Assembly: GCF_964213995.1 (NCBI RefSeq)
Contig: NC_135808.1
Location: forward strand, 50,468,001-50,532,000
Reading direction: 5' to 3'
Origin: Mustelus asterias
Lineage: Eukaryota
DNA: 64,000 nt
Shown here: positions 1-64,000 of the stretch, piece after piece
How positions within the stretch are numbered: the first letter of the stretch is position 1
Layout: every line of letters starts with the position of its first letter
Translations under genes and position numbers: made by a program
Notes under the pieces: generated by a model
Seen by the model: only the letters and a program-made list of their open reading frames with translations
Told to the model about the DNA's origin: nothing
The model's database searches: none

Positions 1-146
1 GAATCCAATCTTCTGCAGATGTGTCATTGATTGACAGACCAAGCAGCCAATCAGGACAATCACTTGGTGAAATGCAGCCAATCAGCTGATGGGGAGGTGG
101 GACGTTTCCAAAGCACTCACCAGACAGAAACGGAATATTCTTAATG

Positions 147-235
147 TTTATTACCTTTTACACATTGACATTGACAGAAAAAACAGCCCAGCCAGAGGAA
201 GCTGGAGAAATTCACAGGGAGAATGGAGGTTTATT
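147..235 (-). terminator. Two AATAAA polyadenylation signals 3' of C (cluster A)
   Basis: tttatt at 230-235 and 147-152, mirrored in cluster B. Confidence 0.6.
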
Positions 236-667
236 AAAACACTTGTGGAGATTTTCTCAATAACATGAGAATCCTGTCCCTTTAAACAGTGACTAAAGCT
301 TCAATTGTAACTGCAGGGTGAGCAGGAAGGAGGTCTGGTTTACTGAAGCAGACACTTCACAGGGTCACATTATTATTGTACAGCTGACACTCTTCAGCAT
401 CTTCCAGAGGTTGTACTTGTTATCACGAGTCTGCACTGTCCCCATCAAACTCTCCCAGGACAGTAACACCACAGGGTTAAATACAAAGTAAAGCTCCCTC
501 TACACTATACCAATAACGTGCTTTAACCCCTGACCCTCAGAAGTGTCTCAGACCCAGTCCCGAGGAGGAAGAGAGTTGTAATTCAATGCTGATAATGACC
601 TTTGCCCTCCCAGCTCACCCCTGTTCTATTCCAAGTTGTGCCTCCTCTGTGGACTGTCTCTAACACT

Positions 668-996
668 CTAGGCACATTCTGATCTACTGACGCTCTTGCT
701 GAGGGGCGAGGAGAGGCTGACGTGGGTGAGGGCACAGGAGAAGCGGGCGTTGGACTCCCAGTCGGAGCCAGAGAGGGTCAGCAGGCTGCTGACGCTGTAG
801 GTGTTGTCTGAAGCTCGCAGGTAGTTGCTGGTCTGAACCCCGTTGGAAATGGCTGCACCATCCTTCTTCCACTTCACCTCCACCTCATCGGGATAGAAGT
901 GATTGGCAAGGCACACCAGGGTGGCAGTGCCCTTGTTCTTGACCTCCTCCGGGGAGGGGGGCAGCAGGGTCAGCGTGGGTTGTGAATTCTCACGGG
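668..996 (-). CDS. IGKC: Ig light chain kappa-type (type III/NS4-like) constant exon, cluster A
   Basis: Acceptor tctttcag|CC, phase 1. Translates (T)RENSQPTLTLLPPSPEEVKNKGTATLVCLANHFYP...W...FSCALTH...RSECA*, a C1-set domain with both cysteines, the Trp and the penultimate inter-chain Cys. The ORF track start at 916 is not the real start. Confidence 0.96.
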
Positions 997-2399
997 CTGA
1001 AAGAGAAGAGAAGGAATTTTAATCACTGCCATTTTCAGGCTTTCAACTTCCCGAATATTGACTGGGATCAAATCAGTGTCAATGTTTCGATGTTGCAGAA
1101 TTCTGAAAATCCATTCCGGGGGAAATTTTTTAACCAGCACGGAACAATCCCAACAAGCGAAGGGGCAGTTTTGGGCAGTTTTATAGAATGAATCTCGGCA
1201 TGTGGAAGGTGTATCAGTGGGAGAGCATTTGGGTAATAGTGATCATAATACAGTTAGATTTAGAGTAGTTACGGAAAAGGGGAAAGATCGATCAAGAGTA
1301 AACGTTTTAAATTGGGAAAAGGCCAATTTCACGAAACTGGGATTTGCCAAAATGGAGAGGAAATAGCGACTTGAAGGTAAATCAGTGTCAGAGCAGTGGG
1401 AGGATATTCGAGCTGGAGATGGAGTTCAGAACAAATATGTTCACACAAAGCAATAGCGTGGGACATTGCAAGGAGGATAACTAAGGAATGAATAGGGCAG
1501 GTCAGAGAGCAACAAGGTAACTTGTGTGTGGAGGGAGAAGACACGGTGATGGTTCTTCATGAATAATTTACATCAGATATCACAAATGAGAGGGATAAAG
1601 CTAACATTGTAGTTCAGGAGGAGAGGGATTGTGAAATAATCAATGGGATAATGATAGTGTGGGAGGAGATATTAATGTGCTTATCATCTTTGAAAGTGGA
1701 AAAATTCCCAGGCCCGGGTGAAATGTATCCCAGGATGCGAAGGGAAGCACGGGAAGAAAAAGCAGAGACTCTGACCATTATTTTCCAATCCTCTCTGGCT
1801 ACAGGTGTGGTGTGGGAGGACTGGAGGACGGATAATGCTGTTTAAAATTACAGGCTGATGGGATTCAAGGGAAAGTGGCACGTTCGATTTCAAATTAGTT
1901 CAGTGTCTGGGGGTAAAGGTTTGATTTGAAGCTGGTTAAATCATTTTGCATATATAAAGAAAGTTACAACAAATTCAGCACTGAAATGGTTAATAATGAG
2001 AGTATTTAAAGACACAGTGTCCCTTTAAGAGACTGTTAACCAGTCAGGAAGCTGGAACTATTGTTCAGTCTGTCTGGGGGATACAGGTTGAGCATCAACA
2101 AACCTCAGATCACACACAGATCAGGAGAACTTTATCCCAGAACATTGCAGCAGACTTGGATCAACACACTTCACACAGCATTCTGATTGGCTGTCAGTGT
2201 AGAAGCTTCCAGATTTCATTTCAAACCTTACCCCCAGCACTTGGCTGAGGTCAAGGGTGAGGTTAGAATTAGTCTCAGTGTCCAGGGGTCAGACAGGGTC
2301 ACTGCTCCGAATGACCCCATGACCTCTGGAGGGTGTGAGTGTGTGGATAATGAGTGAGGGTTAGGATCAGGAATCTCCAACCTCAAAGACAGAATTACA

Positions 2400-2700
2400 T
2401 TTCTATAGCACCTGTCACCACCTCAGAATGTCCCAAAGTGTTTTACAGCTCATTGTGCACAGCAAGATCCCAGGGAGCAGAGTGAGAATGAACAGATAAG
2501 CAGATTTGTAGTGATGTTGATTGAGGGATAAATATTGACCAGTACATCGGGGTGAACTCCCCTGCTCTTCTTCCAAGGGTACCATGGAATCTTTCACACC
2601 CCCTGAGAGGACAGATATCAGTTTGTCTCATCTGAAAGACGGCACCTCTGACAGTGCAGCACTCGCTCAATACTGCACTGGATCTCAGCCTGGATGATGT
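2400..2700 (-). mobile_element. DeuSINE (SacSINE1-like) remnant
   Basis: Deu-domain-like gtctcatctgaaagacggcacctctgacagtgcagcact. Mostly absent at the mirror site in arm B. Confidence 0.6.
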
Positions 2701-3109
2701 GGGATTTGAGGTATCATTCTGTTTCTGTGGATTCTCTGCTGCTTTCAGTTGAATGAAGAGTGCAGGAGGACATGCCAGGAGCAACAGCAGACATACTGAA
2801 AAATGAGGAATGAGGCCACTTGGGGAGGGTGGAGCTGTTCCCCAGCCAGAGAGAGTGTCTTCAGGAGAGAGATGGAGAGCAGATTATGGGAAGCCTATAG
2901 TCTAGAGGGGGGACATTTAATCAGTCGCTGACAGGTGCTGAGCCCTTTCCCCATGAGGATTTTGGAAGTGGATGCGGAAAGTGGGAGGTGAACTAGAGAA
3001 ATGTCTTTGTTGCTGCTGAAACTCTTGCTATCTGCTCAGTCACATCTAATAAACACACAGACAAATCAGACAAACATCAGTCTGTTTCTGTGGATTCTCT
3101 GCTGCTTTC

Positions 3110-3960
3110 AGTTCAATGAAGAGTGCAGGAGGACACGGCAGGAGCAACAGCAGACATACTGAAAAATGAGATATTGACCTGGTGAAGCTACAACACAGGA
3201 CTGTGTGTCAAACAGCAGAAGCAGCAAGTGATAGACAGAGCTAAACCATCCCACAACTAATGGATCAGATCTAAGCTCTGCAGTCCTGCCACATCCAGCC
3301 GTGAATGGTGGGGGAAAATTAAACAACTCACTGGAGGAGGAGGCTCCACAAATATCCCCATCCTCAATGACGGAGGAACCCAGAACATCAGTGCAAAAGA
3401 TAAGGCTGAAGCACTTGCAGAAATCTTCAGCCAGAAGTGCCACGTGGATGATCCATCTCGACCTCCTCTGGAGGTCCTGAAGACGTGTGCTCCAGAACTT
3501 CCCGCGTCCCTAGCCAAGCTGTTCCAGTACATCTACAACACTGGCATCAACCCAACATTGTGATAAATTACCCGGTTATGAAATGTGCACAAAAACCAGG
3601 ACAAATCCAATCCGCACAATAACCGCCCCATCAGTCTACTCTCGATCATCAGCAATGTGATCTGAACATATCCAGAGCGATTACCAAGCAGCACTTACTC
3701 AGCAATAATCTGCTCACTGACACTCAGTTTGGGTTCCGCCAGGGTCACTCAGCTCCTGACCTCATTACAGCCTTGGTTCAAACATGGACAAAAGAGCTGA
3801 ACTCCAGAGGTGAGGTGAGAGTGACTGCCCTTGACATCAAGGCAGCATTTGACCGAGTGTGGCATCAAGGATCCCTCGCAAAACTGGAGCCCATGGGAAT
3901 CAGGGGAAAACTCTCCGCTCTTTGGAGTTATACCCAGCACAATGGAAGATGGTTGTTGTT
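3110..3960 (+). mobile_element. Non-LTR LINE fragment (same family as 34440-36950)
   Basis: VTALDIKAAFDRVWHQG reverse-transcriptase motif. Confidence 0.8.
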
Positions 3961-6460
3961 TGGGGTTTTATACTCTACAATCTATATTAATGAGCTGGAT
4001 GAAGGGAATGAGAGGAATGTCACTAAACGTGCTGATGATAAAATGAAAAGTAGAAATACAAGTTGTGAGGAGGATGCAGAGTCTGAAAAGGGATAGAGAT
4101 AGGTTCAGTGAGTGGGAAAACATTGACAGATGGAGTATAATGTGGGAAAATGTGAGGTTGTCCACTTTGGCAGGAGGATAGAGCAGAATACTAGTAAACT
4201 GGAGAGATTCTATCGAGTGATCTGGATGTCTTTCCATCCAGGAACAGCAATAAATTAGGAAGACAAATGGAATGTTGCTCTTCATTGCAATGAGGATGAG
4301 TATAAAAGTAGGGATGTTTTGCTGCAGCTGTACAGCACCTTGAGAAAATCACACCTGGAATATTGTGGACACTTTTGGTCTCCATACTTAAGGAAGGATA
4401 TAGTAGCATTGGAAAGAGTTCAGAGATGGTTCACGAGGCTGATTCCACTGAGTAATGGATTGTCTTATGAGGAAAGCTTGAGCAGGTTGGGCCGATACTC
4501 ATTGGAGTAGAACTTATTCCACCACCTCAGCACCAACTTCACCAGGGCAATTGGGGATGGGTGATAAATGCTGGTCTGCATAGAATCACAGAAAATAGGA
4601 ACAGGAGGAGGCCATTCGGCCCTTTGAGCCTGCTCCACTATTCATCATGATCATTTCTGATCATCCAATCAGTAGCCAGATCCTGTCTTCCCCCGCAAAT
4701 CCTTTGATCCCATTCACCCCAAGAGTTAAATCTAACTCCTTCTTGAAAACGTACAATATTTTGGCCTCAACTGCTTTCTGTGATAGTGAATTCCACAGGT
4801 TTACGCCTCTCTGGGTGAAGGAATTTCTCCTCACCTCAGTCCTAAAAGGTTTACCCCATATTCTCAGACTGTGACCCCTCAAACTGGACGCTCCCAGCAC
4901 TGGGAACATGCTTCCTGTATCTACCCTGTCTAGTCCTGTTGGAATTTTATTGATTTTTATGCGATCCCCCCTCATTCTTCTGAACTGCAGTGGGGGCAGC
5001 ACGGTGGCACAGTGGTTAGCACTGCTGCCTCACAGTGCCAGGGGGCTAGGTTCGATTCCCGGCTTGGGTCACTGTCTGTGTGGAGTTTGCACATTCTCCC
5101 CATGTCTGTGTGGGTTTCCTCCAGGTGTTAAGGTTTCCTCCCACAGTCCAAAAGGTGTGCAGGTTAGGTGAATTGGCCAAGCTAAAGTCTCCCTCAGTAT
5201 CCCCGAACAGGCGCCAGAATGTGGCCACATGGGGATTTTCACAGTGACTTCATTGCAGTGTAAATGTAAGCCTATTTGTGACTAATAAATAAACTTTAAA
5301 AAAAATATAATCTTAACCAACACAATCTCTCCTCCTACATCAATCCCACTATCGCAGAAATCATTCCAGTAAACCTTTGCTGCACTCCCTCTGTCGCAAA
5401 AACATCCTTCCTCAGATAAGGAGAGTAAAACTGTACACATTATTCCCAGTGTGGCCTCACCAAGGCCCTGTATTACTGCAGAAAGACAGAATTACGAGGG
5501 ACAGAGATAGGGTAGATATGAGGAAACTTTTCCCCTTAATCACAGAGGCAGCAGATTTTGAGGGACTTGAGGGAAATCTTTTCACCCAGAGGGTGCTGGG
5601 AATCTGGATCTCACTGCCTGAAAGGGTGGTGGAGGTGGGAACCCTCACAACATTTAAGAAGCATTTAGATGAGCGCTTGAAATTCCAAAGCAAACAAGGC
5701 AACGGACCAAATGCTGGAAAATGGGATTGGAATAGATAGGTGCTTGGTGGCCGGCACAGACATGGACAATAGAATCCCTGAAGTGCAGGCGGAGTCCATT
5801 CGGCCCATCGAGTCTGCATCGACTCTTACCCCATAACCCCATGTATTTACCTCACTAATCCCCCTCACCTGTTAGAATTTTATAGGTCTCCATGAGTTGC
5901 CTCCTTATTCCTCTGAACTCCGGTGAATATAAGTCTTAACCAACTCAATGTCTCCTCATTCATCAGTCCCATTATAACAGGAATCAGTTTGGGATACCTG
6001 CTCTGCACTCCCTCTGGAGCAAATATATCCTTCCTGAGATAGGGAGACCAAAACTGCGCACAATATTCCCAGTGCGGCCTCACCAAGGCCCTGTATAACT
6101 GCAGCAGGTCAGAATTATGAAGACATAGAGCAGATACGAAGAAACTTTTCCCCTTTTAGCAGCAGATTCAATAACCAGGGAGCATAGATTTAATCTCAGA
6201 AGCAGAAGATTTTGAGGGATTGGAGGAAAAACCTTTTCACTCAGAGGGTATTGGGAATCTGGAACTCACTGCCTGAAAGGGTGGGAGACACAGGAACCCT
6301 CACAACATTTAAGAAGTATTTAGATGAGCATTTGAAATTCCAAAGCATACAAGGCAACGGACCAAGTGCTGGAAAATGGGATTAGAATAGTTGGGTGCTT
6401 GAATGCCGGCAGAGACTGGATGGGCTGAAGAGCCTCTTTCTGTGATGTAAAACTCTTTGA
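3960..6460. mobile_element. Nested CR1/HER1-like LINE fragments on both strands
   Basis: HLEYC..FWSPYL.KD and FTQRVV..WNSLP motifs. Confidence 0.8.
4993..5295 (+). mobile_element. HE1-like tRNA-derived V-SINE
   Basis: ggcagcacggtggcacagtggttagcactgctgcctcacag head plus V-domain gtggagtttgcacattctccc. Confidence 0.85.
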
Positions 6461-7953
6461 CACTCTGACTGAGCCAAGATGGCCGAGAATGTAAAGTGAC
6501 CAGCTTCTGGAAAATTCCGATGTGGATTATATTTGACTGACCAGTCCCAAGACTAGTTGGAATGTCACACCTGAAGGGTGTCAGGGACTTCTTCAAACAG
6601 GAAATAGAAATGGAGATAGAAAAAATGCCGAAGACTGAAGTTTAATCTGCTGTGGTTACGGAAACAATGGAGACTTATTGTCACATCTCAGCAGACATCC
6701 AAAACCCATCTCCTGTTGAGTTATACCTCAGAATGTGGAAATAGTCTGAGTTCAAAGTAAACTGACTCGAGGGTGAAAGACATGTTTGTTTGTTACCTTT
6801 CAGGAAACAACAGGGAAATGAGTTAAAAATCCAACTGCACACCTGAGCTGTGTGTACTGGTGCGGGTGTGACAGAATGTGAGTTGAGACATTCCTCCGGA
6901 TGGTCCAGTTACCTCCCACAGTCCAAAGATCTGCAGGTTAGATGGATTGGCCATGCTAAATTACCCCTAGTGTGTCCTTTAGGTGGATTAGCAATGGTAA
7001 ATGCGCAGGGTTACAGGGATAGGGTGGGGAGCCTGGGGAAGAAGCTCTTTCAGAGAGTTGGTACAGATTCGATGGACTGAATCGCCTCCTTCTGCACTGT
7101 AGAGATTCAATGGCTAATAAAGGATTACGTGGACTGTGTAAGGTTTCCACGGGTGAAGGGATCCATTTTAAATGAACCTTGTTGTGACCAATCGAGGGCG
7201 GGGTTGAATAAGTCAGGGATCCAGCTGATTACTCCTCACCCAGGAGCAAAACAAAATTGGGATCCAGTTCAGGAAGTTAACAAATGAGGGACCTTGTCTG
7301 AGGACTGGTCACAACATGTACACAGCAAGATCCCACACACAGCAATGAGAACAATCAGCATTTTCAGTGATGTTGGATCCGGGATAAATATTGGACTGAA
7401 CTCGTCCCAAAGAGAAAGTAACTGAGAGTCTCCCCAAAAGCCTGGAACACTGAAGCCACTGGATTGTGAGCCCTGCTGTAGCTGTTTGTCATCAGAACTT
7501 TAGCAAGAGATAAGCAGGGAGTGGAGAGAGCAGAGTGAAAGCTGGGGGAGGTGGCACCTCGGTGTCTCACTGTGCTGGTGCTGTGATCAGTTATATCAGA
7601 GAGTGTGACAGGGAGTCCGACTTCACATCAAACTCTGCCTGTGTGTGTCACACTGAGACTGACAGGAGTCTAGAGAGTGATTTCACTCCATGCTGCAGGA
7701 ATGTGAGCACAGTCTGCAAACGTCCAGATCTCCTCCACACGGTGGGTAAAAGCTGCTTACTTATATCTTGCTGCTTAAAGGGGGGAATGGAAGGAAAGAA
7801 ATACAGCTGGGCTCCCTGTTCCACACAATGTTCTTCAATCAACCATTTCATTGACTGCAGCTCCCTCACCAACACCTTCAACTATTCAGCATTTGTGTTT
7901 GAGAAAGTTTCAGCATTGAAAGGGTTAATAACGGAGGATTGGGCTTTACTTAC

Positions 7954-7988
7954 TCAGTCTGAGTTTGGTTCCTTTACCGAACGTAAGG
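7954..7988 (-). CDS. IGKJ: Ig kappa-type J segment, cluster A (LTFGKGTKLRL)
   Basis: FGxG motif. Donor A|GTAAGT is phase 1 and matches the C exon. Confidence 0.96.
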
Positions 7989-8027
7989 CACACTGACAGC
8001 TTCCAGTGCAGGAGCTGTACAAAAACC
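7989..8027 (-). other. 23-bp-spacer RSS of J, cluster A
   Basis: CACACTG (7989-7995), 23 nt, ACAAAAACC (8019-8027). Confidence 0.95.
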
Positions 8028-8061
8028 TCTGCTCTCTGCCTCACTCACTCACTGACTCATC

Positions 8062-8375
8062 NNNNNNNNNNNNNNNNNNNNNNNNNNNNNNNNNNNNNNN
8101 NNNNNNNNNNNNNNNNNNNNNNNNNNNNNNNNNNNNNNNNNNNNNNNNNNNNNNNNNNNNNNNNNNNNNNNNNNNNNNNNNNNNNNNNNNNNNNNNNNNN
8201 NNNNNNNNNNNNNNNNNNNNNNNNNNNNNNNNNNNNNNNNNNNNNNNNNNNNNNNNNNNNNNNNNNNNNNNNNNNNNNNNNNNNNNNNNNNNNNNNNNNN
8301 NNNNNNNNNNNNNNNNNNNNNNNNNNNNNNNNNNNNNNNNNNNNNNNNNNNNNNNNNNNNNNNNNNNNNNNNNNN
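8062..8375. other. Assembly gap (314 N) in a GA/TC-type microsatellite between J and V
   Basis: N run. The mirror interval in arm B (40890-40979) is 90 bp of GA-rich repeat. Confidence 0.99.
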
Positions 8376-8550
8376 GTTTTGTCGGGAGAGTTGAGAATTC
8401 TAATTTGAGATGATGAATCTTTCAGCTGCTCTTCATATGTGGACATGGAGAGTAAGAGGGAAACTCGAGGCCTTCAGCGAGCGGTGGACACCACAGGGAC
8501 TGGAGTGTGTAGTGGACAGTGCAAATAATTTGTCCAGTTTCCTTTCTTGT

Positions 8551-9037
8551 CTTTATTATATATTATATAAAACTGTGGGATGTGTCAGTACAGGAGGTGG
8601 GACTGTGTGTCCATTATTATATATTATATAAAACTGTGGGATGTGTCAGTACAGGAGGTGGGACTGTGTGTCCATTATTATATATTATATAAAACTGTGG
8701 GATGTGTCAGTACAGGAGGTGGGACTGTGTGTCCATTATTATATATTATATAAAACTGTGGGATGTGTCAGTACAGGAGGTGGGACTGTGTGTCCATTAT
8801 TATATATTATATAAAACTGTGGGATGTGTCAGTACAGGAGGTGGGACTGTGTGTCCATTATTATATATTATATAAAACTGTGGGATGTGTCAGTACAGGA
8901 GGTGGGACTGTGTGTCCATTATTATATATTATATAAAACTGTGGGATGTGTCAGTACAGGAGGTGGGACTGTGTGTCCATTATTATATATTATATTAAAC
9001 TGTGGGATGTGTCAGTACAGGAGGTGGTGCTGTGTGT
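8551..9037. repeat. 61-bp minisatellite (~8 copies) in the V-J interval of cluster A
   Basis: Unit ctgtgggatgtgtcagtacaggaggtgggactgtgtgtccattattatatattatataaaa, near-perfect copies. Confidence 0.95.
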
Positions 9038-9042
9038 GTTGG

Positions 9043-9070
9043 GGTTTTTGTAAGGCTCTGTATCACTGTG
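9043..9070 (-). other. 12-bp-spacer RSS of V, cluster A (consensus)
   Basis: Minus strand reads CACAGTG, 12 nt, ACAAAAACC. V-12/J-23 is the kappa configuration. Confidence 0.97.
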
Positions 9071-9369
9071 TAGAGGGTAGCTGCTATATTGCTGACAGTA
9101 ATAATCAGCGACATCCTCATTCTGTACATTGCTGATTGTCAGGGTGAATCTTGTCCCAGATCCACTGCCGGTGAATCGGTCGGATATTCCTGTGAATCGA
9201 GTTGCTGCATTATAGATCAGCAGAGCCGGTTTCTGTCCTTCTCGCTGTTGGTACCAACTCACGTAACTGCTAACAGATTGACTGGCCGTACAGGTGATGG
9301 TGGCGGTCTGGCCCAGGCTCACTGACAGCACCGGGGGAGACTGGGTCATGATGATGTCTCCACTGATAC
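9071..9369 (-). CDS. IGKV: Ig kappa-type V exon, germline (unjoined), cluster A
   Basis: Acceptor ccctcag|GT. Open frame [27 protein letters not shown]...[10 protein letters not shown]...GSGSGT...[15 protein letters not shown] ends at the heptamer. Confidence 0.97.
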
Positions 9370-9555
9370 CTGAGGGGTAATAGAGAAACAGAGTGAAGTA
9401 AGAACTGTCACAGAAAGACGCTGTACAATGAGATATTGTTGGAGACACTGACTGTTCCTCTCCTTTCAGCATTTTCCCTTCAATCACAAGTCAGGAGAAT
9501 TGGATTGAAATGGAGAGCAGGAAAATATTCAAGGTGGAAGGAGAGAGATTTGTAC

Positions 9556-9604
9556 CTGCGATGCAGAATGCCAGAGGCCAGAGCAGCTGGATGGCTGAAA
9601 TCAT
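9556..9604 (-). CDS. IGKV: Leader exon, cluster A (MISAIQLLWPLAFCIA-G)
   Basis: ACCATG start, 49 nt, CAG|GTAC donor, phase 1 in frame with the V exon. Confidence 0.93.
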
Positions 9605-9659
9605 GGTGTGTGGTCGTGTCCCTGTGCCTGGTTACTGATAAACTCTCCCTTCACTGGGC

Positions 9660-9760
9660 TCTGCTTTATAAAGCTGCAGCCTGTCAGAGTCTCACTGCCT
9701 GTTCCTCAGTTTGTAAATGGTCTGACCCAGAGAAACCACGTCAGCACCTTTCACTTCCTC
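9660..9760 (-). promoter_or_regulatory. V promoter, cluster A: TATA, degenerate octamer, TGACGTGG, Ets-IRF composite
   Basis: TATAAA 9665-9670, ATTTACAA (6/8 match to ATTTGCAT), TGACGTGG, GGAAGTGAAA 9749-9758. Confidence 0.65.
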
Positions 9761-9959
9761 TTCTTCTCTCTCCCTCCCTCAGTCTCTGTCTCTCTCACTC
9801 TCTCTGTATCTGTCCATCAGTCTCTGCCCCTCTCTGTCTGTCTCCCTGTCATTCTCTCCTTGCCTTGCACCATTTCTGCTATCTCTCTTTCCCTACCGCT
9901 CTTTCCGTCTCTCTTCGTCTCTCTCTCTCTTTCTCGGTTGTCCCTCTGTCTATTCATTT

Positions 9960-10880
9960 CCCCAGAAGAGGCACCACCCTCCTGGTATCCACTCTGTCAG
10001 TCCCCTCAGAATCTGATATGTTTCAATAAGATCACCTCCCATTCTTCGAAACTCCAATGGGTTCAGGCCCAGCCTGTCCAACTTTTCTTCACAAGATAAC
10101 CCCTCACCCCATGAATGTGTCGAGTGAATCTTCTCTGAACTGCTTCCAACACAATGATATCCTTTTTCAAATAAGGAGACCAAAACTGTACACAGTATTC
10201 CAGATGTAGACTCACCGAGACTCTGTACAGCTGCAGTAAAACTTCCCTATTTTTATATTCCATTCTCCTTGCAATAAACACCAACATTCCATTTGTCTTC
10301 CTAATCACTTGCTGTAGCTGCAGACTAACTTGTTGTGGTTCATGTCCCAGGACAGCCAGATCCCTCTGTAGCACCGAGTTGTGCAATCTCTCTCCATTTC
10401 AATAGTTTACTGCTGTTCTATTCTTCCTGCCAAAGTGGACACCTTCACATTTACCCAGGATATACTCCAACTGTTTAGCCACTCACTTCTCCTGTCCCTA
10501 TCCCTTTGCAGACTCTCTACCCCCTCTTTATAACTTACTTTCCCACCTATCTTAGTGTCATTGGGACATCAGCTCCATTCACTCCCTTCATCCAAGTCAT
10601 TGATATGGATTGTGAATAGTTGTGGTCCCAGCACTGATTGTTCCAGAATTCCACTCATTACAGCTTCCCAACCCCAAAACAATCATTTATCCCCTCCCTC
10701 TTGTTTCTGTTAGTTAGCTAACCAATCCTCTATCAATGCTAATATATTGCCCACACACCATGACCTCGTATCTTGTGTGGTAACATTTGATGTGGTCATA
10801 TATTAAATACCTTTTGGAATTCTGTGTACATCACATCTACAAGTTCCTCTTTATCCACTTTGTGACTTCCTCAAAGGTGG
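9960..10880 (-). mobile_element. Degenerate CR1 LINE (mirror at ~38500-39500)
   Basis: LEYCVQFWSPYLKKD motif. Confidence 0.8.
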
Positions 10881-10914
10881 ACAATCACACATTTAGCATA
10901 AAGAAACTGCTCCT

Positions 10915-11210
10915 CGGGTGGTACAGTGGTCAGCACTGCTGCCTCATAGCGCCGGGGACCCGGTTTCAATTCCCAGCTTGTGTCACTGTCTGTGTGGAGT
11001 TTGCACCTTCTCCCTGTGTCTGCGTGGGATTCCTCTGGATGCTCCGGTTTCCTGTCACAGACGAAGGATGTACAGGTTAGGTGAATTCGCCATGCCAACT
11101 TCTCCCTCAGTGTACCTGAACAGTCGCTGGAGTTTGGTGACTCGGGAATTTTCACAGTAACTTCATTGCAGTGTGAACGTAAGCCTACTTGTGACTAATA
11201 AATAAACTTT
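10915..11210 (+). mobile_element. HE1-like SINE specific to arm A
   Basis: SINE head and V-domain; absent at the mirror site. Confidence 0.8.
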
Positions 11211-11243
11211 GCTTTTACTTTACATCCACCATGGTGTCCATGT

Positions 11244-11618
11244 CCCACTGGAGCCTCCAATAGGGACCAGTAAACATGGGCCTCCATCCCACTGGAGCCT
11301 CCAGTAGGGACCAGTAAACATGGGCCTCCTTCCCACTGGAGCCTCCAATAGGGACCAGTAAACATGGGCCTTCTTCCCACTGGAGCCTCCAATAGGGACC
11401 AGTAAACATGGGCCTCCTTCCCACTGGAGCCTCCAGTGGGGACCAGCAAACATGGGCCTCCATCCCACTGGAGCATCCAATAGGGACCAGTAAACATGGG
11501 CCTTCTTCCCACTGGAGCCTCCAGTAGGGACCAGTAAACATGGGCCTCCATCCCACTGGAGCCTCCAGTAGGGACCAGTAAACATGGGCCTCCTTCCCAC
11601 TGGAGCCTCCAGTAGGGA
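11244..11618. repeat. 44-bp minisatellite (~8.5 copies); a further partial unit at ~12503-12537 beyond a CR1 insertion
   Basis: Unit cccactggagcctccaatagggaccagtaaacatgggcctccat. Explains the repetitive ORFs at 11195-11668. Confidence 0.93.
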
Positions 11619-12502
11619 TCATAGAGGTTTACAGCATGGAAACAGGCCCTGCGGCCCAACTTGTCCATGCCGCCCTTTTTGTTTTACAACCCCTAAACGA
11701 ATCCCAATTGCTGCATTTGGCCCATATCCCTCTATACCCATCGTACCCATGTAACTATCTAAATGCTTTTTAAAAGATAAAATTGTACCCGCCTCTACTA
11801 CTACCTCTGGCAGCTTGTTCCAGACACTCATCACCCTCTGTGTGAAAAAATTGCCCCTCTGGACACTTTTGTACCTCTCCCCTCTCACCTTAAATCTATG
11901 CCCTCTAGTTTTAGATTCCCCTACCTTTGGGAAAAGATTTTGACTATCTACCTTGTCTATGCCCCTCATTATTTTATAGACCTCTATAAGGTCACCCCTC
12001 AGCCTCCTACGCTCCAGAGAAAAAAGTCCCAGACTATTCAGCTTCTCCTTATAACTCAATCCATCAAGTCCCGGTAGCATCCTCATAAATCTTCCCTGCA
12101 CTCTTTCTAGTTTAATAATATCCTTTCTATAATAGGGTGACCAGAATTGCACACAGTATTCCAAGTGTGGCCTTACCAATGTCTTGTACAACTTTAACAA
12201 GACGTCCCAACTCCTGTATTCAATGTTCTGACCGATGAAACCAAGCATGCTGAATGCCTTCTTCACCACTCTGTCCACCTGTGACTCCACTTTCAAGGAG
12301 TTATGAACATGTACCCCTAGATCTCTTTGTTCTGTAACTCTCCCCAACGCCCTACCATTAACTGAGTAAGTCCTGCCCTGGTTCAATCTACCAAAATGCT
12401 TCACCTCGCATTTGTCTAAATTAAACTCCATCTGCCATTCGTCAGCCCACTGGCCCAATTGACCAAGATCCCGCTGCAATTGGAGATAACCTTCCTCACT
12501 GT
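11619..12502 (-). mobile_element. Young 5'-truncated CR1 LINE inserted into the 44-bp array
   Basis: Open RT C-terminal frame (WQMEFN..KCEV, RPHLEYCVQFWSP); absent in arm B. Confidence 0.9.
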
Positions 12503-15099
12503 CAGTAAACATGGGCTTCCTTCCCACTGGAGCCTCAAGTAGCTGAGCTTCAAACTCCACATCCTCTCCATCACGTAAGCCACTTATTTCCATCTCCACA
12601 ACGTTGTCCGTCTCTGCACTACACCAGTCCCGTGAGCACAGTAACCTTAGCCCATTTGTCCCACCCCCTAACTCCAATATTCCAATATCCTCTTCCGGCT
12701 CCCTTCATCCATGCTCCATAAACTCCAACATGTCCCAAATGCAGTGGGTCCGGACCCTGTCTCACACAAAGTGTCGTTCCAACACTACCCCTGACCTCAC
12801 TGACCTATGACCCCTGACCTCACTGCCCTTCAATTCTCTCCATGGCCTCACTCCTCCCTACCTCTGCGTCCTGCTGCAGACTCACATTCCCTCCCTCGCC
12901 TTCCATCTGCTGACTCTGCTCTCCTGCCCATCGCTGCTTCCTTCATCCCACCACTGACAGCAGAGTCTTCAGACGCTCAGGCCTTGCTCTCTGACCTCCC
13001 TCCCTTAATCCCTCCCCTCTCCAAGTCTCTCCCTCCATCAAACTCCATCGTTTCACCCAAGCCTTCGATCTCTCTTCCTAATGTGCCCCGTGCCCTCCCC
13101 CATTCCTCTTACTGCTGCTCTTTGAAACATCTTTGAATGTTTCATACATTAAGGTGCTATATAAATTCAGGTTTTATGTGGATTTTGGTTGGGGACATAA
13201 TTGCACACGGTATTGAAGGCTTCTGCAGTCAAATATCCTGCTGACAGGATCCAGATTTCAACACACAGAATGAGACATTGCATAAAGTAGGAATTATTCA
13301 AAATGTATTCATTGACGGGGTGTGGGTGTCACTGGTTATACCAGCATTTATTGCCCATCCCTAATTGCCCTTGAGAAGGTGGTGATAAGCTGCCTTCTTG
13401 AACTCAGTCCATGAGGTGTACATACACCCACAGTGCTGTTAGGGAGGGAGTTCCAGGATTTTGACCCAGCGACAGTGAAGAAACGGTGATGTATTTCCAA
13501 GTCAGAATGGCGTGTGGCTTGGAGGGAAACCTCTTGGTGGTGTTGATCTGCTGCTTTTGTCTTTCCAGATGGCAGTGCTCATGTGTTTGGAAGGTGCTGC
13601 CTCTGGAACCTTGGTGAATTTATGCAGGGTACCTTATAGATGCTACACATTACTGCCACTGTTTGACAGTGGTGGAGGGATTTAACATTTGCGAATGTGA
13701 TGCTAATCAAGCGGGGCTACTTTGTCCTGGATGGTGTTGAGCTTCTTGAGTGTTGCTGGGAGCTCTACTCATCCAGACAAGTGGAGAGTATTCCATCACA
13801 CTCCGGACTTGTGCCTTGTAGATGGTGGACAGGCTTTGGAGAGTCAGGATGTGAGTTACTCACCGCAGGATTCCTATCCACTGACCTGCTCTTGTAGCCA
13901 CAGTATTTATAGGCTGGTCCAGTTGAGTTTCTGGTCAATCATATCCAACAGGATTTTACAGTGGGGGATTCAGTAATGGTAATGACATTGAATGTCAAGG
14001 GGAGATGTTAAAATTCTCTCTTGTTGGAGATGGTGGTTCCGTGGCACTTGTGTGGCACGAATGTTCCTGCTTCAATATCTGAGGAGTTGTGAATGGTGCT
14101 GAGCATTGTGCAATCATCAGTGAACATCCCCACTTCTGAAGGTTATTAATGAAGCAGCTGAAGATGGTTGTGTCTCAGACACTACCCTGAGGAACTCCTG
14201 CAGTGATGTCCCAAGGCAATCTCAGATAGAAATCCGCTAACCACAACCATTTTCTCATCATATTGGGTGGCGCAGCGCCAGGGACCCGGGTTTGATTCCT
14301 CTTGGGTCACCGTCTGTATGGAATCTGCATGTTCTCCCTGTGTCTGTGTGGGTTTCCTCCGGGAGCTCCGGTTTCCTCCAACAGTCCAAAGGACGTGCTG
14401 GTTTAGGTGCATGCTAAATTCTCCCTCGGTGTACCCGAACAGGCGCCGCCAAGTGTGGCAACTACAGGATTTTCACAGTAACTTCATTGCAGTGTTAATG
14501 TAAGCCTATTTGTGACACTAATACTGACACTTAAACTTTAAAATCCAATAACCACAACCATCTTCCTTTGTGCTGGGTGTGACTCCAGCCAGTGGAGAGT
14601 TTTCCCCTGATTCCCATTGGCTCCAGTTTTGCGAGGGCTCCTTGATGCCACACTCGGTCAAATGCTGCCTTGGTGTCAAGGGCAGTCACTCTCACCTCAC
14701 CTCTGGGGTTCAGCTCTTTTGTCCATGTTTGAACCAAGGCTGTAATGAGGTCAGGAGCTGAGTGACCCTGGCGGAACCCAAACTGAACATCAGTGAGCAG
14801 GTTGTTGCTAGTAAGTGCCGCTTGATAGAACTGTCGACAAATTAAATCACTTTACTGATGATTGAGAGTAGCCTGATGGGGCGGTAAGTGGCCAGAATAG
14901 ATTTGTCCTGTTTTTTGGTATACAGGACATACCTGGGCAATTTTCCACATTGCCGGGTAGATGCCAGTGTTGTAGCTGTACTGGAACAGCTTGGCTCAGG
15001 GCGCGGCAAGTTCTGGAGCACACGTCTTCACGACTATTGCTGGAATATTGTCAGGATCCAGAGTTTTTGCAGTATCCATTTGTAAATGTATCAAAGAAC

Positions 15100-16205
15100 A
15101 AGAACAAAGAACAAAGAACAGTACAGCACAGGAAACAGGCCCTTCGGCCCTCCAAGCCTGTGCTGCTCCTTGGTCCAACTAGACCAATCGTTTGTATCCC
15201 TCCATTCCCAGGCTGCTCATGTGACTATCCAGGTAAGTCTTAAACGATGTCAGCGTGCCTGCCTCCACCACCCTACTTGGCAGCGCATTCCAGGCCCCCA
15301 CCACCCTCTGTGTAAAAAACATCCCTCTGATGTCTGAGTTATACTTCGCCCCTCTCAGCTTGAGCCCGTGACCCCTCGTGATCGTCACCTCCGACCTGGG
15401 AAAAAGCTTCCCACTGTTCACCCTATCTATACCCTTCATAATCTTGTATACCTCTATTAGATCTCCCCTCATTCTCCGTCTTTCCAAGGAGAACAACCTC
15501 AGTCTACCCAATCTCTCCTCATAGCTAAGACCCTCCATACCAGGCAACATCCTGGTAAACCTTCTCTGCACTCTCTCCAATGCCTCCACGTCCTTCTGGT
15601 AGTGCGGCGACCAGAACTGGACGCAGTACTCCAAATGTGGCCTAACCAGCGTTCTATACAGCTGCATCATCAGACTCCAGCTTTTATACTCTATACCCCG
15701 TCCTATAAAGGCAAGCATACCATATGCCTTCTTCACCACCTTCTCCACCTGTGTTGCCACCTTCAAGGATTTGTGGACTTGCACACCTAGGTCCCTCTGT
15801 GTTTCTATACTCCTGATGACTCTGCCATTTATTATATAACTCCTCCCTACATTATTTCTTCCAAAATGCATCACTTCGCATTTATCCGGATTAAACTCCA
15901 TCTGCCACCTCTCCGCCCAATTTTCCAGCCTATCTATATCCTGCTGTATTGCCCGACAATGCTCTTCGCTATCCGCAATTCCAGCCATCTTCGTGTCATC
16001 CGCAAACTTGCTGATTACACCAGTTACACCTTCTTCCAAATCATTTATATATATCACAAATAGCAGAGGTCCCAGTACAGAGCCCTGCGGAACACCACTG
16101 GTCACAGACCTCCAGCCAGAAAAAGACCCTTCGACCACTACCCTCTGTCTCCTATGGCCTAGCCAGTTCTCCACCCATCTAGCCACTTCTCCTTGTATCC
16201 CATGC
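15100..16205 (-). mobile_element. Young CR1 LINE 3' portion
   Basis: 354-aa frame with GVPQGSVLGP and KFADDTK; aagaacaa-type 3' tail. Confidence 0.92.
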
Positions 16206-17340
16206 CTTATCTTTTGCACTGATGTGCTGGATTCCTCCATCACTGAGAATGGGGATATTTATGAAGCCTCCTCCTCCAGTGAGTTGTTTAATTAATGGTG
16301 TCCACCAACATTCACGGCAGCGCTTTGCCCTGATCCATTGGTTGTGGGATGGTTTAGTTCTATCACGTGCTGCTTCTACTGTTTGACACACAGTCCTGTG
16401 TTGAAGCTTCACCAGGTTAACACCTCATTTTACAATTTATCTGCTGTTGCTCCTGGCATGCCCTCCTGCACTCTTCATTGAATCAGGGTTGATTCCCTGG
16501 CTTGGTGGTAGGGAGGCCAGATGTCCGGCTTTAGGCCGGACAGTCCGGCTTTTGAGCACTCTGTCCTCCATCCGGCGCCACCTCGAGCCGGACGCTAATT
16601 TGTCCTCCTTTTTTGGGTCACAATGCCCGGGTACTGATTGATGACAGCACCGGGCCAATAGGAAGAGGAGTGGGACTGCCAATTGGATCGAATGAGGGAA
16701 GGTGGAGCTGTGCGTCGATTTAAGCCTGCGCAGTGCGAGTCATGGGGAGGCAGATCAGGGTTTATCTCTTGTATTGACAAACGGTAAGAGGAAAATGGCG
16801 GAGATCAGGGAGCGATAAATCTGGAGGATGATGAAGAAGGCTTTATAAGCATGTTGTACAAGTCCAAACCCCGAAAAAGAGTTTCCCGATGTCATGTTTG
16901 CACCGAGCCAGGCCACAGCTCCAATGTTCAGCTCCGCATTAACGGCCGCCATCTTAATTGGATGCGATATGCAGCAGTGCGCATGCGCGGCTGCCATCTT
17001 TGTCCTCCTTTTTGGAAATTTGGAAATGGCCACCCTACTTGGTGGTAATGGTAGAGTGGGGGATATGCCGGGCCATGAGGTTACAGATTGTGGTTGAGTA
17101 CAATTCTGCTGCTGCTGATGGCCCACAGTGCCTCATGGATGCCCAGTTTTGAGTTGCTAGATCTGTTTGAAATCTATCCCATTTAGCACGGTGGCAGTGC
17201 CACACAACACGATGGAGGGTATCCTCAATGTGAAGATGGGATTTTATCTCCACAAGGACTGTGCAGTGGTCACTCCTACCGATACTGTCATGGACAGATG
17301 CATCTGCGGCAGGCAGGTTGGTGAAGATGAGGTCAAGTAT

Positions 17341-18045
17341 GTACAAGTATAGATACATAATTCCCTAAAAGTGGTGTCACAGGTAGATAGGGTCGTAAAG
17401 AGTGCTTTTGGTACATTGGCCTTTATAAATCAAAGTATTGAGTATGAGAGTTGGAATGTTATGGTGAGGTTGTATAAGACATTGGTGAGGCCGAATTTAG
17501 AGTATTGTGTGTAGTTTTGGTCACCTAATTACAGGAAGGATATTAATAAGGTTGAAAGAGTGCAGAGAAGGTTTACAAGGATGTTGCCGGGACTTGAGAA
17601 ACTGAGTTACAGAGAAAGGTTGAATAGGTTCGGACTTTGTTCCCTGGAGCGTAGAAGAATGAGGGGAGATTTGATCGAGGTGTATAAAATTATGATGGGT
17701 ATAGATAGAGTGAATGCAAGCAGGCTTTTTCCACTGAGGCTAGGGGAGAAAAAAACTCGAGGACATGGGTTAAGGGTGAAGGGGGAAAAGTTTAAAGGGA
17801 ATATTAGGGGGGGGCGTCTTCACACAGAGAGTGGTGGGAGTGTGGAATGAGCTGCCACATGAAGTGGTGAATGCGGACTCACTTTTAACATTTAAGAAAA
17901 ACTTGGACAGGTGCATGGATGAGAGGGGTGTGGAGGGATATGGTCCAGGTGCAGGTCAGTGGGACTAGGCAGAAAAATGGTTTGGCACAGCCAAGAAGGG
18001 CCAAAAGGCCTGTTTCTGTGCTGTAATGTTCTATGGCTCTATGTT
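17341..18045 (+). mobile_element. CR1 LINE 3' fragment specific to arm A
   Basis: QRRFTRMLPGL..LSY.ERL motif; splits the older LINE. Confidence 0.88.
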
Positions 18046-19499
18046 TCTCCCTCTTGTTGGTTCCCTCCCCACCTGCCGCAGTCCCAGTCTAGCAGCGATG
18101 TCCTTTAGGACCCGGCCAGCTCGGTGTGTGGTGGTGCTACCGAGTAACTCTTGGTGATGGACATTGAAGTCCCCACCCAGAGTACATTCTGTGTCCTTGC
18201 CACCCTCAGTGCTTCCACCAAGTGCTGTTCAACATGGAGGAGAACTGATTCATCAGCTGAGGGTGGACGGTATGTGGTAACCAGGGGAGGTTTCCTTGTC
18301 CATGTTTGACATGTTACCGAGAGACTACATGGAGTCTGGAATGTTGTTGAGGATTCCCAGGATAACTCCCTCCTGACTGTATCCCACTGTGCCTTCTGTG
18401 CTGGGAGATTGGAGGTAGTGGACACGGTTCACCATTTTCTCCCGTCTCAGTAACAAACATCCAGCTGCTCTGAGCTCCTTCTTTCACTTCCTCTGTTGGT
18501 TACGTTTCAATCTTCCGATCTGGCAGTCTTTGCAGTTATTTTTGACATTGGGGATTTGTGCTGTGGTCTGAATCTCTAACAATAACTGTCCAATCAGTGA
18601 AAAGAACAGCAGCTCAGAGCAGTCAGGACTGAGGAGCCAGGCTCACTGGGAAACACATTGGGAAGATCAAAGCCATTGGTCTTCAGCTCCCGATACAAAC
18701 TCCATCCCTCCCCCTGAGCACTGTCTGCTGCTCAACCAGACTCTCTACAACATTGGCCTCATCTTTGACGCCGATCTGACCCTCCAAATCCTCCACATCA
18801 CAAAGATTACTCTGCTCTCTCTTTCTTAGATCCAAAGTGGATGTTTTCACATTCTCCACATTGAACTCTATCTTCCACTGTCTTCAGACCCCATCACAAA
18901 CTCTGTTCCCTCAACACTGATTCCATCCCTTCCCCATTGGAGTGTCTGACACTGAACCACACACTCCACAGCCATGGTGTCCTATTTGACCCTGAGATGA
19001 GTTTCCCACCACATCATCCACTCCATCACTAAGACCACCTAGTTCCACCTCAGTAACATCTCCCGAGTACCCCCTGCCTCACATCATCCTCTGCTGAAAA
19101 TCTCATCTGTGTCTTTGTTACCTCTGAACGTTACTATTCCAATGCTGTCCTGTCCGACCTCACACCCACCACCCTCCGTTATCATCAGCTCACCCAGAAC
19201 TCTGCTGCCCGGATCTGAACTCACACCAAATCCCGTTCACCCGTCACCCCCTGTGTTCACTGACCTACACTGACCCCCGGTCCAGCCATGCCCCGATTTT
19301 AACATAAACATCCTGCCTCTCAAATCCCTCCCTATCTTGCACCCTCCCTATCTCTGTAACCTCCTCTAAGCTGCCTAACTTAGTGTGCTCAGTAATCTTG
19401 GATATGTGTCTCTCTATTGCTTCATCCAAGTCATTGACAAATATAGTGAAAAGCTGAGGCTTCAGCACAGACCCCTGGGGACATCACTATTCTTAGAAC

Positions 19500-19850
19500 A
19501 TAGAATCATAGAAATCATAGAAACCCTACAGTGCAGAAGGAGGCCATTCGGCCCATCGAGTCTGCACCGACCACTATCCCACCCAGGCCCTATCCCCACA
19601 TATTTTACCTGCTAATCCCTCTAACCTACACATCCCAGGACTCTAAGGGGCAATTTTTTAACCTGGCCAATCAACCTAACCCGCACATCTTTGGACTGTG
19701 GGAGGAAACCGGAGCACCCGGAGGAAACCCACGCAGACACGAGGAGAATGTGCAAACTCCACACAGACAGTGACCCGAGCCGGGAATCGAACCCAGGACC
19801 CTGGAGCTGTGAAGCAGCAGTGCTAACCACTGTGCTACCGTGCCGCCCCA
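19500..19850 (-). mobile_element. HE1-like SINE, near full length
   Basis: Complete head, V-domain and CR1-derived tail. Confidence 0.88.
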
Positions 19851-21015
19851 CATAGAACAGTACAGCACAGAACAGGCCCTTCGGCCCACGATGTTGTGCC
19901 GAGCTTTGTCTGAAACCCAGATCAAGCTATTTCCTCCCTATCATCCCGAAGTACTCCATGTGCCTATCCAATAGCTTCTTAAATGTTCCTAAAGTTTCTG
20001 ACTCCACTATCCCTGCAGGCAGTCCATTCCACACCCCAACCACTCTGAGTAAAAAACCTACCTCGGACATCCTTCCTATATCTCCCACCATGAACCCTAT
20101 AGTTATGCCCCCTAGTTACCGTTCCATTCACCCGAGGAAATAGTCTTTGAACGTTCACTCTATCTATCCCCCTCATCATCTTATAAACCTCATCAAGGCT
20201 CCTCTCAACCTCCTCCGCTCCAAAGAGAAAAGCCCAAGTTCCCTCAACCTTTCCTCATAAGACCTACCCTCCAAACCAGGCAGCATCCTGGTAAATCTCC
20301 TTTGCACTCTTTCCAGTGTCTCCACAACCTTCTTGTAGTGAGGTGACCAGAACTGCACACAATATTCCAAATGTGGTCTCACCAAGGTCCTGTACAGTTG
20401 CATCATAACCCCACGGCTCTTAAACTCAAACCCCCTGTTAATGAACGCCAACACACTATAGGCCTTCTTCACGGCTCTATCCACTTGAGTGGCAACCTTC
20501 AGAGATCTATGGATATGAACCCCAAGATCTCTCTGTTCCTCCACATTCTTCAGAACCCTATCTTTGACCCTGTAATCCACATTTAAATTTGTCCTACCAA
20601 AATGAATCACCTCGCATTTGTCAGGGTTAAACTCCATTTGCCATTTTTCAGCCCAGCTCTGCATCTTATCTATATCTCTTTGCAGCCTACAACAGCCCTC
20701 CACCTCATCCACTACTCCACCAATCTTGGTGTCATCAGCTAATTTACTGATCCACCCTTCAGCCCCCTCCTCGAAGTCATTAATAAAAATCACAAAGAGC
20801 AGAGGGCCAAGCACTGATCCCTGTGGCACTCCGCTAGCAACCTGCCTCCAATCGGAAAATTTTCCATCCACCACCACCCTCTGTCTTCGATCAGACAGCC
20901 AGTTACCTATCCAATCGGCCAACTTTCCCTCTATCCCACACCTCCTCACTTTCATCATAAGCCGACCATGGGGGACCTTATCAAACGCCTTACTAAAATC
21001 CATGTATATGACATC
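19851..21015 (-). mobile_element. CR1 LINE RT fragment
   Basis: YMDFSKAFDKVPH, PQGSVLGP, ADDTK. Confidence 0.92.
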
Positions 21016-21279
21016 AATTCCAGCATCGGGTGCCTGTGTGGAGTTTGCATGTTCTCCCCGTGTCTGAGTGGGTTTCCTCCGGGTGCTCTGGTTTCCTCCC
21101 ACAGTCTAACGATGTGCAGGTTAGATTGATTGGCCATGCTAAATTGCTCCTTAGCGTCAGAGGGACTAACAGGGTAAATACATGGGGTCACGGGGACAGG
21201 GCCTGGGTGGGATTGTTGTTGGCGCAGGCTCGATGGGCTGAATGGCCTAGTTCTGCACTGTAGGGATTCTATGATTCTA

Positions 21280-22380
21280 TGATTAGACAGGATGGAATTT
21301 GTAAAGTGATTCCAGGAGAGCTCTTTGCGTCAGTACGTCGACAATCCGACTCGGGATGAGCCAGTGCTCGATCTAATCCTCGGGAATGAAGCCGGGCAAG
21401 TTGTTGAAGTGTCAGTGGGGATGGGGAAGGTGGGCAGAGCAATGAAAGATGGAATTTAGTCCTGATACTTGTGAGGTGATGCATTTTGGGAGATTTAATA
21501 AGGGTAGGATATACACAATGAACAGTAGGTACCGAGGGAGTATTGAGGAAAAAAGGGACCTTGGTGCAAAGTCCATAGATCCCTGAAGGTGGCAGCACAG
21601 GGCGATAGTGTGGTGAAGAAGGCAATTGGAATGCTTGCCTTCATTAGTCCGGGGGCTTCGAACATGGCAGGAGGGAGGTCTTGGTACAACTTTATAAAAC
21701 ATTGGTTAGGCCACAGATGGAATATTGTGCGCAGTTCTGGTCACCACACTATCGGAAGGATGTGATTGCACTGGTGAGGGTGCAGAGGAGAATCACCGGG
21801 ATGTTGCCTGGGATGGAAAGTCTCAGCTTTGAGGAGAGACTGGATAGGCTGGATTTGTTTTCCCTGGAGCAGAGGAGGCTGAGAGGGGATCTGATAGAGG
21901 TTTACAAAATTATGAGAGGTGTTGATAGGGTAGATCGTAAGAGACTTTTCCCCATGGCACAGGTGTCTAAGAGCAGAGGGCATAGGTTTAAGGTGAGAAG
22001 GAAGTGGTTTAGAGGAGATCTGAGAAAGAATTTTTCATGATGTGGAGATGCCGGCGTTGGACTGGGGTAAACACAGTAAGAGTTTTAACAACACCAGGTT
22101 AAAGCCATTTGCGACCAAATAAACCTGTTGCACTTTAACCTGGTGTTGTTAAAACTCTGAAAGAATTTTTCACCCAGAGGGTGGTGGAAATATGGAACGC
22201 GCTGCCTGAGAGGGTGGTGGAGGCAGGAACTCTCGCTACATTTAAGAAGCATCTGGACAAGCACTTCAATCACCAAGGCAGAGTAACTATGGACCAAGTG
22301 CTGGTAAATGGGATTAGTATAGATTGGTATTGGATGGTCAGCATAGACATGGTGGGCCGAAGGGCCTGTTTCTGTGCTGG
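21280..22380 (+). mobile_element. CR1 LINE 3' fragment containing a Penelope-like insertion
   Basis: RPQMEYCAQFWSPHYRKD. Confidence 0.85.
22038..22158. mobile_element. Short palindromic Penelope-like derivative
   Basis: Inverted arms agttttaacaacaccaggttaaag / ctttaacctggtgttgttaaaact, flanked by duplicated aaagaatttttca. Confidence 0.7.
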
Positions 22381-22384
22381 GTAA

Positions 22385-25047
22385 CTCTTTGATGCTATAT
22401 GGAGTTGGAGCAGTTCTACCCCATAGAATGGCAGATGGGACGGAGAGGCCAAATTCATTTGCTTTGAGGACTTTGTCAGACGTTGAGAAAATGTACTCAC
22501 AAATCGATAAAGAAAGCCGAGCAGTTATCTACACAGTGAGGAATTTCACCAATACGTCTATGGGCGGCATTTCACCATCGTGTCAGACCGTAAGCCATTG
22601 TTGGGGCTTTTCCGGGAGGATAAGCCAGTGCCACCTATTGCCTCTGCCAGGGGGCAGAGATGGGCATTGCTACTGGCAATAAACAGCTAAACCTTCCAGC
22701 AGAGGCCGGGAACAAGATCTCAAATGCGGATACATTGAGCCGCCTGCCGCTACCACAGACCATACCGTCACCGCCTGTTCCACAGGAGATAGTATTGGCT
22801 CTGCATTATTTGGACACTCTGTCTGTCTCAGCAGCCCACACACAGACGTGGACAGATAGGGAGCCGGTGTTAGCAAAGAGCAAGAAAATGGTACTGACCG
22901 GGTGGCACTTGGACAAGGCAGAGCAAATGAAGCTGTATTTACATTGCAGGGACCAGATACCCTGCGAAGATGGGGTGCTATTGTGGGGGGTCTCTGTCAG
23001 CGTCCACCCCCTGGGCAATGGCCATTGCTCCAAGAGTCACCTGGCCAGAGCAGAATGAAAGTGTTGGCCAGAAGTTATGTCTGGTGGCCTGGCATTGACA
23101 GAGACATTGAACAAACGGTTGGGCAGTGTGAGAAAATTGTCCGACTCAGCAAGCGATACCTCCACCAGCTTTTACAGATGCACCATAGAAAGCATTCTTT
23201 CTGGTTGTATCACAGCTTGGTATGGCTCCTGCTCTGCCCAAGACCGCAAGGAACTACAAAAGGTCGTGAATGTAGCCCAATCCATCACGCAAACCAGCCT
23301 CCCATCCATTGATTCTGCCGACACTTCCTGCTGCCTCGGCAAAGCAGTCAGCATAATTAAGGACCCCACGTACCCTGGACATTCTCTCTTCCACCTTCTT
23401 CCGTCGGGAAAAAGATACAAAAGTCTGAGGTCACGTACCAACCGACTCAAGAACATCTTCTTCCCTGCTGCTGTCAGACTTATGAATGGACTTACCTTGC
23501 ATTAAGTTGATCTTTCTCTACACCCTAGCTGTGACTAACACTACATTCTGCACTCTCTCGTTTCCTTCTCTATGAACGGTATGTTTTGTCTGTATAGCGC
23601 GCAAGAAACAATACTTTTCACTGTATGTTAATACATGTGGCAATAATAAATCAAATCAAATCAAATCATCAGCAGACATGCTCCCTTGGGATTGTCCGGG
23701 CTGTCCGTGGTCACGGCTTCGTGCAGATTTGGCTGGACATTTTTTGGGCAGATGTTCCTGATGTTAGTCGATGCCCATTCCAAGTGGCTGGACGATCAGC
23801 TCATGAGACCCATCACAGCTCCATTTACCATCGATAAACTGAGGCAGATCTTTGTGATCCATGGTCTTCCTGAAGCGTTGCTATCAGACAGCGGAGCAGC
23901 ATTCACGCTGATGAATTTCAGACTTTGGTCAAGTTTAATGACATTTGTCCTGTCAGGTCAGCCCCCGACCATCCTGCCTCGAATGGGTTGGCGGAGCGAG
24001 CCATGCTGACGTTCACCGCTTCATGTGAAGCAGGTTCAAATGGCCGTTCCATTGCGATTGGGCAGTTATTTGCTGTCCTACAACACTACACCTCACGCCA
24101 TCACTGGGGTCATGCCGAGGTCACACCTGCAGAGTTGTTAATGGGTCGGTGCCTATGTACCTGTTTAGATTTAGTGTCTCCAAATTTGTCGGGGGGTGGG
24201 GGTGGAGGCTCGGCAAGCCTCTCAGAAAGAATATTGTGACTCTCAGAAAGGGGACGGATTGTTTAATGATGGCGATCTCATGTTGAGAGGGAATTTGGGT
24301 GGCGGACCCACCTGGGCACCAGGGAGAGTTGTGGAGAAGACAGGACCAGTCTCATATTTGGGGGAGACACAGGGCCGAAGAGTTAAGGAGCATGTTGGCC
24401 ACCTACGCAAGAGAGTAGAGCCAGTTCCAGGAGCTGAGCAAGTGGGCCCCGTATCCAGTTTGTGTGTACCAACCTCTGAACAAGACAGTTCCATGTCCAT
24501 GGTGAGGCCAAGGCAGCCTCTGGCTTGGGTGGGTGAGTCAGAGGAAGGGGCTGTCCAGGGCCTAGCTCCAGAGGTGGTTAGCACGTCCACCCCATCAGTG
24601 GATCCCGTGTCGATGGCTGCTGAAGAGCCCCTGACAGAGTTGCAGCGTTCCGCAAGGTTCCGGAAATCTCTGGACCAGAGATTTCCCTGGTGTCCCTTCT
24701 GTAATATTGTTGTTTCTCTGCCTATGTGTTAACTGTTTTACTTTGTGTTTTATCATAGGGAGTCCAAGATGTTGTGGGGGAAGGAGTGTGTGAGCCTGGC
24801 CCCTTTAAGGGGCAATCCTTCACGGGCCACATGACCAAGCTGGAGCCAATGGAGTGTGAAGATGTGATATTGGGCCAATCGGGAGTGAGGGTGATCATTC
24901 CTGGGGCTGGAGGCTTCAGTTGGAGTCAGGATGTTGTTGGGAGTAGACCTGTATCGTTGTGCTGTTAAACCCTTCATTGTAAATAGTTCTCATCAATAAA
25001 GCCTTTAGTTAGTTATTTCCAAATCGAGTCTCCTCCAGTTATTACAA
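22385..25047 (+). mobile_element. Degraded Ty3/Gypsy 3' half (RNase H, integrase, probable LTR ~24770-25047)
   Basis: YSQIDKE, NADTLSRLP, MKVLARSYVWWPGIDRDIE, VDAHSKW, HPASNGLAER; TG...CA segment with AATAAA. Confidence 0.8.
23140..23667 (+). mobile_element. Rex1/Babar-type LINE 3' end inserted in the Gypsy integrase
   Basis: FYRCTIESILSGCITAWYG...LPSGKRY..RTNRLKNIFFPAAVRL; AATAAA plus (tcaaa)n tail. Confidence 0.8.
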
Positions 25048-25049
25048 TG

Positions 25050-27600
25050 AGCATCTGTACCACTTTGGATAGCAACAATCTCTGATAACAGCAAATACAC
25101 AGACTAACTATTAAACTGTAACAGTTTCACCAGCTGCTGTCACCCTCCCTACTTCCCTCCATTTATTCTGCATTCTCACCATCTCCCCTCGATTTCTCAC
25201 TGAATCCTCCAGTTTCCTAGTCTTTCCTGTGGCCAGGTTCACCTGCCCCCTTCCCCTTGGGATTGTTCGATTGCTTTGTTCCATCAACTTTCTGGTTGTG
25301 GTCAGGGTTCTCTCCACCGCTCCCCGAGACATTCGGTCTGGGGCAGCGTCGATGTTTAACCTCCTGTCCCACCTTGGACTGAATACATAACCAGTGAGGG
25401 TCCGACCCACACGATGAGAGTTTGTCACCGTAAAGGAGTCAGGGATCTGTAGCAGAAAGTGTGATTAATGTCAGTCTCTAATCCTGCGGATAGGAATCTC
25501 ATCCTGTCCATGGAAACCTTTCACTGAAAGGTTAAATCTCTGTTAACTGATCCTTGTACTGAATAAACTGTCAATTCTCTGTCACTGCTAATTTGTGTTG
25601 GATTGTTTTTAATCTTTCAATCAATTGTATTTTGTCATTTCTGTTGCTGTGGCGATAGCCTCTTGGTCAGGTTGTTGTTGTAAATGAGAATTGGTTCTCA
25701 ACTGACTCACCTGGTTAAATAAAGATTCAGTAAAATAAATGTCTAAGATAAAAGCAAAATCCTGCGCATGCTGAAATCTGACACAAATCCCGGGCGTTCC
25801 GGTTCCCGCTGAACCATTACCTTATCCCTCACTCTGGCATCTCCTGGGTAGTCGCTCCCCCTCAAGACTCTAGACTTGAAACGTTGGCTCTACTCTCTCT
25901 CCACAGATGCTGTCAGACCTGCTGAGATTTTCCAGCATTTTCTGTGTTTGTGTGTGAAATAAATGACTCGGGAGGCACAATGGCTCAGTGGTTAGCACTG
26001 CTGCCTCACAGCGCCAGGGACCTGGGTTCAATTCCGGCCTGGTGTGACTGTGTGGAGTTTGCACATTCTCCCGGTGTCTGTGTGGGTTTCCTCCGGGTGC
26101 TCCAGTTTCCTCCAACACTCCAAAGGTTAGATTGATTGGCCAAGCTAAATTGACCATGAGTGTCCCAAGATGTGTAGGTTAGAGGGATTAGCAGGGTGAA
26201 TAAATGGGGTTGCGGGGATAGGGGCTGGAGAGGATTGTTGTCGGTGCAGATTAGCTGGGTCGATTGGCCTCCTTCTGCACTGTAGGGGTTCTATGAGGTA
26301 GAAAGCAATCTCCTGTGAGAATGCAGCAGTGTGTAGGGGAGGTTTGGACTGTCTTGAAAGCCCCTTCAAGAGGTTTCTATCCCTCTGCCCCTGATATGTT
26401 CCGTCATTATCTTCCTGTGATAAACTGATCAGAAATGTGATTGTGTTTCTCCCAGCTCCTGTCACGGGCTGTGTAACTACTAATTCCTGTCAGTTTTCCT
26501 GTACATTGATAATATGGAATTTCTCCACAGTCTGATGTGTGTGTGGAGGCACCGTACTAAATCTTATATCTTCAATATCTGTCCTAACATTATCTATCAA
26601 TTCCTGAGACAACATGTCCCATCCCCTCCCTTCAGACTGTGAGTCAGTCATATTAATGAGTTGGAACCCCTCTGGTCTACTGTCCCCCTGAAGTTGTATG
26701 TCTGTCATTGGATTCACTTCCTGCTCTGTCACTCACACTCCTCCTGACTCTTTTCTTACCCAGGGGGCACAAGTTTGGTCACTTTTCTGTAGCCCCATCA
26801 GCCAATAAGGTCAGAACGAGGCTGGTCAAATTGTCGCTCACCTCCAGGCTCCCGATTGGAACATCCTGGTCCTTGCCATCATTGGAGGGTAAATCCCGGG
26901 CATTCCGGTGCTCCCTTAACCATGACCTTATCCCTCACTCTGGCATGTCCTGGGGGAGTCGCTCCCCCTCATTTCATTCTGCTCCTCCTGCTGCTGTGTG
27001 AGCTCAGACCTCAATTCCTGAAGCTGTCTACACAACTCTACAATGTAGCTTCTTCTCCTCTCTTTCAATGGCCCAGTATCTTCACTTCCAGTGAGGCTCC
27101 CAGCTCTGCCTGTCATCATGGTGTTAATCCTGTGTTCCTACTTTGTGTAGCTGATTAATACGCTCACTAATACACCCACCCATCCTTTGTCCAGCTCTCC
27201 CTTTACCTGAACCCAACTTGTGGTCAGTTGTTGGGAAAAATTATTTTTCCAGATCCTTCAATTGTCTCAAACACAGATTCCTTCTCATTTCTTGTTTTTT
27301 ATTCCTTCTGGCCACGATTCTCTTCAAGTCAGTTTCTCTATTGCCTCGATCGTTTAAAAAACTGTTTTCTTACTCTTTCGGCCGTATTAACCATTTCATG
27401 TCAAAGGAGGTGTGGGAGGTGGGGAGGTCTCTCACTCTGGATCTTTGCTTATCTCCCCCTGTCTGGTTCCAATGTCACAGCTGATGGCCAGATTATTAAA
27501 TTCAGGTCTCTTCAGTCGTTTGTATGTTGTGTCCTTTTTCCCGCACTCCATCTCTGACCCTGAATCATTTGCTCAGAACCTTTTACACAGACAATAGTTA
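25050..27600 (-). mobile_element. Highly degraded, internally deleted LTR-retroelement or ERV remnant
   Basis: Integrase C-terminal remnants TGLTP..MTGR and RVRDKVMVK...PGF...WQGP; upstream segment resembles the Gag N-terminus at 63660. Confidence 0.45.
25970..26295 (+). mobile_element. HE1-like SINE
   Basis: SINE head and V-domain. Confidence 0.82.
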
Positions 27601-28034
27601 ACAACTTATCTGGTTCAGTTTGTCTGGAGGGACTTTCCAGTCCAATAAAGTGTTTTCATGTAAGGAGCGGTGAGAGTTCCTTTCAGAGTCTCACTGAGGT
27701 TCAGAACCGGACTCTGGACGGAACAGGAATGAGCGACTGGAACAAGTTTTGTGTTAAAACAACCATTTTATTGAATAATGATAAAAAGAATATATAAGAA
27801 AGATAATGTGTATGAAAAGGAAGAAAGATAACTTTATTGAAAGGAGAAAGCACTCTGTATATATCTGAAGAATAGAAGACAGTCGGATGTTTGTTTAAAC
27901 ACAAACGATAACCCCAATTTGCTCTGTTCCATGACAGCTCCCCCAGAATTGGTACACGTTACCCTCCCCTGGGTACACACATGCCCAAGTTGCTGAGTAA
28001 CCTCAATGGGTGAACACTACAGTCAGTCACTTAA

Positions 28035-28340
28035 GGGGCGATACGGTGGCACAGTGATTAGCACTGATGCCTCACAGGGCCAGGGAACCGGGTTCGATTC
28101 TCATCTTGGGTCACAGTCTGTGCTGAGTCTGCATGTTCTCCCCGTGTCTGTGTGGGTTTCCTCTGGGTGCTCCGGTTTCCTCCCACTGTCTGCAAGACGT
28201 GCTGGTTAGGAGTATTGGCCATGCTAAATTCTCCCTCAGTATACCCAAACAGGCGTCAGCGTGTGGCGACGAGGTGATTTTCACAGTAACTTCATTGCAG
28301 CGTTAATGTAAGACTAATTGTTGCATTAATAAATAAACTT
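28035..28340 (+). mobile_element. HE1-like SINE
   Basis: SINE head, V-domain and aataaataaac tail. Confidence 0.8.
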
Positions 28341-28706
28341 TTGTTTAAACGTTTCTGTTTCCAACCCTTCCTCCTGTTGTCCCTGGGTGACTATTCCACC
28401 TTGGCTGCAGCACTCAGTCTCTGAAACAATGTCTCTTTAACCTGGATTTCTGGCTCCATTCCAGCCTTGTCAAAACTGTGACACTGTCTGTCCCAAAACA
28501 AATCTCAGTTCTTCCCACAGGGACCTCAATGTGAAGCAGACTTTGTAATATTCAGCTTGTTGACGGAGCTCTTGATGATGTCTTCACATCTGTCATCAAT
28601 CAGCTGTTATGTCCATCAATTAAACTTCATCTTCTGATGCTTCAGGTGAGCACACCAGATAAGATTCCTCAGCGACTTGGTCTGTAGACCAAGGCTCACA
28701 GAATGC

Positions 28707-28911
28707 GGTAGGCACGGTAAGTAGTCTCACAACACCAGGTTAAAGTCCAACAGGTTTATTTGATAGCACGAGCTTTCGGAGCGCCGCTCTTTCATCAGGT
28801 GATGAAGGAACAGCGCTCCGAAAGCTCGTGCTACCAAATAAACCTGGTGGATTTTAACCTGGTGTTGTGAGACTACTTACTGTGCCTACCCCAGTCCCAC
28901 GCTGGCAACAC
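28707..28911. mobile_element. Palindromic Penelope-like element with minimal hammerhead ribozyme motifs
   Basis: ~184-bp hairpin (28707-28890); CTGATGA..GAAA core; flanking duplication cacagaatgc. Confidence 0.75.
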
Positions 28912-29279
28912 CACAGAATGCAGTAGAACAGTACCTGTAATAAACAAGAAACAACTTATTTTAATATTCTAACTTGAGAAAGTGGAGAAACAAAAGATTG
29001 AGTCTGAACAGCAGTTGTGTGGCCAGTCCAGAGAGAAAACACGATCTGGAAAAACAGCTCACCCCTGATTCTTCTTCTGAATGAATCCGAGCACAATCAC
29101 AGCTGGGTTAAGATCCATGTGGATCAAATGAGAAAATACAAAATGAGTTCAAATATTAAAAATCAGAGCAGGGCAGAAATAAAATGTAAAATACAAAACT
29201 GTAAAAGTTAGTGGCAGCAGCAGGCATCAGGCCTACACTCAGAATATTTTAAAAATAGAAATCAGGCCGATTTGACTTT

Positions 29280-30250
29280 TTTTCATTCATTCATGGGACA
29301 TGGCATTGCTGGCTGGCCAGCAGTTATTGCCCATCCCTAGTTGCCCTTGAGAAGGTGGTGCTGAGCTGCCTTCTTGAATCACTGCAGCCCACGGGCTGTG
29401 GGTTGACCCACAATGCCACTAGGGAGGGAATTCCGGGATTTTAACCCAGCAACTGTGAAGGAACGGTGATATATTTCCAAGTCAGGACAGTGAGTGGTTT
29501 GGAGATGAACTTGCAGGTGGTGGTATTCCCATGTATCTGCTGCCCTTGTCCTTCTAGATGGAAGTGGTCGTGGATTTGGAAGGTGCTGTCTCAGGATTTT
29601 TGGTGTATTGCTGCAGTGCATCTTGTAGATAGTACACACTGCTGCTACCGAGTGTCGGTGCTGGAGGGATTGAATGTTTGTAGATGTGGTGCCAATCAAG
29701 TGGGCTGCTTTGTCCGGGATTGTCAACCTTCTTGATTGTTGTTGGAGCTGCACCCATCCAGGCAAGTGGGGAGTGTTCCATCACACTCCTGACTTGTAGA
29801 TGGTGAATAGGCTTTGGGGAGTCAGGAGATGAGTTACTCACCGCAGTATTCCTTGCCTCTGACCTGCTCTTGTAGCCACTGTGTTTATGTGGTGAGTCCA
29901 ATTGAGTTTCTGGTCAATGGTGACCCCAAGGATGTTGACAGTGGGGGATTCAGTGATGGTAACACCATTGAATGTCAAAGGGCATTAGAGTGTCTCTTAT
30001 TGGTGATGGTCATTGCCTGGCATTTGTGTGGCGTGAATGTTACTTGCCACTTGTCAGCCCAAGCCTGGATATTGTCCAGGTCTTACTGCATTTGAACATG
30101 GACTGCTTCAGTATCTGAGGAGTCGCGAATGATGCTGAACATTGTGCAGTCATCAGCAAACATCCCCACTTCTGACCTTATGATGGAGGGAAGTTCATTG
30201 ATGAAGCAGCTGAAGATTGTTGGGCCGAGGACACGACTCTGAGGAAGTCC
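29280..30250 (-). mobile_element. 3' part of the second LINE family
   Basis: VLGPTIFSCFINELPSIIRSEVGMFADDC. Confidence 0.85.
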
Positions 30251-31494
30251 AGACATTAACATGTTTTGTGTCTTTATCACCTTCCCCTCTGTTAAGAATT
30301 GGGGAAAATGAAAATAAACAAATGACATTGGGATAAAAGAAAATAAATCAGGGAGATGTCTGAAGAGATGTTGAGATGTGAATTGGCATCTCAGTGAGAA
30401 AAGCAAGTGTTTACTGAGGTACCTGAGGAAAGCAATGGGGTTTAGAAAAGATAACTTCAAAGTGGAAGGATAAGGAAATCGACACGGAAATGCCCAAAGC
30501 CGATTCCACAGGGTGGGTAACATCAAAGGGAAAGAATGATATATCCATAGCACAGTGACTGGGGAAAAGGGGAGACAGACACAGACACAGCTAACATCAG
30601 CACACACTCAGCTGCAGAAACAGTCTCCTGAAAAGAAGCAGCAGGTTTCACCTTCACGAAACTGAAGACAATTTTCCCGAACGCTGACACATAACCTGTG
30701 TGTGGTAATTATTCACTGGATTTAGCTCACAGAGTTACATAATATTGGATGTTGTTTTGGAACAAAGGGACATCTCAGTGTTCAGGAAATGTAGGTGATT
30801 GAGAACAAAGGGGTAGCTTCATGTAATAGTGTGTGTGTCTAGCCCTCAGTGTAGTTAAATATATTGTCGTGTATTATAGAGCTTGTGTGTTTTTTTTCTT
30901 TTACCTGGATGAATATTCTGTATTAATTGTTCACACAAAGACTGGACTATTTCTCCCTGGTTCACACACTTTTCCTCACAGGATACCAGAGTGAAAATCG
31001 ACACCACTAAGAACCAATGTTCCATGTTCCCATTCTGAGCTTTGAGATCCTCTCACATTTAACATCAGCGCGGTTCTTAACACCTCAAACAACATTCTCT
31101 TCTCTGGAAAGTAACTCTGGAGATTGTTGCTGGTGATGTTTACATTTTAAAATGATTCCAGATCTGAATAGTTTTGTTGTTGAGCTGCCTGCTTTAACTC
31201 TGATACAAGTTACATTTCTGACAAACTTCAAGCTTTCGGGTTTATATTTTGGGAAGAGACAAACACATTTTAAACTCTTCCTTCAGCACAGAAGCTTTCA
31301 GCATCTGGATTTGTGTCAATTGTTGTCAAACCTTTTAAAATAAACATTTCCTGTTGAGAACTCGATCAGGACCCAAAGCTCAAATCTTTAAACTTTGTAA
31401 GAATTATAATTTCCACTTTCAAAACTGAAACTCCCTTTTCTTGATGTGTGTGACTTTGTATCCAGATTGAAAATCCCACATGTTTATCAACACA

Positions 31495-31835
31495 TGTTGG
31501 TGGTGTTGTGGATAGTTTGGAGGGATGTCAGAAGCTGCAGCGTGACATAGATAGGATGCAAGACTGGGCGGAGAAGTGGCAGATGGACTTCAACCCGGAT
31601 AAATGTGTAGTGATCCATTTTGGCAGGTCAAATGGGATGAAGGAGTATAATATCAAGGGTAAGACTCTGAGCAGTGTAGAGGATCAGAAGGACCTTGGGG
31701 TCCGGGTCCATTGGACTCTTAAATCGGCCTCACAGGTAGAGGAGGTGGTTAAGAAGGCATATAGTGTGCTGACCTTCATCAATCGAGGGACTGAGTTTAG
31801 GAGTCCGGGGATAATGATGCAGCTATATAAGACCC
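31495..31835 (+). mobile_element. CR1 fragment
   Basis: LQRDIDRMQDWAEKWQMDFNPDKC. Confidence 0.85.
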
Positions 31836-32880
31836 TTGATCAGTGTGTCCATATCAGACCTCTTGTCCCCAAGCAAAAGATACCATTGGCCCTGAAGGGG
31901 TTAAATCATTTTCTTTCAACATAAAGTAAAGGTTCTAAACCAATGTGCAAACTCCACACAGACAGTGACCCAAACCGGGAATCAAACCCAGGTCCCACTG
32001 TGCCACCTGGTTCTAAACCATGACCATGCTGTGGGAATAAAAATCTTCAGATCAATTCTCAGAGTCTTAATGCTGTCGGCAATCTTGTTCCATTTGTGGT
32101 TCTCTGAAAATAAAGACACAAGGTCCATTCTGCTCAGGGGAATGGATTCAGCAATCTGAAAGTTTAAGCAGTTGTTGCAAAGAGTTCACTCTGTGTTCGT
32201 CTGCAAGAGGCTGCTGCAAAGCTGCTTCATTTTCAACACAGAGAAAAGCTGGTGTATCTTTAGAGAACAATCAAACTCTGCTTTCTGGACAGAAATCTCA
32301 ACTCAAACCTCATAACTTCAAACTTTGCTTTGTTTCATTATATTGTCCTTGAATCCAACTCATTATCCACATTGTGAAGCTTCAAATTGCTGAAACTTCA
32401 CACACAAATGAGAAATTAGGGAAGGAAACACATGAAAGCTCACACACACAAATTCTTCATTGTACACAAACACACACACATAGAAAGATATGTATATTTC
32501 CATTCTGATAACAATTATATGAACAACATTAAACTTTCCGACTCAAAACAAAGCTACAAGTAGTAGTGGAGGGGGTGGGAGGAATCTTGGAGACTTCCAC
32601 CGACAGGAACAATCTAAACAGCCGAAGCTCCCATTTCCTCAGTCCCTGCCTGTCACTGCTCAAGAACGCCCCGAGGGGAACCCTCTCGGTCTGTCACTCA
32701 CTTGCCCTCTCTCATGCTCTCGCTCCCTCTCTCTCTCTCTGTGTCTCTCACGATCTCTCTCTCTCTCTCTCCTGGATTAAAGCTTTAGCGATTTGCAGCA
32801 AATGAATTCATTTTCACCTTTTTAATTGTTTGAAACAATTCAGTGAGTGACATTTTGAGTCCCCAATCTACATTTTTCCC

Positions 32881-33655
32881 TCTCACTCACTACACTTGAC
32901 ACCAGGAAACGGTTAATACCATTTTACTGCACTGTGTCACTCACTACACCTGTCACTAGGAAACGGTCAATACTGTTTTACTGCACCGTGTCTCTCACTA
33001 CACCTGTCACTAGGAAACGGTCGATACTGTTTTACTGCACTGTGTCACTCACTACAGCTGTCACTAGGAAACTGTCAATACTGTTTTACTGCACTGTGTC
33101 ACTCACTACAGCTGTCACTAGGAAACTGTCAATACTGTTTTACTGCACTGTGTCACTCACTACAGCTGTCACTAGGAAACTGTCAATACTGTTTTACTGC
33201 ACTGTGTCTCTCACTACACCTGTCACTAGGAAACGGTCGATACTGTTTTACTGCACTGTGTCACTCACTACACCTGTCACTAGGAAACGGTCAATACTGT
33301 TTTACTGCACCGTGTCACTCACTACACCTGTCACTAGGAAACGGTCAATACTGTTTTACTGCACTGTGTCACTCACTACACCTGTCACTAGGAAACGGTC
33401 AATACTGTTTTACTGCACTGTGTCACTCACTACACCTGTCACTAGGAAACGGTCAATACTGTTTTACTGCACCGTGTCTCTCACTACACCTGTCACTAGG
33501 AAACGGTCAATACTGTTTTACTGCACTATGTCTCTCACTACACCTGTCACTAGGAAACGGTCAATACTGTTTTACTGCACTGTGTCACTCACTACACCTG
33601 TCACTAGGAAACGGTCAATACTGTTTTACTGCACTGTGTCTCTCACTACACCTGA
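32881..33655. repeat. 54-bp minisatellite (~14 copies)
   Basis: Unit ctgtgtcactcactacacctgtcactaggaaacggtcaatactgttttactgca. Explains the 243-aa repetitive ORF. Confidence 0.95.
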
Positions 33656-34439
33656 AATGGGGTGAATGAAATGATTTGACTGAGATTGAAGTTAAAACAT
33701 TCATTATTAGCTAGAGAATGGACAAATGTAGAGATGAAGGCATGATGGGAAATTGAGCCAATGTTATTGGAATGAACAAGGTCACTGAATCTTCAAATCC
33801 CAGCCCAGCCCTTCAGGGGTGAGATCAGGAAACACTTCGTCACTTGGAGACTGGTGGAAATCTGGAACTTTCTCCCTGAAAAAAAGCTGTTGAGGCTGCG
33901 GGGGAGCCAATTGAAAATGTTCAAACTGAGCTTCCTCCATCTGTCTCTACTATCCCCAAGTCTTTGCCTCTTCTCTCACTGTTTGTGAAAACTCTCCTGT
34001 GTAGTCAGCTCATTCCGATTCCCGGGGGAAGAGGCTGGTCTTTGTGATGTGGAGGATTTGGGGGAGGTCAGATCGGGGTCAAAGATGAGGCCAATGTTGT
34101 AGAGAGTCTGGTTGAGCAGCAGACAGTGCTCAGGGGGAGGGATGGAGTTTGTATCGGGAGCTGAAGACCAATGGCTTTGATCTTCCCAATGTGTTTCCCA
34201 GTGAGCCTGGCTCCTCAGTCCTGACTGCTCTGAGCTGCTGTTCTTTTCACTGATTGGACAGTTATTGTTAGAGATTCAGGCCACAGCACAAATCCCCAAT
34301 GTCAAAAATAACTGCAAAGACTGTCAGATCGGAAGATTGAAACGTAACCAACAGAGGAAGTGAAAGAAGGAGCTCAGAGCAGCTGGATGTTTGTTACTGA
34401 GACGGGAGAAAATGGTGAACCGTGTCCACTACCTCCAAT

Positions 34440-36950
34440 CTCCCAGCACAGAAGGCACAGTGGGATACAGTCAGGAGGGAGTTATCCTGGGAATCCTCAA
34501 CAACATTCCAGACTCCATGTAATCTCTCAGTAACATGTCAAACATGGACAAGGAAACTAAATACCGTAACCCCCTCAGCTGATGAATCAGTTCTCCTCCA
34601 TGTTGAACAGCACTTGGATGAAGCACTGAGGGTGGCTCGGGCACAGAATGTACTCTGGGTGGGGACTTCAATGTCCATCACCAAGAGTTACTCGGTAGCA
34701 CCACCACACACCGAGCTGGCCGGGTCCTAAAGGACATAGCTGCTAGACTGGGACTGCGGCAGGTGGTGAGGGAACCAACAAGAGGGAGAAACATACTCGA
34801 CCTCATCCTCACCAACCTGCCTGCCGCAGATGCATCTGTCCATGACAGTATCGGTAGGAGTGACCACCGCACAGTCCTTGTGGAGATAAAATCCCATCTT
34901 CACATTGAGGGTACCCTCCATCGTGTTGTGTGGCACTGCCACCGTGCTAAATGGGATCGATTTCAAACAGATCGAGCAACTCAAAACTGGGCATCCATGA
35001 GGCACTGTGGGCCATCAGCAGCAGCAGAATTGTACTCAACCACAATCTGTAACCTCATGGCCCGGCATATCCCCCACTCTACCATTACCACCCAGCCAGG
35101 GGATCAACCCTGGTTCAATGAAGAGTGCAGGAGGACATGGCAGGAGCAACAGCAGATGTACTGAAAAATGAGGTGTTAACCTGGTGAAGCTACAACACAG
35201 GACTGTGTCAAACAGCAGAAGCAGCAAGTGATAGACAGAGCTAAACCATCCCATAACCAATGGATCAGATCTAAACTCTGTAGTCCTGCCATATCCAGCC
35301 GTGAATGGTGGTGGACAATTCAACAACTCACTGGAGGAGGAGGCTCCACAAATATCCCCATCCTCAATGATGGCGGAACCCAGCACATTAGTGGAAAAGA
35401 TAAGGCTGATACTGCAATGACTCTGGGTCCCGATAATAATCCAGCAATAGTCCTGAAGACTTGTGCTCCAGAACTTCCCTTGTCCCCAGCCAAGCTGTTC
35501 CAGTACAGCTACAACACTGGCATCTATCCGGAAATGTGGAAAATTGTACAGGTATGATCTGTATACCAAAAAACAGGACAAATCTATTCTGGCCAATTCC
35601 CGCCCCATCAGTCTACTCTGCATCATCAGCAAAGAGATTGATAGAACTGTCGATGACACATTCTAACAGCTGTAATCAGCAATAACCTGCTCAGTGACAC
35701 TCAGTCTGGGCTCCACCAGGGTCACTCAGCTCCTGACCTCATTACAGCCTTGGTTCAAACATGGACAAAAGAGCTGAACCCCAGAGGTGAGGTGAGAGTG
35801 ACTGCCCTTGACATCAAGGCAGCATTTGACCGAGTGTGGCATCAAGGAGCCCTCGTAAAACTGGAACCCATGGAAATCAGGGGAAAACTCCACTGGTTGG
35901 AGTCACACCCAGCACAATGGTAGATGGTTGTGGTTCTAGGATTTCAATCTGAGATTGCCCCAGGACATCACTGCAGGAGCTCCTCAGGGTAGTGTCCTCG
36001 GCCCAACCATCTTCAGCTGCTTCATCAATGACCTTCCCTCCATCATAAGGTCAGAAGTGGGGATGTTCGCTGATGACTGCACAATGTTCAGCACCATTCA
36101 CAACTCCTCAGATCCTGAAGCAGTCTATGTCCAAATGCAGCAAGATCTGGACAATATCCAGGCTTGGGGTGACAAGTGGAAAGTAACAATCACACCTCGC
36201 AAGTGCCAGGCAAGGACCATCTCCAACAAGAGAGAATTTTAACATCTCCCCTTGACATTAACTGTCATTACCATCGCTGAATCCCCCACTATTAACATCC
36301 TGGTTGTTATGATTGACCAAAAGCTGAACAGGAAAAGCCATATAAATACTGTGGTTACAAGAGCAGGTCAGTGGTTAGGAATTCTGTGGAGAGCAACTCA
36401 CCTCATGGCTCCCCAAAGCCTGCCCACCATCTACAGAGCACAAGTCAGGAGTGTGATGGAATACTCTGGACTTCCCAGGATGAGTGCAGCTCCAACAACA
36501 CTCAAGAAGCTCAACATCATTCAGGACAAAGCAACCTCGCTTGATTGATTCCCCTTCCACTAACATTCAATTCCTCCAGCACTATTGAACAGTGGCAACC
36601 GTGTGTACCATCTACAAGATGCCCTGCATGAACTCACCAAGGTTCCTGAGGCAGCACCTTCCAAACCCACAACCACTACTAACTGGAAAGATGCAGATCC
36701 CTGGGAACACAACCACCCGGAGATTCCCCTCCAAGTCCCTCACCATCCTGACTTGGAAATATAGTGCCATTCCTTCACTGTCGCTGGGTCAAAATCCTGG
36801 AACTGCCTCCCTAACAGCACTGTGGTTGTGCCTACACCTCATGGACTGCAGCGGTTCAAGAAGGCAGCTCACCACCATCTCCTCAGGGTAATTAAGGATG
36901 GGCAATAAATGCTGGTGTAGCCAGTGACACCAACTTCCCGTGAATGAATA
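34440..36950 (+). mobile_element. Degenerate APE-RT LINE (CR1/L2-group, second family)
   Basis: VREPTRGRNILDLILTN...SDH; PQGSVLGPTIFSCFINDLP...MFADDC; tgaatgaataaa tail. Confidence 0.88.
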
Positions 36951-38088
36951 AATTATTAAAAAGTTCTACATTACACAATGTCCCATTCTGTGTGTTGAAC
37001 TCTGGAACCTGTCGGCAGGATATTTGACTGCAGGAGCCTTCACCAGTGTCCAATTCTCACCCCAACTGAAATCCACACAGAACCTGAATTTATATAGCAC
37101 CTTAGTGTACAACACAGCCCAAGATGTTTCACAGAGCTGCAGTAAGGAATAGGGGTGGGAGGGGGTGGGGGTGGAGGAATGTTAAGAGGAGAGATTGAAG
37201 ACTTGGGTGAAAGGATAGAGTTTGATGGGGAGAGAGACATGGAGAGGGGGAGGGATTAGGGGTGGGAGGTCAGAGAGCAGGGCCTGGGCGTCTGAAGGCT
37301 CTGCTGTCAATGGTGGGATGAAGGAAGCAGCGATGGGCAGGAGAACAGAGTTAGAAGATGGAAGGTGAGGGAGGGAATGTGAGTCTGCAGAGGTAGGGAG
37401 GAGTGAGGCCATGGAGGGAATTGGAGGGCAGTGAGGTCAGGGGTAACAGGAGAGATTAAGTTAGTTAGGATTATATTCACTGAAGTTTGAGGATAAAGGG
37501 TAAACCTTTTAGAACTGAGGTGAGGAGAAATTTCTTCACCCAGAGGGTGGAGAATGTGTGGAATTCACTTTGACAGAATGGGGTTGAGGCCAAAACTTTG
37601 TCTGATTTCAAGAAGAAATTAGATATAGCTCTTGGGACGAAAGGGATCAAGGGATATGAGAGGAAGGGGGCGGATCAGGATATTAAATTCGATGATCAGC
37701 CATGATCAAAATGAATGGTAAAGAAGGCTTGAAGGGCCGAATGGCCTACTCTTGCTTCAAGATTCTATATTCCTATGTCACTGAGGTCAAGGGTAACATG
37801 TCAGTGAGGTCAGGGGTGATGGGTCAGTGAGGTCAGAGGTAGTGTTGGAACGACACTTGGTGTGAGACAGGGTCCGGACTCACTGCGTTTGGGACAAGTT
37901 CGGGTTTATGGAGTGTGGATGAAGGGAGCCGGGAGAGGATATCGGAATAATAGAGTTAGGAGGAGTGAGAAGCAGGGATAAGAGTCTCTGCGCTCATGGG
38001 GCTGATGTAGTGTAGAGACGGACAATGTTGTAGAGATGGAAATAAGAGGCCTACATGATGGAGAGGATGTGAAGTTTGAAGCTCAGCT

Positions 38089-38459
38089 ACTGGAGGCTCC
38101 AGTGGGAAGGAGGCCCATGTCTACTGGTCCCTATTGGAGGCTCCAGTGGGGAGGAAGCCCATGTTTACTGGTCCCTATTGGAGGGTTCAGTGGGAAGGAG
38201 GCCCATGTTTACTGGTCCCTATTGGATGCTCCAGTGGGAAGGAGGCCCATGTTTACTGGTCCCTATTGGAGGGTTCAGTGGGGAGGAAGCCCATGTTTAC
38301 TGGTCCCTATTGGAGGGTTCAGTGGGGAGGAAGCCCATGTTTACTGGTCCCTATTGGAGGGTTCAGTGGGGAGGAAGCCCATGTTTACTGGTCCCTATTG
38401 GAGGGTTCAGTGGGGAGGAAGCCCACGTTTACTGGTCCCTATTGGAGGCTCCAGTAGGA
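38089..38459. repeat. 44-bp minisatellite (~8.5 copies), inverted copy in arm B
   Basis: Reverse complement of the 11244 array, with arm-specific gagggttcagtggggagg variants. Confidence 0.93.
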
Positions 38460-39780
38460 CATGGACACCATGGTCGATGTGGAGCAGTTTCTTTATGTTA
38501 TAAATGTGTGATTGTTCACTTTTGAGGAATTCACAAAGTGGGTGAAGGGAACTTGTAGATGTGATATTTAGGGAATTCCAAAAGGTATTTGATAAATTGC
38601 CACATCAAATCTTGCTACACAAGATACAAGCTGATGGTGTGTGGGTAACATATTAGCATTAATAGAGGATTGGTTAGCGAACAGAGACCAGAGAGAGGGG
38701 TAAATGATTGTTTTGGGGTTGGGAAGCTGTAATTAGTGGAATTCTGGAACAATCAGTGCTGGGACCACAACTATTCACAATCCAGATCAATGACTTGGAT
38801 GAAGGGAGTGAATGGAGCTGATGTCCCAATGACAGCAGCATGGTCAGTGCAGGCTTAGAGGGTCGAAGGGCCTGTTCCTGTGCTGTAATTTTCTTTGTTT
38901 TTTGACACTAAGATAGTTGGGGAAAGTAAGTTATCAAGAGGAGATAGAGAGTCTGCAAACAGATGGAAACAAGGGAAGTGAGTGGCTAAACATTTGGAAT
39001 ATAACTGCGTAAATGTGAAGGTGTCCACTTTGGCAGGAAGAATAGAACAGCAGGAAACTATTGAAATGGAGAGAGATTGCACAACTCGGTGCTACAGAGG
39101 GATCTGGCTGTCCTGGGACATGAATCACAACAAGTTAGTCTGCAGCTACAGCAAGTGATTAGGAAGACAAATGGAATGTTGGTGTTTATTACAAGGAGAA
39201 TGGAATATAAAAATAGGGAAGTTTTACTGCAGCTGTACAGTGTCTCGGTGAGACCACATCTGGAATACTGTACATTTTGGTCTCCTTATTTGGAAAAGGA
39301 TATCATTGTGTTCGAAGCAGTTCAGAGAAGATTCACCCGACACATTCCTGGGGTGAGGGGTTATCTTATGAAGAAAAGTTGGACAGGCTGGGCCTGAACC
39401 CATTGGAGTTTAGAAGAATGAGAGGTGATCTTATTGAAACATATCAGGTTGTGAGGGGACTGACAGAGTGGATACCAGGAGGGTGGTGTCTCTTCTGGGG
39501 CAGAGTGAGATGAGTGGACAGATGGATAGAAGTGCTGGAGAGAAAGTGATGGAGAAGGAGAGCTGAACTGAGGAAGAGAGAGGGAGAGAATGATAAGAGA
39601 GAAAGAATGAGTGAAGGAGAGGGCAAAGAAGGAGAATAAGACAGGAACAACAAGAGAGAGAGACCGAGAGAGGGGGAACAGAGAGAGGGGGAACAGAGAA
39701 GGGTGAATAGAGAGAGCGGGAGCAGAGACTGAGGGACAGAGACTGAGGGACAGAGACTGAGGGAGGGAGAGAGAAGAAGA

Positions 39781-39880
39781 GGAAGTGAAAGGTGCTGACG
39801 TGGTTTCTCTGGGTCAGACCATTTACAAACTGAGGAACAGGCAGTGAGACTCTGACAGGCTGCAGCTTTATAAAGCAGAG
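39781..39880 (+). promoter_or_regulatory. V promoter, cluster B (mirror of cluster A promoter)
   Basis: GGAAGTGAAA 39781-39790, TGACGTGG 39796-39803, ATTTACAA 39821-39828, TATAAA 39869-39874. Confidence 0.65.
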
Positions 39881-39934
39881 CCCAGTGAAGGGAGAGTTTA
39901 TCAGTAACCAGGCACAGGGACACGACCACACACC

Positions 39935-39983
39935 ATGATTTCAGCCATCCAGCTGCTCTGGCCTCAGGCATTCTGCATCGCAG
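39935..39983 (+). CDS. Leader exon, cluster B (MISAIQLLWPQAFCIA-G); orphan, V exon deleted
   Basis: Mirror of 9556-9604 with one CTG>CAG (L>Q) change; ATG and GT donor intact. Confidence 0.9.
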
Positions 39984-40116
39984 GTACAAATCTCTCTCCT
40001 TCCACCTTGAATATTTTCCTGCTCTCCATTTCAATCCAATTCTCCTGACTTGTGATTGAAGGGAAAATGCTGAAAGGAGAGGAACAGTCAGTGTCTCCAA
40101 CAATATCTCATTGTAC
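39984..40116 (+). pseudogene. Truncated leader-V intron ending at the V-deletion junction, cluster B
   Basis: Matches the A intron up to ...tcattgtac, then runs directly into cacctcctgtactgac of the 61-bp repeat. Acceptor, V exon and 12-RSS are absent. Confidence 0.92.
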
Positions 40117-40713
40117 CACCTCCTGTACTGACACATCCCACAGTTTTATATAATATATAATAATGGACACACAGTCCCACCTCCTGTACTGACACATCCC
40201 ACAGTTTTATATAATATATAATAATGGACACACAGTCCCACCTCCTGTACTGACACATCCCACAGTTTTATATAATATATAATAATGGACACACAGTCCC
40301 ACCTCCTGTACTGACACATCCCACAGTTTTATATAATATATAATAATGGACACACAGTCCCACCTCCTGTACTGACACATCCCACAGTTTTATATAATAT
40401 ATAATAATGGACACACAGTCCCACCTCCTGTACTGACACATCCCACAGTTTTATATAATATATAATAATGGACACACAGTCCCACCTCCTGTACTGACAC
40501 ATCCCACAGTTTTATATAATATATAATAATGGACACACAGCACCACCTCCTGTACTGACACATCCCACAGTTTTATATAATATATAATAATGGACACACA
40601 GTCCCACCTCCTGTACTGACACATCCCACAGTTTTATATAATATATAATAAAGGACACACAGTCCCACCTCCTGTACTGACACATCCCACAGTTTTATAT
40701 AATATATAATAAA
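40115..40713. repeat. 61-bp minisatellite (~10 copies), cluster B
   Basis: Inverted copy of the 8551-9037 array. Confidence 0.95.
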
Positions 40714-41013
40714 GACAAGAAAGGAAACTGGACAAATTATTTGCACTGTCCACTACACACTCCAGTCCCTGTGGTGTCCACCGCTCGCTGAAGGCCTCGA
40801 GTTTCCCTCTTACTCTCCATGTCCACATATGAAGAGCAGCTGAAAGATTTATCATCTCAAATTAGAATTCTCAACTCTCCCGACAAAACACTGAGACATT
40901 GAGAGAAACAGAGAGAGAGAAACAGAGAGAGAGAAAGAGTGAGAGAGAAAGAGTGAGAGAGAAAGAGTGAGAGAGAAGAGATGAGTGAGTGAGTGAGTGA
41001 GGCAGAGAGCAGA

Positions 41014-41052
41014 GGTTTTTGTACAGCTCCTGCACTGGAAGCTGTCAGTGTG
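41014..41052 (+). other. 23-bp-spacer RSS of J, cluster B
   Basis: GGTTTTTGT (41014-41022), 23 nt, CAGTGTG (41046-41052); identical to cluster A. Confidence 0.95.
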
Positions 41053-41087
41053 CCTTACGTTCGGTAAAGGAACCAAACTCAGACTGA
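41053..41087 (+). CDS. IGKJ: Ig kappa-type J segment, cluster B (LTFGKGTKLRL)
   Basis: Identical to J of cluster A; GTAAGT donor at 41088. Confidence 0.96.
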
Positions 41088-41929
41088 GTAAGTAAAGCCC
41101 AATCCTCCGTTATTAACCCTTTCAATGCTGAAACTTTCTCAAACACAAATGCTGAATAGTTGAAGGTGTTGGTGAGGAAGCTGCAGTCAATGAAATGGTT
41201 GATTGAAGAACATTGTGTGGAACAGGGAGCCCAGCTGTATTTCTTTCCTTCCATTTCCCCCTTTAAGCAGCAAGATATAAGTAAGCAGCTTTTACCCACC
41301 GTGTGGAGGAGATCTGGACGTTTGCAGACTGTGCTCACATTCCTGCAGCATGGAGTGAAATCACTCTCTAGACTCCTGTCAGTCTCAGTGTGACACACAC
41401 AGGCAGAGTTTGATGTGAAGTCGGACTCCCTGTCACACTCTCTGGTATAACTGATCACAGCACCAGCACAGTGAGACACCGAGGTGCCACCTCCCCCAGC
41501 TTTCACTCTGCTCTCTCCACTCCCTGCTTATCTCTTGCTAAAGTTCTGATGACAAACAGCTACAGCAGGGCCCACAATCCAGTGGCTTCAGTGTTCCAGG
41601 CTTTTGGGGAGACTCTCAGTTACTTTCTCTTTGGGACGAGTTCAGTCCGATATTTATCCCGGATCCAACATCACTGAAAATGCTGATTGTTCTCATTGCT
41701 GTGTGTGGGATCTTGCTGTGTACACGTTGTGACCAATCCTCAGACAAGGTCCCTCATTTGTTAACTTCCTGAACCCGATCCCAATTTTGTTTTGCTCCTG
41801 GGTGAGGAGTAATCAGCTGGATCCCTGACTTTATTCAACCCCGCCCTCGATTGGTCACAACAAGGTTCATTTAAAATGGATCCCTTCACCCGTGGAAACC
41901 TTACACAGTCCACGTAATCCTTTATTCGC

Positions 41930-42265
41930 CTTTGAATCTCTACAGTGCAGAAGGAGGCTGTTCAGTCCATCGAATCTGTACCAACTCTCTGAAAGAGCTT
42001 CTTACCCAGGCTCCCCACCCTATCCCTGTAACCCTGCGCATTTACCATTGCTAATCCACTTAAAGAACACACTCGGGGCATTTTAGCATGGCCAATCCAT
42101 CTAACCTGTATTGAATTTTGGGAGGAAACTGGAGCACTCGGAGGAAACCTACACAGACATCAGGTTAACATGCAAACTCTACACAGGCAGTGACCCGAGG
42201 CCTGAATTGAACCCAGGTCCCTGGCTGTGAGGCGGCAGTGCTAATCACTGTGTCAACATGCCGCC
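41930..42265 (-). mobile_element. HE1-like SINE (partial mirror at ~6890-7110)
   Basis: SINE head and V-domain. Confidence 0.75.
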
Positions 42266-42389
42266 GCTCTTTTAATTTTTTAGAAGGAATTATTTTAACC
42301 AGGTTTTCTTGAATACGTTTATTAGTTACTAAATACCTGAGAAAATAATCAACATGTGAAACGCACACACTCTCGCACTGACTAGAAAT

Positions 42390-45300
42390 GAAAAGTATGA
42401 GGAGAGGTTGACTAGGTTAGGATTGTTTTCGCTGGAGTTCAGACGAATGAGGGGGTATCTCATAGAGACTTATAAAATTCTAGCGGGATGAGACAGGATA
42501 GATACAGGGAGGATGTTCCCGATGTTGGAGAGTCCAGAACCAGTCGCAGTCTGAGGATTCAGGCTAGACCATTTAGGATGGAGGTGAGGAGACATTTCTT
42601 CACCCAAAAAGTGGTGAGCCTGTGGAATTCATTGCCACAGGAAGCAGTTGATGCCAAAACATTGAATGTATTCAGGAGGCGGCTAGATATAGCACTTGGG
42701 GTGAATGGGATCTAAAGTTATGGGGAAAAGGCAGAATTAGGCTATTGAGTTGGATGATCAGCCATAATCGTAATGAATAGTGGAGCAGGCTCAAAGGGCC
42801 AAATGGCCTCCTCCTGCTCCTATCTTCTGTGTTTCTGTGTCTATGTTTCTACGTTTTCATAATTCTGTCTTGCTGCAGTTATACAGGGCCTTGGTGAGGC
42901 CACACTGGGAATATTGTGCACAGTTTTGTTCTCCTTATCTGAGGAAGGATGTTCTTGCTCTACATGGAGCGCAGACCAGGTTTACCAGACTGATTCCTGC
43001 GATAGTGGGACTGACGTATGAGGAGAGATTGAATTAGTTAAAGTTTATATTCACTGGAGTTCAGAAGAATGAGGGGGGAACTCAGAGAAACCTATAAAGC
43101 TCTAAAAGGTTCGGGGGATTAGTGAGGTAAATACATGGGGTTATGGGGTAAGAGTCGATGCAGACTCGATTGACCAAATGGACTCCGCCTGCACTTTAGG
43201 GATTCTATTGTCCATGTCTGTGCCGGCCACCAAGCACCTATCTATTCCAATCCCATTTTCCAGCCCTTGGTCCGTTGCCTTGTTTGCTTTGGAATTTATC
43301 TAAATGCATCTTAAATGTTGTGAGGGTTCCCACCTCCACCACCCTTTCAGGCAGTGAGTTCCAGATTCCCAACACCCTCTGGGTGAAAAGATTTCCCTCA
43401 AGACTCTCAAAATCTGCTGCCTCTATAATGAAGGGAAATGGTTCCTCGTATCTGTCTTGCTGCAGTTATAGTAAGATGTCGATATGCGCGATCTCCTTGG
43501 AGATTCTCTCCACTTGGAGCCCCAGTTGCGGTGTCGATGGTAGCCATGATATGGAGATGCCGGCGTTGGACTGGGGTGTCCAATGCCGGCATCGCCACAT
43601 CATCGCTGCAGTTATCCAGGGCCTTGGTGAGGCCACACTGGGAATATTGTTTGCAGTTTTGGTCTCCTTATTTGAGGAAGGATGTTTTTGCAACGGAGGG
43701 AGCACAGCAAAGGTTTACCAGACTGATTCCCGGGATAATGGACTGATGTAGGAGGAGAGATTGTTTTGGTTAAGATCATATTTGCTGCAGTTCAGAAGGA
43801 TGAGGGGAATCACATAGAAACCTATAAAATTGTAACAGGACTAGACATGGTAGTTGCAGGAAGGATGTTCCCAATGGTGGGATTGTCCGTGGTGGGTTCC
43901 GTGGTGGGTTCCAGGGGTCACAGTCTGAGGATACGGAGTAAACCTTTTAGGACTGAGGTGAGGAGAAATTCCTTCACCCAGAGAGGCGTAAACCTGTGGA
44001 ATTCACTACCACAGAAAGCAGTTGAGGCTAAAATATTGTATGTTTTCAAGAAGGAGTTAGATTTAGGTCTTGGGGTGAATGGGATCAAAGGATTTAGAGG
44101 TAAAGCAGGATCTGGATACTGATTGGATAATCAGCCATGATCATGGTGAATAATGGGGCAGGCATGAAGGGCTGAGTGGCCTCCTCCATCTCCTATTTTC
44201 TGTGATTCTATGCAGACCAGCATTTATTACCCATCCCTAATTGCCCTGGTGAAGATGGTGCTGAGGTGGTGGAATAAGTTCTACTCCAATGAGTATTGGC
44301 CCAACCTGCTCAAGCTTTCCTCATAAGACAATCCATTACTCAGTGGAATCAGCCTCGTGAATCTTCTCTGAACTCTTTCCAATGCTACTATATCCTTACT
44401 TGGGAATGGAGACCAAAAGTGTCCACAATATTCCAGGTGTGATCTTCCCAACGTGCTGTACAGCTGGAGTAAGACATCCCTACTTCTATACTCATCCTCA
44501 TTGGAATGAAGAACAACATTCCATTTGCCTTCCTAATTTTTTGCTGTTCCTGGATGCAAAGACACACAGATCACTCGATAGAATCTCTCCAGTTTACTAG
44601 TATTCTGCTCTATCCTCTTGCCAAAGTGGACAACCTCACAATTTCCCACATTATACTCCATCAGTCAATGTTTTCCCACTCACTGAATCTACCTCTATCC
44701 CTTTTCAGACTCTGTATTCACCTCACAACTTGCTTTCCTACTAATCATTTTACCATCAGCAAATTTAGCGACAATCCTCTCATTCCCTTCATCCAGCTCA
44801 TTAATATAGATTGTAGAGTTAAACCCCAAACAACAACCATCTTCCTATGTGCTGGGTATAACTCCAGCCAGCACAGAGTTTTCCCCCCTGATTCCCATTG
44901 ACTCCAGTTTTGCATGGACTCCTTGATGCCACACTTGGTCAAATCCTGCCTTGATGTCAAGGGCAGTCACTCTCACCTCACCTTTGGAGTTCAGCTCTTT
45001 TGTCCACGTTTGAACCATCTGGGAAAAAGCTTCCCACCGTTCACCCTATCTGTGCCTTTCATAATTTTATACACCTCTATTAGGTCACCCCTCATCCTCC
45101 GTCTTTCCAGTGAGAACAACCCCAGTTTACCCAATCTCTCCTCATAACTAAGCCCTTCCATACCAGGCAACATCCTGGTAAACCTCCTCTGCACTCTCTC
45201 TAAAGCCTCCATGTCCTTCTGGTAGTGTGTGGTGACCAGAACTGGGCGCAGTATTACAAATGCGGCCAAACCAACATTCTATACAACTGCAACATCAGAT

Positions 45301-45690
45301 CCCAACTTTTATACTCTATGCCCCGTCCTATAAAGGCAAGCATGCCATATGCCTTATTCACTACCTTCTCCACCTGTGACGTCACCTTCTAGGATCTGTG
45401 GACTTGCACACCCAGGTCCCTCTGCATATCTACACCCTTTATGGTTCTGCCATTTATCATATAGCTCCCCCCTACGTTAGTTCTACCAAAATGCATCACT
45501 TCGCATTTATCTGGATTGAACTCCATCTGCCATTTCTTTGCCCAAATTTCCAGCCTATCTATATCCTTCTGTAGCCTCTGACAATGTTCCTCACTATCTG
45601 CAAGTCCAGCCATTTTCGTGTCGTCCGCAAACTTACTGATCACCCCAGTTACACCTTCTTCCAGATCATTTATATCAATCACAAACAGCA
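42390..45690. mobile_element. Nested CR1 and second-family LINE fragments in the J-C intron of cluster B
   Basis: RT motifs on both strands; 45015-45690 CR1 is specific to arm B. Confidence 0.8.
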
Positions 45691-47750
45691 GTAACAGCAA
45701 TAACATTGTGAATAATCAAGATTAGACTGATGGGATGGTTATTGTGTGGATTGGATTTGTCCTGTTTGATGTGGACAATTCATAACCAGGCAATTTTCCA
45801 CATTGCCGGGTTGATGCCAGTGTTGTACCTGCACTGGAACAGCTTGGCTCGGGGCATGGAATGTTCTGGAGCACTAGTCTGCAGGACTTCCGGAGGAGGT
45901 CGAGCTGGATCATCTACTCGGCACTTCCGGCTAAAGATTACTGTGAATGCTTCAACCTTATCTTTTGTACTGATGGGCTGGGCTCCTCCATCATTGAGGA
46001 TGGGGATATTTGTGTTGCCTCCTCCTCCAGTGAGTTGTTTAATTGTCCACCACCATTCACTGGATATGGCAGGACTGCAGAGCTTTGATCTGATCCATTG
46101 GTTGTGGGATGGTTTAGCTCTGTCTATCACTTGCTGCTTCTGCTGTTTGACACACAGTCCTGTGTTGTAGCTTCACCAGGTTAACACCTCATTTTTCAGT
46201 ACATCTGCTGTTGCTCCTGCCATGTCCTCCTGCACTCTTCATTGAACTGAAAGCAGCAGAGAATCCACAGAAACGGAATGATGCTTCAAATCCCACTCCT
46301 GAGATGGTGGTGGCAGATGCTATACAAATGTATTTCTGTCTTCGAGCTTGTGGATTCCTGATCCTTGCCCATTGTCCACACACTCGCAGCCTCCAGGGTT
46401 CATGGGGGCTTTTGGAACAGTGACCCTGACTGATCCCCGGACACTGGGACTAATTCTAGCCTCACCCTTAAACTCAGCCAAGTGCTGTGCGGTAAGGTTT
46501 GCAATGAAATCTAGAAGCTTCTACACTGACAGCCAATCAGAATCCTGTGTGAACTGTGTTGATCCAAGTCTGCTGCAATGTTCTGGGATAAAGTTCTCCT
46601 GATCTGTGTGTGATCTGTGGTTTGTTGATGCTCAACCTGTTTCCCCCAGACAGACTGAACAATAGTTCCAGCTTCCTGACTGGTTAACAGTCTCTTAAAG
46701 GGACACTGTGTCTTTAAATACTCTCACTATTAACCATTTCAGTGCTGAATTTGTAGTAACCTTCTTTACAAATGTTTCAGTAACATTGCAAAATGATTCA
46801 ACCAGCTTCAAATCAAACCTTTACCCCCAGACACTGAACTACTTTGAAATCCAACTTGTCACTTTCCCTCGGACCCCATCAGCTTTTAATTTTAAACAAT
46901 GGTACAGCATTATCCGTCCTCCAGTCCTCCCACACCACACCTGTAGCCAGAGAGGATTGGGAAATAATGGTCAGAGTCTCTGCTTTTTCTTCCCTTGCTT
47001 CCCTTCGCATCCTGGGATACATTTCACCTGGGCTTGGGAATTTTTCCACTTTCAAAGATGATAAGAACATTAATATCTCCTCCCACACTATCATTATCCC
47101 ATTAATTATTTCACAATCTCTCTCCTCCTGAAGTACAATGTCAGCTTTGTCCCTCTCATTTGTGATATCGAATGTAAATTATTCGTTCAGAACCATCTCT
47201 GTGCCTTCCCCCTCCACACACAAGTTACCTTGTTGCTCTCTAATCAGCCCTATTCATTCCTTAGTTATCCTCTTTGCAATGTCCCACGCTATTGCTTTGT
47301 TTGAACATATTTGTTCTGAACTCTATCTCCAGCTCGAATATCCTCCCACTGCTCTGACACTGATTTACCTTCAAGTCGCTGTTTCCGGTTCATTTTGCCA
47401 AATTCCAGTTGAGTGAAATTGGCCTTTCCCCAAGTTAAAACATTTACCCTTGATCGATCTTTCCTCTTTTCCATAGCTACTCGAAATCGTTAACTTTATG
47501 ATGATCATTATTACCCAAATGTTCCCCCACTCATACACCTTCCAGCTACCCAGATTTGTTCTCTAAAATTACCCAAAACTGCCCCTTCTCTTGTTGGGAT
47601 TGTTCCGTACTGGTTAAAAAATTTCCCTGGAATAGATTTTCGGAATTGTGCAATGTTGAAACATTGACACTGATTTGATCCCAGTCAATATTCGGGAAGT
47701 TGAAAACCCTGAAAATGGCAGTGATTAAAATTCCTTCTCTTCTCTTTCAG

Positions 47751-48079
47751 CCCGTGAGAATTCACAACCCACGCTGACCCTGCTGCCCCCCTCCCCGGAG
47801 GAGGTCAAGACCAAGGGCACTGCCACCCTGGTGTGCCTTGCCAATCACTTCTATCCCGATGAGGTGGAGGTGAAGTGGAAGAAGGACGGTGCAGCCATTT
47901 CCAACGGGATTCAGACCAGCAACTACCTGCGAGCTTCAGACAACACCTACAGCGTCAGCAGCCTGCTGACCCTCTCTGGCTCCGACTGGGAGTCCAACGC
48001 CCGCTTCTCCTGTGCCCTCACCCACGTCAGCCTCTCCTCGCCCCTCAGCAAGAGCGTCAGGAGATCAGAATGTGCCTAG
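47751..48079 (+). CDS. IGKC: Ig kappa-type constant exon, cluster B, intact
   Basis: Acceptor tctttcag|CC and open to TAG. Differs from C-A by N>T, V>I, S>R and one silent change. Confidence 0.96.
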
Positions 48080-48563
48080 AGTGTTAGAGACAGTCCACAG
48101 AGGAGACACAACTTGGAATAGAACAGGGGTGAGCTGGGAGGGCAAAGGTCACTGTCAGCATTGAATTACAACTCTCTTCTTTCTCGGGACTGGGTTAGAG
48201 ACACTTCTGAGGGTCAGGGGTTAAAGCACATTATTGGAGCAATGCAGAGGGAGCTTTACTCTGTATCTAACCTCATGCTGTACCTGGCTTGGGACTGTTT
48301 GATAGGGACTGTGTAGAGGGAGTTTTACTCTGTTCCTGTTCTGGGACTGTTTGATGGGGACAGTGCAGACTCGTGATAACAAGTACAACCTCTGGAAGAT
48401 GCTGAAGAGTGTCAGCTGTACAATAATAATGTGACCCTGTGAAGTGTCTGCTTCAGTAAACCAGACCTCCTTCCTGCTCACCCTGCAGTTACAATTGAAG
48501 CTTTAGTCACTGTTTAAAGGGACAGGATTCTCATGTTATTGAGAAAATCTCCACAAGTGTTTT

Positions 48564-48652
48564 AATAAACCTCCATTCTCCCTGTGAATTTCTCCAGCTT
48601 CCTCTGGCTGGGCTGTTTTTTCTGTCAATGTCAATGTGTAAAAGGTAATAAA
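48564..48652 (+). terminator. Two AATAAA polyadenylation signals 3' of C (cluster B)
   Basis: aataaa at 48564-48569 and 48647-48652. Confidence 0.6.
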
Positions 48653-49319
48653 CATTAAGAATATTCAGTTTCTGTCTGGTGAGTGCTTTGGAAATGTCCC
48701 ACCTCCCCATCAGCTGATTGGCTGCATTTCACCAAGTGATTGTCCTGATTGGCTGCTTGGCCTGTCAATCAATGACACATCAGCAGAAGATTGGATTCAA
48801 AGCCAATGATCATTCATTTGAAAATGATCAGTTTGATCTGGAATCTCTTGAGTGACAAGATTGAAAACAGAGAAGAAACTGAAAGTTGCTGGGATTAAAC
48901 CATCACAATCACAATTCTCCACCCCATATTCACCACCTCCCTCTTGACCTTAACCATCTCACGTGGTCTCACTGCTCCCATAGTTTCAATCAGAGATAAG
49001 ACCATCTCTGATCACTTCCTTGTATCACTCCCCAGCCACATCCTCCTTCCACACCCCCAACCCTACCCCCTTCTGTATCCATCCCTTCAAAAACCTATTC
49101 CCCAATTCACTTACAACCGCACTTTCCAAATCCCATCTATCTTAAATTTCATTTTACCAGAAGCCAGTTTATTCTCAGACCAGCTGAGCAGAGAGAAAAC
49201 CCCTTTGTTTCTCCACACCCAACTCTTCCAGCTGTGTCCATTGATCATTGAGCCAATGATCATCACTTGTCTTCATCAATCTAATTGGATGAACAATATA
49301 AATATCAAAGGATAATGTA

Positions 49320-52300
49320 ACAGCCTTAACCATCTCACTTGGCAGTGCATTCCAGGCCACTACCACCCTCTGTGTAAAAAAACTTCCCCTGCACATCTCT
49401 ACTGAACCTTTCCCCCCTGACCCTGAACTTGTGCCCCTTGTAATTGTCATTTCTACCCTGGGAAAAAGCTTCCAACTCTTCACCTTATCTATGCCCCTCA
49501 TTATTGTATAAACTTCTATCAGGTCCCCCTCAACCTCCATCTTTCCTGGGAGAACAGTCCCAGTTTATTCAATCTCACCTCAAAGCTAATGCCCTCCGTA
49601 CCAGGCAACATACTGGTAAACCTTGTCTGTCCTCCCTCGAAAGCCACCACGTTCTTCTAGTAGTGTGGCGACCAGAATTGAACACAGTATTCCCAATGTG
49701 ACCTAACCAACGTTTTCTATAACTGGAACATAATTTGCCAACTTTTATCCTTGATGCTCCAGGCGATGAAGGCAAGCACGTCATATGCTTTCTTCATCAG
49801 ATTTCCACCTGTGCTGCCACTTTTAAGGATCTGTGGACCTGTCCTCCCAGATCTCTGTTTGTCTCTGCTCCTGATGGTTCTGCCATTTATTTTATAGCTC
49901 CCACCTGAATTGCATCTACCAAAATGCATCATCTTGCATTTGGCTGGATTAAATTCTACCTGTCAATTCTCCACCCAATTTTCCAGCCTATCTGTATCCT
50001 GCTGTATTCTCTGACAATCTTCATCACTATCCGCAACTCCAGCAATCTTAATATCATCTGCAAACTTTTTAATCAGACCAACTATATTTTCTTCCAAGTC
50101 ACTTGTATATATTACAAACAATAGAAGTCCCAGCACTAATCCCTGTTCAAGACCACCAGTAAGAGTTTTAACAACACCAGGTTAACACCAGTTACAGACT
50201 GCTTCTTGAAAGCATACAACGTTTTGGCCTCAACTGCTTTCTGTGGTAGCAAATTCCACAGGCTGACCACGCTCTGGGTGAAGAAATTTCTCCTCATCTC
50301 TGTCCTAAACACTCCGTCCTTAATCCACAGGCTGTAAGCCCTGGTTCTAGACACCCCCAACATCGGTTATATCCTTCCTTACCAATCTCATATCATCTGG
50401 TTCACCCAGGGCTGGGAACTTGAGTGTGCATTTCTCCAAGTTTAGTTCCTTCAATGTTTTGTTTGCTCTCAGAGCTTCCCCTCTCTCCTGGCCTGCTTCA
50501 TCATGTACTCTGCTCCAACACCTCACAACTGGCATCAGGTCTGGTCTGAGTACACAACCAGGTCAACTGTCCAATCAAACTTCTCCAAGGATCCGTTTCT
50601 TCCTTGGACACTGGATTCTCTTTTTGTGAGGATCTGACCCGATTTATTGGATGGGATTAACATTTCCCAAATGATTGTCGGTTCAATGTCACACCTGACT
50701 TCTTTTGCTTCATGTTTTAACCGATGTGTTTAAAAGCTCCTGAAGCCTGGCTTCCAACCTGGAATTCCTTCTTGATTTCATTGATCATCCATTGATCAAA
50801 TTCAACAAAACCTCCCCACAGAAAATCACCCACATTGATGATAAAGATTCCTGCTGCTCTCTCCTTGTGACACCAATTGAACAATGAACGGCTTAGATAG
50901 GATGGACGTAGGGAAGTTGTTTCCATTAACAGGGGAGACTAGGACGCGGGGGCACAGCCTTAGAATAAAAGGGAGTCACTTTAGAACAGAGATGAGGAGA
51001 AATTTCTTCAGCCAGAGAGTGGTGGGTCTGTGGAATTCATTGCCACAGAGGGCTGTGGAGGCCGAGACGTTGAGCGTCTTCAAGACAGAAACTGATAAAT
51101 TCTTGATTTCTCGAGGAATTAAGGGCTATGGGGAGAGAGCGGGTAAATGGAGTTGAAATCAACCATGATTGAATGGTGGAGTGGACTCGATGGGCCGAAT
51201 GGCCGTACTTCCGCTCCTATGTCTTATGGTCTAACATCGCAGAGTCTGCTTTTATCTGGAAACAACCCATTTTCAACAGGGCCAACCTCAGAGAGAAATA
51301 CCAAGAACAAAGAAAATTACATCACAGGACCAGGCCCTTCGGCCCTCCAAGCCTGCACCGACCATGCCGCCCGACTTAACTAAAACCCCTCCCCTTCCAG
51401 GGACCATATCCCTCTATTCCCATCCTATTCATGTACTTGTCAAGACGCCCCTTAAAAGTCACTACCATATCCGCTTCCACTCCCTCCCCCGGCAACGAGT
51501 TCCAGGCACCCACTACTCTCTGTGTAATAAATCTGCCTTGTACATCTCCTTTAAACCTTGCCCCTCGCACTTTAAGCCTATGCCCCCGAGTATTTTACTC
51601 TTTTACCCTGGGAAAAACCTTCTGAATATCAACTCTGTCCATGCCTCTCATAATCTTGTAGACTTCTATCAGGTCTCCCCTCAACCTCCGTCGCTCCACT
51701 GAGAACAAACCAAGTTTCTCCAACCTCTCCTCATAGCTAATGCCCTTCATACCAGGCAACATCCTGGTAAATCTTTTCTGTACCCTCTCCAAAGCCTCCA
51801 CATCCTTCTGGTAGTGTGGCAACCAGAATTAAACATGAAATTCCAAGTGCGACCTCACTAAGGTTCTATAAAGCTGCAACATGACTTGCCAATTTTTAAA
51901 CTCAATGCCCCAGCCGATGAAGGCCAGCATGCCGTATGCCTTCTTGATTACCTTCTCCACCTGCATTGCCACTTTCAGTGACCTGTGTACCTGTACACCC
52001 AGATCCCTTTGCCTATCAATACTCTTCAGGGTTCTGCCATTTACTGTATATTTCCTATCTGTATTGGACCTTCCAAAATGCATTACCTCACATTTGTCCG
52101 GATTAAACTCCAACTGCCATTTCATATTCATAATGCGGACAACACAAAGGTTGGTGGATTTGCGGATAGTTCATAATCCCCTATTCATAATACATCATTC
52201 AATCCATAAACACCTGTTTAATTTCACAATTTTCTTTCTAGTTCACAGGCTTCTTTAGATGCTTCAAAATATTTCCCTTTGAAATTTCTCACCCCACAAA

Positions 52301-53960
52301 AATGCCACATTTATATCTTAGAATCCCTACAGTGCAGAAAGAGGCCATTCAGCCCATTGAGTCTGCACTGACTCTCCGAAAGAGCATCTTATCCAGGCCC
52401 ACCCCTCTAACCCTATCCCCATAACCCCATACATTTACTATGGCTAATCGACCAAACCTGCACATCTTTGGACACCAAGGGCAATTTAGCATGACCAATC
52501 CACCAAACCTGCATATTTTCGGACTGTGGGAGGAAACCAGAGCATCCGGGGGAAATCCACGCAGACATGGGAAGAACGTGCAAACTTCGCACAGAGGGTG
52601 ACCCAAGACCGGAATGGAACCCAGGTCCCTGGCGCTGTGAGGCACCAGTGCAAACCAATGTCCCACAGTCCCATATCAATCTGCACTTCCAGGAGTATGT
52701 CACTAAAGTGGCGAAAAATATCTTCAAGCTTACTTTCCCGACAGGTGGGGATTCCACCCTGAGAACTTGTTCCCCAAGTCTCTCCTCAAATTCCCGAGTT
52801 CCCAGTCTAGCTTTAGCCTTTCAAGTGCTGTTAGGGAGAGATGTTTCTGTACATATCCACTGTGAGTCAAGTCTGACTGTCTCCTATCTGATATTTTAGT
52901 GGAAACTTCAAATTTTCTCCAACTCTTTTTGTTTTGCTTCTTTTATCAACTTATCTTTCAATTGATTAGCGTCTATTGATACCTTTCCACACGGAAGGCT
53001 TCTGCTTCTAGTGACAATCTACCTTGTCCCACAGTTCCTTTTCTTATCATGCTCTGACCTCTACTCTTCCCCTCTCTCTATCTGGCACATATAGGCAATT
53101 CTGTGGATGCGAAAGAGACTCCAGGATGGTATGTTGCCTCCCTGGTGCCAGGGTCCAGGATATCTTTGAATGGGCAGGGAGCATTCTGAAGGAGGAGGCT
53201 GAACAACCAGAGGTCGTGGTACATATTGTAACTGACGACATAGGTAGTGACATAGTCACTATGACTATGGGTCAAATCATCTTTCCCACATGTGATCAGA
53301 TTCCTGATTCCAAGTTCATGATCTTTTCCTGGGATCACGACCTCTTTCTGTTTCAGAACTTACAGTGAGCTTCCTGGTCTTTCCCATCCTGGCCTTATTT
53401 CCCAATCCACTGCCCGGATTTAGAACAAAGAACAAAAGAAAATTACAGCACAGGAACAGACTCTTCGGCCCTCCAAGCCTGCACCGACCATGCTGCCGTC
53501 TGAACTAAAACCCCCTCCCCTTCTTGGGACCATATCCCTCTATTCACATTCTATTCATGTATTTGTCAAGACCCTTAAAAGTCACTATCGTATCTGCTTC
53601 CACTCCATCCCCCAGTAGCGATTTCCAGGCACCCACCACCCTCTGTTTAAAAAAGTTGCCTCGTACATCTCCTTTAAACCTTGCACCTTGCACCTTAAAC
53701 CTATGCCCCCGAGTAATTGACACTTCCACCCTGGGAAAAAGCTTCTGACTAATCATTCTGGCCATGCCCCTCACAATCTTGTAGACGTCTATCAGGTCGC
53801 CCTCAACCTCTGTCGTTCCAATGAGAACAAACCACGGTTCTCCAATCCAAGCTCTAAGTTCATCTGCCTTACCCATTACACTTCTCGCATTGAAACAAAT
53901 GCTCTTCAGTTCACCAGACCCTCTTTGATCAGCAACCCCACCTTGCCTCCTCTTTCACTG
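49320..53960. mobile_element. Cluster of CR1 fragments plus an HE1-like SINE (52320-52660, minus)
   Basis: RT C-terminal motifs and SINE V-domain. Confidence 0.8.
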
Positions 53961-54212
53961 AGTCTTACTGGCCCGACTCTCTCATTCCCCTTCGGTCAAT
54001 TCACCTTTGCTTTAGTAGCACCCACCCCCCCCCACCCCCCCTCCCCCGCCCACCCCCCCTCCCGCGTGGCACTCGCAAACCTACCGGCCAGAATATTTAC
54101 ACCCCTCCAGTTTAGACGCAACCCGTCCTTCTTTTACTGGTCCCACCTGTCCTGGAAGAGATCCCAATGGTCCAGATATCTGAAACTCTCCCTCCTACAC
54201 CAGCTGTTCAGC

Positions 54213-55925
54213 TGCGTGGAGCCTGAAGAGATAGGAGAGGCGCTAAATGAATATTTTTCATCAGTATTCACGCAGGAAAAAGACAATGTTGTCGAGGAGA
54301 ATACTGAGATACAGGCTGTTGGACTGGACGGGATTGAGGTTAATAAGGAGGAGGTGTTAGCAATTCTGGAAAGTGTGAAAATAGATAAGTCCCCTGCGCC
54401 GGATGGGATTTATCCCAGGATTCTCTGGGAGGCTCGGGAGGAGATTGCAGAGCCTTTGGCTTTGATCTTTATGTCGTCATTGTCAACAGGAATAGTGCCA
54501 GAAGACTGGAGGATAGCAAATGTTTTCCCCTTGTTCAAGAAGGGGAGTAGAGACAAACCTGGTAATTATAGATAAGTGCCTTACTTCTGTTGTGGGCAAA
54601 GTTTTGGAAAGGATTATAAGAGATAGGATTTATAATTATCTAGAAAGGAATAATTTGATTAGGGATAGTCAGCACGGTTTTGTGAAGGATAGGTCGTGCC
54701 TCACAAACCTTGTTGAGTTCTTTGAGAAGGTGACCAAAGAGGTGGATGAGGGTAAAGCAGTTGATGTGGTGTATATGGATTTCAGTAAAGCATTTGATAA
54801 GGTTCCCCACGGTAAGCTATTGCAGAAGATACGGAGGCATGGGATTGAGGGTGATTTAGCGGTTTGGATCAGGAATTGGCTAGCTGTAAGAAGACGGAGG
54901 GTGGTGGTTGATGGAAAATGTTCATCCTGGAGTTCAGTTACTAGTGGTGTACCGCAAGGATCTGTTTTGGGGCCACTGCTGTTTGTCATTTTTATAAATG
55001 ACCTGGATGAGGGATGGGTTAGTAAATTTGTGGACGACACTAAAGTTGGTGGAGTTGTGGACAGTGCGGAAGGTTGTTGCAGGTTACAGAGGGACATAGA
55101 TAAGCTGCAGTGCTGTGCTGAGAGGTGGCAAATGGAGTTCAATGCGGAAAAGTGTGAGGTGATTCACTTTGAAAGGAGTAACAGGATTACAGAGTACTGG
55201 GCTAATGGTAAGATACTTGGTAGTGTGGATGAACAGAGAGATCTGGGTGTCCATGTGCATAGATCCCTGAAAGTTGGCACGCAGGTTGATAGGGTTGTTA
55301 AGAAGGCGTACGGAGTGTTAGCTTTTATTGGTAGAGGGATTGAGTTTCAGAGCCAGGAGGTCATGTTGCAGTTGTACAAAACTCTAGTGCGGCCGCACTT
55401 GGAGTATTGCGTACAGTTCTGGTCACCGCATTATAGGAAGGATGTGGAAGCATTGGAAAGGATGCAGAGGAGATTTACGAGGATGTTGCCTGGTATGGTG
55501 GGAAGGTCTTATGAGGAAAGGCTGAAGGACTAGAGGTTGTTCTCGTTAGAGAGAAGAAGGTTAAGAGGTGACTTAATAGAGGCATACAAGATGATCAGAG
55601 GATTAGATAGGGTGGATAGTGAGAGCCTTTTTCCTCGGATGGTGATGGCTAGCATGAGGGGACATAGCTTTAAATTGAGGGGTGATAGATATAGGACAGA
55701 TGTCAGAGGTAGGTTCTTTACTCAGAGAGTAGTAAGGGCATGGAATGCCCTGCCTGCAGCAGTAGTGGACTTGCCAACATTAAGGGCATTTAAATGGTCA
55801 TTGGATAAACATATGGATGATATTGGAATAGTGTAGGTTAGATGGGCTTTAGATTGGTTTCATTGGTCGGCGCAACATCGAGGGCCGAAGGGCCTGTACT
55901 GCGCTGTAATGTTCTATGTGCTATG
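54213..55925 (+). mobile_element. CR1 LINE ORF2 (RT) 3' 1.7 kb, with frameshift and stop
   Basis: KSPAPDGIYPRIL, QHGF..RSCLTNL, DFSKAFDKVPH, PQGSVLGP, FVDDTK. Confidence 0.93.
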
Positions 55926-55929
55926 TTCT

Positions 55930-56660
55930 ACGTGTTGAGCTGTACTATCTTCCTATTTCTAGCTTCACTGGCACATGGCACAGGGAGTAATCCTGAGATT
56001 ACAACCCTCGGGACCCTGCTTTTTAACTTTCTACCTAACTCCCTAAACTGCTGCTGCAGGACCTCATCACTCTTTCTACTTATGTCGTTAGTACCAATAT
56101 GTACCATGACCTCTGGTTGTTCAGCCTCTCCCTTCAGAATGCTCTCTGCCCGTTCAAAGATATCCTGACCCTGGCACCAGGGAGGCAACATACCATCCTG
56201 GAGTCTCTTTTACGTCCACAGAATTGCCTATCCGTACCCCTAACTATAGCGTCCCCGATAACTATTGCTCTCGTGCTCTTTATCCCTCCCTGCTTAGCAA
56301 CAGAGCCAGCCATGGTGCCACTGCTCTGGCTGCTGCTGCTGTTATCCCTGATAGGCCATCCCCCCAACAATGTCCAAAATGGTAGACTTGTTAGAGAGGG
56401 GATCGACCACAGGGAATTCCTGCACTGAATGCCTGCCCCTTCTAGCGGTCACCCATCTATCTGCCTGCACCTTGGGTGTCACCACATCATTAAAACTCCT
56501 GCCTATGATGCTTTCCGCCATCTTCATGCTCCTAAGTGCATCCAACTGCTGCTCCAACCTATCCATGTGGTCTGTGAGGAGCTGCAATTGGGTGCACTTC
56601 CTGCAGATGTAGTCATCCGAGACGCTGGAAGCCTCTCGGATCTCCCACATCTCCCAAGTG
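55930..56660 (-). mobile_element. CR1 ORF1 remnant (Zn-finger plus SGNH-esterase-like)
   Basis: YICRKC; IVIGDAIVRGTDRQFCG..RDSRMVCCLPGARV; VHIGTNDI. Confidence 0.8.
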
Positions 56661-57195
56661 CCAGCATTTGACCGACATTTCTATCACCAATTAAATTATT
56701 GAAGAAAATTTATTCAACTCTGACCTTCACTTCTCACATGAGGTTGGTCTTCATATCACTTACTTTCCCAGGATACTCTCTGGATTTCTCCCTGCAGAAT
56801 AAGAGTTACGAAGCAAGAAGAAAGAAAACAAAACAAAAAGGGAAAACAGCATCTCCTCCCACTCTGCACTGAATTACCGCACTGTTCCAAATGGCCAAGT
56901 TTCAATCCCACTCTGGCTGCCTCAGTCACGCTGTCTCCCATTTCAAGTGCGCAAAGCTCAGATTTCCGGACCTTCCCTTTTTAATTCATTTTTACAGGAT
57001 GTGGGGATCGCTGGCTTGGCCAACATTTATTACCCATCCCTATTTGCCCGTGAGCTGCCTTCTTGAACCGCTGCAGTCCATGAGTTGTAGGTATATCCGC
57101 AATGCTGTTAGGGAGGGAGTTTGAGGATTTTGACCCAGTGACAGTGAAGAAACGGCGATATATTTCCAAGTCAGGATGGTGAATGAGTTGGTTGG

Positions 57196-57523
57196 TGTGG
57201 TGAACCATCTTTGGTTCCCACTAGATAGTACTGAGCCAGGGTCTGGCCAGTACTACAAGTATGTATATATGTTGCTGTTGGGGTTAGGGATGGGTTGTTC
57301 TACTTGTTGCTGTTGGAGTTAGGGTTGGGCTGTTACACCTTGTATTATAGTTATTGTGGTACATCCCAGTCGGGCTCCGCCTCCTGGGAGAGGTATAAAG
57401 GTCTCTGCTCTGTCTGGGACCCCTCAGTCTGGGATCGTGTATATAATTAGTAGCTGCCTTGTTACAGCAAATAAAAGCCTTTATTTCCTGAGCATCAAGC
57501 CTCGTGTGTGTTAACGCGCATCA
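57196..57523 (+). repeat. 5' LTR
   Basis: tgtggtgaacc...gcgcatca; 5 differences from the 3' LTR. Confidence 0.95.
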
Positions 57524-60500
57524 ATTTTATTTGCTGTAAATAAACTCTCGTCGAAGAAAAAAAAAGAGAGTATGGAGCAGATACTGAAGCCTGAACGCCT
57601 TACACTAGATCCACGTGCGGTGGGCGCCTCTAACACCTTCGACCACTGTTTGAAATGTTTTGAGGACTACCTGGCAGCCTCCGCAGCGGTCACCACAGAT
57701 GATGACAGACTCCGGGTCCTCCATGCGAGGGTAAGCGACACCGTCTACCTCGCGATCCGTGCGGCCACCGACTACACAAAGGCCCTCGAGCTTCTTAAGA
57801 AGCATTATATTAAACCGTCCAACGAAATACACGCTCGTTACCTCTTCGCCACTCGACGACGGTAGTCTGGCGAAACGATGGAGGAATACGCGAACGAGCT
57901 CCTACAGCTAGCCAGGGTCTGTAACTGCAAAGCAGTGTCGGCAGAGCAGAATATGAACGACCTCGCTCGAGATGCGTTTGTGGCGGGAGTCGGATCATCG
58001 TACATCCGACTCAAACTACTGGAGAAAGGTAACCTTGACCTTACCCAGGCAATCGAGCTAGCGGAGATGCTGGAGACGGCCTCCAAAAGCCTAGTACTGT
58101 ATCCTGAAGACCACGTGGAGACAACGTGGCAGGAGCAGTCGCCAATCCCTCCTCGTCCCTCGGGTTCGAAATGCTGCGTAATGGCGTGCTCACACTCGGG
58201 CCAGACGACGGCAGCAGCTCCGGGCGGCCCGCGGTGTTACTTCTGTGGGGGAGCGAAGCATACTCGGCAACGGTGTCCCGCTAAAGTTGTGTTGTGCTCC
58301 GCCTGCGGTAAGAAGGGGCACTATTCGAAAGCGTGCCGATCTAAATCTGCTTCTCGGAACAGCAGTGCGGCCTGCGATTCCTCAGAGCCCGGTTCTTCGT
58401 CGTCGACATCGTCGAGGGTTTCGTCCACGTGCGAGGCCAGGACGACGCCATTACAGTCGACGGAGTCGGAGATGTGTGACCACCAGGGGTCGCTGAGTTT
58501 GGCGCCATCACCCACGTGTGACCTATGGGAGCGGCCATGTTGGTCGGCACCGACCGCGAACGACCAGCAGGGGTCATCCTCGTCGATTTCAGCTGCCTGC
58601 AGTGGCGCTCATGAACCAACGGTGGCGTTGATCATCCTGGACCAGGCCAAGCCTCATAGACTTGACAAATCTATGATGGACATTCAGGTAAACGACCACT
58701 TGATTTATTGTCTGTTTGACAGCGGGAGCACTGAGAGTTTTATCCACCCAGACGCTGTGAAGCGGTGTGGACTCCGGATTCAACCTGTCAAACAGACAAT
58801 TTCTATGGCATCAAGGTCCCGGTCTGTCACCGTGCTAGGGAGTTGCGTGGTAACTTTAACGGTGCAAGGCACAGTTTACGAGCGTTTCAAGCTCCTGGTG
58901 TTGCCGCACCTTTGCGCGCCAATACTTCTCGGACTAAACTTCATGGTCCACCTGAGGAGTGTAACCCTACAGTACGGTGGGTCACTCCCTTCGCTTTCAG
59001 TGGGAGAACAGCAGCCTCCAAAGTGCCCTGTAGCCTCTCGACGCTGAAGATTACCACACCCTCCCTGTTCCAGAATCTTGTGCCAGGCTGCAAGCCCATT
59101 GCGACTAAGAGTAGGCGTTACAGCGCTGAGGCTCGGATCTTCATTCGATCTGAAGTTCAGCGGCTCCTCAAGGAAGGGATCATACAACCTAGCGCTAGTC
59201 CGTGGAGAGCGCAGGTCGTGGTGGTCAAGAGTGGGAACAAACCCCGGATGGTCATTGACTATAGTCAGACCATTAATAGATACACGCAGCTGGATGCGTA
59301 TCCCCTCCCGCGCATATCTGACATGGTCAATCAGATTGCGCAGTACCGGGTGTTCTCCACCATAGACCTCAAGTCTGCCTGCCACCAACTCCCCATTCGC
59401 CCAGAGGACCGACAATACACGGCTTTTGAGGCGGATGGTCGCTTGTATCACTTTCTCAGGGTTCCCATTGGTGTCACCAATGGGGTCTCGGTCTTCCAGC
59501 GTGCTATGGACCGAATGGTGGACCAGAACGGGCTGCGGGCTACCTTCCCGTACCTGGATAACGTCACCATCTGCGGCCATGACCAGCAGGACCACGGCAC
59601 AAATCTCCTGAATTTCCTATGCACTGCATCTCGCCTGAATCTGACCTACAACAGGGAGAAGTGTATGTTTCGTACGCGCCGTTTAGCCATCCTCGGATAC
59701 GTGGTGGAAAACGGGGTCATTGGCCCTGATCCAGACCGTATGCGTCCCCTCTCTGAACTTCCCCTGCCCACTAGTGCAAAAGCACTGAGAAGTTGCTTAG
59801 GCTTCTTCTCTTATTATGCACAGTGAGTTCCCAATTACGCGGACATAGCCCGTCCGCTCATCAAGTCCACTTCTTTTCCCCTAACACCAGAGGCCCGATT
59901 GGCCTTTGATAAATTAAAAGCCGACATCGCGAAAGCTACGATGCACGCTGTTGATGAGTCCATCCCCTTTCAGGTGGAGAGCAATGCATCTGATTTCGCC
60001 CTGGCCGCCACACTTAACCAGGCGGGCAGGCCCGTCGCCTTTTTTTCCCGCACCCTCCAAGGCCCCGAAATTCGGCACTCCGCGGTGGAAAAGGAGGCCC
60101 AGGCCATTGTGGAGGCCGTTAGGCACTGGCGCCATTACTTGGCGGGAAAACGGTTCACCCTGATCACGGACCAGCGGTCCGTGGCGTTCATGTTTAATAA
60201 CACGCTGAGGGGCAAGATCAGGAACGACAAGATCTTGCGGTGGAGAATTGAACTCTCCACCTATATCTATGACATCATGTATCGTCCAGGGAAACTCAAT
60301 GAGCCCTTGGATGCCCTCTCACGTGGAACATGCGCCAGTATACAGGAGGACCGTTTGCAGGCTCTCCATAATGACCTATGCCATCCTGGGGTCACTCGGC
60401 TCTACCACTTTATAAAAGGCCGCAATCTGCCCTACTCGGTGGAGGACATCAGGTCCGTAACAAGAAGCTGTCGGGTTTGCGCGGAATGCAAACCGCACTT

Positions 60501-61608
60501 TTACCGACCTGACCGGGCACAATTAGTCAAGGCCACTCGTCCCTTCGAGAGACTGAGTGTCGATTTTAAGGGCCCTCAACAGATCGAAATGTGTACTTCC
60601 TCAACATCATTGATGAGTACCCGAGGTTCCCTTTTGTTGTTCCCTGCTCTGATACATCCGCTGCCACGGTTATCAAGGCATTCCGTGATCTTTTTACCCT
60701 GTTCGGGTACCCCAGCTACATTCACAGCGACAGGGGCTCGTCGTTCATGAGCGATGACTTGAGGCAATACCTGCTCTCATACGGGATTGCCTCTAGTAGA
60801 ACCACGAGCTACAACCCTAGGGGTAACGGACAGGTGGAACGGGAGAATGCTACAGTCTGGAAGGCTGTCTTACTGGCGTTGAAGTCAAAAAGCCTTCCAG
60901 TCTCCCGTTGGCAAGAGGTGCTCCCTGATGCGCTCCATTCCATACGCTCACTCCTGTGTACGGCAACCAATGCTACTCCCCATGAGAGGATGTTTTCATT
61001 CCCTCGGAAGTCTTCCTCTGGGACCTCATTACCGTCTTGGTTGACGTACTCAGGACCTGTCCTCCTGCGGCGACATGTAAGGGCCCGCAAGTCCGACCCT
61101 TTGGTTGAACAGGTCCATCTCCTCCACGCCAACCCTCAGTATGCCTATGTGGCATACCCTGACGGGCGAGAGGACACGGTCTCGATCCGAGACCTGGCGC
61201 CAGCAGGGGACGTGGAAACCCCTGTCGCTCCCATACCCCCTGTTACAACCCCCATAACTCTTGTTTCCCCACCGGACACGGCGCGGGCAGCATCGGGACC
61301 ATTACTTAACCCTTTTACTCCCGTGTACAGCTTGCCTGAGTCCAGAGGACGGTCGCCACTTCAGGGCGTGTCGGAACTCCATGGATTACCATCAACTCAG
61401 GGTCAACCGGCCCGTGAGTCTGTGGAGGAACAGTTGGACGTCGCCTTGAGGAGAACGCCACTGCAAGTGCCTACTCCGGTGTCATCGCCGGTATTGAGGA
61501 GGTCGCAACAACGGTGCGGTCCCCCTGACCGTCTGAACTTATAGACTGATGACAAATTATTCTGTTTTTTTGTACCCCGCCGGCCTTTGTCTTCAAAGGA
61601 GGGGTGAA

Positions 61609-61936
61609 TGTGGTGAACCATCATTGGTTCCCACTAGATAGTACTGAGCCAGGGTCTGGCCAGTACTACAAGTATGTATATATGTTGCTGTTGGGGTTAG
61701 GGATGGGTTGTTCTACTTGTTGCTGTAGGGGTTAGGGTTGGGCTGTTACACCTTGCATTATAGTTATTGTGGTACATCCCAGTCGGGCTCCGCCTCCTGG
61801 GAGAGGTATAAAGGTCTCTGCTCTGTCTGGGACCCCTCAGTCTGGGATCGTGTATATAATTAGTAGCTGCCTTGTTACAGCAAATAAAAGCCTTTATTTC
61901 CTGAGCATCAAGCCTCGTGTGTGATAACGCGCATCA
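61609..61936 (+). repeat. 3' LTR
   Basis: Direct repeat of 57196-57523, preceded by the PPT. Confidence 0.95.
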
Positions 61937-62346
61937 GTGGGGAATCTCCAGGTGATGGTGTCCCAGGTGTCTGCTGCCCTTGTCCTTCTAGGTGGTAGTG
62001 CTTGTGTGTTTGGAAGGTGCTGTTGAAGGAGACTTGGTGAGTTCCTGCAGTGTATCTTGTAGATGGTACACACGGCTGTCACTGTTCATTGGTGGTGGAG
62101 GGTTTGTGGAAGGGGTAACAATCAAGCAGGCTGCTTTGTCCTGATGGTGTCTAGTTTCTTGAATGTTGTTGGAGCTGCATTCATCCAGGCAAGTGGAGAG
62201 TATTCCATCACACTTGTGTCTTGTAGATGGTGGACAGGCCTTGGGGGTCAGGAGGTGAGCGTCTCACTGCAGGATTCCTAGTCTCTGACCTGTTCTTGTA
62301 GCCACGGTTTTCCTATGGCTCACCCAGTTCAGTATCTGGTCAATGA

Positions 62347-64000
62347 TGAAGTCGGGAATGGGTTAATGAACTTCAATACTCGAAGTGTCACAGTGACCTC
62401 TGTGATATTTAGAGCTTGTGTGAGAAATACTGTAGAACTCATGTTTACGTTAGGGCTTCCATGCTCATGTTTCCAGAACAGATAAGAGCACAGCTGTTGT
62501 ATGTATTTCTGTTCAAGAATGTGGCTAATCCGCCATTTTGTATTCTTTAATTATGTATTGCTGTGTAACAATGGATGCCTATATCTCTGCCTTTTGTGAC
62601 GTATTATGATACCTTCATATATATTCATCATAACCTGTACCGATATACATTATACAAGTACCTACGAACGTATATAAATTGTTGTATGCCAATTAACTTG
62701 TTTGTGCAAAGACTGTAACTTTGTACATTAGTAAGATACCCCACCTGTGCTCACAGAGAACAACAACACTCACGGCCTTGGGATAACCGTGAAGAAAACA
62801 CCAAGGCAGCAAGGTTCACACAGGAAGATGTGCAACCGCCTGGGAACCTGTGAGCCTGGGAAACTGCGGACTTGCAAGGTGGGGCATAAATGTATGTGTT
62901 TAGCCTGTATTTGCTGAGACATCTGAGGCCATGTTAGGCATCGGACGGTCTCCCACAATTGTGCAAATAAACCAATGTATTTTGACCTACGAATAGACTC
63001 AGAGGTATCTTTACCTGCGACGAATGGTGCCGAAACCCGGGACTGTTTATGGGACCAGTCGAATGGCCACGAATGGGAGACCGGAATAGTTACTGAACTT
63101 GATGAAGTGGGTCAAAATACATTGGGTGACCATCTGTGATGAGAGAGTGTCTGAACTGATGAAAGACGTCTGAACTGAGCACATACGGACAAGGAGGCAA
63201 TTGGCTCTGACACCCTGCCGTAAACTGACTGTTAAGAGCAGGAATCTCCCACACTGATGTTCGGATTTGAAATGGGTGTCAGGGTTGCCTGAGGTGTGAT
63301 GTTCAGACGTGAGTGATGAGTGATAGATAGAGACTGTCTGAGTGGTCCCGGAGTGGAAGGAAAAGCCTTCATGTGAAAGCCAGCTGAATAAAAATATTGT
63401 GTAAGTGGTGGTACGGAGGGATCTGATCACCCCTGACAGGTATCACCGAACTCAGATAAGAGAAACCTGGGAGGGAGAGAGCGAGAAAGGAGATGAGAAG
63501 ACTCCAAGGTGGTGAGTATGACCTTATCAATGATATGGCGGGACAAGGACAGTGGGGCCCGGGGTCCCTGATACCTGAATATATAATTAAGAGGGACAAA
63601 CTCATTAAACAGATGATAAAAGAGGGATCGGATTTAGACCACCCGCTAGACCAATAATGAAAGTGGTTGGAAAAAGAAAAGAAAGATAGAACTAAGAAAA
63701 TTGGGGTTCTCTTAGTTCACCAATTGGCTGGATTAATTGGACAGGTCTCAGTCTCGAGTAAGAAATGGGCTGACGACAAAGCAAAAATTAAAATGTTGGA
63801 AACACGCGATAGCAAATTAGAGAAGCGGAACCAACTTTTAGAGGACCCTGCCGGGGGATTCTTGCTTCCCTATGGGCCGGCCGTACAACCCACGGCACCA
63901 GTGGGAGACCCTGATGAGGAAGAGGTCCATGATCTCGCTCCCATAACTCGGACCGGGACGTTACAGCATCCCACTGCCCGATATAAACCCTTTACCCCAG
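62347..64000 (+). mobile_element. 5' end of an endogenous retrovirus-like element (LTR, PBS-Phe, leader, gag), cut by the window edge
   Basis: TATA 62671, AATAAA 62966, PBS 63025-63042, donor GGTGAGT ~63511, Gag-like frame from 63535 with PTAP. LTR start is approximate. Confidence 0.78.
63025..63042 (+). promoter_or_regulatory. Primer-binding site complementary to tRNA-Phe
   Basis: TGGTGCCGAAACCCGGGA, the complement of the vertebrate tRNA-Phe 3' 18 nt. Confidence 0.9.

What the first reader, a model, noticed from the sequence alone, without database searches (positions are those of the whole stretch)
668..48079. One V, two J-C: palindromic Ig-kappa pair that allows inversional joining between clusters
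Seen: the only V (9071-9369, minus, consensus 12-RSS) faces J-A. A second J with an identical 23-RSS, an intact donor and an intact C lies in the opposite orientation and has no V of its own. Known: the 12/23 rule allows inversional V-J joining, which is common at mammalian kappa, whereas elasmobranch Ig clusters are generally described as rearranging within a cluster. Inference: V-A can join J-A by a ~1-kb deletion or J-B by a 32-kb inversion (9071..41052). The inversion would give a complete L-V-J-C(B) gene, retain the signal joint and turn the orphan leader toward J-A/C-A. This would be a RAG-driven choice of C and a miniature translocon-like unit built from two clusters.
Basis: partly seen in the sequence, partly recalled or inferred. 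Interest (0 to 1): 0.85.

Follow-up and report, generated by a model that had tools for sequence, protein, structure and literature searches.

The report
Mirror-image shark kappa clusters, one V-less
Two mirror-image copies of a shark antibody light-chain gene cluster lie head to head, and one has lost its variable segment through a small deletion; joining the surviving variable segment to the orphan copy by flipping 32 kb of DNA is geometrically allowed, but nothing here shows that it happens.

Summary
The window carries one shark Ig-kappa V (9369-9071, minus strand) with a perfect 12-RSS. It also carries two identical J segments, each with the same 23-RSS (one heptamer mismatch), and two intact C exons that differ at 4 of 329 bases.

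The two clusters are the arms of a diverged inverted duplication: 1-18806 against 48798-34039, 80-100% identity, with many indels. Arm B keeps its promoter, leader exon and 133 nt of leader intron. It lacks 396 bp that arm A has (intron end, V exon, RSS), and the junction shows 2-nt microhomology.

- Nothing shows that this inversion is used.
- From the promoter to 1 kb past J the arms differ by about 0.75%, so the V loss is young. The intactness of J-B and C-B is therefore not evidence of selection.
- The proposed C-B marker residues are not specific. T and R are ancestral, and B-type letters occur in C contigs of other shark samples (two expression-like, two DNA-like).

Most likely arm B is a recently crippled cluster, and any inversion is a minor by-product. 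First-reader notes place the same architecture and two more V-less clusters elsewhere in this genome; these notes are unchecked.

The parts
1..18806 (-). Arm A of the inverted duplication. It runs off the window start and contains the complete kappa minicluster A.
   Evidence: Self-blastn on the minus strand, rows of 200 nt or more: collinear blocks from 1-468/48798-48331 to 18040-18806/34795-34039, 80-99% identity. The repeat finder reported 55 inverted pairs.
9605..9803 (-). Promoter and 5' UTR of V-A.
   Evidence: 195 of 197 aligned bases are identical to arm B 39738-39934. A TATA-like run lies upstream of the ATG (read by eye).
9556..9604 (-). Leader exon A (16 codons plus 1 base; GT donor).
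   Evidence: Translation MISAIQLLWPLAFCIA. It matches the leaders of shark kappa models P0003, P0008 and P0011.
9071..9369 (-). V-A exon, the only V in the window.
   Evidence: Open frame of 99 codons. Pfam V-set E 3.3e-18. 90% identical to a Scyliorhinus torazame kappa chain. Single tblastn hit, E 5e-64.
9043..9070 (-). 12-RSS of V-A (heptamer 9070-9064, spacer 12, nonamer 9051-9043).
   Evidence: 0 mismatches to the consensus pattern.
8553..9037 (-). 61-bp tandem array, 8.0 copies, in the V-J spacer of arm A.
   Evidence: Tandem Repeats Finder, 99% matches.
8062..8375 (.). Assembly gap (314 N) inside the V-J spacer of arm A.
   Evidence: The only N run in the window. The flanks are collinear with arm B.
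7989..8027 (-). 23-RSS of J-A.
   Evidence: 1 mismatch to the consensus; identical to the arm-B copy.
7954..7988 (-). J-A exon (FGKG motif; GT donor follows).
   Evidence: Sequence. 42 of 42 bases (heptamer plus J) are identical to arm B.
668..996 (-). C-A exon including the stop codon.
   Evidence: Open frame of 108 residues. C1-set E 8.1e-24.
18807..34038 (.). Central spacer between the arms. It holds retroelement fragments and a 54-bp array, with no Ig segment.
   Evidence: No mirror partner. No V or C hit. RT-like ORFs.
34039..48798 (+). Arm B of the inverted duplication, containing the V-less cluster B.
39935..39983 (+). Orphan leader exon B.
   Evidence: Translation MISAIQLLWPQAFCIA. There is one difference from leader A, at 39966. 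The Q is derived: L in 3 of 3 outgroup models.
40116..40117 (+). Deletion junction. The leader intron (its first 133 nt) is fused to the first unit of the 61-bp array. 396 bp of arm A (9422..9027: intron end, V exon, 12-RSS and 16 nt) have no counterpart.
   Evidence: Sequence. Junction contexts with 2-nt microhomology. Block ends 9423/40116.
40116..40712 (+). 61-bp tandem array, 9.8 copies.
41014..41052 (+). 23-RSS of J-B.
41053..41087 (+). J-B exon.
   Evidence: The last 22 letters equal the loose-end consensus of RNA-like contigs spliced to the C exon at 47751.
47751..48079 (+). C-B exon including the stop codon.
   Evidence: C1-set E 2.2e-23. The acceptor at 47751 is used in contigs of runs X2 and X7.

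Best explanation
The region is a diverged head-to-head inverted duplication of a shark Ig-kappa (type III / NS4-like) minicluster.

**Arm A** is an ordinary, complete cluster. V-A joins J-A by a short deletion of about 1 kb (the exact length is hidden by the gap). The product is spliced L-V-J to C-A.

**Arm B** is a copy whose L-V-J module was recently homogenised with arm A, or with a third cluster. It then lost the intron end, the V exon and the 12-RSS in one 396-bp microhomology-flanked deletion, so it cannot rearrange on its own.

**Status of J-B and C-B.** The J-B 23-RSS, the J donor and C-B are still intact simply because little time has passed. J-B is therefore a legitimate RAG target, and V-A to J-B inversion is permitted. 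I expect that inversion to be at most a minor, unselected by-product, because J-A carries the same RSS about 30 times closer to V-A and in deletional orientation.

**Shown:** the anatomy, the geometry, the age pattern, and the use of the J|C splice site in related samples. **Inferred:** the order of events and the rarity of the inversion.
For: - **Anatomy and RSSs:**
- **Real paralogous arms:** identity runs from 80 to 100% in a mosaic, with 75 indel events in the J-C intron alone.
- **Recent homogenisation:** 5 mismatches in 664 bases (0.75%) from promoter to J. The far upstream region is 92.4% identical and the rest of the J-C intron 89.3%.
- **The deletion postdates that event:** both of its flanks are equally near-identical (left 3 mismatches in 379 bases, right 2 in 285).
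- **The breakpoints are not RAG-type:** they lie in mid-intron and 16 nt beyond the nonamer, with 2-nt microhomology.
- **C exon divergence fits the young tract:** 4 differences in 329 bases (1.2%). C-B has one derived, conservative change (V to I); C-A has two.
- **Leader B** carries a derived L to Q change in the hydrophobic core.
- **The kind is known:** defective and pseudogene clusters are on record among nurse-shark NS4 genes (passages).
Against: - Nothing measured the frequency of V-A to J-B joining, so 'minor by-product' is inference.
- The arm-B promoter is 99% identical to arm A, so J-B could be an open recombination centre without a partner in cis.
- Mouse Igk shows that strong RSSs support inversional joining over long distances (abstract), and the V-A RSS is a perfect consensus.
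- First-reader notes (unchecked) report two more V-less clusters and a second pair with the same 32-kb geometry in this locus. That could mean the V-less form is maintained.
- C-B shows no sign of decay.
Confidence: 0.6

Rival explanations
1. The pair works as a two-C unit: V-A regularly joins either J-A (by deletion) or J-B (by a 32-kb inversion). This gives a RAG-driven choice of constant region, and the V-less J-C module is kept for that purpose.
For: - The geometry and the 12/23 rule are exactly met.
- The J-B RSS, J donor, C-B and the arm-B promoter are intact.
- Inter-cluster inversional IgL joining exists in zebrafish (passages), and inversional joining with strong RSSs occurs in mouse Igk (abstract).
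- V-less clusters are said to recur in this locus (unchecked notes).
Against: - There is no joint, transcript or signal joint linking V-A to arm B.
- The intactness of arm B is expected under neutrality at 0.75% divergence.
- C-A and C-B differ by three residues only, so a 'choice' would have little to act on.
- J-A, with the same RSS, is about 30 times closer to V-A.
- After the inversion arm A becomes the V-less one, so no extra rearrangement capacity is gained (reasoned from the coordinates).
Confidence: 0.17
2. An assembly or haplotype effect. The V-less state of arm B, or the linkage of V-A to J-A across the gap, is not the true germline arrangement. The cause could be a collapsed or mis-joined near-identical 3-kb tract, or a deletion present on one haplotype only.
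For: - The 3-kb tract around the junction is 99-100% identical between the arms.
- Arm A is broken by an N gap of estimated length at exactly the homologous position of a low-complexity run in arm B.
- No run from the source individual was found: the best share of words was 0.69 and all runs were contigs. The junction was therefore not checked against reads.
Against: - Arm B is gap-free from the divergent upstream region (92%) through the junction to the divergent intron (89%), so it is anchored on both sides.
- The arms as a whole are far too different to be one locus assembled twice.
- Other V-less clusters were noted elsewhere in the genome (unchecked).
Confidence: 0.08
3. Arm B is used without rearrangement. 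Its promoter and leader drive leader-C (or sterile J-C) transcripts, giving a V-less free C-kappa product.
For: - The leader donor and the C acceptor are both phase 1, so a leader-C splice would stay in frame (read by eye).
- The promoter is 99% identical to that of arm A.
Against: - Every loose end listed at the C acceptor 47751 in the RNA-like contigs continued into J, not into a leader (3 contigs in X2 and 1 in X7). The caveats are that 14 loose-end rows were not shown, that contigs drop rare forms, and that the samples are not this individual.
- Leader B has a derived Q in its hydrophobic core.
- The in-frame property holds for any Ig gene and is not special to arm B.
Confidence: 0.05

Closest known systems
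Nurse-shark NS4 / horned-shark type III (kappa) light-chain miniclusters (Lee et al. 2000, PMC2193156; passages read)
   Same: - One leader-V, one J and one C per cluster, all in one orientation.
- V carries a 12-RSS and J a 23-RSS.
- The leader intron is 186 bp, exactly as reported for split NS4 genes.
- Members are closely similar to one another, and some are defective.
- The V is 81-90% identical to shark kappa chains.
   Different: - The V-J spacer is about 1 kb and is filled by a 61-bp array; NS4 spacers are about 500 bp.
- Two clusters lie head to head about 30 kb apart as the arms of one inverted duplication.
- The defect is the clean loss of the V plus its RSS. The defects reported for NS4 are stop codons, bad splice signals or germline joining.
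Zebrafish IgL inter-cluster inversional V-J joining (Zimmerman et al. 2008, PMC3014032; passages read)
   Same: - (V-J-C) clusters on one chromosome with V and J-C in opposite polarity.
- 12-RSS on V and 23-RSS on J.
- An inversion would keep the intervening DNA.
   Different: - In zebrafish the joints were shown by VJ-C cDNA fitted to sequenced BACs. Here nothing shows the joint.
- The zebrafish paper itself states that shark IgL segments are in the same orientation and that inter-cluster joining may be absent in sharks.
Mouse Igk inversional V-to-J joining (Li et al. 2026, PMC13190342; abstract read)
   Same: - Strong consensus RSSs.
- V segments in inversional orientation relative to J.
- The signal joint is retained on the chromosome.
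   Different: - Mouse Igk is a translocon with more than 100 V segments, one C and dedicated CTCF elements.
- Here there is one V with its own J 1 kb away and a second, orphan J-C 32 kb away.
Germline-joined shark light-chain genes (RAG activity in germ cells; PMC2193156)
   Same: Both are a heritable structural change of a cluster in the V-J region.
   Different: - Germline joining fuses V to J and removes both RSSs and the spacer.
- Arm B keeps the spacer array and the J RSS and has lost the V itself.
- The breakpoints are not at the RSS borders.

Membership tests
Cartilaginous-fish Ig kappa (type III / NS4) minicluster | V-set domain exon preceded by a split leader, and a C1-set constant exon | tested here: met
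   Pfam V-set 3.3e-18; C1-set 8.1e-24 and 2.2e-23. Leader exons translated. Arm B has no V exon.
Cartilaginous-fish Ig kappa (type III / NS4) minicluster | One V, one J and one C in the same transcriptional orientation within about 10 kb | tested here: met
   Arm A: 9604 down to 668 on the minus strand. Arm B meets this only for leader, J and C.
Cartilaginous-fish Ig kappa (type III / NS4) minicluster | Kappa-type signals: 12-RSS on V and 23-RSS on J | tested here: met
Cartilaginous-fish Ig kappa (type III / NS4) minicluster | Closest relatives are shark kappa chains | tested here: met
   80 proteins at E of 0.001 or less among 146 candidates. The best identities are 90% (Scyliorhinus torazame) and 89% (Cetorhinus maximus), both named kappa light chain-like.
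Cartilaginous-fish Ig kappa (type III / NS4) minicluster | Somatic V-J joining and expression of this particular cluster | tested here: inconclusive
   RNA-like contigs of other samples splice J to the C acceptor at 47751, and one 738-nt contig continues 286 nt upstream of the C exon. None is from this individual, and none is cluster-specific.
Inter-cluster inversional IgL rearrangement (zebrafish type) | The V of one cluster and the J-C of another lie in opposite polarity on one chromosome, with compatible RSSs of equal polarity | tested here: met
   Coordinates. The inversion segment is 9071..41052, 31,982 nt.
Inter-cluster inversional IgL rearrangement (zebrafish type) | Coding joints, VJ-C transcripts or retained signal joints that link the two clusters | tested here: inconclusive
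   All runs found were contigs from other samples or organisms. J is identical in both arms, and the C markers are not unique.
Defective (pseudogene) Ig cluster | Loss of an element needed for autonomous rearrangement or expression | tested here: met
   The V exon, its acceptor and the 12-RSS are absent from arm B.
Defective (pseudogene) Ig cluster | Further decay of the remaining exons and signals | tested here: not met
   The J, its RSS, the donor and the C-B frame are intact. Only leader B has a derived L to Q change. At 0.75% divergence no decay is expected yet.
Germline-joined (RAG in germ cells) shark IgL gene | V fused to J at the RSS borders, with loss of both RSSs and the spacer | tested here: not met
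   Arm B keeps the spacer and the J RSS. The breakpoints lie in mid-intron and 16 nt past the nonamer.
False inverted duplication (assembly artefact) | Arms near-identical throughout, as for one locus assembled twice | tested here: not met
   Identity of 80-99% in a mosaic, with many indels including 259-363-nt ones.

The most novel reading that the evidence does not exclude
Shark kappa loci are not sets of isolated miniclusters. Closely spaced clusters of alternating orientation would exchange segments, and V-less J-C modules (three noted in this locus) would be kept as acceptor modules that neighbouring V segments reach by RAG-mediated inversion. That would be the first inter-cluster V-J joining in a cartilaginous fish, and a living intermediate between cluster and translocon organisation.
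Probability: 0.12. Interest if true: 0.8.

Novelty: new variant of a known kind. Interest (0 to 1): 0.4.

Why it matters
Reviews state that shark Ig segments share one orientation, that clusters lie far apart, and that joining occurs only within a cluster (passages; 'usually').

This window shows two kappa clusters head to head about 30 kb apart, with RSSs that would allow joining between them. One cluster could be used only in that way. This does not overturn the rule. It does turn the rule into a simple experiment, because arm-specific differences begin 91 nt 3' of J.

If inter-cluster joints were found, the origin of translocon loci and of light-chain editing would need to be revisited. If none is found, the pair is an ordinary example of birth-and-death and concerted evolution in a multigene family.

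Tried and rejected
**RNA and DNA read test of C-B use**
- The look-up of sequencing runs on 47751-48250 listed 24 runs, all kept as contigs. The best share of words was 0.69, and several coded organisms were involved. No run looked like the source individual.
- I laid 4 of those 24 runs (X1, X2, X3, X7) on 46300-48800.
- This confirmed the C acceptor and the J|C splice, but it could not assign transcripts to arm B.

**Comparative genomic context in other sharks**

**RAG-made origin of the deletion**
- Rejected, because the breakpoints are not at the heptamer borders.

**Selection on C-B**
- Four differences are too few for any rate test. I only polarised them with 5 outgroup sequences.

**Literature**
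- Seven searches found no description of head-to-head or V-less kappa clusters in a cartilaginous fish, and none of inter-cluster IgL joining there.
- This is a statement about those searches only.
- Hsu and Criscitiello 2006 (J Immunol) is not held.
- Supplements are closed. Table S1 of PMC12227049 lists IgL coordinates in four elasmobranch assemblies and may already show such arrangements.

**Short C-only gene models**
- The C-exon protein search returned 3 proteins at E of 1e-20 or less among 17 candidates. None was a leader-C model.

Full report
**What is there**

The window is part of a shark Ig-kappa locus. The V exon translation is 90% identical to a kappa light chain-like model of Scyliorhinus torazame and 89% identical to models of Cetorhinus maximus. 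The search returned 80 proteins at E of 0.001 or less among 146 candidates, and no protein of the window's own genome was in the database.

On the minus strand lies a complete minicluster, arm A:
- leader exon 9604-9556
- a 186-nt intron
- V exon 9369-9071
- a 12-RSS at 9070-9043 with no mismatch to the consensus
- a 61-bp array of 8.0 copies at 8553-9037
- the N gap at 8062-8375
- a 23-RSS at 8027-7989 with one heptamer mismatch
- J-A at 7988-7954 with a GT donor
- C-A at 996-668

The 186-nt leader intron equals the figure given for split nurse-shark NS4 genes (passages). Pfam calls the V exon V-set and both C exons C1-set.

On the plus strand lies arm B:
- a promoter region
- leader exon 39935-39983
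- 133 nt of leader intron
- then, directly, the 61-bp array (40116-40712, 9.8 copies)
- a low-complexity run
- the same 23-RSS at 41014-41052
- J-B at 41053-41087
- C-B at 47751-48079

A tblastn of the V and C translations against the window found one V and two C. All other hits had E of 0.39 or more.

**The gap**

The 314 N lie in the non-coding V-J spacer of arm A, so no reading frame depends on them. The sequence on both sides is collinear with arm B: 8376-9037 with 40889-40228, and 6891-8061 with 42146-40980. This is what continuity predicts, but it does not prove it. The homologous flanks in arm B are 90 bases apart, so the written V-A to J-A distance of 1082 nt is uncertain by a few hundred bases.

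**The pair is a large, old inverted duplication with a young core**

Mirror blocks run from 1-468/48798-48331 inwards to 18040-18806/34795-34039. They leave a central spacer of about 15 kb made of retroelement fragments. Arm A runs off the window start.

Identity between the arms is a mosaic:

| Segment | Identity |
|---|---|
| Far upstream | 92.4% |
| Promoter and 5' UTR | 195 of 197 |
| Leader exon | 48 of 49 |
| Retained leader intron | 133 of 133 |
| Spacer between array and gap | 176 of 177 |
| J RSS region | 65 of 66 |
| Heptamer plus J | 42 of 42 |
| First 1 kb of the J-C intron | 97.5% |
| Rest of the J-C intron | 89.3%, 75 indel events |
| C exon | 325 of 329 |
| 3' flank | 96.4% |

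Arms this different cannot be one locus assembled twice. The near-identical 3-kb core points to a recent homogenisation of the L-V-J module by gene conversion, as expected for a multigene family evolving in concert. This last step is inference.

**How arm B lost its V**

Relative to arm A, 396 bp are missing: 9422..9027, comprising the last 53 nt of the intron, the 299-nt V exon, the 28-nt RSS and 16 nt beyond it. The junction shows a 2-nt microhomology.

The breakpoints are not at the heptamer borders. The spacer and the J RSS are retained. This is therefore not the RAG-type germline joining described for NS4 genes but an ordinary small deletion.

Both flanks of the deletion belong to the 0.75% tract (5 mismatches in 664 bases), so the loss is younger than the homogenisation. 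For scale, Lee et al. date their closest NS4 gene pair to 7 million years and report identities of up to 99% (passages). The V loss is thus probably a few million years old at most. This is a rough inference.

**Does the intactness of J-B and C-B mean anything?**

It does not yet. At 0.75% neutral divergence about 2.5 differences are expected in the 329-nt C exon, and 4 are seen (3 replacements, 1 silent).

Polarising with five outgroup sequences (P0081, P0082, P0003, P0011, P0008) gives:
- T at residue 20 and R at residue 103, as in C-B, are ancestral (5 of 5).
- V at residue 53, as in C-A, is ancestral (5 of 5).
- C-A therefore has two derived replacements, and C-B has one, which is conservative.

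Leader B has a derived L to Q change in the hydrophobic core; L is found in 3 of 3 outgroup models. None of this separates 'maintained' from 'too young to have decayed'.

**Read evidence**

No run from the source individual was found. The 24 runs listed are all stored as contigs, the best holds 0.69 of the sampled words, and they come from several coded organisms. I laid four of them on 46300-48800.

- **X2** behaves like RNA. The exon bins have a word depth of 600-1300 and the intron bins have almost none. Three of its contigs carry a loose end before 47751 whose 22-letter consensus equals the end of the J exon. This confirms the predicted acceptor and the phase of the J|C splice.
- **X7** has a 738-nt contig whose positions 287-738 lie on 47751-48202. 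Its preceding 286 nt run on through a J that differs from the window's J by one silent base, so it is a V-J-C message from another cluster or species (9 other letters).
- **P0081**, a V-J-C fragment filed under a bacterial name and 96-97% identical to C-A and C-B, shows the same junction residue.

At the four sites that separate C-A from C-B:

| Run (contig) | 47811 | 47887 | 47909 | 48061 |
|---|---|---|---|---|
| X2, main contig 47759-48060 (2 other letters, both elsewhere) | B-type | B-type | B-type | A-type letter at 1237.7 of 1360.5 depth |
| X7 | not certain (2 of its 9 differences not listed) | B-type | B-type | B-type |
| X3, DNA-like (29 of 30 bins covered), contig 47708-48027 | B-type | A-type | A-type | A-type letter at 42.3 of 180.7 depth |
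| X1 | not certain (4 of its 14 differences not listed) | B-type | B-type | A-type |

The residues proposed as diagnostic for C-B therefore occur in mosaic combinations in other clusters or species. Contigs show presence only; they say nothing about absence or level.

**How it most likely works**

Arm A rearranges in the usual way for a shark cluster. Arm B cannot rearrange alone.

Because its promoter is intact, J-B may well be accessible to RAG. The V-A RSS is a perfect consensus. Work on mouse Igk shows that strong RSSs allow inversional joining (abstract). So V-A to J-B joining by a 31,982-nt inversion is mechanistically allowed.

Several points argue against it being more than a by-product:
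- J-A has the identical RSS, lies about 30 times closer, and is in deletional orientation.
- The inversion merely moves the V from one arm to the other. Arm A then becomes V-less, with leader B facing J-A, so no further rearrangement capacity is gained.
- The two C regions differ by three residues.

I put 0.6 on 'recently crippled cluster, inversion at most a minor unselected by-product'.

**Comparison with what is known**

- The unit is a member of the shark kappa (type III/NS4) minicluster family by every feature that I could test.
- It resembles the zebrafish inter-cluster inversion system in geometry only. The defining evidence for that system, joints that link clusters, is missing.
- Reviews and primary papers say that shark rearrangement occurs within clusters and that segments share one orientation (passages).
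- Seven literature searches found no account of head-to-head or V-less kappa clusters in cartilaginous fish.
- Hsu and Criscitiello 2006 was not held, and supplements, including table S1 of PMC12227049, were closed.

**Earlier notes of this scan**

First readers noted the following in the same genome:
- another head-to-head pair with an orphan J and a '~32-kb inversion'
- two further V-less clusters
- alternating orientation of kappa clusters 25-30 kb apart

None of these notes has been followed up, and I could not read those places. They are leads. If the junctions are the same, the V-less form has been copied. If V-less modules prove to be conserved, the novel reading gains weight.

**Verdict**

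This is a real and accurately described structure. The geometric inference is correct, but the functional claim is untested and its proposed markers are unsuitable. It is a new variant of a known kind, of moderate interest, mainly because it makes the 'no inter-cluster joining in sharks' rule directly testable.

Noticed in passing
window 32883-33654: A 54-bp tandem array of 14.3 copies in the central spacer. Every consensus unit ends in a perfect J-side RSS heptamer. No nonamer partner was checked.
   Followed up: no
window 8553-9037 and 40116-40712: The 61-bp array starts 5 nt (arm A) after the V nonamer and fills the V-J spacer: 8.0 copies in arm A and 9.8 in arm B. Each unit holds heptamer-like CAC motifs. 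Gene models of Scyliorhinus and Cetorhinus that read through the V RSS suggest that the sequence just after the nonamer is conserved across shark orders (by eye).
   Followed up: partly
proteins P0081 and P0082: Two rearranged shark kappa V-J-C fragments are filed in public databases as proteins of Aeromonas veronii and Salmonella enterica. They are evidently host contamination in bacterial assemblies. P0081 is 96-97% identical to the window's C regions.
   Followed up: partly
window 39935-39983 with 47751-48079: The orphan leader exon and the C-B exon are both phase 1, so a direct leader-C splice would be in frame. Among the loose ends listed at 47751 in the contigs laid, none showed a leader (14 loose-end rows across the stretch were not shown).
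   Followed up: partly
window 11243-11618 and 38087-38455: Mirror-image 44-bp tandem arrays of about 8.5 copies inside the two arms, next to reverse-transcriptase-like ORFs.
   Followed up: no
window 48232-48400: A short element of very high copy number in all four runs laid, with word depth up to several hundred thousand. It is probably a SINE-like repeat just 3' of the C exon.
   Followed up: no
window 57878-61544: Overlapping long ORFs on the plus strand. One of them, 58765-59826, matched Pfam RVT_1. Together they look like a fairly intact LTR-type retroelement; the gag-like and integrase-like parts were judged by eye only. RT-like ORFs, probably LINE fragments, also lie at 11619-12677, 15179-16243 (RVT_1), 20176-21102 and 54520-55533; the other three were judged from their translations only.
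   Followed up: partly
window 8062-8375 against 40890-40979: The only assembly gap sits exactly where the other arm has a purine-rich low-complexity run. This kind of sequence often breaks long-read contigs (inference from general knowledge).
   Followed up: no

Follow-up and report, generated by a model that had tools for sequence, protein, structure and literature searches.

The closest described relatives of the locus analyzed here are the nurse shark NS4 and horn shark type III light chain genes, in which leader, V, 12-RSS, spacer, 23-RSS, J and C follow one another and the leader intron measures 186 bp (PMC2193156). According to that work, NS4 clusters are numerous and near-identical, and pseudogenes are common among them, owing to stop codons, frameshifts and bad splice sites. 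Chains deprived of a V domain are known from other systems. The eutherian lambda5 (IGLL1) is a lambda-derived J strand and C domain with a unique N-terminal region that is positively charged; it needs VpreB as a partner (PMC9614664). The sterlet IgL4 gene, of the sigma type, is a fish light chain gene made of leader, J and C. According to its published description, the gene is transcribed, as supported by cDNA and 5'RACE, its elongated J exon is flanked by typical AG/GT sites and is devoid of a functional RSS, a distinct V-only gene is its partner, and 83% identity is conserved over ~185 My; a convergent, surrogate-like role was proposed (PMC5985310). In mice, skipping of a non-productive VJ exon in single cells splices the leader in frame to C kappa, and the resulting V-less chains are described as causing ER stress and plasma-cell loss independently of the heavy chain (PMC4710196). 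In spiny dogfish and nurse shark, alternative splicing of ordinary IgW heavy chain genes joins the leader directly to a C exon, as reviewed in PMC5192425; shark cells are thus capable of such a splice.

The window, i.e. the whole stretch of 64,000 nt that was analyzed, contains two Ig light chain clusters placed head to head in a long inverted repeat: cluster A (minus strand, 9604-668) and cluster B (plus strand). From its sequence, cluster B is assigned to the shark Ig kappa class (NS4-type) as a V-J-C cluster minus its V. A human JC-kappa 'surrogate' protein, reportedly put forward by Frances in 1994 and Rangel in 2005, is said to be encoded by germline kappa J and C and to have been proposed as a partner of mu; it reportedly originates from the normal unrearranged locus and not from a V-deleted duplicate. 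Cluster B shares with NS4 the layout of its remaining elements and a J matching the JL5 primer site at 17/18 positions, while its defect differs from those of the NS4 pseudogenes, being a germline loss of V, acceptor and 12-RSS (PMC2193156). Like IgL4 it comprises leader, J and C, but it is of the kappa class, has no typical J acceptor, keeps its 23-RSS and is young (2.4-2.8% from V-bearing sisters). The likeness to lambda5 would hold if a weak AG before J were used; the RSS layout is nevertheless of the kappa type, and four residues would stand between the leader and the FGKG motif in place of the unique region. The product predicted for a leader-C splice is the same as that of the mouse V-less transcripts, with the difference that the loss is inherited in cluster B and the protein is only predicted; the IgW case concerns a heavy chain. 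A V-deleted shark kappa cluster is not described in the literature searched, the coverage of which mostly excludes subscription journals. The V deletion is real, young and inherited and has been copied to three clusters; our preferred reading, with a probability of roughly 0.75, is that cluster B is a pseudogene with a possible leader-C by-product.

Cluster B and the kappa array

The kappa V-type promoter and 5' UTR of cluster B (39781-39934) display the majority sequence of 21 clusters, which is matched over the 155 nt preceding the ATG. They include what we take to be an Ets-IRF-like site (39781-39790), an octamer-like site (39821-39828) and a TATA-like element (39869-39874). The octamer-like site at 39821 carries 2 mismatches and is also present in sister clusters; no consensus octamer was found within the 64-kb window. 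The leader exon (39935-39983, ATG at 39935) contains 16 codons and 1 nt, ends in phase 1 and is followed by a GT donor and by the first 133 of the 186 nt of the leader intron (39984-40116). Comparison with cluster A and with the 21 clusters places a deletion junction at 40116/40117, with at least 396 bp lost. The minimal deletion, corresponding to A 9422-9027, covers the final 53 nt of the leader intron, with its acceptor, and continues through the V exon and 12-RSS into 16 more bases. The sequence-only reading of this DNA, which had reported an intact promoter, ATG and leader donor and a deleted V acceptor, was accurate on these points. The join displays 1-2 nt of microhomology and runs straight into the 61-bp minisatellite of the V-J spacer (40116-40712, 9.8 copies, AATAAA at 40647 and 40708). 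Further downstream are found an intact J 23-spacer RSS (41014-41052), the J segment (41053-41087) with its FGKG motif and a consensus donor at 41088, and the C kappa exon (47751-48079), which encodes 108 aa, is open and retains the C-terminal Cys. Two AATAAA polyadenylation signals lie 3' of C (48564-48652). The V exon with acceptor and the 12-RSS, both defining a functional rearranging kappa gene, are missing, and cluster B is presumably unable to rearrange on its own. Cluster A, the deletion reference, is intact: leader 9604-9556, V 9369-9071, 12-RSS 9070-9043, 23-RSS 8027-7989, J 7988-7954 and C 996-668. The J-C intron is rich in LINE-like fragments, and further minisatellites with 54-bp and 44-bp units, together with a 99% identical direct repeat at an offset of 4,413 bp, are located at 32775-33776, 37999-38526, 11199-11682 and 57196-61908 of the window.

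The V-bearing sister clusters each consist of one leader, V, J and C, with a split leader and the 186-bp intron. The 12-spacer follows V in 18/18 V-bearing sisters and the 23-spacer precedes J, including in cluster B. In a PDB search, a sister V aligned with antibody light chain V domains over 1-96, some of which are named kappa, and the C exon matched Ig C domains; these matches confirm the Ig domains and leave the isotype unfixed. A 97% identical public VJC fragment indicates that the J-C junction is in use. When the C exon was searched against proteins (lengths 59-189), 2 of 17 candidates passed an E value of 1e-30, both being ordinary VJC fragments; no leader-C protein was present among the candidates of this length range, which does not imply its absence. 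These fragments are of shark kappa type, with 97% and 84% identity to the C of cluster B, yet they are labeled as Aeromonas and Salmonella proteins in public databases, probably as a result of contamination.

In the organism's own genome, matches were obtained to C (22), leader (21), J (21) and V (18); they share a single contig, where they lie within ~0.92 Mb, as confirmed by a scan of 992 kb. The 22 C exons extend over G000:C8:50169000-51087000, the first 16 alternating in strand as head-to-head units of ~75 kb, and blocks of 10-52 kb recur at 99.5-99.9% identity with offsets near 75, 150, 226 and 300 kb. The AT-rich 61-bp minisatellite is present in every V-J spacer (40116-40712 and 8553-9037 in the window) with 4-59 units, so that V and J are 0.9-4.2 kb apart; the final unit contains AATAAA in 21/21 clusters, a possible end of sterile V transcripts. 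Among individual variants, the cluster at G000:C8:51007872-51008615 (minus strand) carries an insertion of ~400 bp in the leader intron with V and RSS otherwise intact, and the J nonamer at G000:C8:50731498 differs by one substitution from those of the other 20 clusters.

The identical deletion junction occurs in 3 of the 21 clusters of this 0.9-Mb array. These V-less clusters form one clade in both the J-region and the C-region trees (21 rows each; support 100/96 and 100/99). Over the J-C interval, the V-less copies diverge by 0 and 0.42%, as compared to 2.35-2.76% from the two nearest V-bearing clusters. The twin of cluster B is letter-identical over 16,339 bp, within a block of 51.6 kb at 99.79% identity; a direct comparison of 9,901 bases likewise gave 9,901 identities. 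The third copy shares a block of 20.2 kb at 99.47% identity and is distinguished from cluster B by 30 substitutions over 7,086 bp, by 14 instead of 10 repeat units and by a leader Leu that is retained. The deletion has a single origin and was copied along with blocks of 20-50 kb; the single clade and low divergence therefore argue for one young germline deletion spread by duplication of such blocks.

The leader exon sequence is invariant in 19 of the 21 clusters. The sole change, T>A at 39966 (Leu11Gln), is shared by cluster B and its twin, and is younger than the deletion, since the third V-less copy is devoid of it. The substitution had been proposed to weaken the signal peptide; it is real and lowers the best 11-residue mean hydropathy from 2.19 to 1.53. 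As a single event it constitutes weak evidence, the direction of which points to decay. The C acceptor of the third V-less copy (G000:C8:50590729) displays an A>T change ~24 nt upstream, near the likely branch-point position, which is absent from the other 21 C exons.

Possible uses of the remaining J and C

Among the rivals to the pseudogene, the one that survives best, improbable as it is, holds that cluster B has been retained to serve as a spare J-C cassette, with a 23-RSS joinable to the V of cluster A by inversion of 9071-41052 in order to yield a normal light chain. The 23-RSS, J and C are intact and the 12-RSS of cluster A is oriented for inversion. In addition, the array contains a precise head-to-head signal joint (G000:C8:50402750-50402816, minus strand), lying between V and J and made of a 23-RSS and a 12-RSS that have different spacers. 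Its upstream flank matches two other minus-strand clusters at 99.6% over 19.4 kb, beginning exactly at the joint, and its closest paralogues reach 99.9-100% on this side; the downstream flank is mixed, with mostly 96-99% matches. Since the flanks have different closest paralogues and the switch falls at the joint, the latter is suggestive of two clusters having been joined by RAG, likely in the germline, and thus of at least one past join of this kind. Joints of this type were proposed by Lewis and Wu, whose article lists evidence from sharks for other outcomes only (PMC2193153). The signal joint makes the spare cassette conceivable but leaves the deletion of cluster B unexplained. Against the cassette, shark IgH rearrangement is reported to stay within the minilocus, with one possible exception in 97 events (PMC2435157). 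Moreover, a spare J of the same kind is available in every V-bearing cluster, so that the deletion adds nothing, and no joined VJ exists in the array, where 18/18 V keep their 12-RSS; the nurse shark differs in this respect.

Slightly less probable still is a functional surrogate, i.e. a rearrangement-independent leader-C or leader-J-C chain pairing with the heavy chain. Cluster B would then represent a surrogate being born, a V-deleted kappa cluster now in three copies whose product would cap the heavy-chain CH1 in B-cell precursors, as an incipient equivalent of what IgL4 is in sigma and lambda5 in lambda. Both reading frames are open and keep the heavy-chain-linking Cys, three copies are retained, and IgL4 provides a precedent (PMC5985310); the human JC-kappa surrogate that has reportedly been described points the same way. 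The role is moreover vacant, as a review of shark immunoglobulins treats lambda5 and VpreB as not known in fish (PMC5192425).

The frames themselves carry little weight. As had been predicted, the leader ends and C starts in phase 1, so that leader-C is in frame (125 aa) with its terminal Cys, and leader-J-C through the AG at 41047-41048 (leader, 41049-41087 and C) gives an open product of 138 aa with the same Cys. The leader exon nevertheless measures 49 nt in 21/21 clusters and the C start is the same in 22/22; any loss of V therefore yields an in-frame leader-C. None of the features cited is special to cluster B, the phases being the family's own layout. Given this norm, and given that 5 of the 52 AGs located within 300 nt of the J donor also provide an open in-frame product, the frames are not evidence of design. 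The heptamer supplying the AG had been regarded as a variant; the AG is indeed there, but the heptamer deviates from the textbook consensus only, the same one preceding 21/21 J. An intact C was likewise considered as a mark of selection and rejected: an open frame is found in each of the 22 C exons, even in an orphan C (G000:C8:50977572, plus strand) upstream of which no match to leader, V or J exists. The open C of cluster B is for this reason attributed to youth or homogenization and not to selection.

Splice strength was estimated from the number of pyrimidines in 15 nt and the length of the AG-free zone, which are crude counts and not a trained model. On this scale, the true V acceptor scores 13 with a 33-nt zone, the true C acceptor 15 with a 27-nt zone and the heptamer AG 7 with a 5-nt zone. 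The weakness of the heptamer AG, suspected from the outset, is thus borne out: 162 of the 466 AGs between the leader donor and C outscore it on both measures, and no new acceptor precedes J in cluster B, the 23-RSS of which has the majority sequence. Two rival AGs, ending at 41026 (after the nonamer T run) and 41041, lie ahead of it and are out of frame, leading to peptides of 29 and 24 aa. The predicted leader-J-C product, with a mature mass of 13.3 kDa, would include an extra Cys, provided by the heptamer, among its four residues before FGKG, which leaves no room for a charged unique region such as that described for lambda5 (PMC9614664). No VpreB-like, non-rearranging partner was found in the 992-kb region, all 18 V retaining RSS and J, and the 21 clusters include no dedicated V-only gene. 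A lineage of <2.4% divergence also contrasts with the ~185 My of conservation given for IgL4 (PMC5985310). With no sign of selection or age either, the lambda5-like leader-J-C chain that had been envisaged is poorly supported.

The simpler leader-C message fares better and is mechanically plausible, the splice being documented elsewhere. Leader-C would be the likeliest coding product, with a predicted mature mass of ~11.7 kDa, because pyrimidine content is highest at the C acceptor among the 466 AGs downstream of the leader donor. V-bearing clusters could yield an identical leader-C joint through exon skipping. It may face competition from eight intronic AGs having a score of at least 13 and a zone of at least 20 nt. 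The AG at 40060-40061 is preceded by an AG-free stretch of 76 nt and could, with the AATAAA at 40647 or 40708, define a short terminal exon (46 aa). Since unrearranged Ig loci of sharks are described in reviews as producing sterile transcripts, chiefly in neonates (PMC5192425), transcription of cluster B is possible. Should a B cell open the promoter, the chance that leader-to-C RNA could be detected appears to be slightly below even.

Origin of the deletion

An assembly error at the edge of the minisatellite was also considered and is judged as improbable as the surrogate. The junction adjoins the 61-bp array, and the twin, letter-identical over 16,339 bp, could itself be a false duplication. 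Of 22 public runs matching 39780-41300, four were compared over 39800-40170. Three of them covered the minisatellite end alone; no bridging of the junction was observed in the runs tested, where the intron was equally uncovered, and they therefore speak neither for nor against the junction. A single leader contig, from a presumed RNA run of another organism, continues into V, as in a normal leader-V splice; its foreign origin deprives it of any bearing on cluster B. On the other side, the base-exact junction is found again in the third copy, in spite of its 30 substitutions, other repeat number and other leader codon, and, over its 51.6-kb block, the twin shows 89 mismatches as well as 20 gap positions. 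An assembly slip would hardly reproduce the junction to the base on two distinct backgrounds. The repeat array is not expanded in the V-less copies (10, 10 and 14 units) with respect to the V-bearing clusters (4-59). The same numbers led us to reject repeat expansion as the cause of the V loss.

The deletion is best explained as a germline event through ordinary end-joining, because the breaks fall off the RSS borders and the nearby cryptic heptamers are devoid of nonamers. Excision of V by RAG acting in the germline, the least probable of all the rivals, has precedents in the germline V(D)J joining described for nurse shark NS4 (PMC2193156) and in the signal joint of the same array, and was rejected on account of neither break being at a heptamer border, of the entire 12-RSS and 16 nt being missing and of the three CAC-starting heptamers 14-62 nt from the left break having nonamers with 5-8 mismatches.

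Fate and meaning of the V-less clusters

One deletion, presumably germline, took out the V exon with its acceptor and the 12-RSS, and was copied to three clusters along with duplication blocks. Under the pseudogene reading, if a B cell opens the promoter, the leader donor would find no proper partner nearby. Cryptic AGs or the AATAAA of the spacer would claim the transcripts, unless these were spliced to the C acceptor 7.8 kb away. In the latter case, a free C domain of 11.7 kDa would be produced, similar to the ER-stressing by-product of mice, and the Leu-to-Gln change in the leader would worsen its by-product character. Cluster B is likely without selected function. Several points run counter to a pseudogene. 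Promoter, ATG, donors, C exon and polyA signals are intact in the three copies retained, the third of which also has a normal leader. The lineage is too young for either decay or selection to show, the Leu-to-Gln change being a single event, and sterlet IgL4 must presumably once have looked like cluster B.

The surrogate reading, if correct, would have consequences for how heavy chains are tested in animals devoid of lambda5 and VpreB, a question presented as open in two reviews (PMC5192425, PMC9614664). Nothing indicates that cluster B serves as a surrogate light chain, and a constant-domain fragment arising as a by-product is likely the most it provides. If cluster B is ordinary, as judged here, it offers a clean example of birth-and-death evolution in an array of shark Ig clusters, and annotation as a pseudogene is warranted. 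It is also of modest use as a natural experiment on the firing of a shark kappa promoter, and on the splice partner of its leader, without rearrangement, two of the three V-less copies being tagged by the variant at 39966.
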